Shown: positions 1 to 49,248 of the stretch, piece after piece
Position numbering within the stretch: the first letter of the stretch is position 1
How the letters are laid out: each line of letters starts with the position of its first letter
Source: a virus
Taxonomy: Duplodnaviria > Heunggongvirae > Uroviricota > Caudoviricetes
Virus record (IMG/VR): IMGVR_UViG_2734482538_000012
DNA length: 49,248 nt
Direction: 5' to 3' (one strand)
Notes under the pieces: model-generated
Database searches by the model: none
Told to the model about the DNA's origin: nothing
The model's input: the letters and a program-made list of their open reading frames with translations, nothing else
Translations under genes and position numbers: made by a program

Positions 1-212
1 CACAACATCCGAGGACAGCATCGTCCGCTGGCCCACAGAAGTCCGGAAAGTCATGGAAGGTCGTTGTTGGGAGGAGGTACAAATTCTCTCATGCAAAAAA
101 TACGTAAAATCGATAATAGCTGGAAATAATTCAATACATGCACTCTCGAAAGTGCATCAGCCAACCGCAGAACGTTATTGCATACAACGTTTCTGCGGCA
201 TAATCCCAATGA

Positions 213-797
213 TTACTCCCTGACAGGGTTCGTAGGCCACTCAATATCAGGTGCAGTTGACGTATCAACACGGTTCAGCAATACCCGATACTTTTTCCAT
301 GCTTCCAGCAACGAGATTTCTTCCTCCGTTGCAATTTCCAGATCTGCAGCATCCTGAAGCGGCGCAATATGCTCACTGGCTACCTGCATCAGGTTGTTTT
401 TTGTTTCTTCCGCCTCCCGGATCCGGAACAGTTTTTCTGCTTCCGTATCCTTCACCCAGGCTGTGCCGTTCCACTTCTGAAACTCCCCTTCCGGCGATAA
501 CCAGGTAACATTTTCCGGTAACGGACCGAGTTCAGAAATAAATAACGCGTCGCCGGAAGCCACGTCATAAACCGTTTTACCCCGATGATCTTCAACGAGA
601 TGCCACGATGACTCATCACTGTTGAAAACAGCCACGAAGCCAGCCGGAATATCTGGCGGTGCAATATCGGTACTGTTTGCTGGCAGACCTGTATGAGGCG
701 GAATATATGCATCACCTTCACCAATAAATTCATTAGTTCCGGCCAGCAGATTATAAATTTTTATGGTCCGTGGTTGTTCACTCATTCTGAATGCCAT
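213..797 (-). CDS. tfaR: Tail fibre assembly protein (Tfa family)
   Basis: 194 aa ORF directly downstream of the side tail fibre gene, start codon overlapping its stop; N-terminus [20 protein letters not shown] matches my recollection of Rac TfaR and lambda Tfa. Confidence 0.85.
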
Positions 798-3757
798 TAT
801 GCAAGCCTCACAATATAGTTAAATGCGATGTTTTTGACGGTGTTTTCCGCGTTACCAGCAGCGTTAACGGTGATGGTGTGTCCATGTGAACCAATCGCAA
901 CGGAGTGCGTATGAGCACCAATACCGACAGTATGCGCGTGTGCACCTGCAGATGCTGCTGTGCCGGACAGTGAATGGCTATGATTACCATCTATACTGGT
1001 ATTCGCTAACCACCCCGTAGACATACCTACTGAGCCTTGTACACCCCAGGTATTTTGACCTGAGCTTGTATAACCATATTGATAAGTATCTTTAAAAACA
1101 CTGGGGTTAAATCGACGGCCATCTCTATGGCTGTGATTACCAGCTGCATTCGTGCTGCCACTTAAACTATGGGTATGCGCACCAGTGTTATTCGTGGATT
1201 TAGTGCCGTAATCAAACGACGATGTGGTTTTCGTCCCCAAATCCGTACTGGATGCGCTGGCGCTGTGGGTATGCGATTTAATGCCGTCCTGTTCCTGAGA
1301 CAATACGGCCCGACCACTGGCAGGTTTGCCCTTAATCGTCCAGCCACGCATATCAGGGATCACGCCTGACGGATAAGCCGCTGCAAGTTTCGGGTATGCA
1401 GATTTGTCAAAAGCCTGCCCCTGCATCAGGGCATAGCCAGACGGAACGGTATCTGATGGCCACGGGATTGGTGCGCCAGGCGGATAAAACTGCTCTGATG
1501 GCGTATAGAGTGAATAAACTGTACCGTCCGTTAACCCTTCCGGCTTATTAGCAGAATATGCTGGTGACGTATGAATCGTCACGCTGGCATTACTGGTATA
1601 ATCCCATTGAATATTTACACCAGTCGCATAATTTCCGATTGCAACGTAAATATCGTAAGTATCACCAGATGTATTAACCCAGGCAAAATTTGTAAACCCT
1701 GTCAATGTGCGCTGCCATAAAGCACCAGTAATCCCCTTCGGATTACCATTACCTGCACGTAAAACAAGTTCAGATATACCTGCCTGTTGAGGTGACCCCA
1801 CGTTAAATCCAGCGCCACCAATCAACGTAATTGAAACAACAGAACTCGCCTGTGGCATGGTTACCGTTGCTAATTTGAACCAACCAGCACCACCGCTGAA
1901 TGACATTGTTGTTGAGTTAAGCGTACCAATATCTTTCGGCGTCAGTGTTATATCCGCTGAAAGCGCCTTACCATTCACCTTACGGGCAGAAGGTACCCGA
2001 CCATTCGCATTGTCATTAGCTGCTTTCACTGCTTTCGGTGTCGCAGCAAGCGTTTCAGATGTGCTGTTGGTTGCACTACTGAGCTGGACAATTCCTTTTT
2101 GTGCTGTCGTAGCGTCCTGTGCGGTGTATTTCCCGTTAGCCAGGTCATACGCGGCCTTAACGGCTTTTGGCGTTGCCGCCTGTGACTCGGAAGTGCTGTT
2201 AGTCGCACTGCTGAGCTGAACTATCCCTTTCTGTGCTGTCGTTGCATCCTGTGCGGTGTATTTCCCGTTAGCCAGGTCATACGCGGCCTTAACGGCTTTT
2301 GGCGTTGCCGCCTGTGACTCGGAAGTGCTGTTGGTCGCACTGCTGAGCTGTACTATCCCCTTTTTCGTCGTGCTCGCATCCTCAAGCGCCACGGCGGATG
2401 CAATATCCTCTGCCCGTTTTGCTGCTGTCTCGGCGCGCGTTGCCGCGGATTCCGCCGTACTTTTGCTCTGTGCTGCCGCTGCCGCACTGCCAGCAGCCTC
2501 TGTCGCCTTCGTGGATGCCGTCGTGGCGCTGCCCCTCGCTGCTGACGCCTGTCTGGTCGCCTCATCTTTTGAAGCAGACGCAGATGATGCCGATGACGCC
2601 GCCGAACTGGCGGACGATGCGGCAGCCGTTTTTGAGGATTCTGCGCTGGTTTCCGACGCTTTCGCGTTCGTTTCGGATGTCTTCGCTGCGGAAGCAGACC
2701 TCGCTGCTGCGCTGGCCTGTTCAGTGGCTTCGCCAGCCTTCGTTGTGGCTGTTGAAGCGGATGATGCGGCGCTTTCTGCCGATTTTCCGGCGGCGGTGGC
2801 ACTGACTGCTGCCTCCTCTGCCTTAATGGACGCCTCACGGGCCGATGATGCAGCTGCTGTCTCAGAGTCTGCCGCAGCTGAGGCGCTCTGTTCCGCTGCC
2901 GTTTCAGAAGACTTAGCATTCGTCTCGGACGTTTTTGCCGCCTTCACGGAATTTCCTGCCGCCGTTGCCGAGGAGGCTGCACTGCTGGCGCTTGTGGAGG
3001 CGTTCGTTTCTGATGATTTTGCCGCCTCTTTGGAGGCCGCCGCATCTCTGGCTGAAGTGGCGGCTTCTGACGCTTTCGTTGTCGCAGTGGATGCAGAAGT
3101 GGCTGCTGATTTTTGTGACGCTGCAGCATTCGTTTCTGACGTTTTCGCCGCACCGGCACTGGTGGCCGCCGCGCTTTTTGAGGACTCTGCAGCGGCAGCA
3201 CTTTTTGATGCTTCAGTGGCCTTTGTTGATGCCGTTCCTGCGCTGGAAGACGCCTCCTGAGCCGAAGTCGCGGCCTGTCCGGCTGACGTGCTGGCTGCAC
3301 GCGCTGAGCCTGCAGCATCAGTCGCATGGGTTGCCGCCTCACGGGCAGATGTGCCGGCATCACTGGCTGACTTCTTCGCGGCTGCCGTGTTCTGTGCCAC
3401 CGCGGACGCGTTACGCGCCACCTCTTCCACCATCAGTTCAAAACGGCGCAGAGCCTCCGGACGGGCATCATCCTCCGTCATGGCACCGAGAAAATCATTC
3501 AGCGTACCGGGTCGGGAATCTTCATACACAGTGATGGTCCCGGCATGTGACGGCGGGAATCCTTCCACCAACAGAATAACGCTGTACTGACCGTACTCAA
3601 CGTCCATGCTGTAACGCCCGGCTTCATCCGGATTTTCTGAGGCCAGCGTGTTCACCACCACCGTGGTGCTGTTACGTTTTGCTTTCAGCTGGATTGTGCA
3701 GTTCTGTACCGGTTTTCCTGTGCCGTCTTTCAGTACACCTGAAATCTTTACTGCCAT
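797..3757 (-). CDS. stfR: Side tail fibre protein with a long Ala/Ser/Thr-rich shaft and three 44-aa phage tail fibre repeats
   Basis: 988 aa ORF (track start 3763 is GTG; first ATG at 3757 gives [12 protein letters not shown]). Position after lom and before tfa; three copies of a [15 protein letters not shown]...[10 protein letters not shown] motif; C-terminal His-rich region. Confidence 0.85.
1975..2365. repeat. Tandem in-frame repeats of about 132 nt (about 3 copies) inside the tail fibre gene
   Basis: Near-identical nucleotide blocks starting near 2101 and 2233 (gtgctgtcgt...gctgagctg.actatccc) with a partial third copy; they encode the 44-aa protein repeat. Confidence 0.7.
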
Positions 3758-3765
3758 ATTCACCC

Positions 3766-3795
3766 CACAAAAAAGCCCGCCTGAACCGGCGGGCT
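3766..3795 (-). terminator. Rho-independent terminator downstream of lom
   Basis: GC-rich inverted repeat agcccgcc-tgaacc-ggcgggct; on the minus strand it is followed by a T-run (tttttgtgggg). Lies in the lom-stf intergenic region. Confidence 0.6.
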
Positions 3796-3821
3796 GTCAT
3801 AACACTGTGTTACCTGGCTAA

Positions 3822-4628
3822 TCAGAACTTATAACCGACACCCACGATGAAACCGTCAGTGCGCCAGTCGCCACTGCCGGAGCCTTCATAAGCAATATCA
3901 ATGGCCACGGATTCGGTCGGGTTAAACTGCACGCCAGCTCCCCACGCCAGAGACGTGTTGCTGTGGCGACCGTCATCACTTCCGGTCAGCACATCGTNNN
4001 NNNNNNNNNNNNNNNNNNNNNNNNNNNNNNNNNNNNNNNNNNNNNNNNNNNNNNNNNNNNNNNNNNNNNNNNNNNNNNNNNNNNNNNNNNNNNNNNNNNN
4101 NNNNNNNNNNNNNNNNNNNNNNNNNNNNNNNNNNNNNNNNNNNNNNNNNNNNNNNNNNNNNNNNNNNNNNNNNNNNNNNNNNNNNNNNNNNNNNNNNNNN
4201 NNNNNNNNNNNNNNNNNNNNNNNNNNNNNNNNNNNNNAATCCCCGGAAAAAGTCGACACACGGCTGTAAGCCACACCCGCCATCGCATACGCGCTGAACC
4301 ATTCATTCACGCGCACAGACGGCCCCGCCATCACGCTGAACCAGCGGTTACGCACGGAATCTTCATGCCAGCGGGTATCGCTGTAACGGGTCAGCTGGCG
4401 ATTCTTGTCTCCTGCATAGCTGAATGACGTCACCAGCCCCAGCGTATCCGTAAACTCATAACGGTATTTCACGTTAATCCCGTTCAGATCATCACTGCCG
4501 GGAACGTTGGTCCGGGCATGAAGATACCCCGCGCTCAGCGTGGACTGATGTTCAGACGCCCATGCAGGCGCACCGGATACGGCCAGGCAAATGGCTGCGG
4601 ACAAAATGGCTGCACAAACTTTACGCAT
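3822..4628 (-). CDS. lom: Outer-membrane protein Lom (Ail/Lom family), interrupted by an assembly gap
   Basis: N-terminus MRKVCAAILSAAICLAVSGAPAWASEHQSTLSAGY and C-terminus ...DGFIVGVGYKF match my recollection of lambda Lom; a 240-nt N-run replaces a short internal segment. Confidence 0.8.
   Translation of the reverse strand: MRKVCAAILSAAICLAVSGAPAWASEHQSTLSAGYLHARTNVPGSDDLNGINVKYRYEFTDTLGLVTSFSYAGDKNRQLTRYSDTRWHEDSVRNRWFSVMAGPSVRVNEWFSAYAMAGVAYSRVSTFSGDXXXXXXXXXXXXXXXXXXXXXXXXXXXXXXXXXXXXXXXXXXXXXXXXXXXXXXXXXXXXXXXXXXXXXXXXXXXXXXXXXDVLTGSDDGRHSNTSLAWGAGVQFNPTESVAIDIAYEGSGSGDWRTDGFIVGVGYKF
3998..4237. other. Assembly gap (240 N) inside lom
   Basis: Run of N characters in the sequence. Confidence 0.99.
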
Positions 4629-4698
4629 AATTACCTCTCGCTTTTCTGCAATAAAAAAGGCGTCATTCCTGACGCCATTTATTGGGGTTATAAATATT

Positions 4699-7600
4699 TC
4701 AACGAATACTGATGCCGGAAGCCGCTTTTTTGGTCACAATCACCGTACAGTCGGTGATATTGCCTGCCCCCTGATTGCCTTTCTGGAAAATCTTAAACTC
4801 CAGAGTGACGCTACCACCACCACTAGGCATATCAATAACTGCACTGTAACTACCGGGAATGGCACCTTTAGTTTCTCTGGATGCGATTAATACGCCGTTT
4901 TTGCGAACTTCAAAACCATAACCCGTGTATCGCGTGCCTCCCGGGTTATTTCCGCTCCCCGGATCGTCATACGCTATACCGTTAAAAATAATGGGCGGAA
5001 TAATAATCTGGCGGTCAAAGTTATGATCATCGCTGATGGTGACTGTAACCGTACCGTCTGGTGTTTCCGTGTTACCCCACGTACCGACTTTTTTCGGGAA
5101 GGCTTTTGATACAGCTTTAACGAAATCCCCTCTGACCTGGGTCGCCTCCAGCATGCCCTTAATCGTACAGTTCTGGTTAATCGTGACATTGTTGAGCGTT
5201 CCTGAGTTCGCATTCACACTACCACTGATATCCGCATTTTTAGCGGTCAGCTTTCCGTCTGATGTCAGGGAAAATACCGGAGGACTGCCACCGCTGGTAA
5301 TGGCGGGGGCTGTCAGGCGCTTCAGGAACACGTCGTTCATGAATATCTGGTTGCCCTGCGCCACAAACATCGGCGTTTCATTCCCGTTTGCCGGGTCAAT
5401 AAACGCGATACGATTGGCGGCAACCAGAAACTGGCTCAGCTTGCCTTCCTCCGTGTCCTCCATGCTGAGGCCAATACCCGCGACATAATGTTTGCCGTCT
5501 TTGGTCTGCTCAATTTTGACGCCCCACATCGCATTCCATTTATCGTTAGCGTCCTTCCACTCTTTCGAAAACTCATCCAGTCTGCTGGCGTTATCCTCCG
5601 TCAGATCAACTTTTTCCAGCAGCTCTTTACCGAGATGGGATTCGGTTATCTTGCCTTTGAAAAAATCCAGGTAACCTTCCGCATCATCGCTCGCCCGACC
5701 GACGGCCTCCACGAATGCCGATTTGCCAACGGTGTTCACACTGCGGATATAAAAGTAATAATCATGGCCCGGTTTGATATTGATACTGGCGGCTATCCAG
5801 TACAGCCCCGCGCCAAGGTAGCGGGCTGTGGTTTCAACCTGCCTGATATCGGTAATCCGCGTTTCCGAGAACCAGAACTCAAACTGTACCGTCGGATCAT
5901 AAACCGCAAGATGCGGCGTGGCAGTTATCTGAAAATAGCCCGGCGTCAGCTCAATCCGCGACGGTGCTACCGGTGCGGCAATCCTGAACGATACCGACGC
6001 CGGATCGCCCTGCTGTCCCCAGGCATTTACCGCCCGGACTGTCAGCGTGTACCGTCCCAGCGCCAGTTGCGTGAAGCGGTATGTGGTTTCCGTCGTCCGG
6101 GCCGTGCTGACCNNNNNNNNNNNNNNNNNNNNNNNNNNNNNNNNNNNNNNNNNNNNNNNNNNNNNNNNNNNNNNNNNNNNNNNNNNNNNNNNNNNNNNNN
6201 NNNNNNNNNNNNNNNNNNNNNNNNNNNNNNNNNNNNNNNNNNNNNNNNNNNNNNNNNNNNNNNNNNNNNNNNNNNNNNNNNNNNNNNNNNNNNNNNNNNN
6301 NNNNNNNNNNNNNNNNNNNNNNNNNNNNNNNNNNNNNNNNNNNNNNNNNNNNNNNNNNNNNNNNNNNNNNNNNNNNNNNNNNNNNNNNNNNNNNNNNNNN
6401 NNNNNNNNNNNNNNNNNNNNNNNNNNNNNNGCCGTCAGGAACACGGCTCACTTTCACCTTCACGCCGTCGGTGACGGACTGAACCTCCACGCTGACCGGA
6501 TTGCCACTTCCGTCAACCAGGCTTATCAGCATGGTACCGGAGGATGGCAGCGTGATTTCACGGTCGAGCGTCAGCGTCCGGGTCTGGCTGTTTACCGCCA
6601 GCACGCGCCCGCCGATGCTGATACCCGCATAGTCATCATCACAGATTTCAATGACATCGCCCGGCACATGGCGAAGCCCTTCTGCGCCCACGCTGAAGTC
6701 CACGGTCTGCGTTTCCAGCAGTTCTGTTTTAATCAGCCACAGCCCGGCGCGGTGTGCCTGCCCCCGGCTGGTACAGCCAAAAGCATCCATCTTCGTGACG
6801 TTACGACCGTAACGGGCAATGGCCTGCGTATCCTCCACAAGCTCTGTCGCCGTCTCCCAGCCGTTATCCGGGTCAATCCAGTTCACCTCAACGGCATTAT
6901 GGCGGTCTTTCAGGGCGCTGAAGCTGTAGCGGAACGGCGCGCCATCATCCGGCATCACCACATTACTGCGGTTATAGGTCCACACCTTATCCGACGGTCG
7001 GTCCTGCACGAACGTCAGCGTCTGCCCGTTCCATACCGGCATACAGCGCATCGCCGAGCAGAAATCACTGAGCACATCCCACGCCTTGCGCTGTGTGGTC
7101 AGGTACGCATTACAGGTGATGCGCGGCTCCGTGCCGCCAAAGCCGTCCGGCACTGACTGGTCGCAGTACTGGCCGATGACATACAGCGCCCATTTGTCCA
7201 CATCCGCCGCACCAAGACGTTTCCCCATGCCGTAGCGCGGGTGGGTCAGCATATCCCACAGACACCAGGCCATGTTGTTGCTGTATGCTGGTTTTAACGT
7301 TCCGTCCCAGATACCGCTGTATTGTCGCGTCTGCGGGTTATAGTTCGACGGCACCTGCAGAATGCGCCCGCGAAGATGATAATTACGANNNNNNNNNNNN
7401 NNNNNNNNNNNNNNNNNNNNNNNNNNNNNNNNNNNNNNNNNNNNNNNNNNNNNNNNNNNNNNNNNNNNNNNNNNNNNNNNNNNNNNNNNNNNNNNNNNNN
7501 NNNNNNNNNNNNNNNNNNNNNNNNNNNNNNNNNNNNNNNNNNNNNNNNNNNNNNNNNNNNNNNNNNNNNNNNNNNNNNNNNNNNNNNNNNNNNNNNNNNN

Positions 7601-8682
7601 NNNNNNNNNNNNNNNNNNNNNNNNNNNNNNNNNNNNNNACAGCGCATCGCCGAGCAGAAATCACTGAGCACATCCCACGCCTTGCGCTGTGTGGTCAGCC
7701 AGGCATTACAGGTGATGCGCGGCTCCGTGCTGCCAAAGCCGTCCGGCACCGACTGGTCACAGTACTGGCCGATGACATACAGCGCCCATTTATCCACATC
7801 TGCCGCACCAAGACGTTTCCCCATGCCATAGCGCGGATGGGTCAGCATATCCCACAGACACCAGGCCATGTTGTTGCTGTATGCCGGTTTTAACGTTCCG
7901 TCCCAGATACCGCTGTATTGCCGCGTCTGCGGATTATAGTTCGACGGCACCTGCAGAATGCGCCCGCGAAGATGATAATTACGGCTCACCTGCTGGCTGC
8001 CGAACTGCTCCGAATCCACCTGTACGCCGACCAGTGCCGTGTTCGGGTAGCACTGTTTCACATCGATGATTTCGGTGTATGACGACCAGAGCGTTTTGTT
8101 CTGCAGCTGGTCTGTGGTGCTGTCCGGTGTCATCCTGCGCATCCGGATACTGAACGGGCGCGGAGGCAGGTTATCCACCACCACCGAGACCAGATACTGC
8201 GAGGTGGTTTTGCCCTTAATGGTGATGTCTTTTTCCGTCACCCAGCCACCGTTACGCTGTATCTGAACCAGCAGGCGAACTTCAGACGGATTCCTGTCTC
8301 CCTTTGAGGTGGTTTCCACCAGTGCCTGTACACCGAAGGTAAAACGCAGTCGGTCAATGTTTGCCGACGTGATGGTCCGGGTGATCGGCGTGTCATATTT
8401 CACTTCCGTACCCAGCACCGTCTCGGAGCCGGAGGATTCAAACCCCTCCGGCGGTGACTGCTCCTGCTCACCTGCCCGGAACACCACCGTGACGCCGGAG
8501 ATGTTGGTATTCCCCTCATTGTCCAGCACCGGCGTACTGTTCAGCAGCACGCTTTTTAATCCATCCACCGGACCTTCAACCGGCCCTTCACTGATGGCAT
8601 CGATCACACTCAGCAGCTGCGTGGACTTCAGGTTGTCCTTCGCTTCGCGCGGGGTATGCCCCTTACTGCTGCCTTTACCCAT
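4699..8682 (-). CDS. J: Tail tip / host specificity protein J, fragmented by two N-gaps and a duplicated flank
   Basis: Three track ORFs (7294-8682, 5951-7354, 4699-6444) are collinear pieces of one J-like protein; N-terminus [41 protein letters not shown] matches lambda J as I recall it; the C-terminal part lies upstream of lom as in lambda. Confidence 0.8.
6113..6430. other. Assembly gap (318 N) inside J
   Basis: Run of N characters. Confidence 0.99.
7043..7983. repeat. About 345 bp of J sequence present on both sides of the 7388-7638 gap as non-identical copies
   Basis: Sequence from acagcgcatcgccgagcagaaatcactgagc to gatgataattacg occurs at about 7043-7387 and again at 7639-7983 with roughly a dozen substitutions; both encode [32 protein letters not shown]... 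Confidence 0.85.
7388..7638. other. Assembly gap (about 251 N) inside J
   Basis: Run of N characters. Confidence 0.99.
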
Positions 8683-8742
8683 TCCTCACGCTCCATAAAC
8701 GACAAAACCGCCCGCAGGCGGTTTCTCATAAAACATTTTGCA

Positions 8743-9390
8743 TCAGCGACCAATCACCACAACCTGACCACCATCCCCTTCGTCTGCCGTGCTGATCTCC
8801 TGAGAAACCACACGTGACCCCACGCGCATTTCCCCGTACAGAACAGGCAGAACATTACCCTGGGCAACCATGTTATCCAGTGACGAGAAATACGTGTTCT
8901 GTTTGCCGTTATCTGTACTGGCTGCCGTGGGCGTCCTGGCTTTCGGTGCCAGCATCTGCGCCACACCACCCAGGATCATACTGGCCCCTGCTGCATACAT
9001 ACCCGATACAGCCGCGGCCCCCAGCCAGCCCACAGGGTTCCACCATGCCACCGCAATCAGCGCCGCACCCAGCACCGCCTGAAACACACCGCCACTTTTG
9101 GCACCCGCCAGACGCGGAACGATGTGGATCACGGCACCATTTGCCAGCGGTTCATTAAGACGGGCAGATAATTCATTTTCGCCTGCATCACGCCCGGCAA
9201 TGCGCACCTGATACCAGCCGTCGCTCAGTTTCTGACGAAATGCCGGGAGCTGTGTGGCCAGTGCCCGGATGGCTTCGGCCCCCGTTTTCACACGAAGGTC
9301 GATGCGGCGGCCAAATCGCTGCAAATCCCCGTAAAGGCAGATGCGTGCCATGCCCGGTGACGCCAGAGGGAGTGTGTGCGTCGCTGCCAT
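8743..9390 (-). CDS. I: Tail assembly protein I
   Basis: 215 aa; N-terminus MAATHTLPLASPGMARICLYGDLQRFGRRIDLRVKTGAEAIRALATQLPAFRQ and C-terminus ...EGDGGQVVVIGR match lambda gpI as I recall it; overlaps the 3' end of K as in lambda. Confidence 0.85.
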   Translation of the reverse strand: MAATHTLPLASPGMARICLYGDLQRFGRRIDLRVKTGAEAIRALATQLPAFRQKLSDGWYQVRIAGRDAGENELSARLNEPLANGAVIHIVPRLAGAKSGGVFQAVLGAALIAVAWWNPVGWLGAAAVSGMYAAGASMILGGVAQMLAPKARTPTAASTDNGKQNTYFSSLDNMVAQGNVLPVLYGEMRVGSRVVSQEISTADEGDGGQVVVIGR

Positions 9391-10031
9391 TTGTCGGTAT
9401 ACCTCTCTCGTTTGCTCAGTTGTTCAGGAATATGGTGCAGCAGCTCGCCGTCACCACAGTAAATGGCGGCATGATTCGGCACCGATGAACCAAAACAGCA
9501 CAGCAGCACATCGCCCGGCTGCGCCGTTGACAACGGCACCTGATACAGCCCTGTAGCCTCCAGATTATCCAGATAGAGATTCTGACCATTACGCCACCAG
9601 TCGTCCTCACGATGAAAATCTGGCATCTCAATTCCCGCCAGATGGTAAGCGTCCCGGAACAGCGTGTAACAGTCCGTCACCCCGTGCTCAAAGCGCCGCC
9701 CGGTGAGATGCGGCACACAGCGGAACTTGTGAATCGCCCCGCGGCAGACCAGCCACCACGACAAATCACTCTGCACCTGCAGCCGCCGGTCGGCCTCACT
9801 CAGCCAGGGCAGACCACCGGGGTGGCTGTGGACCAGCGCCACAATCTCACCCTGCATCTCTGCCTGCAGCCAGTCCTCCGGAGCCATCCGGAAATACTCC
9901 TCCGGCTCACCGGAAATATTCACGCAGGGAAAATATCTTTCCCCCTCCGGTGTTCTCACCACGAAGCCGCACGACTCCGCTGGCGCACATCGCCGGGCGT
10001 GCGCCAGAATCGCTGATTCTGTCTGTGTCAT
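9288..10031 (-). CDS. K: Tail assembly protein K (MPN/JAMM plus NlpC/P60 domains)
   Basis: 247 aa; JAMM-like HSHPGG motif; Cys/His pattern typical of NlpC/P60 (GVTDCYTLFRDAYHLAG); gene order K-I. Confidence 0.85.
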   Translation of the reverse strand: MTQTESAILAHARRCAPAESCGFVVRTPEGERYFPCVNISGEPEEYFRMAPEDWLQAEMQGEIVALVHSHPGGLPWLSEADRRLQVQSDLSWWLVCRGAIHKFRCVPHLTGRRFEHGVTDCYTLFRDAYHLAGIEMPDFHREDDWWRNGQNLYLDNLEATGLYQVPLSTAQPGDVLLCCFGSSVPNHAAIYCGDGELLHHIPEQLSKRERYTDKWQRRTHSLWRHRAWHASAFTGICSDLAAASTFV

Positions 10032-10036
10032 GGGAT

Positions 10037-10735
10037 TTACTGCGAAAGTTTGTTAATGGAAAGGAAGCCGCCAAAGTTGCCGACGTTATTGCGGAACTTA
10101 CAACCGCTCAGGCATTTGCTGCATTTATCCTTCGTGATATCGGACGTTGGCTGGTCATATTCATCCGCGACAGCCGGACCGTGATAACCGCACTCATCAC
10201 CGCGATAGGTCCAGGTGCAGGTATTAGCAAGCATGATGCGCCCCGGAAAAACAGCGCCGTCCGTTTCCGTCGGCGTGGACAGTACAAAGGAGGCACTGAC
10301 CGCGCTCAGTTCGCTGCACTGCTCAATACGCCAGCGGCTGATCACCTCCTGCTCCGGATCGGCGTCACTGTTTCCGTTGACGAAGTTCACCGCATCCAGA
10401 AAACGGGCGTAAACCTTACGCCTGACCACCGTTCCGCCGACCAGACTCTGCAGGTCTTCCGCCATCCCGGTGACCATGCCGTGCAGATTAGAGACTTTCA
10501 GCGTTGGCCTTGCACTGGCACCTTTGCCGTTCATCTCAAATCCACTCCCCTGAATGGGATAGGCCTGATACTGCCGACTCTGCCAGGTGACAGACTCTCC
10601 TTTCTCGTTCTGCTCATTGCAGAAAAAGTAGCGATCCCCGCCTACCTCGGTCAGGTCGATTTCCCAGAGCACCACGCTGGCCGACTGCTCCGCACGAATG
10701 CATTCATTCAGCGTTTCCTGTTGTATGTCCTGCAT
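10037..10735 (-). CDS. L: Minor tail protein L
   Basis: 232 aa, same length as lambda gpL; C-terminal cysteine cluster (CGYHGP...CSKCLSGCKF) consistent with the Fe-S site of gpL; sits between M and K. Confidence 0.85.
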   Translation of the reverse strand: MQDIQQETLNECIRAEQSASVVLWEIDLTEVGGDRYFFCNEQNEKGESVTWQSRQYQAYPIQGSGFEMNGKGASARPTLKVSNLHGMVTGMAEDLQSLVGGTVVRRKVYARFLDAVNFVNGNSDADPEQEVISRWRIEQCSELSAVSASFVLSTPTETDGAVFPGRIMLANTCTWTYRGDECGYHGPAVADEYDQPTSDITKDKCSKCLSGCKFRNNVGNFGGFLSINKLSQ

Positions 10736-11073
10736 CAGATCACCACTTCGTCAAACTGACACGAAAAATCGGTATAGGTGATATGTTCTGTCGCTGACCA
10801 CGTTCGACACACCACTCTGATTTTTCTGTTAATACCCGGCGGGCGCCAAAAAAAAGATTTATAGCCTTCATGCCGGGCTAAAAATTTTTCAAATGAATCA
10901 CGTTCATTCGCCTCAACTTTGAAATCACAGGTGAAAACGCGCAGAGAATGATTAAGTCCATTTGGACTTCGTTGCTCATAACCATCACCAAATCTTACAG
11001 TTTTTATCGATGGTTTATTTTCTGTTTTCATTCCATCCTCTGGTAACCAGTGAAATTCTTCCGTATTAGCCAC
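10735..11073 (-). CDS. M: Minor tail protein M
   Basis: 112 aa; motifs [10 protein letters not shown] and [16 protein letters not shown] resemble lambda gpM; immediately downstream of the tape measure gene. Confidence 0.8.
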
Positions 11074-14000
11074 TTAACATTCCCCCATCACGTCGCATAT
11101 TTAACAGATTGCCCTGCACCCGCTGATCAACCATCCCCATAAGTGCTTTTATTGCCTGAGGGCCAATCTCTCCATTCTGGCCGTCATTTTGAATAGTGAT
11201 TTGGTATACAGGGGCATAGGTAATATCTCCGCCTCCATTACCACTTTTACTATTAATAGCTCTGACACCAAGAGAACCATCGGAAGTTCGTGTTAATGGC
11301 ATAATGGCTTCCGGTCCAGCCTCACCAAAAACACCAGCCCCTTTTGCAAAAGCAAAAAATTGCGGGGAATCATAAATACCGTTCGAATACGTGCTCAATG
11401 ACGGAGACTCATAAACACCGCCCTTTGCATTCGGAATAAATTTACTAATAGCACTCCCGATAGTTCCTAAAATCCCCCCAGAAGAACTGTTACTAATGCT
11501 GTCGAAAATCCCAGTAATTGAAGCCTTTAATGCTATTCGACTAAGATCCGAAATCACGGAAGTAGCGAAAGAACGAAAATTTGCCTTGCCTGTCGTGACA
11601 AAATCACCCAGCGCATCGGTCATCCCATCAAACATCTGAGTCGTGGTTGATTTTATCTGCTCACTGATATCCTTAGTGTCATCCAGCCAGTTATTGAATC
11701 CCTGGGAGGCACCACTAACCCAGTCTCCTGCCTGAATATCGAGCTGCTCGTTTTTCTGTCTGACAATTTCTTTTTCCCGTTCCAGAGCATCATTCAGAGC
11801 CTGCATTTTCTCTTGAAAAACATGATCTGACATTCCACGGGATTTATCTGCATAGTCACGTTCAAGTTGCAGACGCTGATTGTTATATCCATGTTCAATC
11901 CGCAGTAATTCCTGCTGGCGTTGCTGATTTTTATCGCCAACCCCATAACCAGCAATCTGAATATCATACCCCTGCTGACGATTATCAATCGAAGCCTGCA
12001 ATGAATCACGCCATGCTGTTATTTCGGCGGATTCCTTGATTAGCCTGTTATTTTTTTCAATCGCAACATTTTTCTCCATCAACGTGGTTATTTCTTCCCG
12101 GTGTAAGAGAAGCGATTTCTGATCCTGGGTTAATTTCGATGATGGTCGTGACTCTAGGTCGGCAATCCGCTGACGCCACTTAACCAGTTCCTGTTCAGAG
12201 GAACTTAATTTAACGGTCAACTCAGCTTGTGAACTTAGTAACGCATTCTGTTGATTCAGATGATCAATCATTCGTTGGGCTGCATCATCAGAATAACCTT
12301 TCGCCTTTGGTTGCTTTGGATCTTTATAACGCTCATTTATTTGAGCGATAAGATTATTATATTCTTCCTTTGAATACTGATTCTTTAGCTTTTCCAGTTT
12401 TGCAAGTTCACTAGCTCTCTGCTGCTCCCGGGTCTGATATTGTTTTGAAAAGGCATCTGCTCTCTGTCTGAGTTCAATTCCTTCCTGTTGTCGCTTGTTG
12501 TAATCGTTTATTGATGAATTTAGTACGTCCTGAGCAATTTTTTCTGCTTGAAGTACGCCCAATTGCTGCTTTAATCGTGCCAGCCTTTTATTTTGAGCTC
12601 CGCCATCTCCAATGCCACCTAACCCGAAAACTCCGGGTCGGGTATTTTTTTCTATTTCATCAATTTGACGGAGAACATCTGAGATTTTTTGATCAAGGGA
12701 GGCCTCACGGCCAATATCCAGCATGGAATCCCATGCCCATTTTGCGGAGTCTGCGACAGCTTTCCATGCAGTCTCAAGATAACCAAGATTTTCTTTAATC
12801 TGGTTGGTGCGCTGGATCATTGAGGATGAGTATTCTTCTGTCGCAATGCGGGCGGCCTCCTGCTGGTTCCCTTCATCCTGTAGCGCCTTAATCTGGTTAT
12901 AAGTCGCAAGTGTCAGAAAATGGTACTGATCATTAAGTTTTGATATGGCACTGACAGGATCCTTTGCAATTTCATTGAAGTCATTAACCAGTTGTTCGGT
13001 TGATATTCCTGTTACTTCGCTCGTTTTTACTATCGCTGTCGTCACTTGCTCCAGCGAACTGCTCGCTACCTTTCCCGAACGCACAAGCTGATTTAATACT
13101 GCCGCCGCAGCACCAGTTGTCGAATCAGCCGCATTCCCGGCACGTTGAGCTATATCGCCCAATTGCCCGCTGGTTGTCCCCAACTGATTTCCGGTAAGAA
13201 TAAGAGATTTATTAAATTCGTCCTGCTCCTGAGAGCCTTTATAGTAAGCCAGTCCTAAGACCCCAACGGCTGCTGCGGCCAGGGTAAAAGGATTAATTAA
13301 TCCCAGCACATAAGAACCTACACCTTTGATCGCCGGGCCAATCCCACCGAACATATCTTTTAGCTGGCCGCCCTGCTGCATTAACACCATAAATGGCGAC
13401 TGACCAGTGGACAACCCAACAACAATATCCGTCATTTGTACAGGCAACATGCGCATAGCAAAAGCCGTTTGTTTTGCCGACATTCCGGTTTTGCTTAATT
13501 GTGATTGAGTAACCTCAAGCTCACTCCGCATAGCACGAAGTTTTCCAGAAAGCTCCTCATACATTTCAGGAGAAAGCATCCCCTTAGCTTTTGCTTCATT
13601 GAGCTGTTTCTGTTGTTCTACCAGACGATTAAAAGCAGTTCCGACAGGATCAAGTTGAGCAATCAGACGTTGCAAAGCAACAACCTGTTCATCATGCGCT
13701 TTTGCTGCTTCTCGCTCTGCCTGAGCCTCTCCGGTAAGCTCTCGCCGTGTTTCCTGTATTTTTCGGCTATAATTCTCAAACTGAGAACCATTTATTTTCC
13801 CGGATGCAAACGCAGCATTAAGTTCATCATGCTGTTGTTCAAGATTTCTTAGCGCCGCAGCCAGAGGGTCGATCTTGTCCAGCATTCTTTGAAAGGCCTG
13901 AGCCTGCGCTTCCTGCTGGGCGGCAGCAAGTTTTCCGGCCTTCTCGGCTTCTCTCTGCGCTTGCGCAACCCCGCTCAATTCCTCTGTGGTTTCATTAAGT

Positions 14001-14299
14001 TTACGGACAAGAAATTCATATTCTTCTTTATCAATAAGCCCTTTATCGAAAAATTTCTTTAATTCAGAATAGCGTCGACCGACAGTATCAATTGCGGCAC
14101 CAACTGGATCAATAGCTGCTTTTAATTTTGCGAGCGCGTTCTTCTCATCTTCTGTTGCCTTAGTCACTTTCCCTGCGCTATTTGCAGCAGTTTCCCCAGC
14201 CTGCGTCATTTTGACTAATGAGGAGGTCAGATTGTCAGCATTATTTTTCGCTCCAGTGCTATCAATAATTATTGCGAGACGCGAGGTTTGCTCTGCCAT
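11066..14299 (-). CDS. H: Tail tape measure protein
   Basis: 1077 aa, largest ORF in the tail module; long coiled-coil-like region (Ala/Glu/Gln/Lys-rich); located between G/GT and M. Confidence 0.85.
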
Positions 14300-14464
14300 T
14301 TATTAAAACTCCTGACAACAAAAAACCCACCGCGAAGTGGGTTTCAGGCGACATAATAGTAGATATAGCGATTACGAGGCCACGCAATGCTTTTCTCCAG
14401 GAGCATCATCGATTTAATTAAAGACACCATCACATCTCTGTAACAGAGTGTACGTAATTAACAA

Positions 14465-15234
14465 CTACACACACTGCTCCTGAAAATACTGGTCATCCAG
14501 TGCAAAGATCACTGCTTCAAATTCATCGCGCTCAATCAATACCGGATGAGTGGCTAAATATTCATTTATCTCTGTCAGAGATAAAGGCAAAGGCACCCCA
14601 GCCATTCCAGCATAACGTCGGGCACGGGATATTACCGAATAGGCGTACAACAACTCCTTAAGCACCGGGTCTATTTCTGGTTCCGGTATCGGTGGCAACC
14701 TGAGTTTTTCTCGCTTCCATCTTGCCTTTTCCCCCCTTTCTCCCCCGAACTCCGATAACCACCGCTGGGCAGCTATGGCTTTTTTATCGTATCCTGCTTC
14801 TGCTGCTCTTTACCCTGGGCGATGCTGGCTGCTTCTGCAAGGATCTGCCAGTACAACTCTGGATTCTGCTTAAGCAGCGCGATCCCTCGTTCTGCCGTAT
14901 ATTCCAGTGCAACCTCAACACCATTAACCAGTTCACCAACCCCTTTCCAGTCTTTCAGCAGATAACGAGCGGCATTATCAATGAGTAAATCATCAACAGA
15001 ATCCACCTCGGAAACCTTTGAAATATCAAACTCCTTCGTTCCGACGTGCAAACTGGCATCCATTTTCTCAATGTGGCGACGGATTAATGCATTACGGGAG
15101 CGATACTGATCGTTATCGCTGCTTGCCACCAACAGTTTTAACCCGTCTACAGGTTTTAAGTCCTTCATTGGCGTAAACCAGCGTTCTCCACCAATGATAA
15201 TTTTCTGATTAAGAATAAACATCCATAACCTCAT
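14465..15234 (-). CDS. T: Tail assembly chaperone GT, made by -1 programmed frameshift
   Basis: Hand translation in the -1 frame from the slippery site at the 3' end of G (KKAIAAQRWLSEFGGERGEKARWKREKLRLPPIPEPEIDPVLKELLYAY...) runs into track ORF 14465-14698. Confidence 0.7.
14773..15234 (-). CDS. G: Tail assembly chaperone G
   Basis: 153 aa ORF between the major tail gene and the tape measure gene; ends ...QDTIKKP; Shine-Dalgarno (aggggga) upstream of the first ATG. Confidence 0.75.
   Translation of the reverse strand: MRLWMFILNQKIIIGGERWFTPMKDLKPVDGLKLLVASSDNDQYRSRNALIRRHIEKMDASLHVGTKEFDISKVSEVDSVDDLLIDNAARYLLKDWKGVGELVNGVEVALEYTAERGIALLKQNPELYWQILAEAASIAQGKEQQKQDTIKKP
14779..14785 (-). 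other. Slippery heptamer A AAA AAG (recoding site for the G to GT frameshift)
   Basis: Minus-strand sequence gat acg ata aaa aag cca tag: the X XXY YYZ heptamer lies in the zero frame three codons before the G stop codon. Confidence 0.7.
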
Positions 15235-15282
15235 TCAATGCGTCCCCCTGTAGGGCAGTACCACAGGAGGAATAACGGAAAA

Positions 15283-16245
15283 TCAACTAATCGCCTCAGC
15301 ACTGGCTTTTGCGATCACGGCAGCCGGGGAATTTTTTTTTCTGGTTATCGTAGGTGCTTCATCTGCTGCGGTAATGCTCAATTGAACCTGGATAATGTCG
15401 CTATTACCCCCATCAGGCCATTCACCTGACACCTGAACCTTCGGGAAACTGAAAGTGTATGCCCCCTCTCCATTCGAAAGCGTGAAGCTGAACGGAACTG
15501 TTTCTCCAGTCAGTGTTTTACTCCAGATTTCCCACGCGGCTTTAGACCATGAAAGCGTCACCGTACCGGACGGTGTAAAAGTAGTCGGAATATTTGCTCC
15601 TGCATAAGGCGAGCCAGTCCCGATACAACGCTGTGTCTGGAGTTTGTTATCGAACTGAATATCAAAACTGTCGATACAAAAACCGTTACCTCCGGCAACA
15701 CCATTCAGGCTTACTGCTGAAACCTCCTTAAACGAATAACGTAGCTTTCCTGCACTATCCACAGGTTCGCCTTTGATAAAATTCGTATCATCGGCCTTTG
15801 ATTCCCAGTCCAGTCCGGCAAAGGTTACGGTCGCTGTAATATCGCCGTCGTTAGGGATCTGCATTTTCCATGAGCCAACCTGCGCTCCTCTGACGACAGA
15901 GGCAATTCCGACATCGGACGCATAGGTCGCCAGAGAAAATGTTATTCGCTCATTCCCCATTGTCAGAGAATCGCCTGACCATTCCGCGCCGAAACAGGAT
16001 GCAAGAAAATCATCATGTTGACCCCAGCGAAATTTGGTACCAACATCACCGCCGACATCCACAGTGCCAGGCGTCGCCCCCTGAGCCATCCGGGAGCCAC
16101 CAATCTCATTATTTTCGCCTTTATTCTGGGTGGGTTTTACTCCCCAGCTTGTGCGTTTTAATAAACTCCAGTCACCACTTGCTGGCGTAGTGCCTGCAAC
16201 CGTCTCCCGGATAAATGCCGAGATAACCTTTGCACCTGAACTCAC
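15283..16245 (-). CDS. Major tail (tube) protein
   Basis: 320 aa, Gly/Ser/Thr-rich and beta-rich; occupies the gpV position upstream of G/GT. The sequence is not lambda-V-like, so the call is by position and composition. Confidence 0.65.
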   Translation of the reverse strand: MSSGAKVISAFIRETVAGTTPASGDWSLLKRTSWGVKPTQNKGENNEIGGSRMAQGATPGTVDVGGDVGTKFRWGQHDDFLASCFGAEWSGDSLTMGNERITFSLATYASDVGIASVVRGAQVGSWKMQIPNDGDITATVTFAGLDWESKADDTNFIKGEPVDSAGKLRYSFKEVSAVSLNGVAGGNGFCIDSFDIQFDNKLQTQRCIGTGSPYAGANIPTTFTPSGTVTLSWSKAAWEIWSKTLTGETVPFSFTLSNGEGAYTFSFPKVQVSGEWPDGGNSDIIQVQLSITAADEAPTITRKKNSPAAVIAKASAEAIS

Positions 16246-16271
16246 AGGAGCCTCCTATGTCATTAATTGCG

Positions 16272-16664
16272 CTAGAGCGCGCGATATGGAATTTGAAGAT
16301 TAAGCTGGAACCAGCCATTCTTTTCGCCAACGGCTATTGAGGAAACAGCCTGGTAACTGAGACGATCGTCATCCTGAAACTCAAACAGTTCCCGCAATTT
16401 ATCGGCTGTCTCAGTAATGAGTTTTGAACCAGAACCTGCGGGGACAAATAACTGAATAATGATTATCCCCGTGCGATAAACAACCGGCCCCGCGCCAATT
16501 TCATTAACTCCAGCCTGCCCGGGAATATTACTTAACCGCGCCCAGATTAACTTACCGGAAGGATCGAACGTTGGCCCGTTCGGATACAATACGTCTTTTC
16601 CATCAATAATCGTCTGTGCCGTCATTCTGGAAATAACCGTATTTCTGATTTCAGTAAACTTCAT
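16272..16664 (-). CDS. Tail terminator protein (gpU-like)
   Basis: 130 aa; N-terminus MKFTEIRNTV resembles lambda gpU (MKHTELR...); position immediately upstream of the major tail gene. Confidence 0.6.
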   Translation of the reverse strand: MKFTEIRNTVISRMTAQTIIDGKDVLYPNGPTFDPSGKLIWARLSNIPGQAGVNEIGAGPVVYRTGIIIIQLFVPAGSGSKLITETADKLRELFEFQDDDRLSYQAVSSIAVGEKNGWFQLNLQIPYRAL

Positions 16665-17041
16665 TTGTAAGCCTGTAAAACACCATGAAAAGCGTTGGCA
16701 TACACGCCAGTTGGCGCTTGTTGTGAATGACCGTTTTCAAGAGCCTCTGCATAAGGAAGGTTATTCTGGATATAAATAACCCCGTAATTTGCAGCTTTCG
16801 AAATAACCCCGATCCCACGCTGAACAGCAATCGTACCGTTCGGATCCACGTTATCAGATATACCAAAATCGGGATGCTGTAACGACACCAGGTTGTTATT
16901 TCTGAAACGTCCGGTATCAACCGGAGCAGCAATATCAATAGCAGTAAGAATCTGCATAGCGATGTAGCGAATCTTCAGCCCTACATCTTCCTCAATCATC
17001 CCGGCAAATATTGACGGTTCTATATCCCATGCCTTTGCCAT
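16661..17041 (-). CDS. Tail completion / head-tail joining protein (gpZ-like position)
   Basis: 126 aa ORF, translationally coupled to neighbours in the head-tail joining block; call by position only. Confidence 0.45.
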   Translation of the reverse strand: MAKAWDIEPSIFAGMIEEDVGLKIRYIAMQILTAIDIAAPVDTGRFRNNNLVSLQHPDFGISDNVDPNGTIAVQRGIGVISKAANYGVIYIQNNLPYAEALENGHSQQAPTGVYANAFHGVLQAYK

Positions 17042-17425
17042 TTACGCTCTCCTTAACTGGATAGAGTAAACTGATGCGGAAGGATCTACACTTGCTGTAA
17101 TTACCTCGTATCGTTGTAACTGCCTTGATACAGGATCATAAATCTCAATAATATGGTCGACAGCTGGTTTATCCGTAACCTCGCATACCAGAGCGGTTAA
17201 TTTAAGGTCACCATGCAAAATATTAATCCCATCAATTCTGCCCAGCTTATAACGTGTCAACACGCCTCGCCCGGTATAGATTGCGGTGGATTCGCCGCCA
17301 GTTTCCGTCACAGGATCCCAGTGCCGGTGCGTAACGTAAGAACCAGAAAAATCACTCACGGCGTCCGCTAAATCCTCATCAAAAGCAGCGGCAACCTCTG
17401 ACTGAATCTCTTCACGAAGCCCCAT
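17042..17425 (-). CDS. Head-tail connector / head completion protein (by position)
   Basis: 127 aa ORF abutting flanking genes between the capsid gene and the tail genes. Confidence 0.45.
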   Translation of the reverse strand: MGLREEIQSEVAAAFDEDLADAVSDFSGSYVTHRHWDPVTETGGESTAIYTGRGVLTRYKLGRIDGINILHGDLKLTALVCEVTDKPAVDHIIEIYDPVSRQLQRYEVITASVDPSASVYSIQLRRA

Positions 17426-17820
17426 TATCCCCCCCTCACAACCCTGACTTGTGAGCGACTAAGTCCGTACGGTTTCAGCAGTGCTATCGCAAGCTGTAAA
17501 TCGGGTTCAAGCAATGCAGTGCTGTTTGCTGGCAACTCAGAAAATGATTTCGATACACTGACCCCGTCAGCCGACACGGCTTTACTGATAACAACGCCAG
17601 AATCATTTTTCTGCTGAAACAACTTACCGAATGAGGCAATTCTGGCTGCATATGCTCCCGCAAGTTTTACCTCTTCCGGAATACGGGATGGGTTAATTTT
17701 CAGGTTGAAGCCATTAAGCCAGGCATTAGCCATTAAAACAGCTTTATTTTTAGCGTTCTCACTCGTCCAGGCGTTCCCAAACGCATTATCAACGTCATCA
17801 CAGGTCACGTAAGTGATCAT
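17425..17820 (-). CDS. Head-tail adaptor / DNA packaging protein (by position)
   Basis: 131 aa ORF; ATG at 17820; located just after the capsid gene. Confidence 0.45.
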   Translation of the reverse strand: MITYVTCDDVDNAFGNAWTSENAKNKAVLMANAWLNGFNLKINPSRIPEEVKLAGAYAARIASFGKLFQQKNDSGVVISKAVSADGVSVSKSFSELPANSTALLEPDLQLAIALLKPYGLSRSQVRVVRGG

Positions 17821-17823
17821 GTG

Positions 17824-18000
17824 TTACTCCTGAGTTTTCCAGCCCATAGCCTTCCAGTTGTCAACTTCATCAGGATGAACATTAGCGATAGTTGGTGCGC
17901 CGGGAAACATCTGATAATCGGTCACCATAACCACTAACTCAATTTGCGTTTTTTGTGCGGCTTCACGCTGTGCTCTTTGCTCTTTAGTTAATCCGGCCAT
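17824..18000 (-). CDS. Small hypothetical protein (58 aa), not in the ORF track
   Basis: Hand translation MAGLTKEQRAQREAAQKTQIELVVMVTDYQMFPGAPTIANVHPDEVDNWKAMGWKTQE between the capsid gene and the next structural gene; G-rich stretch just upstream of the ATG. Confidence 0.35.
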   Translation of the reverse strand: MAGLTKEQRAQREAAQKTQIELVVMVTDYQMFPGAPTIANVHPDEVDNWKAMGWKTQE

Positions 18001-18042
18001 ATGCCCCCCATTAAAAATGGGGCCGAAGCCCCGTTTGAATGT

Positions 18043-19182
18043 TTAACCAAGAATCAGACAACCATGTGCCGGCTTCACTGATGAAACACCCCATGCCAGT
18101 CCAACTTCATAGCGCACCTGGCGATACTGACGATACAGTGCAATCTGGAACGTAATCCCTGAAATCGGGTCCGTAACATTCATTACATCATCAGCATTAT
18201 CGCCACCTTCCGGCATTGCCGGAGTACGGGATGCCAGCAGAAACGCGTTGCGATCAAACGCCATATTTGCAGTAAAGGCCCCAACAACTGTGATGGCAGT
18301 ATCATCGGCCAGATCCTGACGCAGTCCGGGCGCTGCAAGAGTAATCAGATTGCTGGTCGCTGCTGCCACAACATACTGATTCGGATCACCAGCGAACGTA
18401 ACAATCTGACCTGCAGAAATACTCCCCGAACCAGTATCAATGGAAATAAGAACATCGCCTTCTTTTTTCTCTCCATTCACGAGATAACCAGTTGCAGCAA
18501 CCTTTGGCGCTCGTTTCACACCTGCCGAACTGTGAATATTGAATCCCTCCAGACGCCCCAACACGCCCTCACGCAGTAGCTGTTCAGTGCCGGATTCATT
18601 CACTTTAAACAATACAGACTGTTTTCCGCGCAAATTAGCAATGGCAGTGGAGCCAAGCACCATCTGCAGATCGGTTGTCGGTGCGCCGTTATCCTCCAGA
18701 ACCTGACGAGCCAGAGCAGCATCAGAAAGATCATCTTTAACACCAAACGGCGTTGTCCCTGCGGTTCCCACGGCGCGGGAAGCACCGAAATACAACGCAC
18801 CAAGATCAGCCTCAACCTCGTTTGCAAGGGCGCGAAAAGCCTGCTTGAACTGATCAGCCAGAATGGTGTTGTAAGTCCCTGAAGGGCCAAGAGCCAGTTG
18901 TTCTTCACCATTCCATTTAACCGGTGCCATTTTGGATTTAGTAATTTTTACATCAACAGTGCCAATATTTTGATCACCGGTATTCGGAGCTGACGGCCCC
19001 GGTACGATATCTTCGGTTTTCGCCTCAGGCGCAACTGGCGCGGTTACCGTCTGATCTTTTGCTGCGGCGTCAGCTTTTGCGTTTTTTGCTACCGCAGGGA
19101 TAAAACCTACCTGCTCACGGGATACAACATCCAGGGCGGTATAAATAGTCGGGATCAACCCGGTCAGGGTATTTCCAGCCAT
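18043..19182 (-). CDS. Major capsid protein
   Basis: Track ORF 18043-19275; likely start at the internal ATG 19182 (MAGNTLTGLIP) with an aagga Shine-Dalgarno; about 380 aa; follows the scaffold gene. Confidence 0.7.
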   Translation of the reverse strand: MAGNTLTGLIPTIYTALDVVSREQVGFIPAVAKNAKADAAAKDQTVTAPVAPEAKTEDIVPGPSAPNTGDQNIGTVDVKITKSKMAPVKWNGEEQLALGPSGTYNTILADQFKQAFRALANEVEADLGALYFGASRAVGTAGTTPFGVKDDLSDAALARQVLEDNGAPTTDLQMVLGSTAIANLRGKQSVLFKVNESGTEQLLREGVLGRLEGFNIHSSAGVKRAPKVAATGYLVNGEKKEGDVLISIDTGSGSISAGQIVTFAGDPNQYVVAAATSNLITLAAPGLRQDLADDTAITVVGAFTANMAFDRNAFLLASRTPAMPEGGDNADDVMNVTDPISGITFQIALYRQYRQVRYEVGLAWGVSSVKPAHGCLILG

Positions 19183-19280
19183 AATTAAATATTCCTTAAA
19201 AATTTGCGTAATTGTGAATAGATGGAGTAATGAGCTATCCAGCCCTGACACCAGCTCCCATCCGGAAGCTGACAAATGTG

Positions 19281-20045
19281 TTAATCAACGATTGTGATAC
19301 CGTCTTTCAATGCGTTTTGCTTACCTGCAACATCCAGTGCATCAAAAGCAGAGCGTTTCATCGTTTTCTGACCAATATCATGCTGTGTCGGACGGGAGCC
19401 GCCGCCATTGTTGCCACTGGCTTTCAGGATGTAGTCTTTCTGAGGGTAATTTTCGACAAGGAACTCCAGCGCCTCATCAAACTGCGCCAGTTCGCCAGGC
19501 TTCGCGCGGGAATAAATTTTGTTGCCGGAAGCGTCATAAGCAACGATCCTCCCTTCTTCCACTTTGAATGCCTGCCCGAAGCGGGCTTGTAATAAATCTG
19601 CCGGGATCGCAATTTTATCGGCAATATATTTTGAACCCGCAAAACTACCGCCAATCATAGAATCGTAAAGCTGCTTCTCCAGCATCTGAGAGCGTTGCTT
19701 TTCTTCATCTAATTGCTGCTGAAAATTTTTCGTAATTTCTGCCTTAACCTGGTCAACCTGTCCCGCATCGAGCAGCTTTTTCTGGTCGATTTTTGACAGC
19801 ATTTCCAGTGCCTCGATCGCCTTCTTCGGGTCTTCGATAGCGGCAAACTTAGCCAGTTTTTCCTCTGCAGCTTCTTTAGCCAGGCGATGATTTTTTGCCT
19901 CGCCATTAAGCTCTGTAATTTTTTTTGTCGCCAGCGGTGCATCGAAGCCAATTTCTTTACCATCGTCGTGCACATAAACTGGCAGGCCAGCAGTATCAAT
20001 TTCTGCGTATTGTTTTCCGTTAATCTCGACCGTTTTCAGTTTCAT
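19281..20045 (-). CDS. Capsid scaffolding protein
   Basis: Track ORF 19281-20117; likely start MKLKTVEINGKQYAEIDTAGLPVY; highly charged, coiled-coil-like (EEKLAKFAAIEDPKKAIEALEM, QQLDEEKQRSQMLEKQ); lies between the head morphogenesis and capsid genes. Confidence 0.65.
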   Translation of the reverse strand: MKLKTVEINGKQYAEIDTAGLPVYVHDDGKEIGFDAPLATKKITELNGEAKNHRLAKEAAEEKLAKFAAIEDPKKAIEALEMLSKIDQKKLLDAGQVDQVKAEITKNFQQQLDEEKQRSQMLEKQLYDSMIGGSFAGSKYIADKIAIPADLLQARFGQAFKVEEGRIVAYDASGNKIYSRAKPGELAQFDEALEFLVENYPQKDYILKASGNNGGGSRPTQHDIGQKTMKRSAFDALDVAGKQNALKDGITIVD

Positions 20046-20149
20046 ATTAGTACCTGGTTTAAGTCTTCCGACAGTTACGCTGCTCACCATCCGGATCGCA
20101 GCAATAAAAAAGGCCACCCGAAGGTAGCCTGTTGTAATAAATGATTTAT

Positions 20150-21265
20150 TTAAATCCCTGCTTTTCTGAATACCTGTGCATCACGCTCACGGAGCTGCTT
20201 CAGCGTCAGCCATTCGCCTTTATCGGTGTAAAATTCATCTGGCGACATACCACCATCCCGAATCAGCTTTGCTCGGCTTTCCCCCACAATCTGTTTTTGT
20301 CTGGTGTAAGGCTGACGCAAAAACCATTCCCTGTAGGTTGTATCTCCGGCCACCACGCCATCCATGCTGGCCCGCTCAGCCGGGGAAATATCGCGAACAT
20401 CAATACCCAGTTCCTTCGCTGATTTCAGAATGAACGTTTCCGTTGAGCGGCAGCAGAAATGAATTTTTCCCGGCCCCTGCAAATAAGGCACGCTGTGACC
20501 TACAGGTTTATTATTCAGCGTATATTTGAGGCGATCCCTGATTCGACATTGTGGCGTAGTACGATTATCAAGCGTTGATAACCATTGCTTACCCTTAATC
20601 AAATCATTATTCGCGCTGGCAAAACTCTCACGGGCAGTAGCAGCAAGATGTCCAACCGCTGTTTTTGCAATGCTGGCCGCATTAGCCCGGCTCATCTGCA
20701 ATGCACCATCCTGAAATCCCTTACTGACATGTCCCCGAATTTTTCTTGCGATCTGCTCATTGGTATCCCCCAGCAAAAAACCCTGACGCACTGTATTTGT
20801 TATGCGTCTGAGCCGATCCGCCTCAAGATCTGAGGCCCACTCACTGAGCAGTCGTCCCTGGAATGGTCGCGCCATTGCAGCGGCATAAAGTGCATCAGGA
20901 GAGATACCAACCAGAGGGTGAACATCAGCAACAAAATCAGGTAGCATAGAATCAAACAGACTTAACTGATAACCAGCCTCATAAATTGCCAGCTCGTTCA
21001 GCTCTCCGGAGAGACTGGTAAACATGCTGTTAATAGCAGTGCGGTTAACCTCTCTGACGCTCGCCAGAAGTGACTCCAGGCGCTTAACGGTAAAACTACC
21101 TGGATCGAGGCTGTCCAGTGCTATCAGCAGGCGAGCAGTAAGTTCCGCATCGCTGTCATTCAGTATTTTCACCATTCTGGCAGCCACGCCAGTGCTATAG
21201 CGGGATATCCAGACTGCATGAGCAATTGATTCATCACGCAGCCGTTCATTCACGGTTTGCATCAT
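20150..21265 (-). CDS. Head morphogenesis protein (phage Mu F / SPP1 gp7 family)
   Basis: 371 aa; conserved motif STLDNRTTPQCRIRD typical of the Mu-F-like family; immediately downstream of the portal gene. Confidence 0.75.
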   Translation of the reverse strand: MMQTVNERLRDESIAHAVWISRYSTGVAARMVKILNDSDAELTARLLIALDSLDPGSFTVKRLESLLASVREVNRTAINSMFTSLSGELNELAIYEAGYQLSLFDSMLPDFVADVHPLVGISPDALYAAAMARPFQGRLLSEWASDLEADRLRRITNTVRQGFLLGDTNEQIARKIRGHVSKGFQDGALQMSRANAASIAKTAVGHLAATARESFASANNDLIKGKQWLSTLDNRTTPQCRIRDRLKYTLNNKPVGHSVPYLQGPGKIHFCCRSTETFILKSAKELGIDVRDISPAERASMDGVVAGDTTYREWFLRQPYTRQKQIVGESRAKLIRDGGMSPDEFYTDKGEWLTLKQLRERDAQVFRKAGI

Positions 21266-22652
21266 TGATTTCCATCAGCATTACACTCTGATTTTTTAAT
21301 TCATCGATCACTTCCTCTGGACGGGAATCCTGATCGATAAATTTCAACGCCTGCAACACCCGAACCGCATCAATCTGACGTATATCACCGCCCTGACGCA
21401 ATGACTGAACAGCCAGCGCGGAGGATGAGTCAAACACCTGGGCAGATACATCCAGTTCAGTGCGCACATCCACATTGCCACCGCAACTCTCTCCGATCCA
21501 TTCCGCCATTATCTGGAGAATATTATCGAGGGCATCTTCGAGGGAGTTCGCCATTGTATAAAGCGGCGAGTTTTCCTGCATTCGCTCTTCATTAGTCTGA
21601 TCAACAGATTTGGTGGATGTATTTTCAGCACGCAGAAGTTTAGCGCCGGCATGACGCATCTGATTTTCCAGCTTCTCAAGTGATGTTTCGCCAGATTCTA
21701 TCGCTGCGCCACTATGTTCAACATATTCGAGGCCATTTTTTGTTCTGTCCTCAAAAATCGTAGCGGTGGATGCACCAACCGTCAGTTCTTCATTCCTGTC
21801 CAGCCCGTAGGCCACCAGCAATGGAACGCGGGCAACATGAAGAATATTGTCCTGCTCGCTCTGGCTTTGCCAGTGCTTGATATTCAGCAAGCCAAGATTA
21901 AGCAATGGCGGTGTACCACGCATAAATCCTGTTTTCTTCGTGTACAGTGTTACCAGAGGAATATCATCACGGCTGGTATTCCATGACTCATGAAGCGTCC
22001 AGACAGATTCGCCATTAGTGCCTTCGCTACGTCGATAAATTTCAACTCGACGGGGCATAATATGGCGGATCTGCTCCACCTTCTTCTGCCCGAAATCATC
22101 ACCATCAATAATGATGACCTCTTTTATACGCAAATCAGTGAGAACAACTTTCCCTTTTTCAACTTTCGATTTCCATCCAATAACCTGGCGTGGATTCAGC
22201 ATCGTAACGTACGGACGACCACCGGTCGCGTTTTCATCGGCTTTTGTCCGAATCTCTTTCATATCCGTTCGTGGATAGTCCACCAGCGCATGTGCCACAC
22301 CATACTGAAATGCGAGGCTGAAAAATTGCTGCGCCCACACATCCAGTCGGCTCCCCTCCATGTCGATATTTTCTGCATATTCCCTGATTTTTGCCGGCGT
22401 TTCCTCACTCAATACTGTCGGCTCTGCAAATATGCGCCCAATATTTTGCTTGATGCTTTCTTCATACACAGGAAGTAGCGTAGCCACAGACAGGCGTTTT
22501 TTATAAGCGTCTTCATCTTCGTTAGGCCATTTTGGGAGATAATTTTCCCCCTGCCTGCGCATTTCAAGCGTACCGCCCATCAGTGCGTCGTTAATATCCC
22601 ACGCCTCCAGCATATCGTTATAGTCGAGGTTGGGTGTTGATATATCAGCCAT
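21246..22652 (-). CDS. Portal protein
   Basis: 468 aa ORF immediately downstream of the large terminase gene and overlapping the head morphogenesis gene; size and order typical of portal proteins. Confidence 0.75.
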   Translation of the reverse strand: MADISTPNLDYNDMLEAWDINDALMGGTLEMRRQGENYLPKWPNEDEDAYKKRLSVATLLPVYEESIKQNIGRIFAEPTVLSEETPAKIREYAENIDMEGSRLDVWAQQFFSLAFQYGVAHALVDYPRTDMKEIRTKADENATGGRPYVTMLNPRQVIGWKSKVEKGKVVLTDLRIKEVIIIDGDDFGQKKVEQIRHIMPRRVEIYRRSEGTNGESVWTLHESWNTSRDDIPLVTLYTKKTGFMRGTPPLLNLGLLNIKHWQSQSEQDNILHVARVPLLVAYGLDRNEELTVGASTATIFEDRTKNGLEYVEHSGAAIESGETSLEKLENQMRHAGAKLLRAENTSTKSVDQTNEERMQENSPLYTMANSLEDALDNILQIMAEWIGESCGGNVDVRTELDVSAQVFDSSSALAVQSLRQGGDIRQIDAVRVLQALKFIDQDSRPEEVIDELKNQSVMLMEINDANRE

Positions 22653-22654
22653 AA

Positions 22655-23965
22655 TTAAATCCGAAGTGATGTGACTCTTCCGGTCGGTTTGACAATAGGG
22701 AATTGCTTAACGATGAAATAACCTCCGGCATCATTCGGGTGATCATTGCCAGATTTTTTATCAGGCTCCCCCTTCTCATCCCAGACCTGTTGCTCCAGAG
22801 ATTCGGCATATAACGGGCAACGCTTCACATTAACTTTATAGCGACGCTCACCATTGGCATTGCAGAACATTGCATTCATTGAGTTAACGCGATCTTTTAC
22901 TGGCGGGTTCGAGCTGTTCACCACAACGTTAAAACCAGCCTGCTTAAGCTGGGCTATATCCGTCGTACTTGCGTTACTTGATTTTCTGGAATCCCCGGAA
23001 GCATCTGGATAAATATAAATTTCCCTCACTTTCCGGTAATCATTCCCATCATACAGCCAGAAGCGTTCTTTAATGATGCGGATCATATCCGGCGTATCGT
23101 AGGCATTGATGATTTCAGTTACCGCACATGGAAGCCCCAAACGCAGCACATGGACGATTCCCGCCATCTTTCCAACGTTAAAATCCATCCCAATATAAAT
23201 CGGCTCCCCTGGCTGCTCCACTTCTTCGCAATTATTCAGTTTCCGGTCAAACTGATGGTAAACAGTACCACTTGTCAGGTTAGTAAACTGTCCTCGAAGA
23301 TAGGCTTTAATCAGCTCTGGAGGGTATGATTCAAGAAGCGAAGGAATGTAATCTGCTGGCAGGTTCTTTTCATTATCGAAAGTAGATGCCTGCACCAGAC
23401 CATACAGTGAGGCCAGCTCTGTTTTTTCACGCACGGCTTTAACAAACTGCTCGTAGACAAATTTGAATCCTTCCGGCGTGGTTGTAACGTCAATACCGTT
23501 GCGAAGTCCATCAATCTTATAACGCATACGTGCAATTATCTTGCGCCACGCCGTTCTGGCTTTTTCCTTCGGCAAAATGTCCAGTTCATCCACCAACGCA
23601 TTACCAATTTTGAAACCGACGATCGTTTGTGGCTTCTCCATCGATCTGCAGATAGTGGTTCCCCGATACTGGCGTCCGTAATAAAAGTGAACCTCTTTAT
23701 TTCCCTCATTAATTTTTACGTTCAATCCCCAGTCAGCAGCAACTTCTTCCACTGTAGGGTAAAAAATATCGCGAATTTGGGGATACGTTGGCGCAAAATA
23801 TCCCTGATTTATACCTGGATGCTCCCAAATCCCCTTGCATATGCCGCCACACCCAACCCATGTTTTGCCCGAGCCAAAACCAGCAATATAGGCTTTAAAT
23901 TTATGGGGCATTGAAAGAAATCGCGCCTGAGGCACATTAAGCGTCGGAGAGATCATCTTCATCAC
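22655..23965 (-). CDS. Terminase large subunit
   Basis: 436 aa; Walker-A-like YIAGFGSGKTW near the N-terminus; acidic nuclease-type C-terminal half; followed by the portal gene. Confidence 0.85.
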   Translation of the reverse strand: MMKMISPTLNVPQARFLSMPHKFKAYIAGFGSGKTWVGCGGICKGIWEHPGINQGYFAPTYPQIRDIFYPTVEEVAADWGLNVKINEGNKEVHFYYGRQYRGTTICRSMEKPQTIVGFKIGNALVDELDILPKEKARTAWRKIIARMRYKIDGLRNGIDVTTTPEGFKFVYEQFVKAVREKTELASLYGLVQASTFDNEKNLPADYIPSLLESYPPELIKAYLRGQFTNLTSGTVYHQFDRKLNNCEEVEQPGEPIYIGMDFNVGKMAGIVHVLRLGLPCAVTEIINAYDTPDMIRIIKERFWLYDGNDYRKVREIYIYPDASGDSRKSSNASTTDIAQLKQAGFNVVVNSSNPPVKDRVNSMNAMFCNANGERRYKVNVKRCPLYAESLEQQVWDEKGEPDKKSGNDHPNDAGGYFIVKQFPIVKPTGRVTSLRI

Positions 23966-25031
23966 TCCTTACTCTGGCATCAACCACATTAATATTGATC
24001 GCCACAGGCTGGGGATGTTCATTATCTTCCACCGTTTCGATCTCTTTGCGCAGCTTCTGGTTTTCCATTCTGCGCCGTTCAATTTCCAGTTCCCGTAGCC
24101 GCTTATCTGCACATAAAGCCCCGCCAGCAGAAAACAAACGCAACAATTCACGCCGGGCGGCAGCCTTATCCTCCAGCAGGATCTCAACGCCGAATTTTCC
24201 GAATTTTGCCCCTGCATATAATTGCCGCGCATCCCCATCAAGCAGAGTGGTATCAGCCATATAAAGCTGTCCCGTTCCCTCACCGCAGCACTTCGGGCAG
24301 TCCGGATTGGGTATGGCGTTATCAACAAAGCCGAGGCCTCCATATTCCGGTTCGGGTTTGCCATCTCTGGAAGCCTGCGCCGCTGCCTTGTCGAATTCTG
24401 CTATATCGCGCCACTGGTAGAGATGATTCTCGCCCCAGCAATAACGGCAGTTAACACGGCGAAATTGTGCAAGCTGATTGGGGTCGGCCAGGACAATAGC
24501 CATCAACTGACTCACTAGTAAATCCAGGTCTGCGGTATAGCGTTTCTGGTACTGATTGCGGAAGTAGCTGATAGCGCGAAAAACCCTGGCATTTCTAAGC
24601 ATACGACTGGCGTTGCTGTTAGCTGTCGCACCTTGCCCCTCATAACCGGCTAGTCGGTACGCCTCTGTCGGCTTTTTACCCTGAGCAACAAGCATCGCAA
24701 ACTTAGCCTGCTGGTCAGAAATGCCGAATTCATCGGGACAGAACGAAAATTCCTCCGCGTCGCCCTCATTCAGGCCCGCATCGAATACTGGCTTTTTTTC
24801 CTGAGATTTTTCGTTCCGCTTTTGTGCAGTCTGCGCAGATTTTTTCTGCGCACTTTTTTGCGCAGTTTTGCACATTTCTGTCTGCGCATTTTTCGGAGTT
24901 TTTTTGATGTAACGACGGGCTGTTGCGTAATTCAGTCCCCTTGCTTCACACCATGCCACCGGAGATATACCGGAGCGGGTGTATTCAGCAATATACTCCT
25001 GCTGCAACGCCCCCCAGTCCGGTCTGCTCAT
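23937..25031 (-). CDS. Putative terminase small subunit / DNA-recognition protein (HTH plus Cys-rich region)
   Basis: 364 aa, immediately upstream of and overlapping the large terminase gene; N-terminal HTH-like segment (ISPVAWCEARGLNYATARRYI); CxxC...CxxC cluster (CRYCWGE...CPKCCGEG). Larger than a typical small subunit, so the function is tentative. Confidence 0.5.
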   Translation of the reverse strand: MSRPDWGALQQEYIAEYTRSGISPVAWCEARGLNYATARRYIKKTPKNAQTEMCKTAQKSAQKKSAQTAQKRNEKSQEKKPVFDAGLNEGDAEEFSFCPDEFGISDQQAKFAMLVAQGKKPTEAYRLAGYEGQGATANSNASRMLRNARVFRAISYFRNQYQKRYTADLDLLVSQLMAIVLADPNQLAQFRRVNCRYCWGENHLYQWRDIAEFDKAAAQASRDGKPEPEYGGLGFVDNAIPNPDCPKCCGEGTGQLYMADTTLLDGDARQLYAGAKFGKFGVEILLEDKAAARRELLRLFSAGGALCADKRLRELEIERRRMENQKLRKEIETVEDNEHPQPVAININVVDARVRSDEDDLSDA

Positions 25032-25034
25032 CAG

Positions 25035-25286
25035 TTAGTCCTGATTTTTATCCACCCTGAGTAGTTCGCGCAGAGCAAAGGCATCCCCTTTTCTGGCAAG
25101 CTTAAACAATGCCGCTCGTAACTCGGCTTCACCTTTCGCTCTGCCCTTACGGATGGCCGCATAAAAATCTGTCATTGCTTCCCGATTTTCTTTCAGTCGG
25201 TTCAGATCAACATCCAGAACGTCAGCGATTTGTTGTGCAGTCATCCGGCACGCTGCCAGAGACTCGACTTTCGAATACGGAATCAT
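25035..25286 (-). CDS. Small putative DNA-binding protein (83 aa)
   Basis: ORF upstream of the terminase genes; HTH-like segment MTAQQIADVLDVDLNRLKENR; overlaps the 3' end of the upstream gene. Confidence 0.35.
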   Translation of the reverse strand: MIPYSKVESLAACRMTAQQIADVLDVDLNRLKENREAMTDFYAAIRKGRAKGEAELRAALFKLARKGDAFALRELLRVDKNQD

Positions 25287-26172
25287 TTGTCACCCCCATT
25301 GATATGCAGGGTGTCTTCTTCCTGTATTTTTCGTGAAGGATTTTTACTGCAGCGTTGTTCCAGGTGACCTGATGGTGAATGCGTTTATGACTGGCACCCA
25401 TAAGTGAGATTTTTACGCACGACGGCGCATACATGACGGAGTAAAAACTTTTAACGTAGGTTCCGGAATCCAGATACAGCTCGGTCATTCCGCCGCTGTT
25501 TTTCTGCGTCTGTTTCTGCCCTAACTGGACAGCACCGATCGTCATAAACAATTCACCACAGCGACCGAGATTCGTGTACGTATTCACATCCTCGTTAATG
25601 CGCCCCATGAATGAGAACGGTCGATCAACCGAACAGATAAAGCTGTTCATTGCCTTGCGTTTCACCCACGAAGCATGGCCGCCATTGTCACCAAGAAAAT
25701 CCCCGCCCTGCGACATAGCGATGGAAAGAGCAGGTATTGATTCGTAGTACGCAAGCATTTCAGAAAGGATCTCATCCAGTTTCCTTATCGGGAAATAGGC
25801 CTGGTCATAGTTGCGATCCACCCGAAACTGGAACTCGTGATAATCATCATCGAGCTGAATGAAGTATTTACACCCGACCAGTTTTGCCTGGTCGAAACAG
25901 GCATTACGGGCGTAAAAAATTGAGCGGCGGTCACTAAAATTATCGGCTTCGTCAAAACGACTAGCAATATCGGCTTTGGAAAATACCAGCACCTGTTCAC
26001 CAAATTCAGCCATGTACTGATGCCGTGTCTTATCTTCATCATCAACAACGATAAAAATTTTCCCGGTATAGCCAGCACGACGCAACGTCCGGTAAGTCAG
26101 AACTTTGTCCGGTCGCCCGTGAGTCAGAATAAAGGCGCAAAAATCATCACGCATATTCCTCCTCCCCGCCAT
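25222..26172 (-). CDS. Hypothetical protein with a DxD-type motif (possible GT-A-like nucleotide-sugar transferase fold), partner of the ParB-like gene
   Basis: 316 aa ORF overlapping the stop of the upstream ParB-like gene; hydrophobic strand followed by acidic cluster (IFIVVDDEDK) and YFIQLDDDYHEF; function not established from sequence. Confidence 0.4.
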   Translation of the reverse strand: MAGRRNMRDDFCAFILTHGRPDKVLTYRTLRRAGYTGKIFIVVDDEDKTRHQYMAEFGEQVLVFSKADIASRFDEADNFSDRRSIFYARNACFDQAKLVGCKYFIQLDDDYHEFQFRVDRNYDQAYFPIRKLDEILSEMLAYYESIPALSIAMSQGGDFLGDNGGHASWVKRKAMNSFICSVDRPFSFMGRINEDVNTYTNLGRCGELFMTIGAVQLGQKQTQKNSGGMTELYLDSGTYVKSFYSVMYAPSCVKISLMGASHKRIHHQVTWNNAAVKILHEKYRKKTPCISMGVTNDSVFESRVSGSVPDDCTTNR

Positions 26173-26935
26173 GCATGATCTCCACCATGCGCTGCGTCAT
26201 TCGGACAAATCCATTTTCAATAGCCTGCTGATAATCAATGATCACCAGCGCCGACTCCTCGAAAAGGCACTGAATTTCAGCGGGGGCATGAGCGTAATAG
26301 TCCGCAATTCTGCTGAAATTAAACACCGTGTGACGTTCTGCTGCACACAGGAGGAATTTCTCAATATCAGGATCAAGGGACGCCGAACGTATCCGGCTGA
26401 TCAGCTCCTGAGTTTTCGTATCGTCGTACAGTTCACTGATATCCGGTTTACCGCCTGACGGCTCATAAACAGGCGTATCAATTTTCGTCGTATACGGCTC
26501 CTCCTCATTTCCTGTACCGGGCAAAACATCCGTCAACAGTTCATCAATTTCTGCCGGGATGAAGCCTGTCAGGGAGACATCAAAATCAGCATTGATTAGG
26601 TCCGACAGCTCCATCCGCAACAGATCTTCATCCCAGCCAGCATTCATCGGCAGGCGATTATCTGCCAGGCGGTACGCCTTTTTCTGCTCATCCGTCAGGC
26701 CAGACAGAACAATGACCGGAACAGAATCCATTTTGAGCATTTCAGCCGCCATAACACGACCGTGACCCGCAATAATTTCGCCCTTTTCGTCAATCAGCAC
26801 CGGATTAGTCCAGCCGAATTGCTTAATACTTTCTACCAGTTGTGCCACCTGCTCAGTACTGTGCGTCCTGGCGTTGTGCGCATACGGTGACAATTCTTGT
26901 AATGGGCGATAGACTATCTTTAATTTCTCGCTCAT
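26147..26935 (-). CDS. ParB-like nuclease domain protein
   Basis: 262 aa; N-terminal ParB/Srx-type motif (YAHNARTHSTEQVAQLVESIKQFGWTNPVLIDEKGEIIAGHGRVMAA). Confidence 0.75.
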   Translation of the reverse strand: MSEKLKIVYRPLQELSPYAHNARTHSTEQVAQLVESIKQFGWTNPVLIDEKGEIIAGHGRVMAAEMLKMDSVPVIVLSGLTDEQKKAYRLADNRLPMNAGWDEDLLRMELSDLINADFDVSLTGFIPAEIDELLTDVLPGTGNEEEPYTTKIDTPVYEPSGGKPDISELYDDTKTQELISRIRSASLDPDIEKFLLCAAERHTVFNFSRIADYYAHAPAEIQCLFEESALVIIDYQQAIENGFVRMTQRMVEIMHGGEEEYA

Positions 26936-27072
26936 ACAGCCTTGCTTTATGAATAAAACGCACCCCAGCAGCCAGTGCTACTGGGGGCGGAGGTGTTGCT
27001 GGTAAAGTTAGGTATTGGATCAATGAGTGAGTCAACATAATATTAAACTCACAATTATAAATCAGCCATATA

Positions 27073-28530
27073 TTAGGAGCGCCAAAAAAAACCTGAAAAC
27101 AATATAATAACAGGATAAATTTCAAGGCGACCAAGAATCATAGCTATGCACATTAAATATTTTGCAATGTCATTAAGCACTCCGAATGACGATGCAGTAG
27201 CCCCAAAACCTAATCCCATATTATTAATACATGCAGCCACTGTTGCAAATGATGTAAGAAAATCATATCCCATACCATTTAACACCAGTATAAAAAACAC
27301 CGTGAAGAGAGTATAAAGAAAAAAGAAACTCCATACAGACCTCATTACACGATCTGTAACTATCTTCCCTCCTACATTTACACTCAACAACGCTCTGGGA
27401 TGAGAAAGCTGATTTATCTCGTGTTTGCTTTGTTTGAAAAGTATAAGAAATCGAAGTGACTTAATTCCACCACAGGTTGAACCTATACATCCCCCAAAGA
27501 AACTTGACAACAGCAAAAACACTATCGTGTGCGTGGGCCAGTTTGCATAATCCTGCGTAGCTAAACCATTATCAGTGAGCATGGAGCTGGCAAGAAAAAA
27601 CGAATGAATAAAACTTCCATGCAAGTCATACATACCTATATGCCAGACCTGGAAAGAGGTAACAATGATCACCCCTAAGGCTATTAACAGAAAGAAACGA
27701 AGTTCAATATCTCTGATTAAAGGTTTTATCGTTTTTCTGCTAATAACAATATACCAAAGAGTGAAGTTGAAAGCCGATAGCAGGGAAAAAGAACCAGCCA
27801 CCAGCTCAACCAAATAGTTATTAAAATATCCGATACTCTCGCTATGAGTTGAGAAACCACCAAGCGAAACTGTGGAAATCCCGTGACAAATAGCATCAAA
27901 CAAAGGCATTCCTGCAAGTCTATAACAGACAATACAAGCAATACCTAATAAAGAATAAGTTATCCACAGTGTCCGTGACGTATCGGCCAGGCGGGGAGTG
28001 AGTTTGTCATCCTTAAATGGCCCCGGCATTTCTGACTGATAAAGCTTTGCACCACCAATACCCAATAATGGCAATACTGCAACCGCCAGAACAATAACTC
28101 CTAAACCACCTATAAAATTTAACTGTGACCGATAGTACAAATATGCCCGAGGTAATGAACTAACATCATCAATTACAGTTGCTCCTGTTGTTGTTATTCC
28201 AGAAACCCCTTCAAACAGAGCATCAATGAACGTTAAATTAAGTTCTGAGTCAATCCATAAAGGGAATGCACTAATAACAGAAAACAAAATCCAAAACATT
28301 ACAATTATAATAAACCCATCACGGGTACGTAATTGAATGCCAGATTTCTTAGTTGTATACCACGCTCCGCCACCAATGCAAAAAAATATAACGAAAGTTA
28401 TAAAGAAAACGAACAGGCTTTTTTCTTTATAAAACAATGCTACAACCATTGGTGGCAACATTGAAAGACTATAGAGCCAAACCAGGAACCCACACATATG
28501 AGTAACAACTCTTACATGAGATGTATTCAT
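27073..28530 (-). CDS. trkG: Trk-system potassium uptake protein TrkG (TrkH/KtrB family)
   Basis: Multi-pass membrane protein with repeated selectivity-filter-like glycine motifs (GITTTG, GLGVIV, SLGGFST, TCGGIKS); start MNTSHVRVVTHMCGFLVW at 28530 matches my recollection of K-12 Rac TrkG; markedly AT-rich relative to its flanks. Confidence 0.85.
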   Translation of the reverse strand: MNTSHVRVVTHMCGFLVWLYSLSMLPPMVVALFYKEKSLFVFFITFVIFFCIGGGAWYTTKKSGIQLRTRDGFIIIVMFWILFSVISAFPLWIDSELNLTFIDALFEGVSGITTTGATVIDDVSSLPRAYLYYRSQLNFIGGLGVIVLAVAVLPLLGIGGAKLYQSEMPGPFKDDKLTPRLADTSRTLWITYSLLGIACIVCYRLAGMPLFDAICHGISTVSLGGFSTHSESIGYFNNYLVELVAGSFSLLSAFNFTLWYIVISRKTIKPLIRDIELRFFLLIALGVIIVTSFQVWHIGMYDLHGSFIHSFFLASSMLTDNGLATQDYANWPTHTIVFLLLSSFFGGCIGSTCGGIKSLRFLILFKQSKHEINQLSHPRALLSVNVGGKIVTDRVMRSVWSFFFLYTLFTVFFILVLNGMGYDFLTSFATVAACINNMGLGFGATASSFGVLNDIAKYLMCIAMILGRLEIYPVIILFSGFFWRS

Positions 28531-28667
28531 ATCTAAATATTCTTTCAATTATAACCACCTTGCTGCAATATTATGATTATACTGTATAAAATTTAACTCC
28601 TCTTAGATCTTACTTCACTGTTCCTTATGAAACAATCATCAAAATGAATCATATTGTAGTTAAGATT

Positions 28668-29132
28668 TTACTTTAAACACTGCTCGGTTATGTATTGCTG
28701 AGCACCTTCAAGTTGGGCCTGCATCATTACCAGTCGTTCCCGGAGGGTGAAATAATCCCGTTCAGCGGTGTCTGCCAGTCGGGGGGAGGCTGCATTATCC
28801 ACGCCGGAGGCGGTGGTGGCTTCACGCACTGACTGACAGACTGCTTTGATGTGCAACCGACGACGACCAGCGGCAACATCATCACGCAGAGCATCATTTT
28901 CAGCTTTCGCATCAGCTAACTCCTTCGTGTATTTTGCATCGAGCGCAGCAACATCACGCTGACGCATCTGCATGTCAGTAATTGCCGCGTTCGCCAGCTT
29001 CAGTTCTCTGGCATTTTTGTCGCGCTGGGCTTTGTAGGTAATGGCGTTATCACGGTAATGATTAACAGCCCATGACAGGCAGACGATGATGCAGATAACC
29101 AGAGCGGAGATAATCGCGGTTACTCTGTTCAT
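28668..29132 (-). CDS. rzpR: Spanin, inner-membrane subunit (Rz)
   Basis: Track ORF 28668-29144; likely start [17 protein letters not shown] (N-terminal transmembrane segment) followed by a coiled-coil periplasmic region; directly downstream of the endolysin gene. Confidence 0.8.
28727..28912 (-). CDS. rzoR: Spanin, outer-membrane lipoprotein subunit (Rz1), embedded in Rz
   Basis: 61 aa ORF in the +1 frame entirely inside Rz; lipobox LVVVGC; proline-rich ([18 protein letters not shown]). Confidence 0.75.
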
Positions 29133-29626
29133 TGCTGACCCCACAAACAGATTTCACGCTCAATCTCACGACGAGTCATGAGACCTTTCCATTGCTTACC
29201 GCCAGCATATGTCCAGCGACGTAGCTGATCACATGCGCCTTTGATATCGCCCTGGTTTATTTTGCGAAGAAGCGTCGATGTTCTGAAATTGCCAGCGCCC
29301 ACGTTGTAAACGAATGAGTAAAGAGCGCCGCGCGTTGTTTCCGGTATATCGACTTTGATGTACGGGTTAATTTGTCTGGCGACAGTGGCAAGGTCTTTAT
29401 TCAAGAGTGTTTTGCATTCTGCTTTGGTATACGTTTTACCGAGCATGATGTCTTTTCCTGTATGCCCGTGACATACAGTCCATACACCAACAATATCTTT
29501 GTATGGTATGTAGCTGACACCTTCCAGACCATCGTTACCACTTGGGCCAGTGATTAACACTGATGCTATAGCAATTGCTCCGCCACCAATAGCAGCAGCA
29601 ACGACTTTTCGTAATGATGGAGGCAT
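29129..29626 (-). CDS. SAR endolysin (lysozyme, phage 21 R type)
   Basis: 165 aa; N-terminal Gly/Ala-rich signal-anchor-release segment ([16 protein letters not shown]); lysozyme core similar to phage 21 R as I recall it. Confidence 0.85.
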
Positions 29627-29841
29627 TATTCACCTCTCGCAGCCTTGCGCTTATCTTCTTTAATCTTGAAATAAAGGTTTGTCAGGTACGTCAGCAGGCC
29701 AAATACCAGACTACCCAGCACACCGATTGCAGCCCACTGTGACGGAGTTACTCTATCGAGCAACTGTAAAAACCAGTAGCCAGCACTGCCTGCGGAGGTG
29801 CCGTAGGCAATGCCTGTTGAAATTTTGTCCATGGATTTCAT
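29626..29841 (-). CDS. Pinholin (phage 21 S type) with dual-start motif
   Basis: Track ORF 29626-29898; [31 protein letters not shown]...[15 protein letters not shown] matches the S21 pinholin as I recall it; Met1-Lys-Ser-Met4 dual start gives 71 and 68 aa products. Confidence 0.8.
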
Positions 29842-30092
29842 AGCCTCACCTCCGCACGGAACGGATGGCATAGTTATTATGTGTAGGCTTTCAGACACAT
29901 CAATCAGAGCCTTAATTGATATATATGCTGGAGACGATGCAATATAAAAAGCTCGCCGTAGCGAGCTAATAAAATGTATTTCTCTGATATTATGTTTATT
30001 TGTATTAGCTCAGACTTGACATCACAGGTTTCGTATATAGAACATCATCAAATCTGTCAGTTTGCTATGAATGAGATATAGTAATTGAAGAG

Positions 30093-30488
30093 CTAACCTC
30101 GCATGTCAAAGCCAGATTTCTGAAAATCTCTGTAGACTTCCGGATTGTTGAAGGCCGGAAATTTGGCTTTATGAGCTGCGGACTTTATCGCTTCGCAATA
30201 GGCTTTATCACCGTTACTGGTAGATATTTTTAACGCCGTGCCATCCTGAGAGAATTCCATATGCAACCTGCATTTTTTCCCTTTCCAGTTATGCGGCTCA
30301 TCAAGTTTGGCATTAATTGCAGCTCTGATTCCCCGCGCTTGCGCCCCCCATTCATCCTGATCATCCCAGCGTCCTGAACTGCAACTACCTGTAGCAGTAG
30401 TTTTGTGGCAATCTGAAGGGTGTAAAGGTGTGCATCCCGCAACAAAACCGACCCAAAAAGTCAACATAACGATTTTCTTTAATCCCAC
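30093..30488 (-). CDS. Lipoprotein with TolA C-terminal (domain III)-like region
   Basis: 131 aa; signal peptide with lipobox (FVAGC); C-terminal ...KGKKCRLHMEFSQDGTALKISTSNGDKAYCEAIKSAAHKAKFPAFNNPEVYRDFQ is a paralogue of the adjacent gene and resembles TolA domain III. Confidence 0.6.
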   Translation of the reverse strand: MGLKKIVMLTFWVGFVAGCTPLHPSDCHKTTATGSCSSGRWDDQDEWGAQARGIRAAINAKLDEPHNWKGKKCRLHMEFSQDGTALKISTSNGDKAYCEAIKSAAHKAKFPAFNNPEVYRDFQKSGFDMRG

Positions 30489-30638
30489 TTCTTGCTCCTC
30501 AATCCATTAAAATCTCAGCAATAGTAGTTGTTACGTCCGCCACTGGCTCAGAGCTGACTATCCGCTAAATTTAGCTCAGTGCCGTAGCTGTGTCAGAACA
30601 AACCTAAGCCGAAACCGTTTATTACAAAACAATAAATA

Positions 30639-31067
30639 TCAGGGTTTAAAATCCAGCACCCCATTTTGAAATACTTTATATACTTCCGGCGAAGGGGGGG
30701 CAGGTATATCAGCATTCTTTATCGCATTCATCGCTTCACGACATAAATCGAGGTCTCCACTTTCTCTTTTAACCTCCAGTAGAAGGCCATTCGGGGCCAT
30801 ATGCATTCTCAGTGTACACTCTTTTCCTGAATACTTACTCGCATCCCCGAACTGTTTTTCGATGGCGCTCTTGATTTGATGGGCATACAGACGGATATCC
30901 TCACTAACATCAGAAGTACGTTCAGATGAACTCACATACTGTGTCTCTATTGCTTTATCGGAGTAATATGATGTACGGTCATGATAATTTGTCGATACAG
31001 CATCAGTGCACCCGATAATAATCCCACTAATAATCAACGTAAGAATTGATGCGCTACGAAAACCCAT
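30639..31067 (-). CDS. Lipoprotein with TolA C-terminal (domain III)-like region
   Basis: 142 aa; lipobox (IIGC); C-terminal YAHQIKSAIEKQFGDASKYSGKECTLRMHMAPNGLLLEVKRESGDLDLCREAMNAIKNADIPAPPSPEVYKVFQNGVLDFKP closely parallels the C-terminus of E. coli TolA as I recall it. Confidence 0.7.
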   Translation of the reverse strand: MGFRSASILTLIISGIIIGCTDAVSTNYHDRTSYYSDKAIETQYVSSSERTSDVSEDIRLYAHQIKSAIEKQFGDASKYSGKECTLRMHMAPNGLLLEVKRESGDLDLCREAMNAIKNADIPAPPSPEVYKVFQNGVLDFKP

Positions 31068-31655
31068 TTTTCCTCACATATGTCATATAGTAAAGGATTA
31101 TATATACCGTTGTTTTGGACGCTCAAACAGCGAATCAGATCAAATAAAACGCACATTTGTTAACATTTACACAAAGTCTGCGTGGGATATTCTGAAAGAA
31201 TATCCATAATGTGGAGAGAATCTATTGAAGTGCATGGTGCCGGGTGCCTCCCGGTGAACAAAATGTTCGTGATACCTGTCGGCGACAGAAAAGGTTAATG
31301 GTATCACCCCACCGCACAGGGGGATTCACCATGCAGGAGTTTTCTTAGCAAACTCACTGCGCGCCCGGCAACTCCCAACCACATAAAATGCGGAGTTTGT
31401 GGCATTTATGCATATAACTCGCAGGAATTATCTTAAAAAACTGATGTCGATCCGGATTAAAAAGAAGCAGGTCATCATCAGATGACTGGAAAAAAGGAAA
31501 ACAAAAAATACTCATCATACAGTTTTGATTGCAGGGATGAGCCTGCTATGCACAATATGCAGAATATAAGCAAGATAAAAATATGCAGGCATATTATTTC
31601 GGATCTTGTTATTAACACAACCTTTTTAATAATCATTTGGCATACAATAAACCAG

Positions 31656-31684
31656 CCCAAAAAGAACCGCCTAAACAGGCGGTT
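31656..31684 (-). terminator. Rho-independent terminator (minus-strand orientation) in the Q to lysis intergenic region
   Basis: Inverted repeat aaccgcct-aaac-aggcggtt; on the minus strand the stem is followed by cttttt. Coordinates approximate. Confidence 0.5.
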
Positions 31685-32003
31685 GGTCAATACAAAGGAT
31701 GCTTCGTCTTTATTATAGTAATCTGAGGCGTCGGGTGTCTTGTATCAGACAACATATTGTCCCGCTAAACAGCGAATTACAAACCACCCTGCAATGATCT
31801 CTCATCTCATTTTATATGAGTTGACGACATCAGGATAACGCATCATCAGCCCCTGCCAAGAAATATCAAAACTCCCGCCAGCAATGTGTTATCACAATAT
31901 TGTAAAAAAAACACAGCACCGAAACTATAACTGGTCTCTGTTATAATTTGGAGCAGAAAGACCAGTTGCCCAACTAGCAGCATTCTCCCCTGCTTTCCTG
32001 ACG

Positions 32004-32031
32004 TAAAAAAACCGCATTAAGCGGTTTTTTT
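32004..32031. terminator. Bidirectional hairpin terminator about 80 nt downstream of Q (candidate tR'-like element)
   Basis: aaaaaaaccgc-attaa-gcggttttttt: A-run, short GC stem, T-run, so it reads as a terminator on both strands. Confidence 0.5.
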
Positions 32032-32111
32032 ACGATGTCCATGTCTGCAATCCGCCTCGCGATACAGCTTTGCGAAGCATAGCAAAATTGAAGCAGTTTA
32101 TACGTAAGAAA

Positions 32112-32654
32112 TCAAGCCATTTTCTCAGCAAATGATTCACGCATGGGAATATATAGGGCATACTCAGCAACAGCTAACCAATTAGCAATCCGTTTTTCGC
32201 ATGTGCTAAAACACCACTCTGGGTGTGCATCATTTAGCAATTCAGCCATTTTGCGCTTAGTCATCCCCCGCCCTTCATAGCGTTGCCGGAGAATGCAAAT
32301 CAATCCTGGATGCTCTGCCAGCACCTCACTTATGACTCGATCAATACATAACGCCTCTGCATCAGTACAATGCGCCAGCCAGCTCTTTTGCTTGCCGTTG
32401 ATCATCTCTCGCAAAAACGCTTCCAGCTCAGCTTTCTCTATTCCCGCTTTTTTCATTCTGCGCAGGGCTTCATTAATGGCTGTTTTCGTCAGTTTTTTGG
32501 ATGCCAACAACTGATTGAACATATTCCCTGACCTGCCACCGCCAATATACGACCAGCGCCCCCACATACGTAGTTTTCCCTGAATCCAGACACTTTCCAG
32601 CGTGGTGAGGCGAAGGTGTTCTCCGCTTTTTCCTGTATTCGTTGGGTAAATCAT
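32112..32654 (-). CDS. Putative late-gene antitermination protein Q
   Basis: 180 aa ORF last in the nin-region operon and immediately upstream of the terminator/late region and lysis cassette; assignment mainly by position. Confidence 0.5.
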   Translation of the reverse strand: MIYPTNTGKSGEHLRLTTLESVWIQGKLRMWGRWSYIGGGRSGNMFNQLLASKKLTKTAINEALRRMKKAGIEKAELEAFLREMINGKQKSWLAHCTDAEALCIDRVISEVLAEHPGLICILRQRYEGRGMTKRKMAELLNDAHPEWCFSTCEKRIANWLAVAEYALYIPMRESFAEKMA

Positions 32655-32941
32655 AAATGACCTTTCTTTCTCCAGATTTCTTGTGTGCGAAAAACCCCTT
32701 CAGCATGCATCAGGCGCAATTCTTCTTTGGTGTAATCGCTGGTTTTTACCCGCCCGTCGATTAGATCGTGGCATGAGCTACAGGCTATCGCCGCCTGCAT
32801 ATCATGTGGTTTTGTCGCTGTTCCGCACGTCCCCGCCAGCCTGTAATGCGCCAGCACAGAGGTTTCGGGATTGTGATTGCAGTAGCCAGGGATTCTGATC
32901 TGGCACATCTGGCCTTTAGCCGCTTTACGTAAATTCACCAT
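32651..32941 (-). CDS. Nin-region Cys/His-rich protein (YbcO/DUF1364-like)
   Basis: 96 aa; Cys/His pattern CQIRIPGYC...H...C...H...CSSCHDLIDG; same length and gene context as DLP12 YbcO as I recall it. Confidence 0.55.
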   Translation of the reverse strand: MVNLRKAAKGQMCQIRIPGYCNHNPETSVLAHYRLAGTCGTATKPHDMQAAIACSSCHDLIDGRVKTSDYTKEELRLMHAEGVFRTQEIWRKKGHL

Positions 32942-33540
32942 TACGCAAACTCCAGTAGTTGTGCGGCCACATTTTCAACTTCCTCCTGAGAGGAGAATTT
33001 ACGGAACAGAATCCAGTTCCACAGCACATTCAGTACAGATTTATAAACCTGCTGAAACTCGACTTCGTCCATATTCGCAAAAGCGATGGATTTTGCCCGA
33101 CGCCCACGGCTACCGTCCGGATAAATATGCTCGGTGTAAAATCCGGCCTGAATGGTTACCCACTCGCGGAAAGCCTCAAACGACTTTAGCAACGCCGTAT
33201 CCCGGGTTCTACGAGTCGCAACGGTGTTAAGGTATTGCTCTGCGGCATCACTCAGGGCTGGCGTGTGTTCCCGACCAACTGATTCGCACAGGTAATCAAC
33301 GAAACCAGACAGCAGTTCTCGTTCGCGAGGCGTGATCGCCCCACCGACCGGAGTCCAGTAATCGAATCCCAGTTGCAGGAGTTTGAAAAAACGCTTGTGG
33401 AATGCGTAGTTACGCACACGCTTAAAGTCTGCGTGTATCCACTCACCTATTTTGATTTGATGCAGAAAATCGCAACTCTCCGGCGTCGCCGGGAGAAGTA
33501 AACCAGAAGAGGTTTGTTTGACCAGTTGTATATGCGCCAT
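32941..33540 (-). CDS. Nin-region hypothetical protein
   Basis: 199 aa ORF with ATG at 33540, translationally coupled to the downstream gene; no recognisable motif. Confidence 0.45.
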   Translation of the reverse strand: MAHIQLVKQTSSGLLLPATPESCDFLHQIKIGEWIHADFKRVRNYAFHKRFFKLLQLGFDYWTPVGGAITPRERELLSGFVDYLCESVGREHTPALSDAAEQYLNTVATRRTRDTALLKSFEAFREWVTIQAGFYTEHIYPDGSRGRRAKSIAFANMDEVEFQQVYKSVLNVLWNWILFRKFSSQEEVENVAAQLLEFA

Positions 33541-33820
33541 TTCTCAATCTCTCGATGGCGCAGCGCAGCAGATGCCAGTTGTTCAGGCTGACGAATAAAG
33601 TATAAATAAACTGGCTATGGTGTAAAGCCCCACATAGCATGAACAAACACTACATATCAAATAGCTGGTACAAGGATAGAAATACGACACTTATTATTAA
33701 AAACGATTAGATAAATTACATTTTAATGTTATGCAAAAGTTCTTTTTTATCATAACATTTCAATAAAAGCATTACAGATGCAATCATCCCGTCATCATCA
33801 ATTATTTAAGGTGGTTAAAC

Positions 33821-33907
33821 ATGGAAAATAACAAGTTCGCACATCTCGCTCCTTTTTTATCCGTAATCCTTTTCGCTTGTTGTTTTATATGGGCATTATT
33901 TTTATAA
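33821..33907 (+). CDS. Small hydrophobic peptide (28 aa) with a strong ribosome binding site
   Basis: aaggtgg 7 nt upstream of the ATG; hand translation MENNKFAHLAPFLSVILFACCFIWALFL, a single predicted transmembrane helix; lies in AT-rich intergenic DNA. Not in the ORF track (below 60 aa). Confidence 0.3.
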   Translation: MENNKFAHLAPFLSVILFACCFIWALFL

Positions 33908-34353
33908 AGTAGCCACATGATAAGTTGCTGGAATCATATTTCCCACTCAAGTCATTAACATTTGATAAGATATATCTAAAAGGACGCCTTTACATTATTT
34001 ATGCGTATATAATTTATTTATATACACAGTAAAGGTATCCTGGGAAAATATTTATCGTTAAAAAATACATCATAAATAATTAAGCTGAAATTTCAGAACA
34101 CAACTAATACACACAATAAGGTTCAGTAACAGTAATCTATGTGGACTACATCGAGATTTTTTGATTAAACTTTAATAACTTATTCCTAACACACAGAATG
34201 CATAAACTAAAAGTAAAACAAATAGTTATACGAAAAACAACCATATTTATTCTATCTTCTCCTCTAATCAACATATCAATTATGTGTTTCATAACAGCTT
34301 GACATAACCCTCCAAAAGATGCATTTTTAATGCATGTTTTGGAGGAGGTGGTT

Positions 34354-34692
34354 ATGACACACAAGAGAATTCCTAAAGATTGGGTAATCAAACGCTCAAC
34401 TCCGTTCTTCACAAAAGAGAACGTACCTTCAGCGTTATTAACACATCATAATACAGCAGCAGGTGTTTTTGGGCAGTTGTGCGTAATGGAAGGCACTGTA
34501 ACATATTATGGTTTTACTGATGAGAATGCTACTGAACCGGAGATAAAAGTAGTCATTAATGCTGGCGCTTTTGCAACAAGCCCACCACAATACTGGCACC
34601 GTGTTGAACTAAGCGATGATGCTCAGTTTAATATTAACTTTTGGGTCGCTCCAGACTTTTCGGGCGAAAAAGTCTATAGCACCAAAAAATAG
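34354..34692 (+). CDS. Hypothetical protein (112 aa), opposite strand to the surrounding late/nin genes
   Basis: Track ORF 34330-34692; likely start MTHKRIPKDW at 34354 preceded by ggaggaggtgg; terminator-like hairpin downstream. Confidence 0.55.
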   Translation: MTHKRIPKDWVIKRSTPFFTKENVPSALLTHHNTAAGVFGQLCVMEGTVTYYGFTDENATEPEIKVVINAGAFATSPPQYWHRVELSDDAQFNINFWVAPDFSGEKVYSTKK

Positions 34693-34721
34693 ATGATCAT
34701 ATTAAAAATGCTTTAACAGTC

Positions 34722-34758
34722 AGACCCGGCAGGGCTATCCCCGACGGGTCTCATTTTT
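34722..34758 (+). terminator. Putative terminator after the plus-strand gene 34354-34692
   Basis: Inverted repeat agacccg...cgggtct followed by cattttt; coordinates approximate. Confidence 0.4.
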
Positions 34759-35312
34759 GTAAATATATTGGTTCTACATTGACAGGAGACTTCAACCATA
34801 AGAAGTAATCTGAATACTTGAGCAATAAATTTACTTAAGATTAATGAGCGCACCTTGCCGGACAAAGATAAACCAAGGTAACACCTTTTTTCTAGCCAGT
34901 ATGTAATCAATCAGAAAGCCGCTCCATAAGAACAACAGCAAGACAATAAATTGCCATTACAGCCGCAATAGCCAGCGCACATTTGAGAACCAGCACGACA
35001 ACCCCCTGTATTAGACGCACACCAGTCCTGATAAATATGAGGCTGTCTCGTCAGTGATTCAATACAACTATTGGGTATAGTTTCTGTGATTTTATTCTGT
35101 AGAAATGGAACACAACAACCAGTCACCACCAGCACTTCCTTAAATGCTCTAAGTCAGAAACAAGCCAACATTTTAGTCCGCTTTGAGCGATCTGCAGACA
35201 TTGCTAGCAGCCTTCTGTGTGAATTCTCAGGGAGCAGGTCGGCATAGCATCACGTTGAGGCTCTTACCCTACTTGTTCACACCAACCCTAACTCCACAGA
35301 CTGATTCATAAA

Positions 35313-36314
35313 TTAGTAATCTGCGTGTTTCGCACTTTTCAGAAATGCTTTCATATTTTCATTAGGTCGCTCAATTTCGAAGTTACTTCCATATAACTCT
35401 TGTAATTTTGGCCATAACTTACTTAATAACCCTCTCCTGCGATAAAATGGATGTATCCAAACGGTAGATAGGTACGGAGAATTTGCATTTGAATTGTTTA
35501 TTGTGACCAGCCCAACTAAACATTGTCGATAACCACTATTATCCATTGATTGTATTTCTTCGACGAATGGATACGCGATTACATCAGTCCAACCATGATC
35601 GGTTGTATCCCATTGCATTCCGTCATGACATTCCTTCGACTGATAGCGGCGTAAAGCTACACACGCGAGCTTTTGCCAATCTGGAGAATTAATTGTGATC
35701 TCTTCATCGTATGACGCGCCTATTGGAGCGGGTATTGGTCTGATTAATCCAGCATGGCATTCATCATAGAACTTCATGTTTCCCTCAGAAACGTTGTGTA
35801 CGTTGGGTTGCTCCATGTGTGCGCCATTCAAAAATAGCTCTGATAGTAGTGTATCTACACTGTAATCTTTATTGATTATTGTCGGCTTAGAGTTTTTCTT
35901 ATTAAGGCCGCGAGTAACGATTTTTTGATCAATGTTAACAACATGGAATAATCCGTCGGGGAGGCTAGCGAACCACGATGGGGCATCGGACCAGAATAGC
36001 ATGCCTTTTGTACTTCTTAAGAGTTTAATTAAGTTAATACAAGCTTCTTCACTAGTCTTGCCGTTGATGCGAAGTATGTTAGGACTAAAGTAATATTCAT
36101 CCATATCAGGGAATGCAGCTTCGCAAAACTCCTGTACATAATTTAGCACCTGGATTCTACAGAGATCATCATAGCTGGTAATAACTAAGGGGGTATCTTC
36201 ATTACTATTATGATTATCAATAATGCAATCTATAGCGAGACTTACTGCTTTGCGTATCACTTCAGTTGAATCTAACGACTCTAAAAATTTTGTCTTTCGT
36301 GTGCGAATATCCAT
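35313..36314 (-). CDS. Hypothetical protein with C-terminal GNAT-like (acetyltransferase-like) region
   Basis: 333 aa ORF 15 nt downstream of the HEPN-motif gene; C-terminal segment CLVGLVTINN...STVWIHPFYRRRGLLSKLWPKLQELYG resembles the beta4-alpha3 acetyl-CoA-binding motif of GNAT enzymes; AT-rich codon usage. Confidence 0.5.
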   Translation of the reverse strand: MDIRTRKTKFLESLDSTEVIRKAVSLAIDCIIDNHNSNEDTPLVITSYDDLCRIQVLNYVQEFCEAAFPDMDEYYFSPNILRINGKTSEEACINLIKLLRSTKGMLFWSDAPSWFASLPDGLFHVVNIDQKIVTRGLNKKNSKPTIINKDYSVDTLLSELFLNGAHMEQPNVHNVSEGNMKFYDECHAGLIRPIPAPIGASYDEEITINSPDWQKLACVALRRYQSKECHDGMQWDTTDHGWTDVIAYPFVEEIQSMDNSGYRQCLVGLVTINNSNANSPYLSTVWIHPFYRRRGLLSKLWPKLQELYGSNFEIERPNENMKAFLKSAKHADY

Positions 36315-36329
36315 GTATGACCTGCGCTA

Positions 36330-37352
36330 TTAAAATTCATGAATGAACGGTTTGTCATCTGGTTGCAAAATGGTGGTTTTATTCGTTGCTACATTTAAAC
36401 TGTTGTAGAGCATAATTGCCAGGTTCGATGCATTTTCAATCAGCGTTTCAAGATCCTGGTCTGTAATCACTACGAGGTTCCCTTCTTTATCCTTTCCACC
36501 ACGATGCACTAAGTGATTTCGATTGAGGGTTGCCAATTCAATAGCTTCTATCGGACAGTCTTTTTGTACTTTTATATCGAATGTAGCTTCATAGCGGTCG
36601 ATTACCTTTTTAGTGCTATGCCAGCTTGCACTGATCAAGTGTTCCTTGATTGACCTGATTAGCTCTCCCCTAATTTTCTCGATGGGTTCACCCTTGAAAG
36701 GCAACGCAGCAATATCTTTGCTTACTTTAAATTCAGTCTTACCTTTTTCTATACAATTGGCTATGTAGACATCATCTTTCTCTATAGAATTAATGAATAG
36801 CTCAACATAAAGCGTTTCCAAAGCTGTAATAACATTCGTGTAGAGCAAACTAAGCAAGTGGTTTTTTTGCTGTTGTTCAGTTTTATCTTTTGCAAGTTTT
36901 TTTATTTTATCGATATTATCAATGAATTTTAAATACGGATTACCGGAAGACGTTACAGCGTCGTAGATATCATCATCGTACCAATCATCTATATTATTTG
37001 AGTTTCCAGACCAGTCAAAACATTGTGTTTGTAATTCATCTACTAATTCCTCAATATACTCAGATTTAACATATTGACCGAAGATGGATTGTAGTTCTTC
37101 GCTCGCATCATACGGCCCGCCATATATGTAAGCATAGCCACCTTCTCTACTTTCATACGGACAAGCATTTGCCGGATCTTCAAAGTTTTCAAAGAACCAG
37201 TTTTTCATTACTTCGAGTTGATCTTTTTTGCTTATGTATTTTAAAGATTTTAGTGGAACTTTCTTTCCATTAACCTCGAAAACAATTTTCACGATGTAAC
37301 GCTCCCTTGTATCAATTGCGCAACTATTATACCACAGCGAAATACAGGGCAT
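36330..37352 (-). CDS. Hypothetical protein with HEPN-type R-x4-H motif
   Basis: Track ORF 36330-37421; likely start at ATG 37352 (MPCISLWYN) with an AAGGAGG Shine-Dalgarno 6 nt upstream; canonical RNxxxH motif (LNRNHLVHRGG, encoded about 36504-36521) in a predicted helical C-terminal region; AT-rich. Confidence 0.5.
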   Translation of the reverse strand: MPCISLWYNSCAIDTRERYIVKIVFEVNGKKVPLKSLKYISKKDQLEVMKNWFFENFEDPANACPYESREGGYAYIYGGPYDASEELQSIFGQYVKSEYIEELVDELQTQCFDWSGNSNNIDDWYDDDIYDAVTSSGNPYLKFIDNIDKIKKLAKDKTEQQQKNHLLSLLYTNVITALETLYVELFINSIEKDDVYIANCIEKGKTEFKVSKDIAALPFKGEPIEKIRGELIRSIKEHLISASWHSTKKVIDRYEATFDIKVQKDCPIEAIELATLNRNHLVHRGGKDKEGNLVVITDQDLETLIENASNLAIMLYNSLNVATNKTTILQPDDKPFIHEF

Positions 37353-37490
37353 AACCTGCCTCCTTAAACTAACATACCATGAGCCAGCAATGTCCGCTAT
37401 TGGCACAAAGCGGACAACCACGCTAGCTCTCCCCTGTGCCAGAAAAATGTCAATTTACATATGAACTAATGCTCTTTGATCTAGTAACGT

Positions 37491-37907
37491 CTATAAATAC
37501 CGAAGATTTCCTTGATAAAATGCCAGTACACGTTTCATAACTTCACTCTTCCGGCACTCGCGACAGATTATGTTCTGACGCCTGTCATAGCGGCGTATTT
37601 CTCCGTCTGGTAATGACCAGATAAGGTCAGGATCAACCACAACCGTTTTTTTCACCTTTGCCCTGGATAGTTTTTTGCGGGCGTTTTTCCAATCCTTACG
37701 AGCCTGTTCAGACGGGAATAACCCATAGCCAGAGTTGTATACATCGCCACTGGCAACCAACTCTCTGGCAAGAATGCTCATCAGATATCTTGTCGCACCT
37801 GTCTTGGCCTCCAGTTGCCTTAACGTCTCGCGCCCACTCTGGCGTACCAACTCAACAACCTGCTCCTTAATTTTTTCACGCTCTTCCTGTGTAAAAACTT
37901 TTGCCAT
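37491..37907 (-). CDS. Hypothetical protein (about 138 aa), possible winged-helix DNA-binding protein
   Basis: Track ORF 37491-37922; likely start MAKVFTQEEREKIKEQVVELV; basic C-terminal half. Confidence 0.4.
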   Translation of the reverse strand: MAKVFTQEEREKIKEQVVELVRQSGRETLRQLEAKTGATRYLMSILARELVASGDVYNSGYGLFPSEQARKDWKNARKKLSRAKVKKTVVVDPDLIWSLPDGEIRRYDRRQNIICRECRKSEVMKRVLAFYQGNLRYL

Positions 37908-37922
37908 AAGCGCCTCCGGCAA

Positions 37923-38684
37923 TCACTTTTCCGACACAATACGACTGGAGGAATCGACAATCTGTCGGACAATATCCCGGTGCTTGTTCAGCTCCCGCAG
38001 CGCGGCGCAGACTCGCTCCCACTTCTGGACATGATTTTTCGCCCGACGCAGTTCGCGGTTTGCCATATGCAGCGATGGTAAAACTAGGTCATCCGCTTGC
38101 GTTTCAGTAAACGATGGCAGCGACTGCACAATGTCCGCCACAGTTTCTGTTTTAATATCTTCCTGTGTTGCCGCTTCCTGTACTGGTAACGCAACACCGG
38201 CTGGCTGAGGAAAGGCTTTACCATCAGTTTCCGCTACCGATGCAGCTTTCGGCTCTGCTGGTAAATTATCGCCCGGCATGCAGTAACGAAATTTACTGTT
38301 CTGGTTTACGCGAATCAGGCGTCCTTTGCTGATTGCCATTGCCAGCGTTGAAGCAACTTTGCGGGATGTTGTACCGAACAGCGTAGCCAGTTCATCCGCC
38401 GTTTGTGGTCCGCGTTGTTCAATCGTCGCGGTTAAATCGCACTCTGAGATTTTCACTACAGTTGCCGTGGTGGTTTCTTCCGGCAGTTCTGCCTGCATTG
38501 GCTGTTCCTGCTGAACGTTGTTATCAGCCACACGCCAGGTGTACGCGCTTTTATCAACGAAACCAGCTTTTTTCAGTTCCCATAGTTCGTTCAGCACTTC
38601 TTCACGACTGATATCAAGTCGCGCAGCAAGTTCTATGGATGTGGCTTTTCCCATTGCTTTCAGTGCGTCAAAAACAGTCTCCAT
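37923..38684 (-). CDS. ydaW: YdaW-like replication-region protein
   Basis: Track ORF 37923-38735; likely start [13 protein letters not shown]; N-terminal HTH-like segment; immediately downstream of the DnaC-like gene, as ydaW is in Rac. Confidence 0.5.
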
Positions 38685-38706
38685 AAAAATTTCCTCCCGG
38701 TAAAAA

Positions 38707-39453
38707 TTACTTCTCAATTCCTGGCTGGACGACATTCGGACGCCAGCTCTCCCAGTTAAAATTCACCCATCGCCCGCCGTTCATGGTCATGCGATCCATA
38801 ATCCGCTCGCCGAGCAATGTTTTCATGGCCTCATAGTTCAGGTTTGTCAGCATCCCCACGCTGCGCATCGACGCTGTCCGGCGATCAACAATCTGGTGCA
38901 GCACCACCTGCTCGTTTTTCGTCTCGCGCTGAATGCCAATTTCATCAAGAACCAGCAGATCCACTTCGCATAGTTCCCGCAAAAATTTTTCGCCTGACTG
39001 CCCATCGTCATAGCTGGCGTGCAGGGCACTCATAACATCAGCCACGGTAACCACAATCACTGTCTGACCGTCTTTCAGCAGGCGATTCCCGATAGCTGCC
39101 GCTAAGTGGTTCTTCCCGGTACCAGGTTTTCCGCTGAACGCAAAATTTGTACACCCGGTCATCAGTTCATCAGCGATGGATTTCGCCTGACTCAACGCGT
39201 ATCGCTGCGCTTCGTTCTGCACCTGGTAATTCGAAAACGAGCATTTGCGGTGCAATGGCTGGATGCCAGAGCGATTCAGAATTTTTTCCACCCGCAACTG
39301 ACGATTCTGACGGTTGATCTCCTCACAACGTTTCTGGCCTTCGGAAAGTTGCCACTCGCGCCACTCCGCTACCGTCTTGAATGGCGCGGTTACATGTGAC
39401 GGGGCCAGTCTGCGGATACGTTCAAGAACGTCGCCTGTCGCAATATTTTTCAT
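38707..39453 (-). CDS. ydaV: Replication protein, DnaC/IstB-like AAA+ helicase loader
   Basis: 248 aa; Walker [17 protein letters not shown] and Walker [10 protein letters not shown]; coupled to the upstream initiator gene; agggggt Shine-Dalgarno. Confidence 0.85.
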
Positions 39454-39459
39454 GGTCAG

Positions 39460-40266
39460 TTACCCCCTGAAGCCTGGCGGGATCGCACTATCCGGTAACG
39501 AGACGGTGTTAACCTGTCGGAGTAACGTCTCAGGTCGAACACCTTTCGGCGCGAACAAGCCCTGGTATTCATTGGCGATGCTGTGTCGAATCACCTGCTC
39601 AGGTGAAAAACCCTGCTGGCGGAATTTTTCCAGCTCCCGTATCGCCCCGTTAGCGCCCTGCTCCGTTCGAATCGGTTTTCGCAATGCCTGGCGAAATTCA
39701 ACCCACTCACGCCAAAGCGAGACAGAAATCCAGTTCGGCAAAGCAATATCCAGAGGGTCAAACTTTTTGACACCTCGATTCCCCCGGGGGGGATTTAGGG
39801 GGGGATCTGTTTTTAGATCTTTATCTGTATCTTTATTAGTTGCCTTTGTGTTGACATCATGTTCAAACACCACTTCAACATCTGTTTGAACACCTGTTAA
39901 ATTTCTCTCTTGTTTTGTTTGAACATCTGCTTCCTTTCTGCTTCTTCTGGCCTGAACAGATGCTTTTCCTGCGGCTGATTTTTTGGTTAATTTTTCCCTG
40001 ACTGATGCCAGATCTTCCTCAATCCGAAGATGCACCCATTCCTCGCCGTTATCGCAAAAAAACTCCTGCAAGGATGGTTCAACATCAGCCCATCGCTCGT
40101 TAGTCAGACGGGCAATTTTTGCCAGCCTGTTTTTAGGTATTGGCTTTCCTGTTTGCCAGTAATTGAACATCAGCAACAAATACGCACCATGCTCCTCTGC
40201 TGACAAATGCATGGTGTCAGCCAGGTAATCAGCTATGTACAGTTGCATGTATGGTAATGCGGCCAT
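39460..40266 (-). CDS. ydaU: Replication initiation protein (lambda O-like role)
   Basis: Track ORF to 40317; likely start MAALPYMQLYIADYLADTMHLSAEEHGAYLLLM; directly upstream of the DnaC-like gene. Confidence 0.65.
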   Translation of the reverse strand: MAALPYMQLYIADYLADTMHLSAEEHGAYLLLMFNYWQTGKPIPKNRLAKIARLTNERWADVEPSLQEFFCDNGEEWVHLRIEEDLASVREKLTKKSAAGKASVQARRSRKEADVQTKQERNLTGVQTDVEVVFEHDVNTKATNKDTDKDLKTDPPLNPPRGNRGVKKFDPLDIALPNWISVSLWREWVEFRQALRKPIRTEQGANGAIRELEKFRQQGFSPEQVIRHSIANEYQGLFAPKGVRPETLLRQVNTVSLPDSAIPPGFRG

Positions 40267-40329
40267 AATTGCCCCGTATGATGCTGCCCGGTGGCTTAGA
40301 ATAAGCACAAACAGCATGGAAACTTTTGC

Positions 40330-40752
40330 TTAATGAACAATGACAGAATCGTCGGAAGACCCGCCGCCGCTGAAATGCGCTTTCCGGTAAACGGCTTGGA
40401 CTGCATCATCATGCGCATCAATTGCCGTACTTAACGCTTCCTGCGCCGCCAGTAATGCACGGCGTTCCAGGGTATCGAAGATGCAGAGTCGGTGACGCAG
40501 CTCGCGCGGAAGGATTGCCAGAATTGCTGGGATCAGCTTCTGAATTTTTTCTCTTTGCGTTTTCGTTTCACCTTTCAACCAACGGTGATAGATATTCTGC
40601 TGATTATTCCAGTCCTTGCCTGGTACCAGGGGCAATTCGCCGCCCCCCTGGCGCAGATATTCTTCAGTAATGGCATTGGCTACCCATGCCTGCCCTTTTT
40701 CGGCTGCCAGGGCTAACAACACTGACTCGATGTGCTCATGCTTGATTTTCAT
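40330..40752 (-). CDS. ydaT: YdaT-like protein (Rac early-operon protein, toxic on overexpression in K-12)
   Basis: 140 aa ORF immediately downstream of and overlapping the Cro-like gene; order racR / ydaS / ydaT matches Rac. Confidence 0.65.
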   Translation of the reverse strand: MKIKHEHIESVLLALAAEKGQAWVANAITEEYLRQGGGELPLVPGKDWNNQQNIYHRWLKGETKTQREKIQKLIPAILAILPRELRHRLCIFDTLERRALLAAQEALSTAIDAHDDAVQAVYRKAHFSGGGSSDDSVIVH

Positions 40753-41003
40753 GAATCAACTCCCATCAGCTTTTTCGTAGTAGTTTTATTTCTGCCAATA
40801 GTTAAAATTACATCAGCAGAAAATAATCCGTTTGATGCATGAGCGATTTTTTCAGCGTAATTTGTTTCGCCGGTATATTCTGTGCGAGGCAATTTTCCGT
40901 TATCCATCCATTTGTAGATTGCTCTTTGGCTGACACCACAAACGTCGGCCACAACAGAAACGCGAACAGTTTTGATTACATCTTCAAGTGTTTTCTGGTT
41001 CAT
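40749..41003 (-). CDS. ydaS: Cro-like HTH regulator YdaS
   Basis: Track ORF 40749-41075; likely start MNQKTLEDVIKTVRVSVVADVCGVSQRAIYKWM (HTH); divergent from the repressor gene. Confidence 0.65.
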   Translation of the reverse strand: MNQKTLEDVIKTVRVSVVADVCGVSQRAIYKWMDNGKLPRTEYTGETNYAEKIAHASNGLFSADVILTIGRNKTTTKKLMGVDS

Positions 41004-41064
41004 ATCACCCTCACAATGTGAACTTTGAGTACATGCTATAACAGAACTGACAGTACATTCAAGA
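41004..41064. promoter_or_regulatory. Divergent promoter/operator region between ydaS and racR
   Basis: About 60 bp intergenic segment between divergent HTH genes, with repeated AGTACAT-containing elements (ttgagtacatgc ... gacagtacattc). Confidence 0.4.
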
Positions 41065-41502
41065 GTGAATATCATTGAACTTATGGTTCATGAAGATAAA
41101 GCGCGTAAAGAGTTCGCCAGTAGGCTTGCGCTAGCCTGTGAAAACGCTGGTTATGAACAACATGGAAGGCAGGCAGAAATTGCCCGTCGAATGAAATTAA
41201 CACCAAAAGCGGTTAGCAAATGGTTTAATGGCGAAACAATTCCTCGCCGAGAGAAATTAAGGGAATTAGCAACACTCATTGGAACAACACCAACCTATCT
41301 TTTGGGAGAGGATACAGAAGAAAGTGGACAGGTACGTTTCTATCAGGAGTTAAATCCAAGACAAAAAATCATCATTGACCTTCTGGACGAGCTCCCTGAC
41401 AGTGAGACAGATGAACTTTTAAAAACTCTTGAGGAGAAAAAACAGAAGTACAATGCAATTTACGAAGAGCTAGCACGAAAGAAAAAACAAAAAGCCTCTT
41501 AA
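41065..41502 (+). CDS. racR: Prophage repressor, HTH XRE-family (RacR-like)
   Basis: Track ORF begins with GTG at 41065 (an ATG follows at 41083); HTH (GRQAEIARRMKLTPKAVSKWFNGETIP); divergent from the Cro-like gene. Confidence 0.7.
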   Translation: MNIIELMVHEDKARKEFASRLALACENAGYEQHGRQAEIARRMKLTPKAVSKWFNGETIPRREKLRELATLIGTTPTYLLGEDTEESGQVRFYQELNPRQKIIIDLLDELPDSETDELLKTLEEKKQKYNAIYEELARKKKQKAS

Positions 41503-41744
41503 ACCAGCATAAATCCGGTAGCGTCCCCCTCCGGGTTTGTGCTTCACTTTATCCCATCTCATTTTTTTACACACAAAATGTACTTATAGTACTTTACATC
41601 AATGAACACAAAGTACATTATATACCTACCAACCCACCCCGCCCCACAGAACGCAGGGCAATACTTCGAGTTACCAGGCAGTGGTCAGGGGTTAAGTAGC
41701 CAGCCCGAGGCGTATGAACATGACGGCAGGGTTCAGATTTTGCA

Positions 41745-41927
41745 GTGCAGCAGGTTTCAGTTCCGCCACCCGGCGTTAAGGGGAGAGATAAGATGGTGCA
41801 TTACGAAGTAGTTCAGTATTTGATGGATTGTTGCGGTATCACTTACAACCAGGCTGTGCAGGCTTTACGCAGCAACGACTGGGATCTCTGGCAGGCAGAA
41901 GTCGCTATACACAGCAACAAGATGTGA
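41745..41927 (+). CDS. Small Rac-type protein (YdaF-like)
   Basis: 60 aa track ORF; sequence MVHYEVVQYLMDCCGITYNQAVQALRSNDWDLWQAEVAIHSNKM recalls Rac YdaF. Confidence 0.4.
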   Translation: MQQVSVPPPGVKGRDKMVHYEVVQYLMDCCGITYNQAVQALRSNDWDLWQAEVAIHSNKM

Positions 41928-41937
41928 GATTCGCAAA

Positions 41938-42093
41938 ATGCAAAAAATCGACCTCGGCAACAACGAATCCCTGGTGTGCGGCGTGTTCCCCAACCAGGAT
42001 GGAACGTTCACTGCCATGACGTATACCAAAAGCAAAACATTTAAAACCGAAACTGGTGCGCGCCGATGGTTGGAGAAGCACACAGTAAGCTAA
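41938..42093 (+). CDS. Small Rac-type protein (YdaG-like), not in the ORF track
   Basis: Hand translation MQKIDLGNNESLVCGVFPNQDGTFTAMTYTKSKTFKTETGARRWLEKHTVS (51 aa); ends convergently on the sieB stop. Confidence 0.4.
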   Translation: MQKIDLGNNESLVCGVFPNQDGTFTAMTYTKSKTFKTETGARRWLEKHTVS

Positions 42094-42578
42094 CGATTAA
42101 AACGTCTACTCCTGCTGTTCCAGAATAACTTCATAAAATGGGAGTATTTTTCGGTGACGAGATAATAAGAACAGTTTGCGCTATCACTCTGATGTTGAAT
42201 GATGCCCTTCCGTTCTAATTTTTTCATAACCGGGTTACGGCAAGGAGAAGTGATAATAAGATTTCCTGTTTTAAGGAAATCTTTAAATACAGCGATTTCT
42301 TTCTCAGATAAACGAAGCAATACTCGTTGCTCTGGTAGTAATGAATAATGCTTTTGAATATGTGCTCGCAATCTTGAGAAGGAAATGGCGACCACGAAAG
42401 AAAAGGCAAAAACGATAATCTGAAAGAGCCAAGGTATTTCAGTATAAGCATTGAATGCGACAGTAAACTCTTTCGGTATCAGCCAGAGAGTGAGACCAAA
42501 AATGATAATCGTATACATAAGTATTTCGAGTGGCTCGTTAGCAAAAAGTTTCAACAATGGAGTAAATACATCCAACAT
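42090..42578 (-). CDS. sieB: Superinfection exclusion protein SieB
   Basis: Track ORF to 42701; likely start MLDVFTPLLKLFANEPLE (162 aa); two hydrophobic transmembrane segments; opposite strand to the early-left genes, as in Rac. Confidence 0.7.
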   Translation of the reverse strand: MLDVFTPLLKLFANEPLEILMYTIIIFGLTLWLIPKEFTVAFNAYTEIPWLFQIIVFAFSFVVAISFSRLRAHIQKHYSLLPEQRVLLRLSEKEIAVFKDFLKTGNLIITSPCRNPVMKKLERKGIIQHQSDSANCSYYLVTEKYSHFMKLFWNSRSRRFNR

Positions 42579-43019
42579 ATCAATAACTCTCAACTGTAAG
42601 GGTATTGAAATGTTAACACAAGCTCTCGCTGTAGGGGTATAGCCGAGACCACCGAAGCCCGGAGGTGGTGAAATAAAACCGGGCACAACACGAAGGCGCA
42701 TTTCCGATATCCATAAAGAGTCGGTCTTGTCTGTTAAATTTAAATGGTGGGAGTGCGCCTCCGGTTGTAAATAACGACATTGCTGTGTGTAGTCCTGGCG
42801 GCATCAGTTTTTTTCTTGAAGTTCGGCTGATGTCCGCCCTTTTTAAAGTGAATTTTGTGATGCGGTGAATGCGGCTAAGCGCACGTGGCACAGTTAAAAG
42901 TCATGTTAGTCCTTATTGGTTTGGGTGGGAAAGCCGACTGTAATTGTTAACTGGTTGCAGTCACCTGGAGGCACCAGGCACCGCATCAACAAAGTTCATT
43001 TGTAAAAATGGAGATAATT

Positions 43020-43241
43020 ATGATTGCACATCACTTCGGAACTGATGAAATACCACGTCAGTGTGTGACTCCTGGCGATTATGTTCTTCATGAAGGCCGG
43101 ACATATATTGCCTCGGCAAACAATATTAAAAAGCGAAAACTATATATTCGTAACCTGACCACAAAAACATGCATTACTGACCGCATGATTAAAGTCTTCC
43201 TCGGTCGTGATGGTTTACCTGTAAAGGCGGAGTCATGGTGA
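43020..43241 (+). CDS. kilR: Cell-division inhibitor KilR (FtsZ-ring inhibitor)
   Basis: Track ORF 43008-43241; [46 protein letters not shown]... (73 aa from 43020) matches my recollection of Rac KilR; ggaga Shine-Dalgarno. Confidence 0.75.
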
Positions 43242-43411
43242 TGACTAAGAAAATAAAATGTGCTTACCACCTTTGCAAAAAAGACGTTGAAGAAAGCAAA
43301 GCTATTGAAAGAATGCTTCACTTCATGCACGGGATTTTATCAAAAGACGAACCGAGAAAATATTGCAGTGAAGCTTGTGCCGAAAAAGACCAGATGGCAC
43401 ATGAACTTTAA
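43241..43411 (+). CDS. ydaE: Small Cys-rich protein YdaE
   Basis: Hand translation [56 protein letters not shown] (56 aa); its ATG overlaps the kilR stop (TGATG). Not in the ORF track. Confidence 0.6.
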   Translation: MTKKIKCAYHLCKKDVEESKAIERMLHFMHGILSKDEPRKYCSEACAEKDQMAHEL

Positions 43412-43485
43412 TTAATTGACTATTCGAAACTGAATTTATGCCAGAAATGGCAGGTATTCGCTCAACCTTAATTAAGGAGAAAAAC

Positions 43486-43761
43486 ATGATTACCAATTAT
43501 GAAGCCACTGTTGTAACTACCGATGACATTGTTCACGAGGTGAATCTGGAAGGAAAGCGCATTGGCTACGTAATTAAAACAGAAAATAAAGAAACCCCAT
43601 TCACTGTGGTTGATATCGATGGTCCATCAGGCAACGTAAAAACACTTGATGAAGGTGTCAAAAAAATGTGCCTGGTGCATATCGGAAAGAATCTGCCCGC
43701 AGAAAAAAAAGCCGAATTTCTGGCAACTCTAATTGCAATGAAATTAAAAGGTGAAATCTGA
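43486..43761 (+). CDS. racC: RacC protein
   Basis: Track ORF 43438-43761; likely start MITNYEATVVTTDDIVHEVNLEGKR (91 aa) with an aaggaga Shine-Dalgarno; immediately upstream of recE. Confidence 0.7.
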   Translation: MITNYEATVVTTDDIVHEVNLEGKRIGYVIKTENKETPFTVVDIDGPSGNVKTLDEGVKKMCLVHIGKNLPAEKKAEFLATLIAMKLKGEI

Positions 43762-43862
43762 AAGAAATAGCCTGCGTATGGCGCAGGCTATGAACAGTGT
43801 GTATCCGGCAAGATCATTCACTGAACAAAACGAATTTTAATCTGAGTTGAGGTTAAAAAACA

Positions 43863-46463
43863 ATGAGCACAAAACCACTCTTCCTGTTACGGAAAGCGAA
43901 AAAATCATCCGGTGAACCTGACGTCGTCCTGTGGGCAAGCAACGATTTTGAATCGACCTGTGCCACTCTGGACTACCTGATCGTTAAGTCAGGTAAAAAA
44001 CTGAGCAGCTATTTTAAAGCTGTTGCCACGAATTTTCCTGTCGTTAATGACCTGCCCGCTGAAGGTGAGATCGATTTTACCTGGAGTGAACGCTATCAAC
44101 TCAGCAAAGACTCCATGACATGGGAACTAAAACCGGGAGCAGCACCAGACAACGCTCACTATCAAGGCAATACCAACGTCAACGGCGAAGACATGACTGA
44201 GATTGAGGAGAATATGCTACTCCCAATTTCTGGCCAGGAACTGCCCATTCGTTGGCTTGCTCAACACGGCAGCGAAAAACCGGTAACGCACGTTTCACGC
44301 GACGGACTCCAGGCATTACACATTGCTCGGGCTGAAGAACTACCGGCTGTTACTGCCCTGGCTGTTTCCCACAAAACCAGCCTGCTCGACCCGCTGGAAA
44401 TTCGCGAACTCCACAAACTGGTTCGTGACACTGACAAAGTTTTCCCTAATCCTGGTAATTCAAACCTGGGACTGATAACTGCTTTTTTCGAAGCATACCT
44501 GAACGCTGACTACACCGATCGAGGACTGCTGACAAAAGAGTGGATGAAGGGTAATCGTGTTTCACACATCACTCGCACGGCTTCCGGTGCTAATGCTGGC
44601 GGCGGAAACCTCACCGATCGCGGCGAAGGTTTCGTACACGATCTGACGTCACTGGCGCGGGACGTAGCCACTGGCGTACTGGCCCGTTCAATGGATCTGG
44701 ACATCTATAACCTTCATCCGGCACACGCTAAACGCATTGAGGAAATTATCGCTGAAAATAAACCGCCCTTTTCTGTTTTCCGCGACAAATTCATCACCAT
44801 GCCTGGCGGGCTGGATTATTCCCGCGCCATCGTGGTTGCGTCCGTAAAAGAAGCACCAATTGGGATCGAGGTCATCCCCGCGCACGTCACTGAATATCTG
44901 AACAAAGTACTGACTGAAACCGATCATGCCAACCCTGATCCGGAAATCGTGGATATTGCCTGCGGTCGCTCCTCTGCCCCGATGCCGCAGCGAGTAACAG
45001 AAGAAGGAAAACAGGATGATGAAGAAAAACCGCAACCATCTGGAACAACGGCAGTTGAACAGGGAGAGGCTGAAACAATGGAACCGGACGCAACTGAACA
45101 TCATCAGGACACGCAGCCGCTGGATGCTCAGTCACAGGTAAATTCTGTTGATGCGAAATATCAGGAACTGCGGGCAGAACTCCATGAAGCCCGGAAAAAC
45201 ATTCCATCAAAAAATCCTGTCGATGCCGATAAATTGCTTGCTGCATCACGTGGTGAATTTGTTGACGGAATTAGCGACCCGAACGATCCGAAATGGGTAA
45301 AGGGGATCCAGACTCGCGATTGTGTGTACCAGAACCAGCCAGAAACGGAAAAAACCAGCCCGGATATGAATCAACCTGAGCCAGTAGTGCAACAGGAACC
45401 GGAAATAGCCTGCAATGCCTGCGGCCAGACTGGCGGGGATAACTGCCCTGACTGTGGTGCGGTGATGGGCGACGCAACATACCAGGAAACATTCGATGAA
45501 GAGAGTCAGGTTGAAGCTAAGGAAAATGATCCGGAGGAAATGGAAGGCGCTGAACATCCGCACAATGAGAATGCTGGCAGCGATCCGCATCGCGATTGCA
45601 GTGATGAAACTGGCGAAGTCGCAGATCCCGTAATCGTAGAAGACATAGAGCCAGGTATTTATTACGGAATTTCGAATGAGAATTACCACGCGGGTCCCGG
45701 TGTCAGTAAGTCTCAGCTCGATGACATTGCTGATACTCCGGCACTGTATTTGTGGCGTAAAAATGCCCCCGTGGACACCACAAAGACAAAAACGCTCGAT
45801 TTAGGAACCGCTTTCCACTGCCGGGTACTTGAGCCGGAAGAATTCAGTAACCGCTTTATCGTAGCACCTGAATTTAACCGCCGGACAAACTCCGGAAAAG
45901 AAGAAGAGAAAGCGTTTCTGAGGGAATGCGCAAGCACAGGAAAAACGGTTATCACTGCCGAAGAAGGCCGGAAAATTGAACTCATGTATCAGAGCGTTAT
46001 GGCTTTGCCGCTGGGGCAATGGCTTGTTGAAAGCGCCGGACACGCTGAATCATCAATTTACTGGGAAGATCCTGAAACAGCAATTTTGTGTCGGTGCCGT
46101 CCGGACAAAATTATCCCTGAATTTCACTGGATCATGGACGTGAAAACTACGGCGGATATTCAACGATTCAAAACCGCTTATTACGACTACCGCTATCACG
46201 TTCAGGATGCATTCTACAGTGACGGTTATGAAGCACAGTTTGGAGTGCAGCCAACTTTCGTTTTTCTGGTTGCCAGCACAACTATTGAATGCGGACGTTA
46301 TCCGGTTGAAATTTTCATGATGGGCGAAGAAGCAAAACTGGCAGGTCAGCTGGAATATCACCGCAATCTGCGAACCCTGGCTGACTGCCTCAATACCGAT
46401 GAATGGCCAGCTATTAAGACGTTATCACTGCCCCGCTGGGCTAAGGAATATGCAAATGACTAA
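43863..46463 (+). CDS. recE: Exodeoxyribonuclease VIII (RecE)
   Basis: 866 aa, same length as K-12 RecE; C-terminal PD-(D/E)xK-type nuclease region; stop overlaps the recT start. Confidence 0.9.
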
Positions 46464-47265
46464 GCAACCACCAATCGCAAAAGCCGATCTGCAAAAAACT
46501 CAGGGAAACCGTGCACCAGCAGCAATTAAAAATAACGACGTGATTAGTTTTATTAACCAGCCATCAATGAAAGAGCAACTGGCAGCAGCTCTTCCACGCC
46601 ATATGACGGCTGAACGTATGATCCGTATCGCCACCACAGAAATTCGTAAAGTTCCGGCGTTAGGAAACTGTGACACTATGAGTTTTGTCAGTGCAATCGT
46701 ACAGTGTTCACAGCTCGGACTTGAGCCCGGTAGCGCCCTCGGTCATGCATATTTACTGCCTTTTGGTAATAAAAACGAAAAGAGCGGTAAAAAAAACGTT
46801 CAGCTAATCATTGGCTATCGCGGCATGATTGATCTGGCTCGCCGTTCAGGTCAAATCGCCAGCCTGTCAGCCCGTGTTGTCCGTGAAGGTGACGAGTTTA
46901 ATTTCGAATTTGGCCTTGATGAAAAGTTAATACACCGCCCAGGAGAAAACGAAGATGCCCCTGTTACCCACGTCTATGCTGTCGCAAGACTGAAAGACGG
47001 AGGTACTCAGTTTGAAGTTATGACGCGCAAACAGATTGAGCTGGTGCGCAGCCAGAGTAAAGCTGGTAATAACGGGCCGTGGGTAACTCACTGGGAAGAA
47101 ATGGCAAAGAAAACGGCTATTCGTCGCCTGTTCAAATATCTGCCCGTATCAATTGAGATCCAGCGTGCAGTATCAATGGATGAAAAGGAACCACTGACAA
47201 TCGATCCTGCAGATTCCTCTGTATTAACCGGGGAATACAGTGTAATCGATAATTCAGAGGAATAA
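46456..47265 (+). CDS. recT: Single-strand annealing recombinase RecT
   Basis: Track ORF 46399-47265; start [35 protein letters not shown] at 46456 gives 269 aa, matching my recollection of K-12 RecT. Confidence 0.9.
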
Positions 47266-47320
47266 TTCAGCCTGGCGGTGTAATGCACCGCCAACTTGAA
47301 ATATTTTTATGAGAAAAATT

Positions 47321-47470
47321 ATGAGATATGACAATGTTAAACCATGTCCATTTTGTGGTTGTCCATCAGTAACGGTGAAAGCCATTTCAGGATATTACCG
47401 AGCGAAGTGTAACGGATGCGAATCCCGAACCGGTTATGGTGGAAGTGAAAAAGAAGCACTCGAACGATGA
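47321..47470 (+). CDS. ralR: Restriction alleviation protein Lar/RalR (also the toxin of the RalR/RalA type I toxin-antitoxin pair in K-12)
   Basis: Hand translation MRYDNVKPCPFCGCPSVTVKAISGYYRAKCNGCESRTGYGGSEKEALER (49 aa) with the Lar-family KPCPFCG zinc-ribbon motif. Missing from the ORF track (below 60 aa). Confidence 0.7.
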   Translation: MRYDNVKPCPFCGCPSVTVKAISGYYRAKCNGCESRTGYGGSEKEALER

Positions 47471-47507
47471 AATAAACGAACCACTGGAAATAATAATGGA
47501 GGTGTTC

Positions 47508-47696
47508 ATGTATAAAATTACCGCCACTATTGAAAAGGAAGGTGGCACTCCTACTAACTGGACAAGATATTCAAAATCTAAACTAACGAAATCAGAATGC
47601 GAAAAAATGCTCTCAGGTAAAAAAGAAGCAGGCGTTTCCAGAGAGCAGAAAGTAAAACTGATAAATTTTAATTGCGAGAAACTTCAGTCCTCGTGA
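47508..47696 (+). CDS. ydaC: YdaC-like small protein
   Basis: Track ORF 47436-47696; likely start MYKITATIEKEGGTPTNWTRY at 47508 preceded by ggagg; gene order ralR / ydaC / xis as in Rac. Confidence 0.6.
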   Translation: MYKITATIEKEGGTPTNWTRYSKSKLTKSECEKMLSGKKEAGVSREQKVKLINFNCEKLQSS

Positions 47697-47795
47697 ATTG
47701 CATTGTATTCAAATTAAAACTTCATAGCTGATTATTAATAATCAACATCGGGCGTCAATTTAAGTCTAACATTGGCGCCTGCCAGAGGTGATGCG

Positions 47796-48011
47796 ATGGC
47801 ACAAGTAATCTTTAATGAAGAGTGGATGGTTGAATACGGCCTGATGCTTCGCACTGGTCTGGGGGCCAGACAAATTGAAGCATACCGCCAGAACTGTTGG
47901 GTGGAAGGCTTCCACTTCAAACGAGTATCTCCTTTAGGGAAGCCAGACAGTAAGCGAGGGATTATCTGGTATAACTATCCAAAGATAAATCAGTTTATCA
48001 AAGACTCATGA
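47796..48011 (+). CDS. xisR: Excisionase
   Basis: Track ORF begins with TTG at 47772; ATG at 47796 gives [41 protein letters not shown] (71 aa); immediately upstream of int. Confidence 0.75.
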
Positions 48012-48012
48012 T

Positions 48013-49248
48013 ATGTCTAAATTACCAACAGGTGTCGAGATTCGAGGTAAATACATTCGCATCTGGTTCATGTTTCGAGGAAAACGATGTCGGGAAACAT
48101 TGAAAGGCTGGGAGGTTACTAACAGTAACATTAAAAAAGCCGGGAATTTAAGAGCGTTGATAGTTCATGAAATCAATTCCGGTGAGTTTGAGTATTTAAG
48201 ACGTTTTCCCCAGTCCAGCACTGGGGCAAAAATGGTGACAACGAGGGTCATAAAAACGTTCGGGGAGCTTTGTGATATCTGGACAAAAATTAAAGAAACA
48301 GAGTTAACAACAAACACAATGAAGAAAACGAAATCACAATTAAAAACACTCAGGATAATAATTTGTGAGAGTACTCCGATATCGCATATTCGTTATAGCG
48401 ATATCTTAAACTACCGGAATGAACTGCTGCATGGAGAAACGCTTTACCTGGATAATCCAAGATCCAACAAAAAAGGAAGAACCGTGCGCACAGTTGATAA
48501 CTATATCGCCCTGCTCTGTTCGTTGTTACGTTTTGCGTATCAGTCGGGATTTATATCAACCAAACCATTTGAAGGAGTAAAGAAATTACAGAGAAACAGA
48601 ATAAAGCCTGACCCGTTATCTAAAACAGAATTCAATGCATTAATGGAAAGTGAAAAAGGACAGAGCCAGAACTTGTGGAAATTTGCCGTATACTCCGGGC
48701 TTCGTCACGGGGAACTGGCTGCTCTGGCGTGGGAGGATGTGGATTTCGAGAAGGGAGTTGTGAATGTCAGAAGAAACCTGACGATACTGGATATGTTCGG
48801 TCCCCCAAAAACAAATGCGGGGATCCGGACGGTAACACTACTGCAGCCTGCTCTTGAAGCACTGAAGGAGCAATACAAACTGACCGGGCATCATCGCAAA
48901 AGCGAAATCACTTTTTATCATCGGGAGTACGGCAGAACCGAAAAGCAAAAACTGCATTTTGTTTTCATGCCCAGAGTGTGTAACGGAAAACAGAAACCTT
49001 ATTACTCGGTAAGCAGTTTGGGTGCGAGATGGAATGCAGCAGTAAAACGTGCTGGTATTCGCCGCCGTAATCCGTACCATACGCGGCATACTTTTGCCTG
49101 CTGGCTGTTGACGGCAGGAGCGAACCCGGCGTTTATAGCCAGCCAGATGGGGCATGAAACTGCGCAGATGGTGTATGAAATTTACGGTATGTGGATTGAT
49201 GACATGAACGACGAACAGGTAGCCATGTTGAATGCGCGGTTATCGTAG
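48013..49248 (+). CDS. intR: Tyrosine-type site-specific integrase
   Basis: 411 aa; C-terminal catalytic region with conserved R...H.xR...Y residues (RHGELAALAWEDV; HTRHTFACWLL; YGMW); terminal gene of the xis/int module. Confidence 0.9.
   Translation: MSKLPTGVEIRGKYIRIWFMFRGKRCRETLKGWEVTNSNIKKAGNLRALIVHEINSGEFEYLRRFPQSSTGAKMVTTRVIKTFGELCDIWTKIKETELTTNTMKKTKSQLKTLRIIICESTPISHIRYSDILNYRNELLHGETLYLDNPRSNKKGRTVRTVDNYIALLCSLLRFAYQSGFISTKPFEGVKKLQRNRIKPDPLSKTEFNALMESEKGQSQNLWKFAVYSGLRHGELAALAWEDVDFEKGVVNVRRNLTILDMFGPPKTNAGIRTVTLLQPALEALKEQYKLTGHHRKSEITFYHREYGRTEKQKLHFVFMPRVCNGKQKPYYSVSSLGARWNAAVKRAGIRRRNPYHTRHTFACWLLTAGANPAFIASQMGHETAQMVYEIYGMWIDDMNDEQVAMLNARLS

Follow-up and report, generated by a model that had tools for sequence, protein, structure and literature searches.

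A very probably near-complete, full-length lambdoid prophage of the Rac lineage in Escherichia coli

The window, that is, the whole 49,248-nucleotide stretch of DNA analysed, begins with tail fibre genes and continues into tail, head and packaging genes.

213-797, minus strand: tfaR, tail fibre assembly (97.9% identity to K-12, 100% to NCTC10444)
797-3757, minus: side tail fibre gene stf, 986 aa, open (N-terminal 494 aa 94% identical to K-12 StfR)
3822-4628, minus: lom, Ail/Lom outer-membrane protein (residues 1-130 95% identical to NCTC10444 Lom)
4699-8682, minus: tail-tip/host-specificity gene J, in three pieces
8743-11073, minus: tail tip assembly genes I, K (C40 peptidase), L and M, open
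11066-14299, minus: tape measure, 1077 aa, open
14465-15234, minus: tail assembly chaperone G (= YdaY) and GT (PHROG 313 'tail assembly chaperone', 4e-46)
15283-16245, minus: tail tube (this and the named genes to 25031, Pfam/PHROG)
16272-17820, minus: terminator, Neck1, Hc1 and Ad1 connectors (four proteins)
17824-18000, minus: 58-aa ORF
18043-19182, minus: P22-type coat
19281-20045, minus: scaffold (DUF6651)
20150-21262, minus: Mu-F-like minor head protein
21246-22652, minus: portal (DUF4055)
22655-23956, minus: TerL
23937-25031, minus: TerS
25035-25244, minus: 69-aa ORF

The I, K, L, M and tape measure genes were 99.9-100% identical to RefSeq CDSs of E. coli NCTC10444, and the head/neck module (15283-25244), open throughout, was 100% identical to the CDSs of this strain. 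The programmed -1 frameshift of G/GT is intact, with a slippery heptamer (A_AAA_AAG, 14785-14779) 6 nt before the stop and an open -1 frame of about 105 codons, reaching 14465, for GT. The stf gene holds a 132-nt tandem repeat at 2061-2365. Three N runs are located in lom and J: one (3998-4237) breaks lom, and the other two (6113-6430 and 7389-7638) lie in J.

Between the packaging genes and the Q-like gene lie a conserved gene pair, a potassium transporter gene, a lysis cassette and two lipoprotein genes.

25222-26154, minus: TAGT-family GT-A glycosyltransferase homologue, 310 aa (Pfam TAGT 4.1e-34; PHROG 842 8e-104)
26147-26935, minus: ParB/Srx-fold protein, 262 aa (Pfam ParB_N 8.7e-07; PHROG 620 1.7e-90)
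27073-28530, minus: trkG (99.6% to K-12; tblastn match 27076-28530)
28668-29132, minus: Rz, lysis cassette
28730-28912, minus: Rz1/RzoR, embedded in Rz (100% to K-12, tblastn)
29129-29626, minus: SAR-type endolysin (Pfam Phage_lysozyme 1.8e-45)
29626-29841, minus: P21-type holin (Pfam Phage_holin_2_1 2.1e-35)
30093-31067, minus: two tandem lipoprotein genes with a TolA C-terminal (domain III) fold (Pfam TolA 1.3e-14 and 2.4e-23)
31178-31364, minus: STnc100 sRNA match (Rfam, 86.6 bits)
31684-31665, minus: terminator-like hairpin, 3' of Q (consensus scan only)
31741-31712, minus: promoter-like site, 3' of Q (consensus scan only)
32112-32654, minus: Q-like antiterminator (Pfam DUF1133 2.5e-107; PHROG 'Q-like' 2e-79)

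The 27-residue N-terminus of the endolysin is Gly/Ala-rich and SAR-like. The trkG gene is a low-GC moron (0.39-0.44) between the lysis and packaging genes. The TolA-like proteins (PHROG 5772, unknown function) have lipobox-like signal peptides (...IIGC and ...VAGC), and their genes follow the late promoter region and precede the holin gene.

The right part of the window carries the nin region, morons, the immunity region and the early operons.

32651-32941, minus: DUF1364/HNH-like gene, nin region, open
32941-33540, minus: DUF1367/'irsA'/NinB-like gene, nin region, open
34354-34692, plus: DUF1971, TehB N-terminal-like (Pfam DUF1971 2.6e-26; NCBIfam TehB N-terminal part 4e-13)
35313-36314, minus: 333-aa protein with a C-terminal GNAT-like region, low-GC moron (weak Pfam matches)
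36330-37352, minus: HEPN protein, low-GC moron (HEPN/RES-NTD1 and RiboL-PSP HEPN; weak Pfam matches)
37491-37907, minus: DUF977, early-right operon
37923-38684, minus: full-length ydaW (DUF1627), early-right operon
38707-39453, minus: ydaV, DnaC-like (this and the next two, PHROG and K-12 matches; the three proteins 99.2-99.6% to K-12, tblastn)
39460-40317, minus: ydaU, O-like
40330-40752, minus: ydaT, CII-like
40749-41003, minus: cro-like HTH gene, early-right operon
41019-41040, 41043-41064 and 41603-41624: operator-like repeats (family D1), either side of the repressor gene
41083-41502, plus: DicA/RacR-type repressor, 139 aa (Pfam HTH_3 2e-09 only)
41793-49248, plus: early-left operon and integration module (7.6 kb aligns with K-12 at 98.7%): ydaG, ydaF, sieB (minus), kilR, ydaE, racC, recE, recT, ralR, rcbA, xisR and intR
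47514-47692, minus: RalA sRNA (Rfam, 225 bits)

The DUF1971 gene lies on the opposite strand, inside a 1.8-kb AT-rich stretch. The HEPN protein has an R-x4-H motif (RNHLVH). Homologues of the two proteins encoded at 35313-37352 (PHROG 17908 and 16994, both of unknown function) carry PF18870 or PF18735, some being named 'GNAT family'; PADLOC returned no match for this pair, and its distant homologues occur singly.

The ParB-like and TAGT genes overlap, ahead of the terminase genes. Lactobacillus phages phi jlb1 and c5, as well as halovirus HHTV-2, share the conserved pair (~40% identity), again beside terminase genes, and the ParB-like ORF lay directly upstream of the TAGT-like ORF in all 80 of 80 IMG/VR loci. 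The two form an obligate gene pair and a conserved core module of this phage type. An earlier note on this DNA had listed 25222-26935, together with 30093-31067 and 35313-37352, as strain-specific accessory content at module boundaries; all three intervals do contain real ORFs at module borders, but the first is not strain-specific, because it is conserved in the phage type and its 5' stump (the first 86 codons of the ParB-like gene) is ynaK in K-12. In other strains, deletions repeatedly end at one exact nucleotide within the ParB-like gene.

We compared the window with the Rac prophage of K-12 MG1655. Seventeen Rac proteins recur in the window in the same order, at the expected places, with 97.7-100% identity (tblastn); among them are the proteins that the earlier note had named. 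In addition to TrkG, RzoR and YdaT-V, they are as follows.

YdaG (97.7% to K-12) and YdaF (100%)
42090-42578, minus: SieB (99.4%)
43020-43241, plus: KilR (98.6%)
YdaE (100%) and RacC (100%)
43863-46463, plus: RecE, 866 aa (99.2%)
46456-47265, plus: RecT (98.5%)
47321-47470, plus: RalR (98.4%; W50stop)
RcbA, 62 aa, plus (98.6%)
47796-48011, plus: XisR (100%)
48013-49248, plus: IntR (98.8%)

Whole-element alignment (blastn) gave ten collinear blocks totalling 17,518 nt, with 94-99.9% identity in the long blocks. Three block pairs abut to the base in K-12 Rac (at 19388/19389, 17630/17631 and 15201/15202), corresponding to base-precise internal deletions of window positions 4427-13364 (8.9 kb), 15125-26681 (11.6 kb) and 29113-38234 (9.1 kb), which sum to 29.6 kb. 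The junctions display microhomology of just 1-5 nt, and K-12 YdaW, YnaK and YnaA are fusion products of the deletions: YdaW consists of residues 1-151 of the full-length gene fused to Rz-region sequence, and YnaA corresponds to the first 312 aa of the window tape measure (99.4%). K-12 YdaY is identical (100%) to the G chaperone. K-12 Rac would represent the genome type of the window after three internal deletions by illegitimate recombination. The modules described earlier as lost from K-12 (packaging/head/tail, Q-like, P21-type holin/SAR endolysin/Rz/Rz1 and nin genes) are real; the head module block and the Q-like, DUF1364 and DUF1367 genes are entirely missing from K-12 Rac. Further differences are an IS5 insertion in the K-12 lom gene, the tail-end cargo (pinR, ynaE and ynaM in K-12, but sitABCD in the full-length type), the truncation of RalR at codon 50 and of RcbA at codon 63 in the window, and the immunity region, which is swapped relative to K-12: it has no RacR or YdaS counterpart and gave no blastn alignment with K-12 Rac.

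The E. coli prophage in the window thus shares its lineage with the remnant that K-12 carries as Rac. Recombination could instead have given an unrelated mosaic lambdoid phage, not of the parental type, a RecET/int early-left block in common with Rac; mosaicism is usual among lambdoid phages, Rac-SA53 has just 34% of the right half in common (92% identity), and the immunity region is unlike that of K-12. However, K-12 remnants of every module (rzoR, trkG, ynaK, ydaY, ynaA, lomR, stfR, tfaR, ydaT, ydaU, ydaV and ydaW) match in order at 94-100%, and the K-12 junctions fall within genes that are whole in the window. These collinear remnants and junctions effectively refute an unrelated mosaic, to which we attach almost no probability.

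The nearest complete genome was that of NCTC10444, with only 15 differing positions over window positions 8741-49248. Its element lies between sitD and ttcA, and a 43-bp att repeat, with one copy at ttcA and the other in the interval from uspF to sitA, encloses 52.5 kb, sitABCD included. The att sites lie outside the 49,248-nt window, which is not the entire element; sitABCD of the element is probably likewise beyond the window. We conclude that a full-length, temperate lambdoid prophage of the Rac lineage, belonging to the type that integrates into the 5' end of ttcA, is very probably present in the window almost in its entirety. Near-identical halves of the element occur in about 128-577 complete E. 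coli genomes (577 with the left half and 128 with the right half, each to at least 80%). The 'phage' records ON4705xx, which resemble the window, originate from a survey that located phages within the genomes of clinical isolates; they were taken as prophage sequence rather than as a sign of virion production.

All genes between 8743 and 49248 are open, as are stf and tfa; this covers the Q-like gene and the genes for packaging, head, tail, lysis, replication and recombination (8.7-49.2 kb). The repressor matched the NCBIfam DicA profile (2e-15) over positions 20-132 of 135, just 12 of 33 residues matched K-12 RacR, and no S24/autocleavage domain was found in it with Pfam and NCBIfam profiles. 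Within the 49 kb there was no match to the core LexA box (CTGT-N8-ACAG) and none to the 20-nt LexA consensus within 3 mismatches, and no dinI/antirepressor cassette was present upstream of the irsA-like gene. No feature in the window ties the prophage to an inducing signal, and the inducibility contemplated previously found no support in it. The element is a full-length member of the lineage, but its description as 'apparently intact' cannot be asserted, because of the N runs in J and lom, the short repressor, the lack of a LexA box or antirepressor and the location of the att sites outside the window.

The N runs were inferred to be assembly gaps. According to tblastn with NCTC10444 J, aa 1-348 lie at 8682-7639, aa 234-552 at 7387-6431 in another frame, and aa 668-1137 at 6111-4702. 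Codons 234-348 (115 codons) are thus present twice. Taken literally, this arrangement of three pieces in two frames describes a full-length but defective prophage, with a real 596-nt internal duplication and a frameshift in J and a truly disrupted lom. Such a prophage might excise and conceivably bring about cell lysis, yet it would yield no infectious particles, and its own inducing circuit may be missing; the repressor unable to self-cleave, the missing LexA box and antirepressor, and the weak induction of the relative KingRac by mitomycin C are consistent with this. We nevertheless consider it unlikely. The arrangement was found in 0 of 5,426 complete E. coli genomes, none of which has the 570 extra nucleotides (the J stretch is 3892-3893 nt in all best-matching complete genomes, versus 4463 nt in the window); the two copies agree at 332 of 346 nt (96%), and 14 differences would be odd if the tandem duplication were recent. 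None of the three N runs matches the reference in length (240 N versus 33 nt, 318 versus 344, and 250 versus a 345-nt overlap). The affected genes recur in multiple lambdoid prophages of a genome (median 2, maximum 15 places), and short-read assemblies typically break in such shared genes. Furthermore, antirepressors acting in trans lift short repressors of this family (PMC3121763). The left 7.4 kb, comprising tfa, stf, lom and the larger part of J, might also have come from a second lambdoid prophage in the genome and been joined to the Rac-type body by a scaffolder, given that identity to NCTC10444 is 99.96% over 8741-49248 but 93-97% to the left of about 8740 and that this part holds all three N runs, one with overlapping flanks. 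We find this chimera improbable: the drop begins at the start of J, away from the N runs, where tail-tip and fibre genes usually have their mosaic boundary; the order sitD, tfa, stf, lom, J, I, K, L is the same in two complete genomes (NCTC10444 and strain 190); window positions 1-234 are 100% identical to the sitD-tfa spacer of strain 190; and K-12 Rac has stfR and tfaR homologues at the same end.

By homology to lambdoid and Gifsy-type phages, we infer the following regulatory logic for this full-length Rac-lineage prophage. The short DicA/RacR-type repressor would act between divergent operator-bearing promoters, with ydaG, ydaF, kilR, ydaE, racC, recET, ralR, rcbA, xis and int expressed leftward, and the cro-like gene, ydaT, the replication genes ydaU and ydaV, ydaW, the morons, the nin genes and the Q-like antiterminator expressed rightward. 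A single long late operon would follow Q, from the TolA-like morons, P21-type lysis genes, trkG and the ParB-like/TAGT pair to the terminase, the P22-type head and the lambda-type tail with side fibres.

The idea of a functional Rac relative is already in print. Sp10 and CP-933R reside at ttcA and are able to infect K-12 (PMC4632033). KingRac (46.8 kb), which replaces Rac at ttcA, responds weakly to mitomycin C, yields virions visible under the electron microscope and is transferred in the mouse gut (PMC6731689; PMC12251178). As complete and even active relatives have been published, the finding is an ordinary one; the ParB-like/TAGT pair and the recurrent deletion endpoint are the less ordinary side leads.

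The earlier note had read this element as an apparently intact Rac-type prophage carrying the modules that K-12 Rac has lost, with strain-specific accessory content; the observation was confirmed and the reading was right in substance, but 'intact' and 'strain-specific' were overstated and the reading was not new. Comparison with the Rac prophage of E. coli K-12 MG1655 (NC_000913.3 1411899-1434958) by blastn gave ten collinear blocks, 17,518 nt in total, the long ones being 94-99.9% identical, and 17 K-12 Rac proteins were matched in the window by tblastn, in K-12 order and at 97.7-100% identity (RecE, 866 aa, 99.2%). IntR (98.8%) and XisR (100%) lie at one end of the window. The early-left block (ydaG, ydaF, sieB, kilR, ydaE, racC, recE, recT, ralR and rcbA) is collinear with that of K-12, window 41627-49248 being 98.7% identical to it, and the late remnants of K-12 (rzoR, trkG, ynaK, ydaY, ynaA, lomR, stfR and tfaR) were all found, in K-12 order, at 94-100% identity. 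The genes common to the two elements, equal in order and 94-100% identical, comprise the integrase and excisionase genes, recET, racC, ydaE, kilR, sieB, ydaF and ydaG, together with ydaT, ydaU, ydaV, trkG, rzoR, ydaY, the start of the tape-measure gene, lom, stf and tfa. The RalA antitoxin sRNA is present in both, at full length in the window (47514-47692 (-), 225 bits), whereas RalR is shortened by a W50stop change to 49 aa (64 aa in K-12) and RcbA, by a stop at codon 63, to 62 aa (69 aa in K-12; both in window 47321-47717). The packaging, head, tail, Q-like, lysis and nin genes lost by K-12 are present.

Three pairs of blocks that abut to the base in K-12 lie 8,938, 11,557 and 9,122 nt apart in the window; K-12 Rac is therefore a genome of the window's type minus three internal segments. 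Together, these base-precise deletions account for 29.6 kb of window sequence, with microhomology of only 1-5 nt at their junctions.

Segments of the window absent from K-12 Rac
4427-13364: J to most of the tape-measure gene
15125-26681: tail tube, head genes, terminase, TAGT-like gene and most of the ParB-like gene
29113-38234: part of Rz, endolysin, holin, TolA-like genes, Q, nin genes, two morons, DUF977 and the end of ydaW

Three K-12 ORFs are chimeras left at these junctions.

Chimeric ORFs of K-12 Rac, each the 5' part of a longer window gene plus unrelated sequence (coordinates of L003, the K-12 Rac stretch)
14753-15313: ydaW, residues 1-151 of a 253-aa protein, joined to Rz-region sequence
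17378-17641: ynaK, the first 86 codons of the 262-codon ParB-like gene
18455-19483: ynaA, the first 312 tape-measure codons, joined to lom

The two elements also differ in other respects. IS5 in lom is a feature of K-12 Rac; K-12 has RacR/YdaS where the window has a DicA-type repressor and cro pair; and the tail end of K-12 carries pinR, ynaE and ynaM, all absent from the window, in the place occupied by sitABCD in related genomes.

In a megablast search of the window against 5,426 complete E. coli genomes, at least 80% of its left half was found in one place in 577 genomes and at least 80% of its right half in 128; the element is a common prophage in sequenced E. coli. E. coli NCTC10444 matches the right half with 100% identity, and its prophage is located as follows.

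Prophage of NCTC10444
NZ_LR134092.1, about 2711375-2763910

Only 15 positions differ between this prophage and window 8741-49248, more than 45 of its genes encode proteins identical to those of the window, and gene order from tfa to intR is equal. Identity is 93-97% for J, lom, stf and tfa, the shift beginning at the start of J, which in NCTC10444 is a single ORF of 1137 codons. The ParB-like gene of NCTC10444 is annotated as a pseudogene fragment and differs from that of the window at 26404. RefSeq names in the element include recE, recT, racC, kilR, ydaE, sieB, trkG, ralR, xisR and intR, with a full late region. The element sits between sitD and ttcA, and the window extends from the first base past the NCTC10444 sitD stop codon to the intR stop codon, with no tRNA gene in it. 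A 43-bp ttcA/ttcC repeat is present in NCTC10444 both at the ttcA 5' end (24869-24911 of L002, the ttcA-side stretch) and between uspF and sitA (3376-3418 of L001, the sit-side stretch). From the positions of these att repeats, the NCTC10444 prophage spans about 52.5 kb, with sitABCD inside it as tail-end cargo. E. coli strain 190 has the same layout, and its sitD-tfa spacer is window 1-234 at 100% identity. In both strains the sitABCD iron/manganese transporter operon, which lies outside the window, falls within the prophage borders, with the Rac-type tail fibre assembly gene on one side and the ttcC-like att repeat on the other (L001 3376-7227 in NCTC10444; 6051-9500 of L013, the strain 190 stretch). 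As a prophage moron operon, sitABCD has already been described in Perceval of E. coli LF82, a lambda-like prophage related, by its description, to lambda/Ev207 (PMC9928086).

All NCTC10444 RefSeq CDSs from gene I to intR are open in the window, with proteins 99.2-100% identical. The packaging, head, neck, tail, tail-tip and lysis genes are likewise all open, with the exception of J and lom. Head and tail genes were assigned by Pfam and PHROG searches.

Structural genes of the window (Pfam/PHROG)
Packaging: TerS and T4-type TerL
Head: DUF4055 portal, Mu-F-like minor head protein, DUF6651 scaffold, P22-type coat
Connectors: Ad1, Hc1, Neck1, terminator
Tail: tail tube; YdaY, tail assembly chaperone

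The YdaY chaperone gene has a slippery A_AAA_AAG six nucleotides 5' of its stop, and the -1 frame is open for about a further 105 codons. The lysis cassette is predicted to be of the P21 type, with a pinholin and a SAR endolysin: the holin belongs to the S21 family (Pfam Phage_holin_2_1, 2.1e-35), the endolysin (Pfam Phage_lysozyme, 1.8e-45) has a Gly/Ala-rich N-terminus that appears SAR-like, and Rz (154 aa) contains an embedded Rz1, RzoR being 100% identical to that of K-12.

The claim of intactness was not established, for two reasons, the first being that J and lom are crossed by N runs with inconsistent flanks.

N runs and the flanking J sequence (J and lom on the (-) strand)
3998-4237: N run in lom
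6113-6430: N run in J
7389-7638: N run in J
8682-7639: J codons 1-348
7387-6431: J codons 234-552, in another frame
6111-4702: J codons 668-1137

Codons 234-348 of J are therefore present twice, and the copies match at 332 of 346 nt. The J stretch is 4,463 nt long in the window, versus 3,892-3,893 nt in the best-matching complete genomes, and N length also departs from reference sequence (240 N versus 33 nt in lom; 318 versus 344 nt and 250 N versus a 345-nt overlap in J). J-like sequence occurs at a median of two places per genome, and at up to 15. The simplest reading is that the N runs are scaffold gaps of a draft assembly, although a real disruption of the prophage is conceivable. For lom (+207) as for J (+570), the net excess is divisible by three, probably by coincidence. 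Calls of prophage completeness across these runs are unsafe.

Neither RacR nor YdaS was matched in the window by tblastn, and window 40758-41627 gave no alignment to K-12. The repressor, an HTH protein of 139 aa, covers the DicA family profile from one end to the other (2e-15, below the family cut-off), and its similarity to RacR is confined to an HTH stretch of 33 residues; it belongs to the DicA/RacR family, presumably with an immunity specificity other than that of K-12. Operator-like repeats, as a sequence pattern, flank its gene on both sides, and no S24 domain was found in the protein. The LexA core pattern CTGT-N8-ACAG has no exact match in the window, and its 26 matches with one mismatch are scattered inside genes; the 20-nt LexA consensus has no match within three mismatches. 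Like the Gifsy-type prophages of Salmonella, the window combines a short repressor of the GfoR/GtgR/DicA/RacR family, without a self-cleavage domain, with an irsA-like (DUF1367) nin-region gene and a RecE-type recombination module. Repressors of this kind are switched off by antirepressors under LexA control, the products of a dinI-antirepressor-irsA cassette, and can be relieved in trans (Lemire et al. 2011, PMC3121763). A search upstream of the window's irsA-like gene, where the Gifsy phages have this cassette, turned up neither a dinI nor an antirepressor ORF. The counterpart of the cassette's position is window 33540-35313, an AT-rich 1.8 kb lacking a convincing same-strand ORF, within which a DUF1971 (TehB N-terminal-like) gene lies on the opposite strand (34354-34692). 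As judged from the sequence, the window appears to offer no way for an inducing signal to inactivate the repressor, which is the second reason against calling the prophage intact; induction, if it occurs, may proceed via another prophage or another signal.

The Q-like protein was recognized by DUF1133 (2.5e-107), Phage_antitermQ (26.1 bits) and PHROG 753 (2e-79). Promoter-like and terminator-like sites downstream of Q (31741-31665) are consensus matches only, in scans with counts near those of shuffled sequence. An Rfam match to the STnc100 sRNA (31178-31364 (-), 87 bits) lies between the terminator-like hairpin and the TolA-like genes; another, to IS009 (256-454 (-), 221 bits), lies inside tfaR. 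Two of the accessory regions contain pairs of genes as follows.

Accessory gene regions
30093-31067 (-): two tandem lipoprotein genes, a TolA C-terminal (domain III) fold in each product
35313-37352 (-): two low-GC genes, for a HEPN protein and a 333-aa protein with a GNAT-like C-terminus

The TolA-like genes lie at a classic site for morons, with the late promoter region on one side and the holin gene on the other, and their products may serve in the periplasm as decoys for filamentous phages or Tol-dependent colicins; we found no paper on TolA-type decoys of this kind. The HEPN protein has the motif RNHLVH and homologues with HEPN/RES-NTD1 and RiboL-PSP HEPN domains. Neither gene of 35313-37352 gave a PADLOC match or a sequence relative in the PDB. 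Prophage-like regions of Aeromonas, Yersinia, Dickeya and Shewanella contain homologues of them, in many cases one without the other; an obligate two-gene defence or toxin-antitoxin system was rejected because distant homologues of each stand alone, and the two genes are independent morons.

The third region that the earlier note had called strain-specific, 25222-26935, proved to be conserved. It contains two overlapping genes.

ParB-like/TAGT-like gene pair
26147-26935 (-): ParB-like gene, 262 aa, ParB/Srx-fold protein
25222-26154 (-): TAGT-like gene, 310 aa, TAGT-family GT-A glycosyltransferase homologue

The TAGT match covers positions 4-205 of the 205-position Pfam profile (PF20691, 4.1e-34), and the protein was detected by tblastn, at 27-47% identity, in phages of Lactobacillus, Nocardia, Vibrio and Porphyromonas as well as in Haloarcula virus HHTV-2. 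Three of these viruses, phi jlb1, c5 and HHTV-2, have a ParB-like gene that overlaps the start of the TAGT-like gene, with terminase genes after the pair; in c5, the pair constitutes the first two genes past the cos site. Both proteins align over their full length with these relatives, at about 40% identity, with invariant DDD, NEDVN and RIHH motifs in the TAGT-like protein (four distant homologues) and G-H-x-R in the ParB-like protein. In 80 of 80 IMG/VR loci the TAGT-like ORF is immediately preceded by a ParB-like ORF, and TerL (Terminase_3 or Terminase_6 family) lies within about 1.3 kb downstream of the pair in eight of nine diverse loci. The only constant partner of the TAGT-like gene is the ParB-like protein. 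Neither the annotated nor the scanned ORFs of the window include a TET/JBP dioxygenase, dCMP/dUMP hydroxymethylase or alpha/beta-glucosyltransferase, and the element therefore cannot be filed as a known hmC-glucosylation system: unlike TET-associated glycosyltransferase (TAGT) DNA-hypermodification systems, it has the enzyme with its acidic motif and no maker of an acceptor base. Solitary TAGT homologues of undefined function were reported in 288 of 753 phage genomes in a 2026 paper (PMC13216743), and glycosyltransferase partners go unmentioned in a 2025 survey of ParB-fold proteins. The position of the pair would be consistent with a role in DNA modification or packaging initiation.

Among the best 120 ParB-like homologues, a selection by score that biases the count to late break points, about 26 are fused or truncated proteins from E. 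coli. In eight, the sequence departs exactly after ...EPSGGKPD (codon 165) and runs on into Lom, Tfa, tail tube, K, TAGT or other sequence, and about seven more break at codons 153-167. In four variants checked at the DNA level, the left end was always at window 26439-26441, whereas the right ends fell in lom, in the tube gene (15695), in K (9601) and in tfa (668), with junction microhomology of 2-5 nt. In complete genomes, 26241-26640 is uninterrupted in 948 of 1,109 copies, and partial copies begin at various positions, 26438, 26498 and 26515 among them. The whole ParB-like gene is therefore prone to deletion, 26440 standing out as one sharp site. Site-specific nicking or cutting at 26440 could be hypothesized. 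Two other sources of the break were considered. Helper-embedded satellites were rejected as the cause of the fusions, since the paper describing them lists no ParB site and the junctions are direct. The hotspot bears what we take to be a half-site resemblance to an invertase (gix-like) site, and this candidate was dropped because only a half-site is present and the variable partners show none. A broader reading would make the pair, as an obligate unit of two genes at the head of the Rac-type late operon, an undescribed packaging-coupled DNA-modification or packaging-initiation module, the 26440/26441 deletion end the mark of a site-specific nick or cut (e.g. pac) and ynaK a stump of that module; we consider it unlikely that all of this holds.

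Full-length Rac-like prophages at ttcA have long been known, in the form of Sp10 and CP-933R of E. coli O157:H7 (PMC4632033), and KingRac, of 46,834 bp, replaces K-12 Rac and forms virions (Frazao et al. 2019, PMC6731689), spreading between strains in the mouse gut (PMC6731689; PMC12251178). By their published descriptions, these three prophages resemble the window in being full-length and Rac-like; full-length, and even active, Rac relatives are thus already published. For excision, replication and virion production of the present element on induction, KingRac serves as an analogy. Near-identical GenBank 'phage' records (vB_EcoS-666R9 and others, ON4705xx) originate in work that located phages within the genomes of clinical isolates; they were rejected as proof of virion production and treated as prophage sequence.

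With such relatives published, and with the element common in sequenced E. coli and nearly unchanged in many RefSeq genomes, the main finding in itself matters little. It does confirm, to the base, the derivation of the textbook cryptic Rac from a complete phage genome, and the window can serve as a template for reading the gene fragments of K-12 Rac. The ParB-like/TAGT pair before the terminase genes, a widely conserved and uncharacterised phage module, could matter more, and the recurrent deletion end may give access to a site-specific break in the DNA of phages of this family.

Follow-up and report, generated by a model that had tools for sequence, protein, structure and literature searches.

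The window, that is, the whole stretch of DNA analysed (49,248 nucleotides; IMG/VR record IMGVR_UViG_2734482538_000012), carries a lambdoid tail region in the gene order tail-assembly genes, J, lom, stf and tfa. It was compared with complete E. coli genomes, among them NCTC9082 and NCTC10444, and with related drafts, of which L004 is the closest one without gaps and L006 is a sister draft. The genes concerned are the following:

797–3757, minus strand: side tail fibre gene stf, complete within contig A and artefact-free; its 986-aa product is found exactly in L004 to L007
3822–4628, minus strand: lom, encoding an Ail/Lom outer-membrane protein, split by a run of 240 N; true length 600 nt
4699–8682, minus strand: J as scaffolded, encoding the tip attachment (host specificity) protein; 3984 positions against a true 3414 nt (1137 aa), with coordinates transferred from J of L004

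Runs of N divide this region into contig A, which ends at 3997, contig B (4238–6112, 1875 bp), contig C (6431–7388, 958 bp) and contig D, which starts at 7639. The N run between C and D is the only one with a flanking repeat. The runs, and the two copies of the repeat, are as follows:

3998–4237, no strand: N run that interrupts lom; 240 N stand in for 33 bp of the gapless relative L004
6113–6430, no strand: N run inside J, 318 N where L004 has 344 bp
7043–7388, minus strand: left copy, formed by the final 346 bases of contig C; J residues ~233–348, J1 allele type
7389–7638, no strand: scaffold gap of 250 N, very probably spurious; true distance between the contig ends −346 bp, from the flanks mapped onto relatives
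7639–7984, minus strand: right copy, formed by the opening 346 bases of contig D; the same J residues (~233–348), J2 allele type (G318S, Y328W)

A previous sequence-only reading had pointed to two non-identical copies of 345 bp lying flush on both sides of an N gap within J, and they are present as described: 7043–7387 and 7639–7983 align without gaps, in direct orientation, with 332/345 identities (96.2%) and 13 substitutions. The gap had been placed at 7388–7638. Its end is right and its start is one base off, since base 7388 is a real 'A' and the N run opens at 7389; counting this base, the overlap of the two copies is 346 bp with 14 differences. The start-to-start spacing of the pair is 596, and no other direct repeat of 40 bp or more occurs in 3500–9500. 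Both copies are cut by the gap edges and not by a decay of similarity, the left one stopping at the last real base (7388) and the right one opening at the first (7639); all four repeat boundaries fall on gap edges. The two 13-residue peptides quoted from the copies were read correctly; the N runs at 3998–4237 and 6113–6430 had gone unmentioned in that reading. By contrast, the description of about a dozen residue-changing substitutions does not hold, as 11 of the 13 are synonymous and only 2 of 115 codons encode different residues (G318S and Y328W). A mostly synonymous set of substitutions is expected of two real alleles and not of sequencing error.

In relatives, this part of J is present once. 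The two flanks (6431–7388 and 7639 onwards) map to overlapping coordinates in L001, L003, L004 and L006, and the overlap amounts to 346 bp in NCTC9082, NCTC10444, L004 and L006. The same holds more broadly: 4335 complete genomes cover at least 80% of a 2270-base query, which spans just 1673–1675 record bases in every complete-genome match listed. A duplicated copy was thus found neither in the gapless draft L004 and the complete genomes of NCTC9082 and NCTC10444, nor among the complete E. coli genome matches listed. The J segment itself is a multi-copy sequence, matched at a median of 2–3 places per E. coli genome and at up to 13–14.

The coding sequence tells the same story. As scaffolded, J is interrupted by two N runs and by the false duplication, and its reading frame meets a stop at codon 463. 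Once the gap and one of the copies are taken out, J reads through as an intact protein of 1137 aa, identical to that of L004, in which six gpJ Pfam domains score above their curated cut-offs (FNIII-A_GpJ, Phage-tail_3, Ig_J, Ig_J_second, Phage_Tail_Tip and Ig_GpJ_C). It is only after removal of the artefact that the full gpJ domain architecture stands in a single ORF. The neighbouring I-like and K-like tail proteins are identical to those of L004.

The idea that the N runs are length-preserving masks over real sequence was rejected, as two of the three disagree in length with the gapless relative while their flanks are 99.7–100% identical to it. The sister draft L006 has mis-sized N runs too, and in the same genes.

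The two copies correspond to distinct known alleles, called here J1 for the J of the syntenic prophage in relatives and J2 for the one found in a second type of lambdoid prophage. With only two residues different between the copies, protein-level searches could not tell J1 from J2. Over its 346 bp the left copy matches L004 and NCTC9082 at 100%, 336 complete-genome records match it at 99% or more, and L004 sides with it at all 14 sites that separate the copies. Among 5426 complete E. coli genomes, none matches the right copy at more than 98.5%, which suggested a chimeric consensus occurring nowhere else. This was rejected, as window 7639–8100 is 100% identical to 11 IMG/VR prophage contigs of the J2 type; in these contigs, the tail genes that lie upstream of J share just 93.7% identity with the window. 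The J2 haplotype is marked by the 50-mer TGTGGTCAGCCAGGCATTACAGGTGATGCGCGGCTCCGTGCTGCCAAAGC. When IMG genomes carrying both the J1 and the J2 50-mers were sought, no taxon id was shared among the matches listed. The source assembly was sought in genome_contigs by an exact 50-mer, with 0 hits, and through the tail-fibre ORF with a GTG start, likewise with no match.

The J2 signal extends beyond the right copy. Over positions 1–14534 the window differs from L004 at 30 sites, and at all 30 it has the base of the J2-type prophage. These sites form the following patches:

3993–4864, minus strand: J2-type patch that crosses from the end of contig A into contig B as far as base 627 of the latter (lom and the 3' end of J); 7/7 distinguishing sites
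7699–8038, minus strand: J2-type patch at the start of contig D; J2 base at 16/16 sites that distinguish J1 from J2
8278–8356, minus strand: second J2-type patch of contig D; 5 sites, all synonymous, with flanking J1/J2-identical stretches of 88 and 86 bp
9399–9414, minus strand: third J2-type patch, in the K-like C40 peptidase tail gene upstream of J; 2 sites, with flanking identical stretches of 79 and 112 bp

The internal switch points of these patches lie in stretches of 77–112 bp that are identical in J1 and J2; for a switch at the end of contig A, the shared stretch is only 48 bp long. As a proof of assembly chimerism, the first J2-to-J1 switch in contig D was considered, an argument weakened by the presence of the 131-mer that spans this switch in five other natural J alleles. 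Given that J is naturally mosaic and that this 131-mer occurs in other alleles, the patches at 8278–8356 and 9399–9414 could be genuine recombination in the strain.

In our judgement the repeat is, with high probability, an assembly artefact made of the overlapping ends of two contigs that derive from two related prophage J genes, and not a biological duplication. The proposal of the sequence-only reading that two related J genes had been joined across a spurious gap is borne out by the single copy in relatives, by the match of each copy to a distinct known allele and by the restored ORF. The window would be a draft, scaffolded from short reads, of an E. coli prophage of the Rac type located between sitABCD and ttcA; its strain most likely has two or more lambdoid prophages, with J genes ~96% identical to each other. 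An assembler that lost the phase of the two J genes wherever they are identical over a long distance would have left the J–lom region in short contigs, with contig C ending in native J1 and the first ~400 bases of contig D following the J2 of the other prophage. Two contig ends covering the same 346 bp of J would then have stayed unmerged because of the 14 differing positions, and a scaffolder or gap filler may have put one next to the other, separated by an estimated 250 N. The outcome would be an apparent 596-bp 'tandem duplication' that frameshifts J, the real gene being single-copy, intact and 1137 aa long. That both alleles come from one genome as paralogues, which implies a second, J2-type prophage in the strain, is what we infer, and the software step that left the overlap unmerged is likewise a presumed one.

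Four other explanations were weighed. In the first, the gap is real and J is a cross-prophage chimera produced by a misjoin: the J2-type start of contig D would be native, as part of a natural recombinant J, and contig C, perhaps with contig B, would have been brought in from another prophage of the same genome through ambiguous read pairs. The natural mosaicism of J alleles, the occurrence of the first switch junction of contig D in other alleles, the shortness of contigs B and C, as is usual for collapsed repeats, and the clearly unreliable gap sizes are all in keeping with such a misjoin. It is nevertheless unlikely. At the same chromosomal site, the same prophage in L004, L006 and NCTC9082 is J1 throughout, with B, C and the J1 parts of D contiguous; contig C is 100% identical to L004; and the J2/J1 mosaic of contig D was found in none of the 5426 complete E. 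coli genomes compared, the best matches reaching 98.3–98.5%.

A second possibility, to which we give quite low credence, is that the J2 patches (7699–8038, 8278–8356, 9399–9414 and 3993–4864) are gene-conversion tracts formed in this Rac-type prophage in vivo from a co-resident lambdoid prophage, the scaffold having accidentally captured both donor-type and recipient-type sequence; less likely than this is a genuine 596-bp tandem duplication of J.

The third, a mixed sample in which two E. coli strains in one library, rather than two prophages of one genome, contributed the two haplotypes, would likewise yield unmerged contig ends that are 96% identical. It predicts differences along the whole prophage. 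Those to the nearest relatives are instead confined to the multi-copy segment of lom, J and tail genes: window 25000–49248 equals NCTC10444 at 100.0%, and outside 7639–8740 only 4 mismatches to NCTC10444 are seen in the ~18.7 kb beyond 8740. A mixed sample is hence very improbable.

As for a genuine 596-bp tandem duplication that turned J into a pseudogene, with its middle 250 bp unread or masked as N, the direct orientation of the copies and a would-be junction hidden by the N run can be cited for it, but we regard it as extremely unlikely. A length of 596 is not a multiple of 3, and the frame as scaffolded stops early (the sequence-only reading had argued that a real duplication would break the protein). 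A mask would need to start precisely 346 bases into the first unit and to stop precisely at the duplication junction; the other two N runs are demonstrably not length-preserving; no such duplication is seen among the complete-genome matches listed; and the second copy, far from being a diverged version of the first, matches exactly an allele that belongs to a different prophage.

With the artefact set aside, the true J is an ordinary intact lambda-type tip attachment protein of 1137 aa. The sequence-only reading had also declared the J, lom and tail-fibre coding sequences, and any inference on receptor specificity, unreliable. This caution was too broad for stf, whose product equals that of gapless relatives and, in the index of the assembly collection, appears in 425 blocks. 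It was also too broad for the receptor-binding domain of J (aa 1001–1136), which lies wholly inside contig B, the rebuilt J being that of L004. For the phasing of J and lom alleles at the nucleotide level it was well placed. This phasing is still unreliable, and the same applies to how the contigs are linked and to the sequence concealed by the other two gaps (33 bp and 344 bp).

The value of these observations is one of quality control only. In an annotation of the record, J would come out as a pseudogene or in two or three pieces, with a false internal repeat, and lom as scaffolded would show 80 X residues. Inactivation of the tail tip or a novel J variant could then be deduced, and neither is real. 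More generally, the nucleotide-level lom–J alleles given by short-read drafts of E. coli can be chimeric between co-resident prophages, and SNP or recombination inferences drawn from lom–J should be distrusted without long reads.

In genome assemblies, the copies of a false duplication typically have an assembly gap between them (Ko et al. 2022, Genome Biol 23:205, PMC9516828), and the J repeat resembles the heterotype-like ones in its near-identical adjacent copies, in the gap between them, in its absence from better assemblies, in the unmerged versions of one sequence and in the broken annotation. It differs in that the two versions in vertebrates are the haplotypes of a diploid genome, whereas here they most likely are J paralogues from lambdoid prophages that share one haploid bacterial host. 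The criteria used for the vertebrate cases also include read depth and read-pair discordance, whereas the J case was judged from the assembled sequence.

A second comparison is with the unclosed gaps left by SSPACE and GapFiller (PMC3446322, PMC5320598), which are likewise N runs of variable estimated length located in repeated phage genes. GapFiller extends both edges of a gap and closes it only if the extensions overlap and the size fits the estimate (PMC3446322); edge extension that stays unmerged would leave overlapping contig ends. The switches of phase across identical stretches of at least 77 bp (bar the one of 48 bp) fit a k-mer of ~66–90% of a ~100-base read. From this pattern, and from a similar sister draft (CWWG01000004.1), a pipeline of this kind may have been used for the window. 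Finally, set beside the phage lambda gpJ family, the rebuilt J has the full domain series and the usual gene order, with nothing unusual about it, and its protein is the J of related E. coli drafts.

A scan of the window for Ns places a run of 250 at 7389-7638; the sequence-only reading had the run right, but started it at 7388, which is a real A. When the 600 bases to the left and right are aligned locally, there is one match only, ungapped and 345 bp long, between 7043-7387 and 7639-7983 (332 identities), and a search of 3500-9500 for direct repeats of 40 bp or more returns this pair alone, with a spacing of 596. The left copy runs to the last real base ahead of the gap and the right copy begins at the first real base past it. 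How far the "repeat" extends is thus fixed wholly by the gap edges and not by decay of similarity. The previously reported repeat is therefore confirmed, with both copies flush with the Ns. It lies on the minus strand in a lambda-type tail block, ordered tape measure, M, L, K, I, J, lom, stf and tfa, where J is the tail-tip gene.

Genes, contig pieces and N runs of the region, compared with the gapless draft relative L004, from which the gene coordinates are transferred
J: 4699-8682 (-)
lom: 3822-4628 (-)
stf: 797-3757 (-)
Piece A: 1-3997, 1 mismatch
Gap in lom: 3998-4237, 240 N, 33 bp in L004
Piece B: 4238-6112, 6 mismatches
Gap in J: 6113-6430, 318 N, 344 bp in L004
Piece C: 6431-7388, 0 mismatches
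Gap in J: 7389-7638, 250 N, -346 bp (an overlap) in L004
Piece D: 7639-14534, 23 mismatches

In relatives the segment is single-copy. Of 5426 complete E. coli genomes, 4569 have a J hit by megablast with 6431-8700 as query; in every match listed, each non-N base aligns (89% of the query), but the alignment covers just 1673-1675 bases of the record, equal to the query length of 2270 minus the repeat spacing of 596. The phages listed give the same outcome. On the complete genome of NCTC9082 (L001), 6431-7388 maps to 9001-9958 and 7639 onwards to 9613 onwards, an overlap of 346 bp, and the flanks overlap likewise in NCTC10444. The J gene of NCTC9082 (L001 7243-10657) is annotated as a frameshifted pseudogene, with a single-base indel relative to the window near the equivalent of 8212, which may be an assembly consensus error rather than biology. 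Two drafts were reached through the exact 986-aa tail-fibre protein: L004 (GCA_013463435.1, AATWPU010000003.1), a gapless contig with the same chromosomal context as the window, and L006 (GCA_001247945.1, CWWG01000004.1), a sister scaffold carrying its own N runs.

Since N counts disagree with the L004 lengths at all three gaps, the N runs are scaffold size estimates and not length-preserving masks. The runs at 3998-4237 and 6113-6430 have no flanking repeat. Three gaps are thus mis-sized, where the sequence-only reading named one. When L006 is compared with the window, 81 N (8039-8119) stand against 20 bases and 524 N (9313-9836) against about 500 bp, in the same J and lom genes, and scaffolding of J-lom appears to go wrong systematically in this lineage's drafts.

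The two copies correspond to distinct alleles: J1, that of the syntenic prophage in relatives, and J2, that of a different lambdoid prophage type. At all 14 sites differing between the copies, NCTC9082 and L004 carry the left-copy base, and the left 346 bp match 336 complete-genome records at 99% or more, many at 100%. For the right 402 bp, the best match in any complete E. coli genome is 98.5%. A 50-mer specific to the right copy occurs in 32 IMG/VR contigs, 11 of which are 100% identical to 7639-8100. These 11 belong to the different lambdoid type; past 8100 identity drops to about 97%, and their tail genes upstream of J share just 93.7% identity with the window. A chimeric consensus, considered for the right copy because of the 98.5% ceiling, was rejected on the strength of these 11 perfect matches. 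The count of about a dozen substitutions held (13), but most do not change residues as had been claimed: 11 of the 13 are synonymous and only 2 of 115 codons differ in meaning (G318S, Y328W), which indicates two functional alleles and not sequencing error.

A site-by-site table and phase analyses of the sites distinguishing J1 from J2 extend this picture.

Allele map of the J-lom region
Contig A: up to 3944, J1
Contig A: 3993 (its last distinguishing site), J2
Contig B: 4248-4864 (6 sites), J2
Contig B: 4942 onwards (273 sites), J1
Contig C: all 41 sites, J1
Contig D: 7699-8038 (16 sites), J2
Contig D: 8128-8189 (6 sites), J1
Contig D: 8278-8356 (5 sites), J2
Contig D: 8443-9319 (156 sites), J1
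Contig D: 9399-9414 (2 sites), J2
Contig D: 9527 onwards, J1

All 30 differences between the window and L004 match the base of the same J2-type loci (L012, L016 and L038). Over 7699-7984 the scaffold shows J1 in contig C and J2 in contig D, so both alleles were present in the read set; this is the decisive point. The six internal switches sit in J1/J2-identical stretches of 77, 79, 86, 88, 89 and 112 bp; by the phase-analysis tally, intervals of such length number only 17 among the roughly 770 that separate distinguishing sites, and make up about 29% of the sequence. Such positions fit an assembler with a phasing limit of about 77 nt (in the PMC5320598 pipeline, for example, Velvet k-mers measure 66-90% of the read length) and are consistent with assembly chimerism. 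They are not decisive, because homologous recombination would favour long identical stretches too. The patches at 3993-4864, 8278-8356 and 9399-9414, in which every change is synonymous, could have arisen by cross-phasing in the assembly or by real gene conversion among co-resident prophages. A genuine conversion origin is conceivable for the smaller J2 patches of D and lom, given that the 131-mer across the first switch of D is present in other natural alleles.

J1 is the native allele of this locus, as the relatives show. A misjoin in which the J2 start of D was native and C foreign is accordingly improbable, the three syntenic relatives being J1 throughout, and a mixed culture is very improbable, as the differences are all confined to the multi-copy segment. 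A real 596-bp tandem duplication in J is scarcely credible: the N run would have to stop exactly at the junction, J would be frameshifted, and the second copy would have to be, by chance, the exact allele of another prophage.

The repeat and gap are an artefact of assembly and hold nothing biologically new. The proposal that two related J genes were joined across the gap is supported by the single copy and 346-bp flank overlap in relatives and by each copy being a distinct allele. E. coli genomes hold a median of 2-3 J-like places, and up to 13-14, which is why J-lom splits into short contigs in short-read assemblies. Two contig ends over the same 346 bp would then follow different paralogues, differ by 4% and be unmergeable by exact overlap; the scaffolder would join them by read pairs and insert an estimated gap. 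Tools of the GapFiller type lengthen the sequence from each side of a gap, and closure requires both an overlap of the two extensions and a size that fits the estimate (PMC3446322). Gap filling of that kind may leave extended, overlapping edges plus leftover Ns. The true distance from 6900 to 8100 is predicted to be 605 bp.

In the scaffold as it stands, the reading frame of J goes from 8682 across the Ns to a stop at codon 463; the 596-base offset is not divisible by 3. Rebuilt from D (8682-7985), C, the 344-bp filler of L004 and B, J is a 3414-nt ORF of 1137 aa, identical to the L004 J and with full gpJ architecture (Pfam); using the right copy instead, G318S and Y328W are the sole changes. 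The duplicated segment (aa 234-348) falls between FNIII-A (86-207) and the start of Phage-tail_3 (330-496), and the receptor-binding Ig_GpJ_C domain (1001-1136) lies wholly within contig B. The lom frame stays open across its N run solely because the run length, 240, is divisible by 3; the true lom is 600 nt. The I-like and K-like tail proteins are those of L004. The warning that the J, lom and tail-fibre coding sequences are unreliable goes too far: the stf coding sequence and the J receptor-binding domain are each whole in a single contig and match gapless relatives. Other genomes (L005 and L007) have the identical 986-aa side tail fibre protein (797-3757, -) in a different prophage context, with ynaE, ynaM and a resolvase/invertase gene as neighbours. 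Prophages thus share the stf-tfa module itself, probably the reason why contig A breaks off at 3997. Within stf, tandem repeats at about 2061-2363 (-), of about 132 nt and about 93% identity, encode three copies of one motif (15 residues, any residue, Q/L, 14 residues).

Overall, the window is a Rac-type prophage between sitABCD and ttcA, with intR, xisR, recET, ralR, kilR, sieB, ydaSTUV, trkG, a P22-family capsid gene and lambda-type tail genes; 25000-49248 matches E. coli NCTC10444 at 100.0%. Judging by how the near-identical region of NCTC10444 is annotated, about 30093-30899 (-) carries a gene for a TolA C-terminal-domain protein, then a tolA fragment marked as a pseudogene, both just upstream of the lysis genes. 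The prophage combines a Rac-type early region with a P22-family capsid gene, terminase genes and tail genes of the lambda type, and the potassium transporter gene trkG (27073-28530, -) sits inside it, as in the Rac prophage of K-12.

Follow-up and report, generated by a model that had tools for sequence, protein, structure and literature searches.

The question raised by this locus is whether two reading frames on the minus strand of a 49,248-nt stretch of tailed-phage DNA (Caudoviricetes; the whole stretch is referred to here as the window) represent two separate genes or a single gene that is translated in two ways. An earlier note on this DNA had claimed that the upstream frame, tail assembly chaperone gene G, is joined to the downstream frame, T, by a programmed -1 frameshift of the G/GT type. 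That claim gains considerable strength from the present analysis, as gene order, retention of the heptamer in all 80 related loci, a switch of coding frame, the lack of a conserved start for T and the agreement of distant relatives all point in the same direction. Judging from comparative sequence evidence, we consider it very probable that a G/GT programmed -1 frameshift operates at A AAA AAG in the tail chaperone gene of a Rac-like lambdoid prophage, and from the same evidence we infer that the slippage itself occurs. During translation, most ribosomes would stop at TAG, yielding a G protein of 149 aa. A minority would slip back by one nucleotide with Lys tRNAs on AAA in the P site and AAG in the A site; these tRNAs would re-pair on AAA AAA, after which reading would resume with GCC ATA GCT GCC CAG... 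for 104 more codons. The predicted GT product, join(15222..14779, 14779..14465) on the minus strand, would comprise 148 + 104 = 252 aa. By analogy with lambda G/GT, the G part may bind the tape measure protein and the T part may recruit the tube protein, and a fixed low ratio of GT to G would be needed for correct assembly of the tail.

The layout of the junction is summarized in Table 1. In the zero frame, the minus-strand end of G reads CAG GAT ACG ATA AAA AAG CCA TAG, the stop codon being located at 14775..14773. The first A of the heptamer occupies codon position 3, giving the correct X XXY YYZ phase for tandem -1 slippage, so that the heptamer described in the earlier note near the end of G is indeed present, in phase and one sense codon before the stop. 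The -1 frame overlaps G by 37 nt, being open from that distance ahead of the G stop to its own stop at 14467..14465. The absence of stops claimed between the heptamer and the downstream 77-aa ORF is likewise borne out, since the frame remains open for 104 codons. It should be noted that AAAAAAG occurs 25 times on the two strands of the window. An arrangement filter was applied that asked for a zero frame open over at least 100 codons upstream, a stop in that frame within the next 40 codons and a -1 frame open for at least 60 codons downstream, and only one of the 25 copies, that at 14785, passed all three parts. The bare motif is common in the window and means little by itself; the arrangement around it is unique there. 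The few other X XXY YYZ sites that passed the filter, at 9938 (plus strand), 18609 (minus) and 17434 (minus), were rejected because of a spurious zero-frame ORF or a downstream gene with its own overlapping ATG. At the last of these (17425-17434, minus strand), G GGG GGA TGA closes the ORF 17425-17820, and the -1 frame is that of the next gene, 17042-17425. The ATG of this next gene overlaps the stop (ATGA), which looks like ordinary translational coupling and not recoding.

Table 1. Coordinates of the features of the G/T junction and of its flanking genes in the window.
Feature	Position	Strand	Remark
Tail tube (major tail) gene	15283..16245	minus	PF18906 Phage_tube_2, E 9e-32; immediately upstream of G
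Gene G, tail assembly chaperone, 149 aa	14773..15222	minus	RefSeq label 'ydaY'
SD-like AGGA	14792..14795	minus	6 nt upstream of the heptamer; part of CAGGA, invariant in 40 junctions
Slippery heptamer A AAA AAG	14785..14779	minus	in phase, followed by one sense codon and then the G stop
Local hairpin, 27 nt	14752..14778	minus	abuts the heptamer with zero spacer; E. coli lineage only
T segment, -1 frame extension	14465..14779	minus	104 codons and stop
TTG-started 77-aa ORF	14465..14698	minus	3' part (last 77 codons) of the T segment
Tape measure gene, 1,077 aa	11066..14299	minus	PF06791, PF09718, PF24622; PHROG 24; downstream

The identity of G is supported by its position, its profile matches and its predicted fold. 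The gene order is tube, G, T and tape measure. The ATG at 15222 is likely the start of G, as GAGG lies 6 nt upstream of it and homologues begin with MFILNQ.... The start at 15234 proposed in the earlier reading is not retained, the ATG at that position being the one that gives the longest ORF (153 aa). G matches PHROG 313, 'tail assembly chaperone', with E = 4e-46. T matches PHROG 1189 (E = 1.4e-36) and, with E = 0.0097, the C-terminal portion of PHROG 313. On the 258 positions of PHROG 313, G aligns with 13-149 and the -1 peptide with 173-246, with the order preserved. This collinearity fits a profile built partly from frameshift-joined proteins. In the local Pfam and NCBIfam libraries no match was obtained for G, and T reached 20.7 bits against Pfam PF23812, below the cut-off of 27. 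A sequence search of the PDB also gave no relative of G. An AlphaFold model of G, calculated with 24 homologues, had a pLDDT of 84.5 and a pTM of 0.75. When this model was compared with viral models by Foldseek, the top matches were tail or tape-measure chaperones, several of them extended forms of 230-270 aa, and the predicted fold matches that of the HK97 tail assembly chaperone (gp13, PDB 2OB9).

Several observations were made on the surroundings of the junction. Between the T stop and the start of the tape measure gene is a gap of 165 nt, within which an intrinsic-terminator-like hairpin with a 10-bp stem and a T-run is located (14322-14345, minus strand). At the equivalent place HK97 has a moron gene and a putative terminator, and Klebsiella and Pseudomonas relatives have extra small genes. 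Further away, runs of masked N at 3998-4237, 6113-6430 and 7389-7638 fall inside the distal tail gene region, and ORF calls there are therefore unreliable.

Conservation of the junction was first examined among relatives at close and medium distance. Viral contigs were scanned, which yielded 80 loci in which G is 64-100% identical at the amino acid level, with 40 unique junction sequences, which are related to one another and do not constitute independent samples. The in-phase AAAAAAG is kept in every one of the 80 loci. The G stop, by lineage, is found 0, 1, 7, 25 or 35 codons past the heptamer. As the position of the stop varies while AAAAAAG stays, it is the heptamer itself that is conserved and not its nearness to the stop. 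At 79 of these loci, the T-like HSP is shifted by -1 against the G-like HSP. The remaining locus, L009, was considered as an exception and set aside, as the heptamer is present there and the only difference is a set of extra indels in a downstream G-rich run. In five loci of Salmonella-type lineages (L045-L048 and L056), the G stop has been lost with the heptamer unchanged, and the zero frame runs 25-35 codons further, giving a longer, non-conserved tail of G rich in Ser, Lys, Arg and Gly.

The pattern of variation in the 40 unique junctions locates the change of coding frame. The heptamer, the T before it and the upstream CAGGA are invariant, and adjacent wobble positions vary. Mean pairwise diversity by codon position was 0.06/0.06/0.42 in the zero frame for the 60 nt upstream and 0.14/0.12/0.46 in the -1 frame for the 113 nt downstream. 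When the frames were compared in sliding blocks, the change from zero-frame to -1-frame coding fell at the heptamer. The -1 peptide shows conservation right from the residue that follows the slip, K|A[ILV][AE]AQ[KR]W[LI]xEF..., and past the heptamer the zero frame encodes no conserved peptide in these junctions and stops at varying positions.

These data bear directly on the possibility that T is an independent gene, initiated at the TTG at 14698 and encoding 77 aa, with the heptamer and the open -1 frame being incidental. Such a TTG-started ORF does exist, and it, or a shortened form of it, is annotated as a separate hypothetical protein by PGAP and in GenBank. The TTG of the window is nevertheless found in only 11 of the 40 unique junctions, and in 19 of the 40 there is no ATG, GTG or TTG at all within the first 40 T codons, indicating that independent initiation of T is not a conserved option. 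Moreover, purifying selection in the -1 frame sets in at the heptamer, 27 codons ahead of the TTG, and no usable Shine-Dalgarno sequence precedes this codon, an AGG directly abutting it. An independent T is therefore highly improbable, and the 77-aa ORF is probably not an independent gene.

The same relation extends to distant relatives. With the predicted fusion as the tblastn query, G and T parts were found in two different frames in phages of Klebsiella, Erwinia, Pseudomonas and Acinetobacter, and the -1 relation was present in all six annotated phage loci examined. The junctions themselves differ. That of Klebsiella reads GTA AAA AAG CCA TAG, and that of Erwinia Gungnir39 reads GTC GCA AAG TAA, with only GCA AAG present and the stop directly after it. 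In Pseudomonas phiPSA1-like phages (L005/L006, 1887-1897) the junction is CTG GAA AAG CCA TCG, and in the Acinetobacter phages TCUAN1 and TRS1 it is G GGA AAG. When the predicted fusions of the E. coli, Klebsiella, Erwinia, Pseudomonas and Acinetobacter phages are aligned, only 15 columns are invariant, and the Lys of the shift site is among them. G-like representatives with as little as about 25% identity carry the ending ...T-[VA]-x-K, where x is K, G, A or E and the shift-site Lys is nearly invariant; the zero-frame tails that follow are 0 to more than 25 residues long and are not conserved. In the RefSeq record of TRS1 (vB_AbaS_TRS1), a joined CDS is already annotated for the chaperone (TRS1_19).

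A second explanation is transcriptional slippage, in which RNA polymerase would add one A within the A-run and the protein product would be the same as GT. One added A gives exactly the GT frame, and certain mobile elements and secretion-system genes are known to use slippage of this kind instead (PMC5009743). The run at this site is only 6 A long, and in the relatives the shift falls on the corresponding codon of the alignment with sites (GCA AAG, GAA AAG or G GGA AAG) that contain 3-4 A and are unable to support slippage by the polymerase. A run of about 9 A or longer is generally required for the polymerase to slip efficiently. A AAA AAG is, furthermore, among the three most shift-prone heptamers for the ribosome in E. 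coli (PMC4066793), its shiftiness resting on the Lys tRNA with the anticodon UUU (PMC4066793; PMC5009743). Slippage of the polymerase is, for these reasons, very unlikely to account for the arrangement.

Finally, it is extremely unlikely that a mutation, an error in sequencing or chance produced the frame break (a decayed continuous G-T gene or an accidental overlap): Rac-type prophages are often defective, the gene is truncated in K-12, homopolymer runs are error-prone and rare in-frame fused variants such as P0001 exist, but this reading is effectively refuted by the comparative data, since the same frame relation occurs in at least 1,059 complete E. coli genomes (coverage of at least 80%), in 80 viral contigs and in distant phages of four other genera, no single-ORF G-T was found among 1.84 billion representative proteins (96 hits with P0001 as query, none spanning G and T), and P0001 itself arose from a separate deletion upstream of the heptamer and does not represent an ancestral continuous gene.

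P0001 is a rare natural variant from E. coli, of 240 aa, in which G and the -1 frame are joined in one ORF. The sequence around its breakpoint suggests that the deletion may lie between two GCAGAAGCAG direct repeats. Such a variant would make GT without G and probably belongs to a defective prophage. Other apparently fused proteins, P0002, P0004 and P0010, were rejected as indel variants from raw assemblies.

With the G/GT frameshift as the preferred reading, the elements that may influence its efficiency were analyzed. The motif and spacing of the AGGA upstream of the heptamer fall within the criteria of Sharma et al. (2014) for an SD-like stimulator. CAGGA also encodes a conserved Gln-Asp/Glu, and thus selection at the RNA level is not separable from selection at the protein level; AGGA is possibly a weak stimulator. 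Downstream of the heptamer, the local hairpin has a folding energy of -11.3 kcal/mol (z = -2.4) in the window and of -14.2 kcal/mol (z = -3.9) in a sister variant. No counterpart was found in Klebsiella or Citrobacter-type junctions, and the hairpin is possibly a modulator that is not conserved. A conserved downstream stem-loop or pseudoknot was not found by RNAalifold in 21 junctions (-0.4 kcal/mol, no compensatory pairs), and the 90-nt fold of the window was no better than that of shuffled sequences (z = -0.24). Because no conserved strong stimulator was found, the shift efficiency here is put at probably a few per cent, as in lambda. For comparison, frameshifting reached about 6-7% in measurements on two HK97-like prophage chaperone genes from the matching GeneTack 'phage tail assembly chaperone' cluster (Antonov et al. 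2013, PMC3711429).

Among known systems, lambda G/GT (Levin, Hendrix & Casjens 1993; Xu, Hendrix & Duda 2004, 2013, 2014; reviewed in PMC5009743) provides the principal model. In long-tailed phages, the arrangement of the G/GT frameshift is conserved despite little sequence similarity (PMC5009743). As in lambda, two overlapping ORFs lie between the major tail and tape measure genes, the downstream ORF is in the -1 frame without its own start, the heptamer shortly precedes the G stop, by a few codons, and has AAG (Lys) as its A-site codon, the fusion is roughly twice as long as G, and there is no strong conserved RNA stimulator. Of the features that define the G/GT type (Xu, Hendrix and Duda 2004), the position, a -1 overlap without a conserved start and a conserved in-phase slippery site are found at the present locus. 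The definition further includes synthesis of G and GT in a fixed ratio, a requirement for both in tail assembly and their absence from virions, which would be expected here. Unlike the site here, that of lambda is G GGA AAG and precedes the G stop by six codons, and neither G nor T has sequence similarity to the lambda G/T families.

A closer counterpart of the site is provided by ECs1801, in prophage Sp9 of O157 Sakai. As with HK97 gp13, its gene position is the same as that of G, and the identical heptamer, A AAA AAG, closes its G frame (AGA AAA AAG TAG). ECs1801 belongs to cluster A_AAA_AAG_25 and is listed as a true case by Sharma et al. 2014 (PMC4066793), and hence a dnaX-type heptamer at a G/GT junction is not unusual. 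HK97 itself differs in having CGG GAA AAG. The products of ECs1801 are 124 and 226 aa in length, within the HK97-like range of 124-128 and 224-226 aa, compared with 149 and 252 aa here. That ECs1801 is the present gene was ruled out, as ECs1801 is HK97-like (61% identical to HK97 GT) and unrelated to the gene studied here. The present fusion gave no significant BLAST match to ECs1801 GT, and hhalign of the present GT against HK97 GT returned a probability of 0.2%. The present family is therefore a sequence lineage of its own, which shares fold, position and recoding signal with theirs. TRS1 and the Pseudomonas phiPSA1-like phages do belong to the same protein family, with T 39-41% and G about 25-32% identical, the same -1 relation and the shift codon in the same alignment column. 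They differ in their sites, G GGA AAG and CTG GAA AAG, respectively, and in the Acinetobacter and Pseudomonas relatives the G stop is 19-29 codons past the site, compared with one codon here.

The site had also been described in the earlier note as dnaX-like, and this description holds in part. E. coli dnaX gamma/tau has the identical A AAA AAG, uses the same Lys tRNA and has an SD-like element upstream, to which AGGA may correspond at the present locus. In dnaX, a strong stem-loop is located a few nucleotides downstream and the SD sequence about 10 nt upstream, and shifting takes place at about 50%, giving the shorter product. Here the shifted product would be the longer one. The stem-loop of dnaX, at a spacing of 5-6 nt, has no conserved counterpart in the present family, as reflected by the RNAalifold result given above with no covarying pairs, and the E. 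coli-lineage hairpin has zero spacer. The likeness thus extends to the heptamer and not to the downstream stem-loop.

Analysis of the distribution of the locus demonstrates that it is widespread. Salmonella phage SPF_0923 matches the 1-kb region at 100% identity, several E. coli phage records match it at 98%, and the region is present in 1,074 of 5,426 complete E. coli genomes. Many of the carriers are prophages that may be defective, and current function in a given host is not assured. In RefSeq, G is annotated as 'protein YdaY' with a 119-aa call, and T is a hypothetical protein or is not called. The observation in the earlier note that the two ORFs are displayed as unrelated holds for the databases as well, RefSeq and GenBank listing 'YdaY' and a hypothetical protein separately. 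Neither a joined CDS nor slippage is annotated in the closest phage record, in one RefSeq E. coli genome or in K-12, and among the matches listed no chaperone fusion is named at the present locus. The origin of the 119-aa call can be traced to the Rac remnant of K-12 MG1655 (L089, 2974-3333), which keeps only the 3' part of G, together with the heptamer, the T region and a truncated tape measure gene (ynaA); the truncation of G by the K-12 deletion gave rise to the 119-aa 'YdaY'. Both the name and the call have been propagated onto full-length genes of 149 aa, with the loss of about 30 N-terminal residues. No report of ydaY frameshifting was found in the literature searched.

The kind of recoding proposed here is well known from lambda G/GT. 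What is added is a correction of annotation, according to which, on the sequence evidence, YdaY is chaperone G, the predicted GT is missing from the records examined and T is probably not an independent gene. Understanding of frameshifting or of tail assembly is unchanged by the present case. The corrected annotation would give a function to two 'unknown' ORFs and would add a family to the training sets of frameshift predictors.

Comparison of the shift sites across the family leads to a further, more speculative reading. The Lys codon AAG looks like the essential element of the shift site. It was also observed that HK97 (L091, 430-445) and the Pseudomonas phiPSA1-like phages have the same imperfect heptamer, G GAA AAG, in chaperones that are unrelated in sequence. 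Tentatively, and with rather more doubt than confidence, the A-site Lys AAG may be the invariant ancestral shift point of the chaperone family, with the P site drifting among AAA, GGA, GAA and GCA. Slippage of a single Lys tRNA would then be the core mechanism, and the P-site codon, AGGA and lineage-specific hairpins would act as 'dials' on the ratio of GT to G. If this reading is true, the family would represent a natural allelic series from which the contribution of P-site re-pairing to the efficiency of frameshifting in vivo could be ascertained.

Follow-up and report, generated by a model that had tools for sequence, protein, structure and literature searches.

DpdB is a ParB-like ATPase that is needed by DpdA, a DNA transglycosylase inserting 7-deazaguanine, and DndB is comparable. 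Experimental proof of ParB-like helpers of DNA-modifying enzymes is recent and was obtained for a dioxygenase: ParB-like proteins activate phage 5mYOX on double-stranded DNA, as in the pair 5mYOX176/ParB176 (O'Toole et al., PNAS 2026, PMC13229309). Phages and prophages also have DNA methyltransferases that carry a fused ParB N-domain (Kaljevic et al., PNAS 2025, PMC12704722). A further relevant group are the TET/JBP-associated glycosyltransferases, which use 5hmC, 5hmU or glucosyl-5hmC supplied by a neighbouring TET/5mYOX or thymidylate-synthase-like hydroxymethylase and whose expression, as described, involved no ParB partner (Pyle et al. 2024, bioRxiv 10.1101/2023.12.21.572611). Here we describe a locus in which a ParB-like protein and a glycosyltransferase of the TAGT family are encoded side by side; a literature search found no paper on this pair. 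To our knowledge, phage DNA glycosylation occurs only where a hydroxymethyl-pyrimidine has been made beforehand, and all characterised members of this glycosyltransferase lineage glycosylate a hydroxyl, namely that of 5hmC, 5hmU or a sugar, or of Ser/Thr in the case of GREB1.

The window, i.e. the whole stretch of DNA analysed, comprises 49,248 nucleotides (IMG/VR record IMGVR_UViG_2734482538_000012), and the pair found in it belongs to a Rac-like prophage of E. coli. An earlier note made from its letters had pointed to a 262-aa ORF followed by an overlapping 316-aa ORF. Both ORFs were found where they had been placed, and the ORF list adds the strand, which is minus for both. The ParB-like gene (26147..26935, minus strand; 262 aa plus stop) is the intact form of K-12 YnaK. 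Read from its first ATG, the partner ORF covers 25222..26172 (minus strand) and encodes 316 aa. A further ATG, at 26154, follows GGAGGAGG-AAT and is joined with the ParB stop codon in ATGCGTGA. This coupling junction (26147..26165, minus strand), as read from the sequence, thus consists of a Shine-Dalgarno element and a start codon overlapping the stop of the preceding gene, and the two reading frames share 8 nt. PGAP annotation of an identical prophage also calls the glycosyltransferase at 310 aa. In view of the Shine-Dalgarno element and the PGAP call, the ATG at 26154 is the better start and the upstream ATG less likely; the length of 316 aa probably has to be corrected to 310 aa. In relatives the two genes mostly overlap or abut as well, with gaps mostly between -3 and -22 nt.

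The pair is located on the same strand as the terminase genes terS (23937..25031) and terL (22655..23965; both within 22655..25031, minus strand; Pfam Terminase_2, Terminase_6N and Terminase_6C), directly upstream of them and downstream of a Q-like gene and lysis genes. This agrees with the position just upstream of the terminase genes given in the earlier note, except that a small ORF (25035..25286, minus strand; 83 aa, 69 aa in PGAP) intervenes before terS. The small ORF matches PHROG 309 (E 8e-23), resembles the HTH of terminase small subunits and keeps its position in enterobacterial relatives; an analogous small TerS-like ORF follows the glycosyltransferase gene at 36 of 86 non-redundant loci. 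It probably belongs to packaging. Between trkG and the ParB gene we found an intrinsic-terminator-like hairpin (26963..26986, minus strand) with a 10-bp stem, 7 GC pairs and the tail TGCGTTTTAT, and no promoter-like site between this hairpin and the ParB start. With a terminator and no promoter upstream, we rejected the possibility that the pair is a lysogen-expressed moron. Where a non-redundant viral locus extends far enough downstream, a terminase is found no more than 3.5 kb away in at least 49 of 62 cases (at least 79%), and the pair normally opens the packaging operon.

The downstream gene (25222..26154, minus strand; 310 aa plus stop) is named 'GREB1-related protein' by PGAP. The sole Pfam family of its product is TAGT (PF20691, TET-associated glycosyltransferase), which comprises glycosyltransferases of DNA bases, among them the second glucosyltransferase of T2/T6; it is matched with an E-value of 3.7e-34 and 118.9 bits against a cut-off of 27.5, over profile positions 4-205 of 205. 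Chance ORFs were rejected in view of such strong family scores. The protein also matches PHROG 842 (E 7.5e-104), which carries the label T2/T6 beta-glucosyl-HMC-alpha-glucosyltransferase, PHROGs being remote-homology clusters. A tblastn search with the glycosyltransferase (E 1e-5) gave 36 phage records, none of them T-even, so that the protein does not seem to be a close relative of the T2/T6 enzyme; the window contains no hmC pathway. The acidic DDD and DED clusters that had been likened to DxD motifs of GT-A-fold transferases are both present: IQLDDDYHEF contains D102-D104, the catalytic DxD, and D38 and D41 of IFIVVDDEDK are conserved too. In alignments, D102-D104 are invariant in homologues from bacteria and archaea, and R14, D102-D104 and E188-D189 from E. 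coli to a halovirus. The latter residues correspond to the motif R...DDD...ED(Y/F) that is typical of phage GT-A enzymes glycosylating DNA (bioRxiv 10.1101/2023.12.21.572611).

The HMM and structure searches that the earlier note had proposed as a check were run and lead to the TAGT family and the GT-A fold. An AF2 monomer model has a mean pLDDT of 66.7, with about 90 for the GT-A core (aa 1-150) and less than 50 for the C-terminal half. Its best matches in BFVD are TAGT proteins, and Foldseek against the PDB yielded only generic GT-A neighbours, e.g. SpsA and glycogenin, at E ~1e-3. The sequence itself had no match in the PDB at E up to 1, NCBIfam had none for the glycosyltransferase or the small ORF, and no defence-system model of PADLOC matched the glycosyltransferase. 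The Pfam search revealed neither a methyltransferase nor a PAPS-reductase domain, in line with what had been noticed from motifs. By its sequence, the product of the downstream gene is a GT-A glycosyltransferase of the TAGT family whose catalytic residues are intact. The Pfam match stops at aa 222 and is followed by a conserved basic C-terminal extension (aa 223-285; 25300..25488, minus strand; pI 9.6) that lies beyond the TAGT domain and contains the invariant residues T224, Y227, G231, T232, K235, S236, F237, Y238, P244, S245, R258, H260 and H261. Despite this conservation, the AF2 pLDDT of the extension is 30-55.

That the 262-aa protein is of the ParB/Srx type, as proposed before, is confirmed by Pfam ParB_N (PF02195; 29.3 bits, cut-off 26.3) and PHROG 620 (E 1.7e-90). 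Motifs and family matches delimit a ParB/Srx N-terminal NTP-binding domain with a helical linker (aa 1-140; 26516..26935, minus strand). Box I (N21-x-R23), Box II (G57-x-x-R60) and Box III (D92-N93) are kept in 66-75 of the 75-76 members that bear the N-domain; per residue, G57 is found in 75/75, R60 in 72/75, D92 in 68/76 and N93 in 70/76, and Boxes II and III align to GERR and EN of Spo0J. By these motifs the upstream protein is a ParB/Srx N-domain protein with a conserved nucleotide-binding site, and NTP binding is predicted. Full-length homologues with 33-64% identity occur in Salmonella and Pantoea prophages, Lactobacillus phage phi jlb1, Nocardia phage NTR1 and halovirus HHTV-2. Furthermore, aa 1-140 share 30-53% identity with the N-termini of phage DNA methyltransferases and match PADLOC MTase_II (E 1.5e-38) and phrog_498 (E 6e-51); the N-terminus of the MTase_II model is the sole PADLOC match of the protein. 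The fusion of ParB-like domains to DNA methyltransferases, mentioned in the earlier note, involves the same N-module in many other phages. No recognisable DNA-binding domain was found in the ParB-like protein, and an HTH family match is absent in Pfam. The AF2 monomer has a mean pLDDT of 64, with ~66-88 over most of aa 1-140 and 31-75 in the C-terminal domain (CTD).

The CTD (aa 141-262; 26150..26515, minus strand) consists of a YTxKIxxPxYEP motif and a subsequent helical domain. This domain of ~110 aa is conserved and acidic (pI 4.4), and it had no match among Pfam families or PDB sequences; searching the PDB with a CTD profile yielded chance-level matches only (armadillo repeats, RNase E). 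The family comprises 1195 clusters at 50% identity and always occupies the C-terminal position; the only extra domain found in its longer proteins (316-433 aa) is ParB_N. Without exception, 84/84 members share P155, Y157, R201, A211, Y214, D234, A238 and G242; Y148/T149 are almost invariant. Besides the CTD, ~90% of the partners carry a ParB N-domain with intact NTP-binding motifs. At 18 loci, a CTD-only partner of 126-153 aa is encoded beside the glycosyltransferase, and ~7% of the pairs are without the ParB N-domain, which suggests that this domain is dispensable for the core activity. The constant partner of the glycosyltransferase is the CTD of the ParB protein, not its ParB N-domain.

CTD and glycosyltransferase genes are adjacent in all 245 testable loci (245/245); these come from a haloarchaeal virus and from phages and prophages whose hosts span many phyla of bacteria. 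When loci were gathered by the glycosyltransferase, the CTD was directly upstream in 91/91; when they were gathered by the CTD and had room downstream, the glycosyltransferase followed directly in 77/77 viral and 77/77 genomic cases. What is new here is that the glycosyltransferase is tied to the conserved CTD of a ParB-like protein. Rac is not special in having the pair, which is a conserved module of wide distribution; among complete E. coli genomes, the intact region was found in 857 of 5426. K-12 Rac keeps only fragments, as had been noted: the first 87 ParB codons (ynaK) remain and are fused by deletion to ydaY. The pair is likewise deleted in phage Ld25A and split in phiLdb. Being lost or broken in some viable phages, it would have an accessory role; an essential packaging factor was rejected, since the phages with a deleted or split pair were deposited as complete genomes. 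In 8 non-redundant marine loci, a histidine-phosphatase and nucleotidyltransferase gene is inserted between the two genes.

Strict pairing also bears on the main rival explanation, namely that the enzyme modifies protein and not DNA, which we consider unlikely. The most economical acceptor would be its own partner, glycosylated in a glycogenin-like manner at an invariant Tyr/Thr of YTxKIxxPxYEP; an alternative acceptor would be a packaging or virion protein of the same operon. If the enzyme's acceptor were encoded beside it in this way, both the strict co-occurrence and the conservation in unrelated hosts would be accounted for. Y157 and P155 (84/84) and the nearly invariant Y148/T149 lie in a segment that AF2 predicts to be disordered, and this motif is kept even in the minimal CTD-only partners. 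However, the invariant motif is equally explicable as a docking peptide, and a glycosylated ParB-like protein has no known role. The pair adjoins virion and packaging genes, self-glucosylating glycogenin is among the PDB fold matches, and the animal TAGT relative GREB1 O-GlcNAcylates a protein (PMC7968844). On the other hand, the ParB N-module is common to DNA methyltransferase fusions and activators of DNA dioxygenases, and the glycosyltransferase family is basic, as would be expected of nucleic-acid enzymes.

Among viruses of Gram-negative, Gram-positive, actinobacterial and haloarchaeal hosts the glycosyltransferases share 40-47% identity. As the envelopes of these hosts are unrelated, this conservation argues for a universal substrate, and it weighs against glycosylation of the cell envelope or of small molecules, for example in serotype conversion or superinfection exclusion like the prophage GT-A TarP or Gtr, because such envelopes have no common acceptor. 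In its favour, envelope glycosyltransferases also have the GT-A fold, some loci combine the pair with a nucleotidyltransferase of the ADP-heptose type, and for related phage GT-A enzymes the best structural match in the PDB is TarP (bioRxiv 10.1101/2023.12.21.572611). Nevertheless, the partner is cytosolic, acidic and ParB-like, the genes occupy a late-operon position, and no Pfam membrane-protein or Gtr-type family was matched, so that we regard an envelope substrate as very improbable.

No TET/JBP dioxygenase, thymidylate-synthase-like hydroxymethylase or C5-methyltransferase was found in the window, where the PGAP annotation of the identical prophage was used and unnamed ORFs were scanned, or in phages phi jlb1 and c5, both with complete genomes. 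With no dioxygenase or hydroxymethylase in the window and in these two small complete phages, the usual 5hmC/5hmU acceptor is missing, and neither 5hmC nor 5hmU is expected to be the acceptor of the glycosyltransferase. The classical TAGT activity would then depend on hydroxymethyl-pyrimidine DNA from elsewhere: 5hmC or 5hmU could be made by an unrecognised or unlinked enzyme, or invading T-even-type phage DNA could be hyper-glycosylated as a means of exclusion. Membership in Pfam TAGT and the T2/T6 second glucosyltransferase label of PHROG 842 are in favour of such an activity; moreover, ParB genes go along with 5mYOX pathways, and prophage glycosyltransferases acting on invading phage DNA have been proposed (bioRxiv 10.1101/2023.12.21.572611). 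Apart from the missing enzymes and the lack of T-even phages in the tblastn search, this explanation is at odds with the place of the window pair behind a terminator in a late operon, which is not a lysogen-expressed position, and with the occurrence of the pair in phage c5 (no integrase in its annotation), in 191-kb Vibrio phages and in a halovirus. We therefore judge it improbable.

Family membership and analogy with known systems suggest that the pair may modify DNA or defeat restriction. Our preferred reading, tentative and with a probability somewhat below even, is that of a DNA glycosyltransferase made of two subunits, assisted by ParB and expressed late, whose role would be accessory and of the anti-restriction type. 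The acidic CTD would bind the basic glycosyltransferase, probably via the subfamily-specific C-terminal extension of the latter, and an obligate complex would form. From the pairing, the complementary charges (family pI medians of 9.06 for the glycosyltransferase and 4.77 for the partner) and the regions that AF2 fails to fold as monomers, namely the CTD and the C-terminal half of the glycosyltransferase, both conserved, we infer that the two proteins interact physically. The ParB N-domain would bind NTP, dimerise and give the glycosyltransferase access to duplex DNA, in analogy to the 5mYOX-activating ParBs and the ParB-methyltransferase fusions, possibly as a sliding clamp in which the enzyme replaces the DNA-binding domain of ParB. 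With a nucleotide sugar as donor, the enzyme would glycosylate the phage DNA after replication and shortly before it is packaged, and the sugar-marked virion DNA would resist restriction or other DNA-targeting defences in the next host.

The link to DNA is suggested by the conserved motifs of the ParB N-domain, by the fusion of this N-module to DNA methyltransferases and by the basic nature of the glycosyltransferase family. Late timing is consistent with the strand, the place before terS/terL and the upstream terminator without promoter, and we counted the histidine-phosphatase/nucleotidyltransferase insertion in marine loci in favour of a sugar donor. Canonical DNA bases lack a hydroxyl group; this counts against a DNA target and in favour of a protein acceptor. 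A partner without a DNA-binding domain and with an acidic CTD also counts against DNA, and the ~7% of pairs that have no ParB N-domain count against the preferred reading. In the 5mYOX precedent, mutations of NTP-binding residues changed little and a stable complex could not be trapped (PMC13229309), which we likewise count against the preferred reading. Its strongest form, a ParB-clamp-driven glycosyltransferase that sugars DNA without a hydroxymethyl-pyrimidine precursor, would amount to a new class of post-replicative modification, on a canonical base or another universal group of DNA; we regard this part as rather doubtful. If true, roughly one complete E. coli genome in six, or more, would have it in a Rac-like prophage, and it would also be present in viruses that infect haloarchaea and many phyla of bacteria.

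The pair joins the themes of DNA glycosylation and ParB helpers without the expected precursor enzyme, and the partner domain family is large, with about 1200 clusters at 50% identity in many bacterial phyla and a haloarchaeal virus. If the substrate is DNA, ordinary temperate coliphages would carry a new mark that bears on restriction evasion, sequencing artefacts and phage engineering. If it is protein, the 'DNA' glycosyltransferase family would have a protein-directed branch with a dedicated ParB-like acceptor or adaptor. Knowing the substrate would assign a function to about two-thirds of the phage GT-A contigs unexplained by earlier work, and also to the E. coli K-12 gene remnant ynaK.

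Compared with the partition ParB proteins Spo0J, Noc and KorB, the upstream protein has the same ParB/Srx N-domain fold with GxxR and (E/D)N, and its best PDB sequence matches are Spo0J/ParB. In contrast to these, it has no HTH, no ParA gene is annotated in the prophage, and the TIGR00180 score of 38.1, from the N-domain only, is below the cut-off of 58.45; a partition (ParABS) function was rejected on these grounds. As in DpdB-DpdA and DndB, a ParB-like NTPase would serve a DNA-modifying enzyme encoded beside it, although the effector chemistry differs. IbrAB combines the ParB-like IbrB with the PAPS-reductase-like IbrA, whereas the partner here is a TAGT protein. The animal TAGT-domain protein GREB1 and the kinetoplastid base-J glucosyltransferase (JGT) belong to the same glycosyltransferase lineage, but the target of GREB1 is a protein (ER-alpha), JGT depends on JBP for its 5hmU, and neither has a ParB-like partner. 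The ParB-methyltransferase fusions have close homologues of the N-terminal ~140 aa (30-53% identity); in our case the effector is a separate polypeptide attached via a dedicated CTD, would move a sugar instead of a methyl group and has no MTase family match.

With the TET/JBP-associated and other phage GT-A DNA glycosyltransferases (Pyle et al. 2024, bioRxiv 10.1101/2023.12.21.572611) and the second glucosyltransferase of T2/T6, the enzyme shares PF20691, the R...DDD...ED motif and the GT-A fold. Unlike the TET/JBP-associated enzymes, the subfamily described here has a conserved basic extension of ~60 aa at the C-terminus, is obligately paired with a CTD protein and is not accompanied by a hydroxymethylating enzyme. 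It differs from 5mYOX176/ParB176 in that the enzyme is a TAGT glycosyltransferase and not a Fe/2OG dioxygenase, with no dioxygenase present, and in that activation was shown there, while we infer it here. In both systems, however, the phage encodes a ParB-like protein beside its cognate enzyme (a post-replicative DNA-modifying one in the case of 5mYOX176); this protein consists of an N-domain that binds NTP, a linker with helical and unstructured parts and a CTD, and it lacks a DNA-binding domain. Both also have cognate pairing and terminase genes as frequent neighbours, and the ParB-dependent dioxygenases, like the glycosyltransferase here, carry a C-terminal extension.

The lambdoid, Rac-like prophage of E. 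coli carries on its minus strand, in this order, a Q-like antiterminator gene (32112..32654), a lysis cassette (28668..29898), the K+ transporter gene trkG (27073..28548), a ParB-like ORF (26147..26935, 262 aa), its partner ORF (25222..26172 from the first ATG, 316 aa), a small ORF (25035..25286), terS (23937..25031) and terL (22655..23965), followed by portal, head and tail genes; the integrase gene and recET lie at the opposite end of the window. The earlier note had located both ORFs of the pair correctly, but the strand (minus), the partner's start codon and the small ORF between partner and terS had to be corrected. The better start, read from the sequence, is the ATG at 26154, which is preceded by GGAGGAGG-AAT and forms ATGCGTGA with the ParB stop (overlap of 8 nt); the PGAP annotation of an identical prophage uses the same ATG and yields 310 aa. 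A terminator-like hairpin with a 10-bp stem and a T-rich tail (26963..26986, minus strand) occupies the interval between trkG and the ParB-like gene, and no promoter-like site was found between hairpin and gene. Expression of the pair is therefore most likely confined to antiterminated late transcription, along with the packaging genes.

The host-type transporter gene trkG is a moron inside the late operon, between lysis cassette and pair, with its own terminator-like hairpin at the 3′ side; Salmonella and Pantoea relatives carry the pair without it. Of 5426 complete E. coli genomes, 857 cover at least 80% of a 3-kb query spanning trkG through terS, and 1647 match part of it. K-12 Rac retains trkG and, as had been claimed, only a fragment of the pair: ynaK, which is the ParB gene cut after codon 87 and joined by a deletion to ydaY. 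In L001, the prophage identical to that of the window (100% over the 3-kb stretch compared), PGAP calls the ParB gene a 258-nt ynaK pseudogene ‘missing C-terminus’ (22179..22436, window 26678..26935). The 262-aa ORF is actually intact, and the K-12 remnant seems to have served as reference. The C-terminal domain of TolA is present in two further minus-strand ORFs just upstream of the lysis genes (30093..30488 and 30639..31067; Pfam E 1.3e-14 and 2.4e-23); a decoy function against TolA-dependent phages or colicins is conceivable. Adjacent ORFs of 333 and 363 aa (35313..36314 and 36330..37421, minus strand), one of them frameshifted in strain EC2, gave only weak matches (GNAT acetyltransferase, E 9e-4; HEPN/RES N-terminal domain 1, E 2e-4) and possibly form a pair of defence or toxin type.

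The partner, guessed earlier to be a GT-A-type DxD protein, is indeed a GT-A glycosyltransferase (GT) of the Pfam TAGT family (TET-associated glycosyltransferase; PF20691, E 3.7e-34, 118.9 bits, cut-off 27.5; PHROG 842, E 7.5e-104), named ‘GREB1-related protein’ by PGAP. Its residues R14, D102-D104 and E188-D189 are invariant in homologue alignments and agree with the R...DDD...ED(Y/F) signature reported for GT-A enzymes by which phages glycosylate 5hmC of their DNA (Pyle et al., bioRxiv 10.1101/2023.12.21.572611); IQLDDDYHEF is thus the DxD motif. The AF2 model shows a confident GT-A core (aa 1-150, pLDDT ∼90) and a poor C-terminal half, although this half is equally conserved. The other acidic cluster, IFIVVDDEDK, comes after the second beta-strand of the model, a position that in GT-A enzymes usually touches the nucleotide. 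Among viral models, Foldseek matched TAGT proteins; its PDB matches were generic GT-A enzymes. The family is basic (median pI 9.06), with a subfamily-specific extension at aa 223-285 (pI 9.6). The E. coli GT also has a tail of ∼21-25 aa (to 310 aa; 25222..25299, minus strand) missing from 285-290-aa homologues; the coding sequence of this tail extends into the 5′ end of the small ORF that comes next.

The upstream protein proved to be of the ParB/Srx type proposed before: an N-terminal ParB/Srx domain (Pfam 29.3 bits; PHROG 620, E 1.7e-90), in which the motifs N-x-R (Box I), G-x-x-R (Box II) and D-N (Box III) are present, is followed by a helical linker and an acidic C-terminal domain (CTD, aa 141-262). 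A role as partition ParB was rejected, as the protein has no HTH and falls below the TIGR00180 cut-off, and a ParA gene is absent. The CTD (∼110 aa, pI 4.4; median pI of the whole partner 4.77) has no sequence match in Pfam or PDB. It defines a family of 1195 clusters at 50% identity, C-terminal in every case, with P155, Y157, R201, A211, Y214, D234, A238 and G242 invariant.

Overlapping genes for both homologues occur in the same order in Salmonella, Pantoea and other prophages, in Lactobacillus phage phi jlb1, Lactobacillus delbrueckii phage c5 and Nocardia phage NTR1, and in the haloarchaeal virus HHTV-2. Distant members of an aligned set excluding c5 share 41-49% (GT) and 33-42% (ParB-like protein) identity with the window proteins. 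A CTD homologue lies directly upstream of GT in 91/91 GT-holding loci, and GT directly downstream of the CTD in 77/77 viral loci fetched with the CTD and in 77/77 loci of species-representative genomes having room downstream (245/245 overall; gaps mostly −3 to −22 nt). The constant partner of GT is the CTD. Full-length partners account for 221 of 248 loci, all 221 with the ParB N-domain; CTD-only partners (126-153 aa) account for 18, 17 of them without a ParB N-domain nearby, and include those of the 191-kb Vibrio phages. Hosts named for genomic loci include Bacteroidota, Firmicutes, several Proteobacteria classes, Chlorobi, Verrucomicrobia, Kiritimatiellae, Acidobacteria, Melainabacteria and CPR bacteria. 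Of the non-redundant viral loci, 62 have enough sequence downstream; in at least 49 of these a terminase-like gene lies within 3.5 kb, the terminases belonging to several unrelated families; in phage c5 the pair (ORF1/ORF2) starts 90 nt from the cos end.

In the 191-kb Vibrio phages (L011, 5459..5878; L171 and L172 from phage pv27, OR413349.1), GT is paired with a 139-aa CTD-only protein and adjoins helicase and primase genes, not a terminase; annotated in the same genome are thymidylate synthase and DHFR, a ‘2-aminooxy adenylosuccinate synthetase’ resembling PurZ, and a separate heptose-adenylyltransferase-like gene. Other CTD-only loci (L137, 4114..4950 and 2723..4114; L164, 2669..3484) have further enzyme-like ORFs directly upstream: a 278-aa Cys-rich and a 463-aa protein, both without Pfam match, and a 271-aa protein resembling, by eye, an N6/N4 DNA methyltransferase.

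Strict co-occurrence, overlapping genes and the pairing of a basic GT family with an acidic partner argue for a complex. AF2 leaves two conserved regions unfolded in the monomers, the CTD and the C-terminal half of GT, as expected of mutually folding parts, and we infer that these two may fold on each other. That the proteins act jointly as one system is much more secure than that they glycosylate DNA. The latter reading, plausible but unproven, draws on four lines of evidence. TAGT is a lineage of DNA-base glycosyltransferases. Partner residues 1-140 share 30-53% identity with the N-terminal parts of many phage DNA methyltransferases, a fusion class that has been surveyed (PMC12704722). Phage ParB-like proteins activate cognate thymine dioxygenases (5mYOX) specifically on dsDNA; these dioxygenases have a C-terminal extension and, in multimer models, occupy the place of ParB's DNA-binding domain (PMC13229309). 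Finally, GT is 40-47% identical across viruses whose hosts have unrelated envelopes, which points to a substrate that would be universal or self-encoded.

All characterised relatives transfer their sugar to a hydroxyl group, which canonical DNA bases lack. TET/JBP dioxygenases, thymidylate-synthase-like hydroxymethylases and C5-methyltransferases were absent from the window (PGAP annotation and ORF scans) and from the complete phi jlb1 (38 kb) and c5 (32 kb) genomes, so the association that gave TAGT its name is missing here. The main rival, which we regard as unlikely, is that GT glycosylates a protein, possibly its own partner: GREB1 and glycogenin are precedents, and a Tyr/Thr-Pro segment ahead of the CTD, invariant and retained even in minimal partners, keeps this alive as a conceivable acceptor site, but could equally serve as a docking peptide. 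The best-supported explanation, held tentatively and at slightly less than an even chance, is that the pair would form a two-subunit, ParB-assisted, late-expressed DNA glycosyltransferase with an acceptor other than the usual one of TAGT.

One genus of L. delbrueckii phages shows three states of the pair: intact in c5, with GT divided between two CDS in phiLdb (L175 848..1713), and reduced by deletion to a fused 141-aa ParB-N/GT-C remnant in Ld25A (L174 90..515). Because of these losses and that in K-12 Rac, the module is dispensable for growth and an essential packaging step was rejected; an accessory role, e.g. host-defence evasion, fits. In 8 non-redundant marine loci (marine viral contigs of this kind are L112 5302..6288, L114 1338..2291, L117, L143, L156 and L168) a gene of ∼315-330 aa sits between the two genes, fusing a histidine phosphatase (Pfam E 7e-40) to a C-terminal cytidylyltransferase-like part that matches a heptose-1-phosphate adenylyltransferase PHROG, which suggests that some phages provide their own activated sugar.

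About 65% of phage GT contigs have no dioxygenase/hydroxymethylase-type neighbours, and ParB and terminase have been named, without explanation, among GT-adjacent genes (Pyle et al., bioRxiv 10.1101/2023.12.21.572611). The TAGT-ParB pairing is without previous functional description and without the expected precursor pathway; it brings TAGT glycosyltransferases together with ParB-assisted DNA-modifying enzymes, each of them a known kind. The ParBs of the thymine dioxygenase systems (PMC13229309) have the same layout as ours: an NTP-binding domain, a linker with helical and unstructured parts, and a CTD, with no domain for DNA binding. Their effectors are Fe/2OG dioxygenases; here the effector is a TAGT glycosyltransferase.

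Follow-up and report, generated by a model that had tools for sequence, protein, structure and literature searches.

The potassium-transporter gene trkG, carried by the Rac-type prophage analysed here, very probably constitutes, together with its own promoter, a lysogenic-conversion cargo module that would provide the bacterial host with an auxiliary pore subunit of the Trk system. Knowledge of trkG as a Rac gene dates back to 1991, and neither the gene nor its context is new to the literature or to routine annotation; the foreign origin of trkG, the promoter it brought along, its control by H-NS and the Na+-dependent transport by its product have all been published. We add to this a delimitation of the cargo, which occupies the same slot as the LT-II enterotoxin genes of sister prophages, the observation that other Enterobacterales have genes of the TrkG type as an ordinary part of their chromosomes, and a proposed correction of the start codon (to TTG, for a product of 491 amino acids), which is open to direct testing.

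The window, i.e., the whole stretch of DNA that was analysed (49,248 nucleotides), is recognizable by its sequence as a full-length Rac-type lambdoid prophage of E. coli, of approximately 49 kb. It is collinear with Rac of strain K-12, for which int, xis, recET, racC, kilR, sieB, ydaS-V, Rz, trkG, ynaK and stfR/tfaR served as reference genes, and the shared blocks are 98-99.9% identical wherever K-12 retains DNA. K-12 Rac, however, is a 23-kb remnant without Q, holin, lysozyme, head genes and most of the tail genes, and its ynaK is truncated. The closest genome, that of E. coli O78 strain 3, contains a prophage that is 100% identical to the window over positions 21544-37468; it has lost its head genes and gained an IS2 element, whereas the head genes are intact in the window. 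Pfam matches confirm the integrase, SieB and the Q-like protein in the window, and the assignments on the packaging side were made on the basis of Pfam, PHROGs and the annotation of two near-identical loci (L001 and L033). The features that are relevant to the argument are as follows:

48013-49248, right end of the window: integrase, accompanied by immunity, replication and recombination genes
32112-32654, minus strand: Q-like antiterminator (Pfam), upstream of the lysis cassette
between the Q-like gene and the holin, minus strand: two genes with TolA-C domains
29626-29898, minus strand: holin (Pfam Phage_holin_2_1)
29129-29626, minus strand: lysozyme (Pfam Phage_lysozyme)
28668-29144, minus strand: Rz (Pfam Phage_lysis), with Rz1 embedded at 28727-28912
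28549..28667, minus strand: upstream regulatory region, very AT-rich, travels with trkG
27073..28548, minus strand: trkG coding sequence, an uninterrupted open reading frame of 491 amino acids if counted from TTG at 28548, or 485 amino acids from ATG at 28530 (RefSeq/UniProt)
27006..27072, minus strand: 3' flank of the cargo, from the trkG stop codon to the point where homology with trkG-less relatives resumes; contains an AT-rich hairpin without a U-tract
26952..26986, minus strand: terminator-like hairpin, with a 12-bp stem and a 4-nt loop, followed by UGCGUUUUAUU
26147-26935, minus strand: ParB_N-domain gene (Pfam/PHROGs), full-length here and reduced to the remnant ynaK in K-12
25222-26172, minus strand: TAGT-type glycosyltransferase (Pfam/PHROGs)
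25035-25286, minus strand: open reading frame of 83 amino acids
23937-25031, minus strand: small terminase, followed by the large terminase, head and tail genes

This map of open reading frames and Pfam matches places trkG between the lysis cassette, on the Rz side, and the packaging module, on the ParB-like/terminase side, which is where the first-pass annotation of this DNA had put it. The same annotation had called the prophage a complete phage. Indeed, no module is missing between tail-fibre assembly and integrase, and for gene content the word is plausibly valid apart from the masked stretches of the lom/J region, in which there are three N runs (3998-4237, 6113-6430 and 7389-7638); completeness of the phage as such is plausible, though unproven. 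The location of trkG in the middle of the genome, far from int at 48013-49248, rules out its capture by aberrant excision at att.

Sequence similarity identifies the product of trkG as the membrane subunit that conducts ions in the Trk system of K+ uptake. The protein matches the Pfam TrkH model PF02386 over practically its whole length (profile positions 3-500 of 502, E-value 1.1e-144; score 483 bits, where 27 is the cut-off) and passes the TrkH-family subfamily model TIGR00933 (415 against a cut-off of 331), in agreement with its earlier description as a TrkH-family K+ transporter; it also aligns from end to end with the structures of Vibrio parahaemolyticus TrkH (PDB structures 3PJZ and 4J9U; E-value 2e-121). 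The suggested correspondence to trkG of K-12 Rac is close to identity, as 483 of 485 amino acids are the same in the K-12 TrkG of the annotated MG1655 record (UniProt P23849, b1363), and the DNA of the gene is 99.5% identical. The two differences are S330N and C458Y, i.e., K-12 has serine and cysteine where the protein studied here has asparagine and tyrosine. The upstream region is base-for-base identical in the two prophages, and the neighbours, a remnant of Rz and ynaK in K-12, match as well. Identical DNA is labelled trkG in RefSeq; the PHROGs family to which TrkG belongs, phrog_1916, has a profile of 491 positions and carries the label 'unknown function'.

TrkH, encoded by an E. coli core gene, shares with TrkG the fold family, the length and the four pore loops, each with a filter glycine. 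Nevertheless, it is a paralogue and not an orthologue of TrkG: the score of our protein with the TrkH equivalog model of NCBIfam, NF008020, is 452 bits, below the threshold of 866. Salmonella TrkH, compared by tblastn, is approximately 41% identical to this TrkG. Both proteins are described as operating with TrkA, but K-12 TrkG is reported to be Na+-dependent, permeable to Na+ and regulated by H-NS, unlike TrkH, and the GC content of trkH is reported as 53%, against 38% for trkG (PMC9898762).

The filter glycines, one in each pore loop, are G116 (in TTTGAT), G225 (SLGGFS), G322 (TDNGLA) and G439 (NNMGLG). All four, as well as D327 and R468, are intact in the protein and invariant in 54 of 54 members of the TrkG clade. 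The positions of the glycines are consistent with the location of D121, E231 and D327 at a distance of 5-6 residues from them, as described in PMC9898762; in that study, D327 was implicated in the Na+-dependent activation of TrkG, and S330 was named as its contact in the model of the K-12 protein. Because of this contact, the Na+ dependence of the N330 allele could differ from that of K-12 TrkG. Residue 330 is variable in the clade. At the other site of difference, Y458 is the ancestral state, and C458 of K-12 is therefore derived. As for R468, it has a role in gating in TrkH.

Translation of trkG probably starts at the TTG at 28548, giving 491 amino acids, and not at the annotated ATG at 28530. 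A Shine-Dalgarno sequence, AAGGTGG, is located at 28561-28555, 6 nt before the TTG, and none is seen before the ATG. The TTG codon and a GGAGG/GGGAG-like motif upstream of it are kept in E. fergusonii, E. albertii, Citrobacter and Pectobacterium, and the place of the ATG is taken by CTG in Citrobacter and by ATT in Pectobacterium, so that this position cannot be the start in these two. Most of the close homologues are annotated with 491 amino acids, their N-termini aligning with MKEYLD, and the PHROG profile likewise spans all 491 positions. The interval 27073-28548, given for the gene in the first-pass annotation, is probably the true coding sequence, and the textbook TrkG of 485 residues may be mis-started, six codons short.

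The gene had been described as having a markedly lower GC content than its neighbours, and windowed calculation agrees: the coding sequence has 38.0% GC (GC3, 32.5%), against 47.6% in the rest of the window with N runs excluded, and the 5-kb flanks have 48.1% on the left and 45.5% on the right. The 137 nt upstream (28531-28667) are lower still, at 25.5%. Since GC3 is 32.5%, the AT-richness of trkG is not simply the effect of membrane-protein amino-acid composition, and this value rules out the high content of hydrophobic residues as the source of the low GC. Though genuine, the dip is not the only one in the window: with a z-score of -1.8, it is matched by 29 of the 803 segments of the same size, all of them within two other AT-rich islands, at approximately 33300-34700 and 35300-37500. 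Two islands of extremely low GC in the raw profile, at about 4000-4500 and 6000-6500, are artefacts of the masked N runs.

By comparison with other prophages, the cargo module is delimited to about 27005-28667, i.e., approximately 1.66 kb. On the right, homology to this Rz in genomes that lack trkG stops within the Rz gene or at its end, and the alignment with two other lambdoid prophages ends exactly at the Rz stop codon. On the left, homology ends at approximately 27005 with two trkG-less prophages, those of strains C7 (L003) and WY517-2 (L004), in which the ParB-like/glycosyltransferase/terminase module is found at about 91% identity. A copy of the gene in E. albertii is homologous from about 28660 upstream of the gene to approximately 40 nt past the stop codon. 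The comparisons with Rz, with the trkG-less prophages and with E. albertii together fix both limits. A joined query against 5426 genomes detected no empty site in which this Rz would be connected directly to this ParB-like gene, and the insertion as well as its boundaries are therefore deduced from the mosaic comparison. The only flanking insertion repeats seen are short and AT-rich, e.g., CAATTATAA at 27049-27060 and 28543-28554, and are compatible with chance.

The slot is occupied by various other genes in related prophages. In WY517-2 it contains genes for the A and B subunits of an LT-II-type enterotoxin, in C7 a KTSC-domain gene, and in other lambdoid prophages with related Rz we find YlcI, DUF1398, PerC and HNH genes. 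Published LT-II operons are flanked by a phage lysozyme gene on one side and a parB-like gene on the other, and the term moron has been applied to them (PMC3252337); they have also been assigned to full-sized Rac-like prophages (PMC5917428). The deviant GC content, together with the other cargo in the same slot of its relatives, bears out the initial reading of trkG as AT-rich cargo and makes it a candidate moron. In phage lambda, the post-lysis slot is the location of bor. The LT-II operons and bor resemble trkG in that all of them occupy this slot, ahead of the ParB-like/terminase genes, have deviant composition and would form independent transcription units in the late region. They differ in what is delivered, namely a toxin or a serum-resistance lipoprotein in those cases and a transporter involved in host physiology in ours; moreover, trkG is co-oriented with the late genes, and bor is not.

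The second element of the proposed module is the promoter. Two perfect TATAAT hexamers are found upstream of trkG, at 28581-28576 and 28553-28548, neither of them with a good -35 box, and the consensus scan indicates a weaker combination, TTTAAA-N18-TATGAT, at 28677-28648; the scan as a whole gives no excess of promoter-like sites (8, versus 9.2 +/- 2.4 in shuffled sequence). Published evidence comes from K-12. Genomic SELEX with the RpoD holoenzyme revealed a single constitutive sigma-70 promoter in the whole of Rac, namely that of trkG, and the authors concluded that trkG had entered Rac along with its own promoter (PMC5811629). A fusion of the K-12 trkG promoter to lux is active, and trkG mRNA is elevated in hns and hns stpA mutants, silencing being incomplete (PMC9898762). 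Because the upstream sequence is identical, these results should apply to our prophage. In addition, the upstream segment 28549-28639 is 86% identical to that of the E. albertii copy, as compared to 65% at third codon positions, which argues for constraint on the non-coding region. The published activity of an identical region and its conservation above the level of third codon positions both uphold the promoter proposed for the gene in the first-pass annotation. A search for Rfam families around trkG (E <= 1), riboswitches included, produced only a chance match to a snoRNA, well below threshold.

The 1.8-kb trkG region is present in 1551 of 5426 complete E. coli genomes. It is at least 99% identical in 1515 of 1555 E. 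coli records, and the gene is essentially full-length in 1546 of them. The adjacent ParB-like gene is covered to at least 80% in 874 of 1602 records, a count in which laboratory strains are over-represented, and its truncated versions include the K-12 and B types. Near-identical trkG regions are also found in 10 deposited phage genomes, such as ON470614, which is labelled 'complete genome'. An apparent third paralogue from Shigella flexneri (L020), with 47% identity, turned out to be trkG itself (the DNA is 94.7% identical, and the alignment has 40 gaps) and represents a pseudogene or an assembly error.

The gene is under purifying selection, and this selection is strong when measured against the E. 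albertii copy (dN/dS 0.047, with dS 0.92); in the comparison with K-12, dN/dS is 0.10. These values bear on the idea that trkG is a neutral passenger, silenced by H-NS and kept by linkage to a successful prophage. The near-uniformity of the 1515 records could reflect a recent spread, either clonal or by phage, the AT-richness of the gene is like that of H-NS targets, repression by H-NS/StpA has been observed in K-12 (PMC9898762), and the single deletion of K-12 trkG caused no change of growth under the conditions tried so far (PMC9898762). We nevertheless consider neutrality highly improbable, given that dN/dS is as low as 0.047 at a dS in the saturating range, that the functional residues are all invariant, that the upstream region is conserved beyond synonymous sites, and that trkG stays intact as adjacent phage genes decay. 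Furthermore, the expression level of K-12 TrkG is close to that of trkH, and TrkG compensates for the loss of TrkH (PMC9898762).

A terminator of its own had also been proposed for trkG, and this proposal holds in part. Terminator scan and folding detected no canonical terminator within the 3' flank, 27006-27072. The hairpin that lies beyond it, the one canonical structure of this kind downstream of trkG, is strong (-25.5 kcal/mol, z-score -3.5, with 0 of 200 shuffled sequences folding as well); from the end of UGCGUUUUAUU, which follows it, there are 17 nt to the start codon of the ParB-like gene. Its DNA, however, is homologous to that of trkG-less relatives, in which the folds are weak (z-scores -0.6 and +0.4). 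Thus, a strong hairpin with a U-tract is there, and folds strongly only in the trkG-bearing version, but it is located in DNA that has its homolog in prophages without the gene. In the lysogen, it likely insulates the packaging genes from the cargo, and it may be a backbone element that was sharpened in the trkG lineage.

At the other end of the module, between Rz and trkG (28549-28667), the scan found no terminator-like site. As trkG is co-oriented with the lysis genes and immediately 3' of S-R-Rz, without a predicted terminator in between, it would join the late transcript produced by Q antitermination, and a Q-type antiterminator is indeed encoded upstream, at 32112-32654. Hence trkG might also, or even mainly, serve the lytic cycle, being expressed late and restoring K+ and membrane potential, so that late proteins could go on being made until lysis. 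The linkage of trkG to Rz and the ParB-like gene, which holds in approximately 1500 genomes and in the deposited phage genomes, fits such a role, as does the proposal that the LT-II cargo of the same slot is induced together with the prophage (PMC3252337). If this were the case, the post-lysis slot would be a place for cargo whose induction along with lysis is by design, in line with the proposal for LT-II. On balance, we find it unlikely. K-12 Rac, which is devoid of Q, the late promoter and most of the late genes, keeps an intact and expressed trkG, and its retention after loss of the late apparatus shows the prophage state to be the one under selection; in E. albertii, the copy is under strong purifying selection although it lies outside any lysis/packaging context; and neither the TTG start nor the rare codons (17 ATA and 5 AGA) would lead one to expect high late expression.

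We favor, therefore, the lysogenic-conversion cargo. In the lysogen, trkG would be transcribed from its own sigma-70 promoter, with partial damping by H-NS/StpA, as shown in K-12 with the identical upstream sequence, and its transcripts would probably be stopped by the hairpin at 26963-26986 before the packaging genes. The protein is expected to insert into the inner membrane as a Trk pore subunit, borrowing the TrkA gating ring and SapD of the host; trkA and sapD are host genes, located outside the window. [quoted passage not shown] This would give the cell a second medium-affinity K+ route that backs up TrkH, amounting to a lysogenic conversion of ion homeostasis. A benefit to the lysogen is an assumption, as the deletion of K-12 trkG has so far had no growth phenotype. 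The full-length trkG-bearing prophage offers a convenient system for asking whether the lysogen, the phage, or both are the beneficiaries.

The wider family suggests where such a module might have come from. TrkG-type genes are common across Enterobacterales, at 61-79% identity. In Pectobacterium and Morganella, the gene is surrounded by housekeeping genes and directly follows ychF (pth-ychF). Its neighbourhoods are likewise non-phage in Buttiauxella and E. fergusonii, and the Citrobacter gene belongs to an island that also contains dynamin-like and RHS genes. Like the prophage trkG, these chromosomal genes have D327 and the pore residues invariant, start with TTG and encode the N-terminal extension, but they differ in their non-phage neighbourhoods and in a higher GC content (42-51%), which is nearer to that of their own genomes. 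The E. albertii copy, with 93% protein identity, is at a non-Rac chromosomal site without lysis or packaging context. The direct donor of the gene with 38% GC was not found among the homologs, identity falling from 93% in E. albertii to 79% in E. fergusonii with nothing in between. As TrkG-type genes are ordinary chromosomal genes elsewhere, it appears that the phage captured a host gene, a low-GC member of this clade, together with its control region. The low GC itself is old, since the Rac and E. albertii copies both have approximately 38% despite nearly saturated synonymous sites.

The position occupied by trkG in the window is a variable cargo slot. Its trkG-less relatives, strain C7 (L003) and E. 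coli WY517-2 (L004), share with the window the module of ParB-like and terminase genes, but differ in what they carry in the slot: a KTSC-domain gene in strain C7 (~6900-7600), and genes of LT-II-type enterotoxin A and B in WY517-2 (~8365-9502).

The trkG gene, in turn, is also found away from Rac, as a diverged copy in E. albertii NBRC 107761 (L009):

5983-7458 of L009, diverged trkG, outside Rac

This copy has 93% amino acid identity to TrkG of the window, with dS of 0.92, and likewise 38% GC. It shares the upstream region with the window gene, and is flanked by copD/DUF2511 genes on one side and by genes of NleF-like effector, metallophosphatase and rsmF on the other. Divergence, shared upstream region and non-Rac location together suggest that the same promoter-plus-gene unit was acquired independently, or very long ago. 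Shigella flexneri SFBU0723 (L020, ~5714-7596) has a trkG region with 94.7% identity, 40 gaps and numerous in-frame stops, which is either a pseudogene or an artefact of errors in long-read assembly.

In trkG of the window (27073-28548), the TTG codon at 28548 is conserved and is accompanied by a Shine-Dalgarno motif, and there are TrkG homologs of 491 amino acids; this suggests that the canonical 485-residue annotation, from ATG at 28530, places the start six codons too late.

Between trkG and the terminase genes lie two adjoining genes:

25222-26935, minus strand, ParB_N-domain protein and TAGT/GREB1-like glycosyltransferase

The full-length ParB-like protein (262 amino acids) is similar to the N-terminal domain found in phage fusions of ParB with a methyltransferase (PADLOC MTase_II, 1.5e-38; phrog_498). 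The glycosyltransferase (316 amino acids) matches Pfam PF20691 (E 4e-34) and phrog_842 (E 8e-104), the latter labelled "beta-glucosyl-HMC-alpha-glucosyltransferase". The two may form a DNA-modification system; no TET or hmC-forming enzyme was found near them. In K-12 Rac, ynaK/ydaY are remnants of this region.

Another cargo position, between the holin and a Q-like antiterminator, holds two paralogs:

30093-30488, minus strand, small TolA C-terminal domain protein
30639-31067, minus strand, small TolA C-terminal domain protein

They match Pfam PF06519 with E of 1e-14 and 2e-23, and each matches phrog_5772. We speculate that these proteins might interfere with Tol-dependent colicins or phages.

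Masked runs of N within the lom/tail-tip J region (3998-4237, 6113-6430 and 7389-7638) produce spurious low-GC signals and broken ORFs, and the intactness of these tail genes cannot be checked across them. Two further AT-rich islands, 33300-34700 and 35313-37421 (34-37% GC), contain:

34330-34692, plus strand, DUF1971 gene
35313-37421, two genes for hypothetical proteins (333 and 363 amino acids)

PADLOC gave no matches to the two hypothetical proteins, which have weak matches to GNAT and HEPN_RES_NTD1. Both islands are probably extra cargo, perhaps defence-related.

Follow-up and report, generated by a model that had tools for sequence, protein, structure and literature searches.

The C-terminal domain III of TolA (TolAIII) is an entry point common to group A colicins and filamentous phages. 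When the g3p of a filamentous phage is expressed by the host, superinfection immunity arises through the occupation of TolA, together with tol-like envelope defects. Mobile elements also carry exclusion lipoproteins, including Cor of the phi80, N15 and mEp phages, Llp of T5 and TraT of F, which block outer-membrane receptors (FhuA, OmpA). In the work of Levengood-Freyermuth, Click and Webster from 1993, wild-type E. coli with an excess of periplasmic TolAIII reportedly tolerated colicins E1, E2, E3 and A and became leaky. The beta3 edge strand of the domain is where g3p, colicin N and TolB all bind; the complex of If1 g3p with TolA is available as PDB entry 2x9a. The binding of TolA to TolB is weak, with a Kd of 40-200 µM (Tol-Pal review). 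TolAIII export has also been used to release periplasmic proteins.

The window analysed here is a 49,248-nt stretch of viral DNA (IMG/VR record IMGVR_UViG_2734482538_000012). Two minus-strand ORFs, genes A and B, were identified in a lambdoid prophage at the Rac site, and Pfam, PDB and AlphaFold2/Foldseek analyses identified both products as mini-TolA lipoproteins. Gene A (30639..31067, minus strand; 142 aa) has its ATG at 31067 and its stop codon at 30639-30641, and gene B (30093..30488, minus strand; 131 aa) has a GTG start at 30488 and its stop codon at 30093-30095. The span of 30093-31067 given to the pair in the initial annotation was exact, 30093 being the last base of the B stop codon and 31067 the first base of the A ATG. 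The layout common to A and B is a lipoprotein signal peptide followed by a linker and TolAIII. Their placement between Q and the lysis genes was borne out by the PHROGs calls on both sides of the pair, with an anti-termination protein Q-like gene at 32112-32654 and, downstream of the pair, a holin gene (29626-29841), an endolysin gene (29129-29626) and the Rz/Rz1 spanin genes. The family itself is listed in PHROGs as phrog_5772, of 'unknown function'.

The analysis confirmed that A and B each consist of a lipoprotein signal and a stand-alone TolAIII. The resemblance to TolAIII that had been proposed for both proteins held in pairwise alignment, with A 60% identical to TolA over 86 residues and B 34% identical over 77 residues. 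Both passed the gathering score of Pfam PF06519 TolA_C (25 bits), A with 82.6 bits (E 2.4e-23) and B with 54.6 bits (E 1.3e-14). Superposition of the structure models on TolAIII with Foldseek gave TM scores of 0.81-0.91 and rmsd values of 0.9-2.2 Å. The E. coli domain (approximately residues 334-421; 1S62, 3QDP, 1TOL, 2X9A) has the same fold, Pfam family and cysteine pair; equivalents of TolA C363 and C388 are present in A and B, and the disulfide pair was kept in every mini-TolA examined.

A and B are not TolA itself, since the N-terminal inner-membrane anchor and the long helical domain II are missing. In their place, the proteins carry the lipoprotein signal and a short linker of 27-35 residues, and, unlike TolA, they cannot transmit the proton-motive force. 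Both genes lie outside a tolQRA-tolB-pal cluster. The TolA equivalog model NF007065 (cut-off 213 bits) gave scores below its cut-off, 107.8 bits for A and 53.7 bits for B, with matches at profile positions 293-386 of 387 only. With TIGR02794 (cut-off 59.45), A was above the cut-off on score (75.6 bits), but at positions 265-362 only, and B was below it (47.2 bits). The current annotation names, 'TolA' and 'tolA pseudogene', are both misleading.

The signal peptide of A (31008..31067, minus strand; residues 1-20) has a charged n-region (R4) and the lipobox I-I-G-C, in which Cys20 is predicted to be lipidated. It was found as initially described, with MGFRSASILTLIISGIIIGC followed by TD, so that the +2 residue is Thr. 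A lipobox is present in 24 of the 30 full-length representatives of the A family, and the +2 residue is never Asp. The linker (30906..31007, minus strand; residues 21-54) is variable and predicted to be disordered, with pLDDT below 50 for residues 1-50 and an omega of 0.42; the allelic differences lie mainly in the signal peptide and the linker, with the greatest share in the linker. The TolAIII of A (30642..30905, minus strand; residues 55-142) contains the Cys84-Cys109 pair and ends with a C-terminal LDFKP strand. Compared with the solved E. coli TolA by phmmer (E 5e-28), residues 55-142 align onto TolA 334-421 without gaps. The AlphaFold2 model has a pLDDT of ~90 over the domain and superposes on TolAIII structures with a TM score of 0.91 (2x9a_B) and an rmsd of 0.9 Å (1tol), with the caveat that DSSP assigns no C-terminal beta3 strand in the model. 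The beta3 strand LDFKP of E. coli TolA is identical in A. Four of six positions of the beta3 site (L417, D418, F419 and K420) are kept, and the colicin A site is half kept, with four of eight positions identical (L375, L376, K379 and K396). The omega of the domain was 0.29, indicating purifying selection. In strain ECCHD184, the gene is flagged by PGAP as a tolA pseudogene, 'incomplete; missing N-terminus'.

In B, the signal peptide (30432..30488, minus strand; residues 1-19) contains two charged n-region residues (K4, K5) and the lipobox V-A-G-C, with Cys19 followed by Thr at +2. Its lipobox was again as described, with MGLKKIVMLTFWVGFVAGC followed by TP. Within the B family, 115 of the 120 representatives have a lipobox, and +2 is Ala, Thr or Ser, never Asp. 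In favour of the GTG start, a GAGGAG is located 6 nt upstream of it, and plasmid homologues have ATG as this codon. The PGAP model of B is 124 aa long, begins at an inner Met and is without the charged n-region.

The signal peptide of B is followed by a conserved Cys/Trp/acidic N-terminal motif, TPLHPSDCHKTTATGSCSSGRWDDQDEWG (30345..30431, minus strand; residues 20-48). The motif is more conserved than the domain, with a column entropy of 0.20 bits compared with 0.35 bits, and has an omega of 0.01-0.10 and an AlphaFold2 pLDDT of ~40. This motif, and its stronger constraint relative to the domain, were absent from the initial annotation. It was considered as a colicin-type TolB box and rejected, as the core DG[ST]GWSSE is not found; where B has SSGRWDDQDEWG, the first Trp alone aligns with the core, and the Trp-Trp offset is 6 residues, compared with 7 in ColE9. 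The TolAIII of B (30096..30344, minus strand; residues 49-131) contains the Cys73-Cys98 pair and is modelled with a pLDDT of 86-96. It matches the solved E. coli TolA by phmmer (E 5e-9), and the AlphaFold2 model superposes on 3qdp with a TM score of 0.90 and an rmsd of 1.1 Å (Foldseek). The beta3 strand reads FDMR, and at the three lysine positions of the colicin A site B has E, S and H. The omega of the domain was 0.06-0.11, consistent with purifying selection.

The initial annotation had also assigned the pair to a moron position in the late operon, which was supported for both genes. A sigma-70-like promoter candidate, TTGAGC-18-TATAAT (31097..31126, minus strand), lies ~30 nt upstream of the A ATG and matches 10 of 12 consensus positions; promoter-like sites, which are consensus matches only, were not significantly enriched in the region (11 compared with 7.0 ± 2.7 in shuffles). 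The Shine-Dalgarno sequence of A, GAGGA, is located at 31071-31075. An intrinsic terminator is present between B and the holin gene (29950..29967, minus strand; AGCTCGC-TACG-GCGAGC, then a U run), with a dG of -13 kcal/mol and a z of -4.9, and none of 200 shuffles was equally stable. As no comparable hairpin was found between A and B (z -0.43), the two genes are probably a single transcription unit. Directly upstream of the pair is an STnc100 sRNA gene (31178..31364, minus strand; Rfam RF02076, 86.6 bits, gathering score 47). STnc100, A, B and the holin gene form one co-travelling module; the segment 31355..29625 is 96.9% identical to phage mEp460, whose Q and endolysin genes differ. The A and B unit is missing from many lambdoid phages, with a tblastn match in only 1 of 50,697 phage records. 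The architecture of the unit, with its promoter-like site, strong terminator, pairing with different Q and endolysin genes and module in common with mEp460, is moron-like, and the pair may be an independent transcription unit inserted into the phage operon.

The presence of two divergent paralogues had been taken to suggest diversification, which was not supported. A and B are 29% identical, belong to separate lineages and have different distributions, and the omega values of their domains (0.29 for A, 0.06-0.11 for B) indicate purifying rather than diversifying selection. A recent duplication within the phage was ruled out by the 29% identity and the different taxonomic ranges. Diversifying selection at the ligand surfaces was not seen either, as the domains have omega values under 0.3 and the A alleles vary mainly in the signal peptide and linker. 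The A and B pair, at an identity of at least 99%, is present in ~780 of 5426 complete E. coli genomes (~14%). A was found in 898 of the 5426 genomes (blastn, 11-nt words), as several alleles that all keep the domain, and is confined to Escherichia/Shigella; a pattern-based scan of one genome per species, which detects close relatives only, found no relative of A other than a Shigella locus. In an Stx-like prophage, one A allele occupies the stx position by itself, at a distance from the lysis genes.

The B family is horizontally mobile. Its members are 78-89% identical across the chromosomes of Citrobacter, Enterobacter, Serratia, Klebsiella and Raoultella and ~600 plasmids. In comparisons between genera, dS was ~0.5-0.7 even between Serratia and Escherichia, which argues for recent horizontal spread and not for vertical housekeeping descent, and the location of the gene differed in every genus inspected. 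In Enterobacter kobei, Klebsiella oxytoca and Serratia fonticola, the B-family member is a single gene with unremarkable chromosomal surroundings. A B-like gene is found directly 3' of the nikAB relaxase genes on I-complex conjugative plasmids, and also in the leading region of pO157. Lysis genes are not nearby in either the plasmid or the chromosomal members.

Many short TolAIII lipoproteins exist outside this prophage, and the plasmid-borne TolA_C lipoproteins have the architecture of A and B (lipobox, linker, TolAIII). They include WP_001237044 of Klebsiella ColRNAI klebicin/cloacin plasmids, with an adjacent mini-TonB, WP_001567367 of Klebsiella IncF plasmids, and WP_001453090 and WP_001335086 of pO157 and the IncK/IncB/O plasmids. 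The pO157/IncK proteins are 88% identical to B, and the Klebsiella plasmid mini-TolAs are only 28-33% identical to A. On 10-kb Klebsiella plasmids, the gene for the mini-TolA lipoprotein lies beside a cloacin/colicin E3-like operon and shows translational coupling to that for a secreted mini-TonB. The beta3 sequence LDFR is kept in two independent Klebsiella plasmid mini-TolAs. Unlike the prophage genes, the plasmid genes lie in a bacteriocin operon, a relaxase operon or a leading region, and no published function was found for their products. Defence genes were located near a mini-TolA gene in 3 of ~13 contexts inspected (NsnA, Gabija and a BrxA fragment; adjacent in Serratia); as most contexts were neutral, the association with defence islands is anecdotal. 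No match to A or B was found in PADLOC-DB at E ≤ 0.1.

Our tentative reading, to which we assign a little less than an even chance, is that A and B are outer-membrane-tethered periplasmic decoys for the ligands of TolA (group A colicins, g3p and TolB). A decoy or a modulator of Tol-Pal had been suggested in the initial annotation, and the observations are consistent with this idea. No functional study of A, B or their relatives was found in full-text literature searches. Both proteins have the charged n-region, hydrophobic h-region and lipobox of the form [LVI][ASTVI][GAS]C that mark putative signal peptidase II substrates, and Thr at +2 predicts sorting by the Lol system to the outer membrane. 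Export would be by Sec, with lipidation of the lipobox cysteine; since residue +2 is not Asp, the proteins would then be placed in the outer membrane, in its inner leaflet, facing the periplasm. There, the stand-alone TolAIII would hang on its linker of 27-35 residues, uncoupled from the TolQR motor. The domain would bind the ligands of the TolA beta-sheet edges, namely the N1 domain of g3p and the translocation domains of the Tol-dependent group A colicins, with a weaker hold on the TolB N-terminus. As the domain cannot transmit force, a bound ligand would advance no further, and the lysogen would gain tolerance to such colicins, phages or both. In the lysogen, the pair would be expressed from its own promoter, and induction would bring strong expression by way of the Q-dependent late transcript. 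Because free TolAIII is harmful at a high dose (leakiness), a constitutive decoy would be costly; because the affinity of TolA for TolB is weak, a decoy present at a low level could favour tighter-binding invaders over TolB.

The likeness of such a decoy to the described systems is partial. A and B resemble Cor, Llp and TraT as small lipoproteins of mobile elements, often morons, for which protection of the carrier is proposed here; however, they are unrelated in sequence and would instead mimic a periplasmic co-receptor. The decoy model and host-expressed g3p would disturb the same TolAIII-g3p interaction and block entry, but in the case of g3p a phage ligand saturates the host receptor, whereas here a copy of the receptor would saturate the incoming ligand. 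TolAIII is also the co-receptor for filamentous phages that bind the pili of conjugative plasmids such as those carrying B-like genes, and the plasmid and bacteriocin-operon contexts are consistent with a role in invader uptake. The engineered periplasmic TolAIII (Levengood-Freyermuth 1993; Wan and Baneyx 1998) is likewise a stand-alone, exported domain III, and provides the direct precedent from experiment for tolerance to colicins and a leaky outer membrane. It is, however, soluble, overproduced and of host sequence, whereas A and B are natural, diverged and predicted to be lipid-anchored, with the additional motif in B.

The decoy reading fits B less well, as B is without the colicin A site lysines, its beta3 strand is FDMR rather than LDFK, and its most constrained part, the N-terminal motif, is unexplained by the model. 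At least B may instead be an envelope protein with an endogenous partner, recognised through the Cys/Trp motif and a re-purposed TolAIII fold; carriage by phages and plasmids would then be as cargo, with a physiological benefit (stress tolerance, envelope homeostasis) unrelated to colicins or phages. We consider this improbable. The constraint on the motif exceeds that on the domain in both entropy and omega, the known TolA ligand sites have diverged in B, and the stable single genes in non-phage chromosomal neighbourhoods of several genera are as compatible with a housekeeping role in the envelope as with defence. Against it stand the recent horizontal spread suggested by the dS between Serratia and Escherichia, the different location in each genus inspected, the ~600 plasmid copies in transfer or leading regions and the adjacent defence genes in Serratia. 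That A and B are decaying tolA fragments picked up by the phage, and non-functional, is very improbable. The PGAP pseudogene flag on A and the presence of only the C-terminal third of TolA could be read in this way, but each gene is an intact ORF equipped with a Shine-Dalgarno sequence, a start codon and a lipoprotein signal peptide of its own, the domain omega is below 0.3, and A is found in 898 genomes with alleles that keep the domain. Blastn matched A in only those 898 genomes although all 5426 carry tolA, so that A does not resemble the host gene at the DNA level. For A, the intact ORF, its own signals, purifying selection and this lack of DNA similarity rule out a pseudogene or tolA fragment.

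An alternative is that A and B are Tol-Pal modulators acting for the phage; in its favour, the pair immediately precedes the holin gene of the late operon and is inherited with it as a module in two phages. Late expression would titrate TolB, and possibly CpoB, off TolA, and the resulting transient tol phenotype (loosened outer membrane, hypervesiculation, blocked constriction) would aid lysis and particle release or shed receptor-bearing vesicles. The beta3 strand, which is the TolB site, is the best-kept surface across the mini-TolA lineages, and cells with periplasmic TolAIII are reportedly leaky. The production of outer-membrane vesicles has been suggested to be regulable through TolB interactions (Tol-Pal review). 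The phage, however, already has a full holin/endolysin/Rz-Rz1 set, the terminator parts B from the holin gene, and an A allele occupies the stx position, distant from the lysis genes. There are, moreover, no lysis genes near the plasmid and chromosomal B-family members, and the affinity of TolA for TolB is low. We regard a Tol-Pal modulator as improbable, and retain the decoy as the preferred, if tentative, reading of the pair.

In a wider reading, which we consider somewhat doubtful, exported stand-alone C-terminal domains of both envelope energy transducers may form a widespread and unrecognised class of decoy immunity. Its members, carried by prophages and by conjugative and bacteriocin plasmids, would be the mini-TolA lipoproteins, joined on some elements by mini-TonB proteins. 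If this is true, the class would protect its carriers from Tol- and Ton-dependent bacteriocins and from pilus-specific filamentous phages, and the decoys of conjugative plasmids would offset the phage vulnerability caused by the plasmid's own pilus. If the decoys work, ~14-23% of sequenced E. coli, and likewise many IncI-complex, IncF and bacteriocin plasmids, would carry an unappreciated determinant of colicin/phage tolerance. This would bear on strain competition in the gut, on colicin- and phage-based therapeutics, on efforts to target plasmid-bearing strains with M13-type phages, and on the limits of Tol-Pal perturbation in vivo. Mimicry of a receptor domain in the periplasm would then extend the recognised means by which hosts are protected by their mobile elements.

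Two minus-strand genes occupy the interval, gene A (30639-31067; 142 aa, ATG start) and gene B (30093-30488; 131 aa, GTG start). GAGGA lies 3 nt upstream of the ATG of A and GAGGAG 6 nt upstream of the GTG of B, and the plasmid homologues have an ATG at the exact codon of B's GTG. Both start codons are well supported. In an identical region of strain ECCHD184, RefSeq labels A a tolA pseudogene 'missing N-terminus' and starts B at an inner methionine, leaving its signal peptide without the charged n-region; both the label and the inner start look wrong. RefSeq naming is also inconsistent between genomes: A may appear either as a tolA pseudogene or as 'cell envelope integrity protein TolA', and B is started at the inner methionine in the chromosome but at an upstream codon (143 aa) on plasmids.

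The initial annotation had proposed a likeness to the C-terminal domain III of E. coli TolA (TolAIII), and this was borne out. Both proteins passed the gathering score of Pfam TolA_C (A, E 2.4e-23; B, E 1.3e-14). A gave a gap-free alignment with E. coli TolA 334-421 (E 5e-28, 60% identity), and B aligned to residues 341-419 (E 5e-9, 34% identity). The AlphaFold2 models gave a domain pLDDT of about 90 in both, preceded by disorder (residues 1-50 in A, 1-39 in B), and superposed well on TolAIII: the best Foldseek matches of both were TolAIII structures (A, 2x9a_B, TM 0.91, and 1tol, rmsd 0.9 Å; B, 3qdp, TM 0.90, rmsd 1.1 Å). TolA proper was considered for either protein and ruled out. Scores against NF007065 (A 107.8, B 53.7 bits) were below its cut-off of 213, the match was confined to its last ~90 positions, and the membrane anchor and the helical domain II are absent from both proteins.

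The lipoprotein signal peptides expected in both ORFs were present. A begins with MGFRSASILTLIISGIIIGC followed by TD, and B with MGLKKIVMLTFWVGFVAGC followed by TP. The lipobox was kept across both families, the strict pattern being present in 115 of the 120 cluster representatives of the B family and in 24 of the 30 full-length ones of the A family. At +2 these representatives have Thr, Ala, Ser, Gly or Val but in no case Asp, for which the established rule of Lol sorting predicts anchoring at the outer membrane, facing the periplasm.

PHROGs placed a Q-like antiterminator (32112-32654) upstream and a holin downstream of A-B, in agreement with the proposed position between Q and the lysis genes; endolysin and Rz/Rz1 were also identified in the window. 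Read on the coding (minus) strand from Q, a hairpin with a U run (about 32008-32033; dG -19.7 kcal/mol, z -7.8), not listed by the consensus scan, lies ~80 nt past the Q stop codon. Downstream of it are a promoter-like site (31712-31741) and a terminator (31665-31684), and the three are possibly the late promoter/terminator region for Q action. The interval between Q and A also contains an STnc100 sRNA gene (31178-31364, minus; Rfam RF02076, 86.6 bits). STnc100 has been related, in a 2026 preprint, to the prophage sRNAs called PasD, next to which Q and lpxR are conserved. Then follow a promoter-like site (TTGAGC-18-TATAAT, 31097-31126, minus), A, a 150-nt spacer without a significant hairpin, B, and a strong terminator before the holin (29950-29967, minus; dG -13 kcal/mol, z -4.9).

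The stretch from sRNA to holin (31355..29625) was 96.9% identical to phage mEp460, in which the Q and endolysin genes joined to it are different ones. A divergent A allele (about 66% aa identity) stands alone in a Stx-like prophage of E. coli 2014C-3097 (L018, 4947-5375), preceded by Q, a DNA methyltransferase, tRNA-Ile and tRNA-Arg, the usual stx position; a SASA-family esterase gene lies downstream. The A-B unit is moron-like in its sequence behaviour, and its promoter is a candidate by consensus match only. The potassium transporter gene trkG (27073-28548, minus; GC about 0.33-0.41), directly after Rz/Rz1, is a second cargo gene of this Rac-site prophage. RalA antitoxin sRNA (47514-47692) and IS009 RNA (256-454) occur elsewhere in the window.

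Among 5426 complete E. coli genomes, A was found in 898, nearly always chromosomal, and B in 1269 (826 chromosomal and 536 plasmid places), with the pair at ≥99% identity in about 780; the same search gave no DNA-level similarity of A to host tolA. A-family proteins were seen in Escherichia and Shigella only. B-family proteins were 78-89% identical in Citrobacter, Enterobacter, Serratia, Klebsiella and Raoultella, as a single gene whose location differed by genus. DNA homology between genera ended about 30 nt upstream of the ORF and dS was only about 0.5-0.7, both of which suggest that the gene has spread horizontally as a tight cassette. An 88%-identical B copy was present on about 600 plasmids. 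I-complex plasmids carry a B-like gene directly after nikA-nikB, 68 nt past the nikB relaxase gene in 5/5 inspected (L007, L014-L017; IncK2/Z, IncI1/B/O), where it may share a transcript with the relaxase operon; the pO157 copy is in the leading region, downstream of hok. A profile search of 1.84 billion representatives returned 575 matches. The best 150 included 76 of 105-170 aa, at least 55 of them with a lipobox, so stand-alone TolAIII (mini-TolA) lipoproteins form a large family.

In 10-kb ColRNAI plasmids of Klebsiella, the gene for a mini-TolA lipoprotein overlaps by 4 nt the start of the gene for a mini-TonB, a Sec-exported stand-alone TonB C-terminal domain (TonB_C, E 9e-11; L002, NZ_CP028788.2, 5908-6641), so that both energy-transducer domains are encoded together as stand-alone copies. 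Next to this pair is an operon for a cloacin/colicin E3-like bacteriocin with immunity and lysis genes. A second case of such proximity was seen in Raoultella terrigena (L020, 5001-6475), where downstream of the B-family gene come a DUF2251 gene and then one for a protein of 111 aa, which has a signal peptide, possibly a lipobox (LLAVC), and a weak match to TonB_C. Defence genes near mini-TolA genes were anecdotal: an adjoining NsnA homologue in Serratia (L012, 6957-8078), on a Klebsiella IncF plasmid, a complete GajA/GajB Gabija pair at a distance of about 3 kb (L008, 255-3394), and on an IncK plasmid, a BrxA fragment at about 1 kb (L007, 10338-10577).

In published structures, colicin A binds beta2 of TolAIII (L375-P380), where K368, K379 and K396 make cation-pi contacts with it, and beta3 (A415-K420) is the strand augmentation site for g3p-N1, colicin N and the TolB N-terminus. 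Site residues were compared as listed in the papers, not from coordinates. A has GVLDFK at beta3 (4/6 identical, LDFK intact) and 4/8 identical residues plus D-to-E and I-to-V at the colicin A site. B has SGFDMR at beta3, and at the colicin A site E, S and H stand in place of the three lysines; two Klebsiella plasmid mini-TolAs kept LDFR at beta3 and lost the colicin A site. The beta3 edge was thus the most consistently retained surface across independent lineages.

Between two A alleles, omega was 0.29 for the domain against 0.42 for the linker, with differences concentrated in the signal peptide and linker; the B domain gave 0.06-0.11. That A and B are debris is highly improbable. Residues 20-48 of B (TPLHPSDCHKTTATGSCSSGRWDDQDEWG), disordered in AlphaFold, were tighter than the domain (omega 0.01-0.10; B-family column entropy 0.20 bits vs 0.35) and contain a W-x5-W-G acidic stretch as well as two additional cysteines. 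No model so far accounts for this motif; that B has an endogenous partner, read through this motif, is an unlikely explanation. A colicin TolB box was rejected, the likeness being superficial and the core DG[ST]GWSSE absent.

Every functional statement on A and B is one that we infer. TolAIII serves as a hub, and both Tol-dependent colicins and filamentous phages have to bind it. In A and B, the domain would have lost its link to the motor and be held at the outer membrane, and competitive capture of TolA ligands is the simplest prediction. A and B may tentatively be read as such decoys, at somewhat less than an even chance. Free periplasmic TolAIII in wild-type cells reportedly caused tolerance to colicins E1, E2, E3 and A, together with leakiness (work ascribed to Levengood-Freyermuth et al., 1993). 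Such leakiness from exported TolAIII has been put to use, according to the literature. Deliberate disturbance of Tol-Pal by A and B, for lysis or vesiculation, seems a doubtful role. Since the TolA-TolB affinity is weak (40-200 uM), modest levels of a decoy could intercept tighter-binding invaders with limited Tol-Pal damage. The pili of plasmids with mini-TolA in their transfer regions are filamentous-phage receptors, and these regions and the bacteriocin operon are circumstantial contexts that fit the decoy reading.

The domain family itself is already known, as are the NCBI product names and PHROG 5772, listed with 'unknown function'; A and B matched no PADLOC family, and no functional study of such proteins was found in the literature searched. 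A and B are predicted mobile-element lipoproteins that probably protect the host. In this they would resemble the known host-protecting lipoproteins of mobile elements; however, those block an outer-membrane receptor, whereas A and B would mimic a periplasmic co-receptor.
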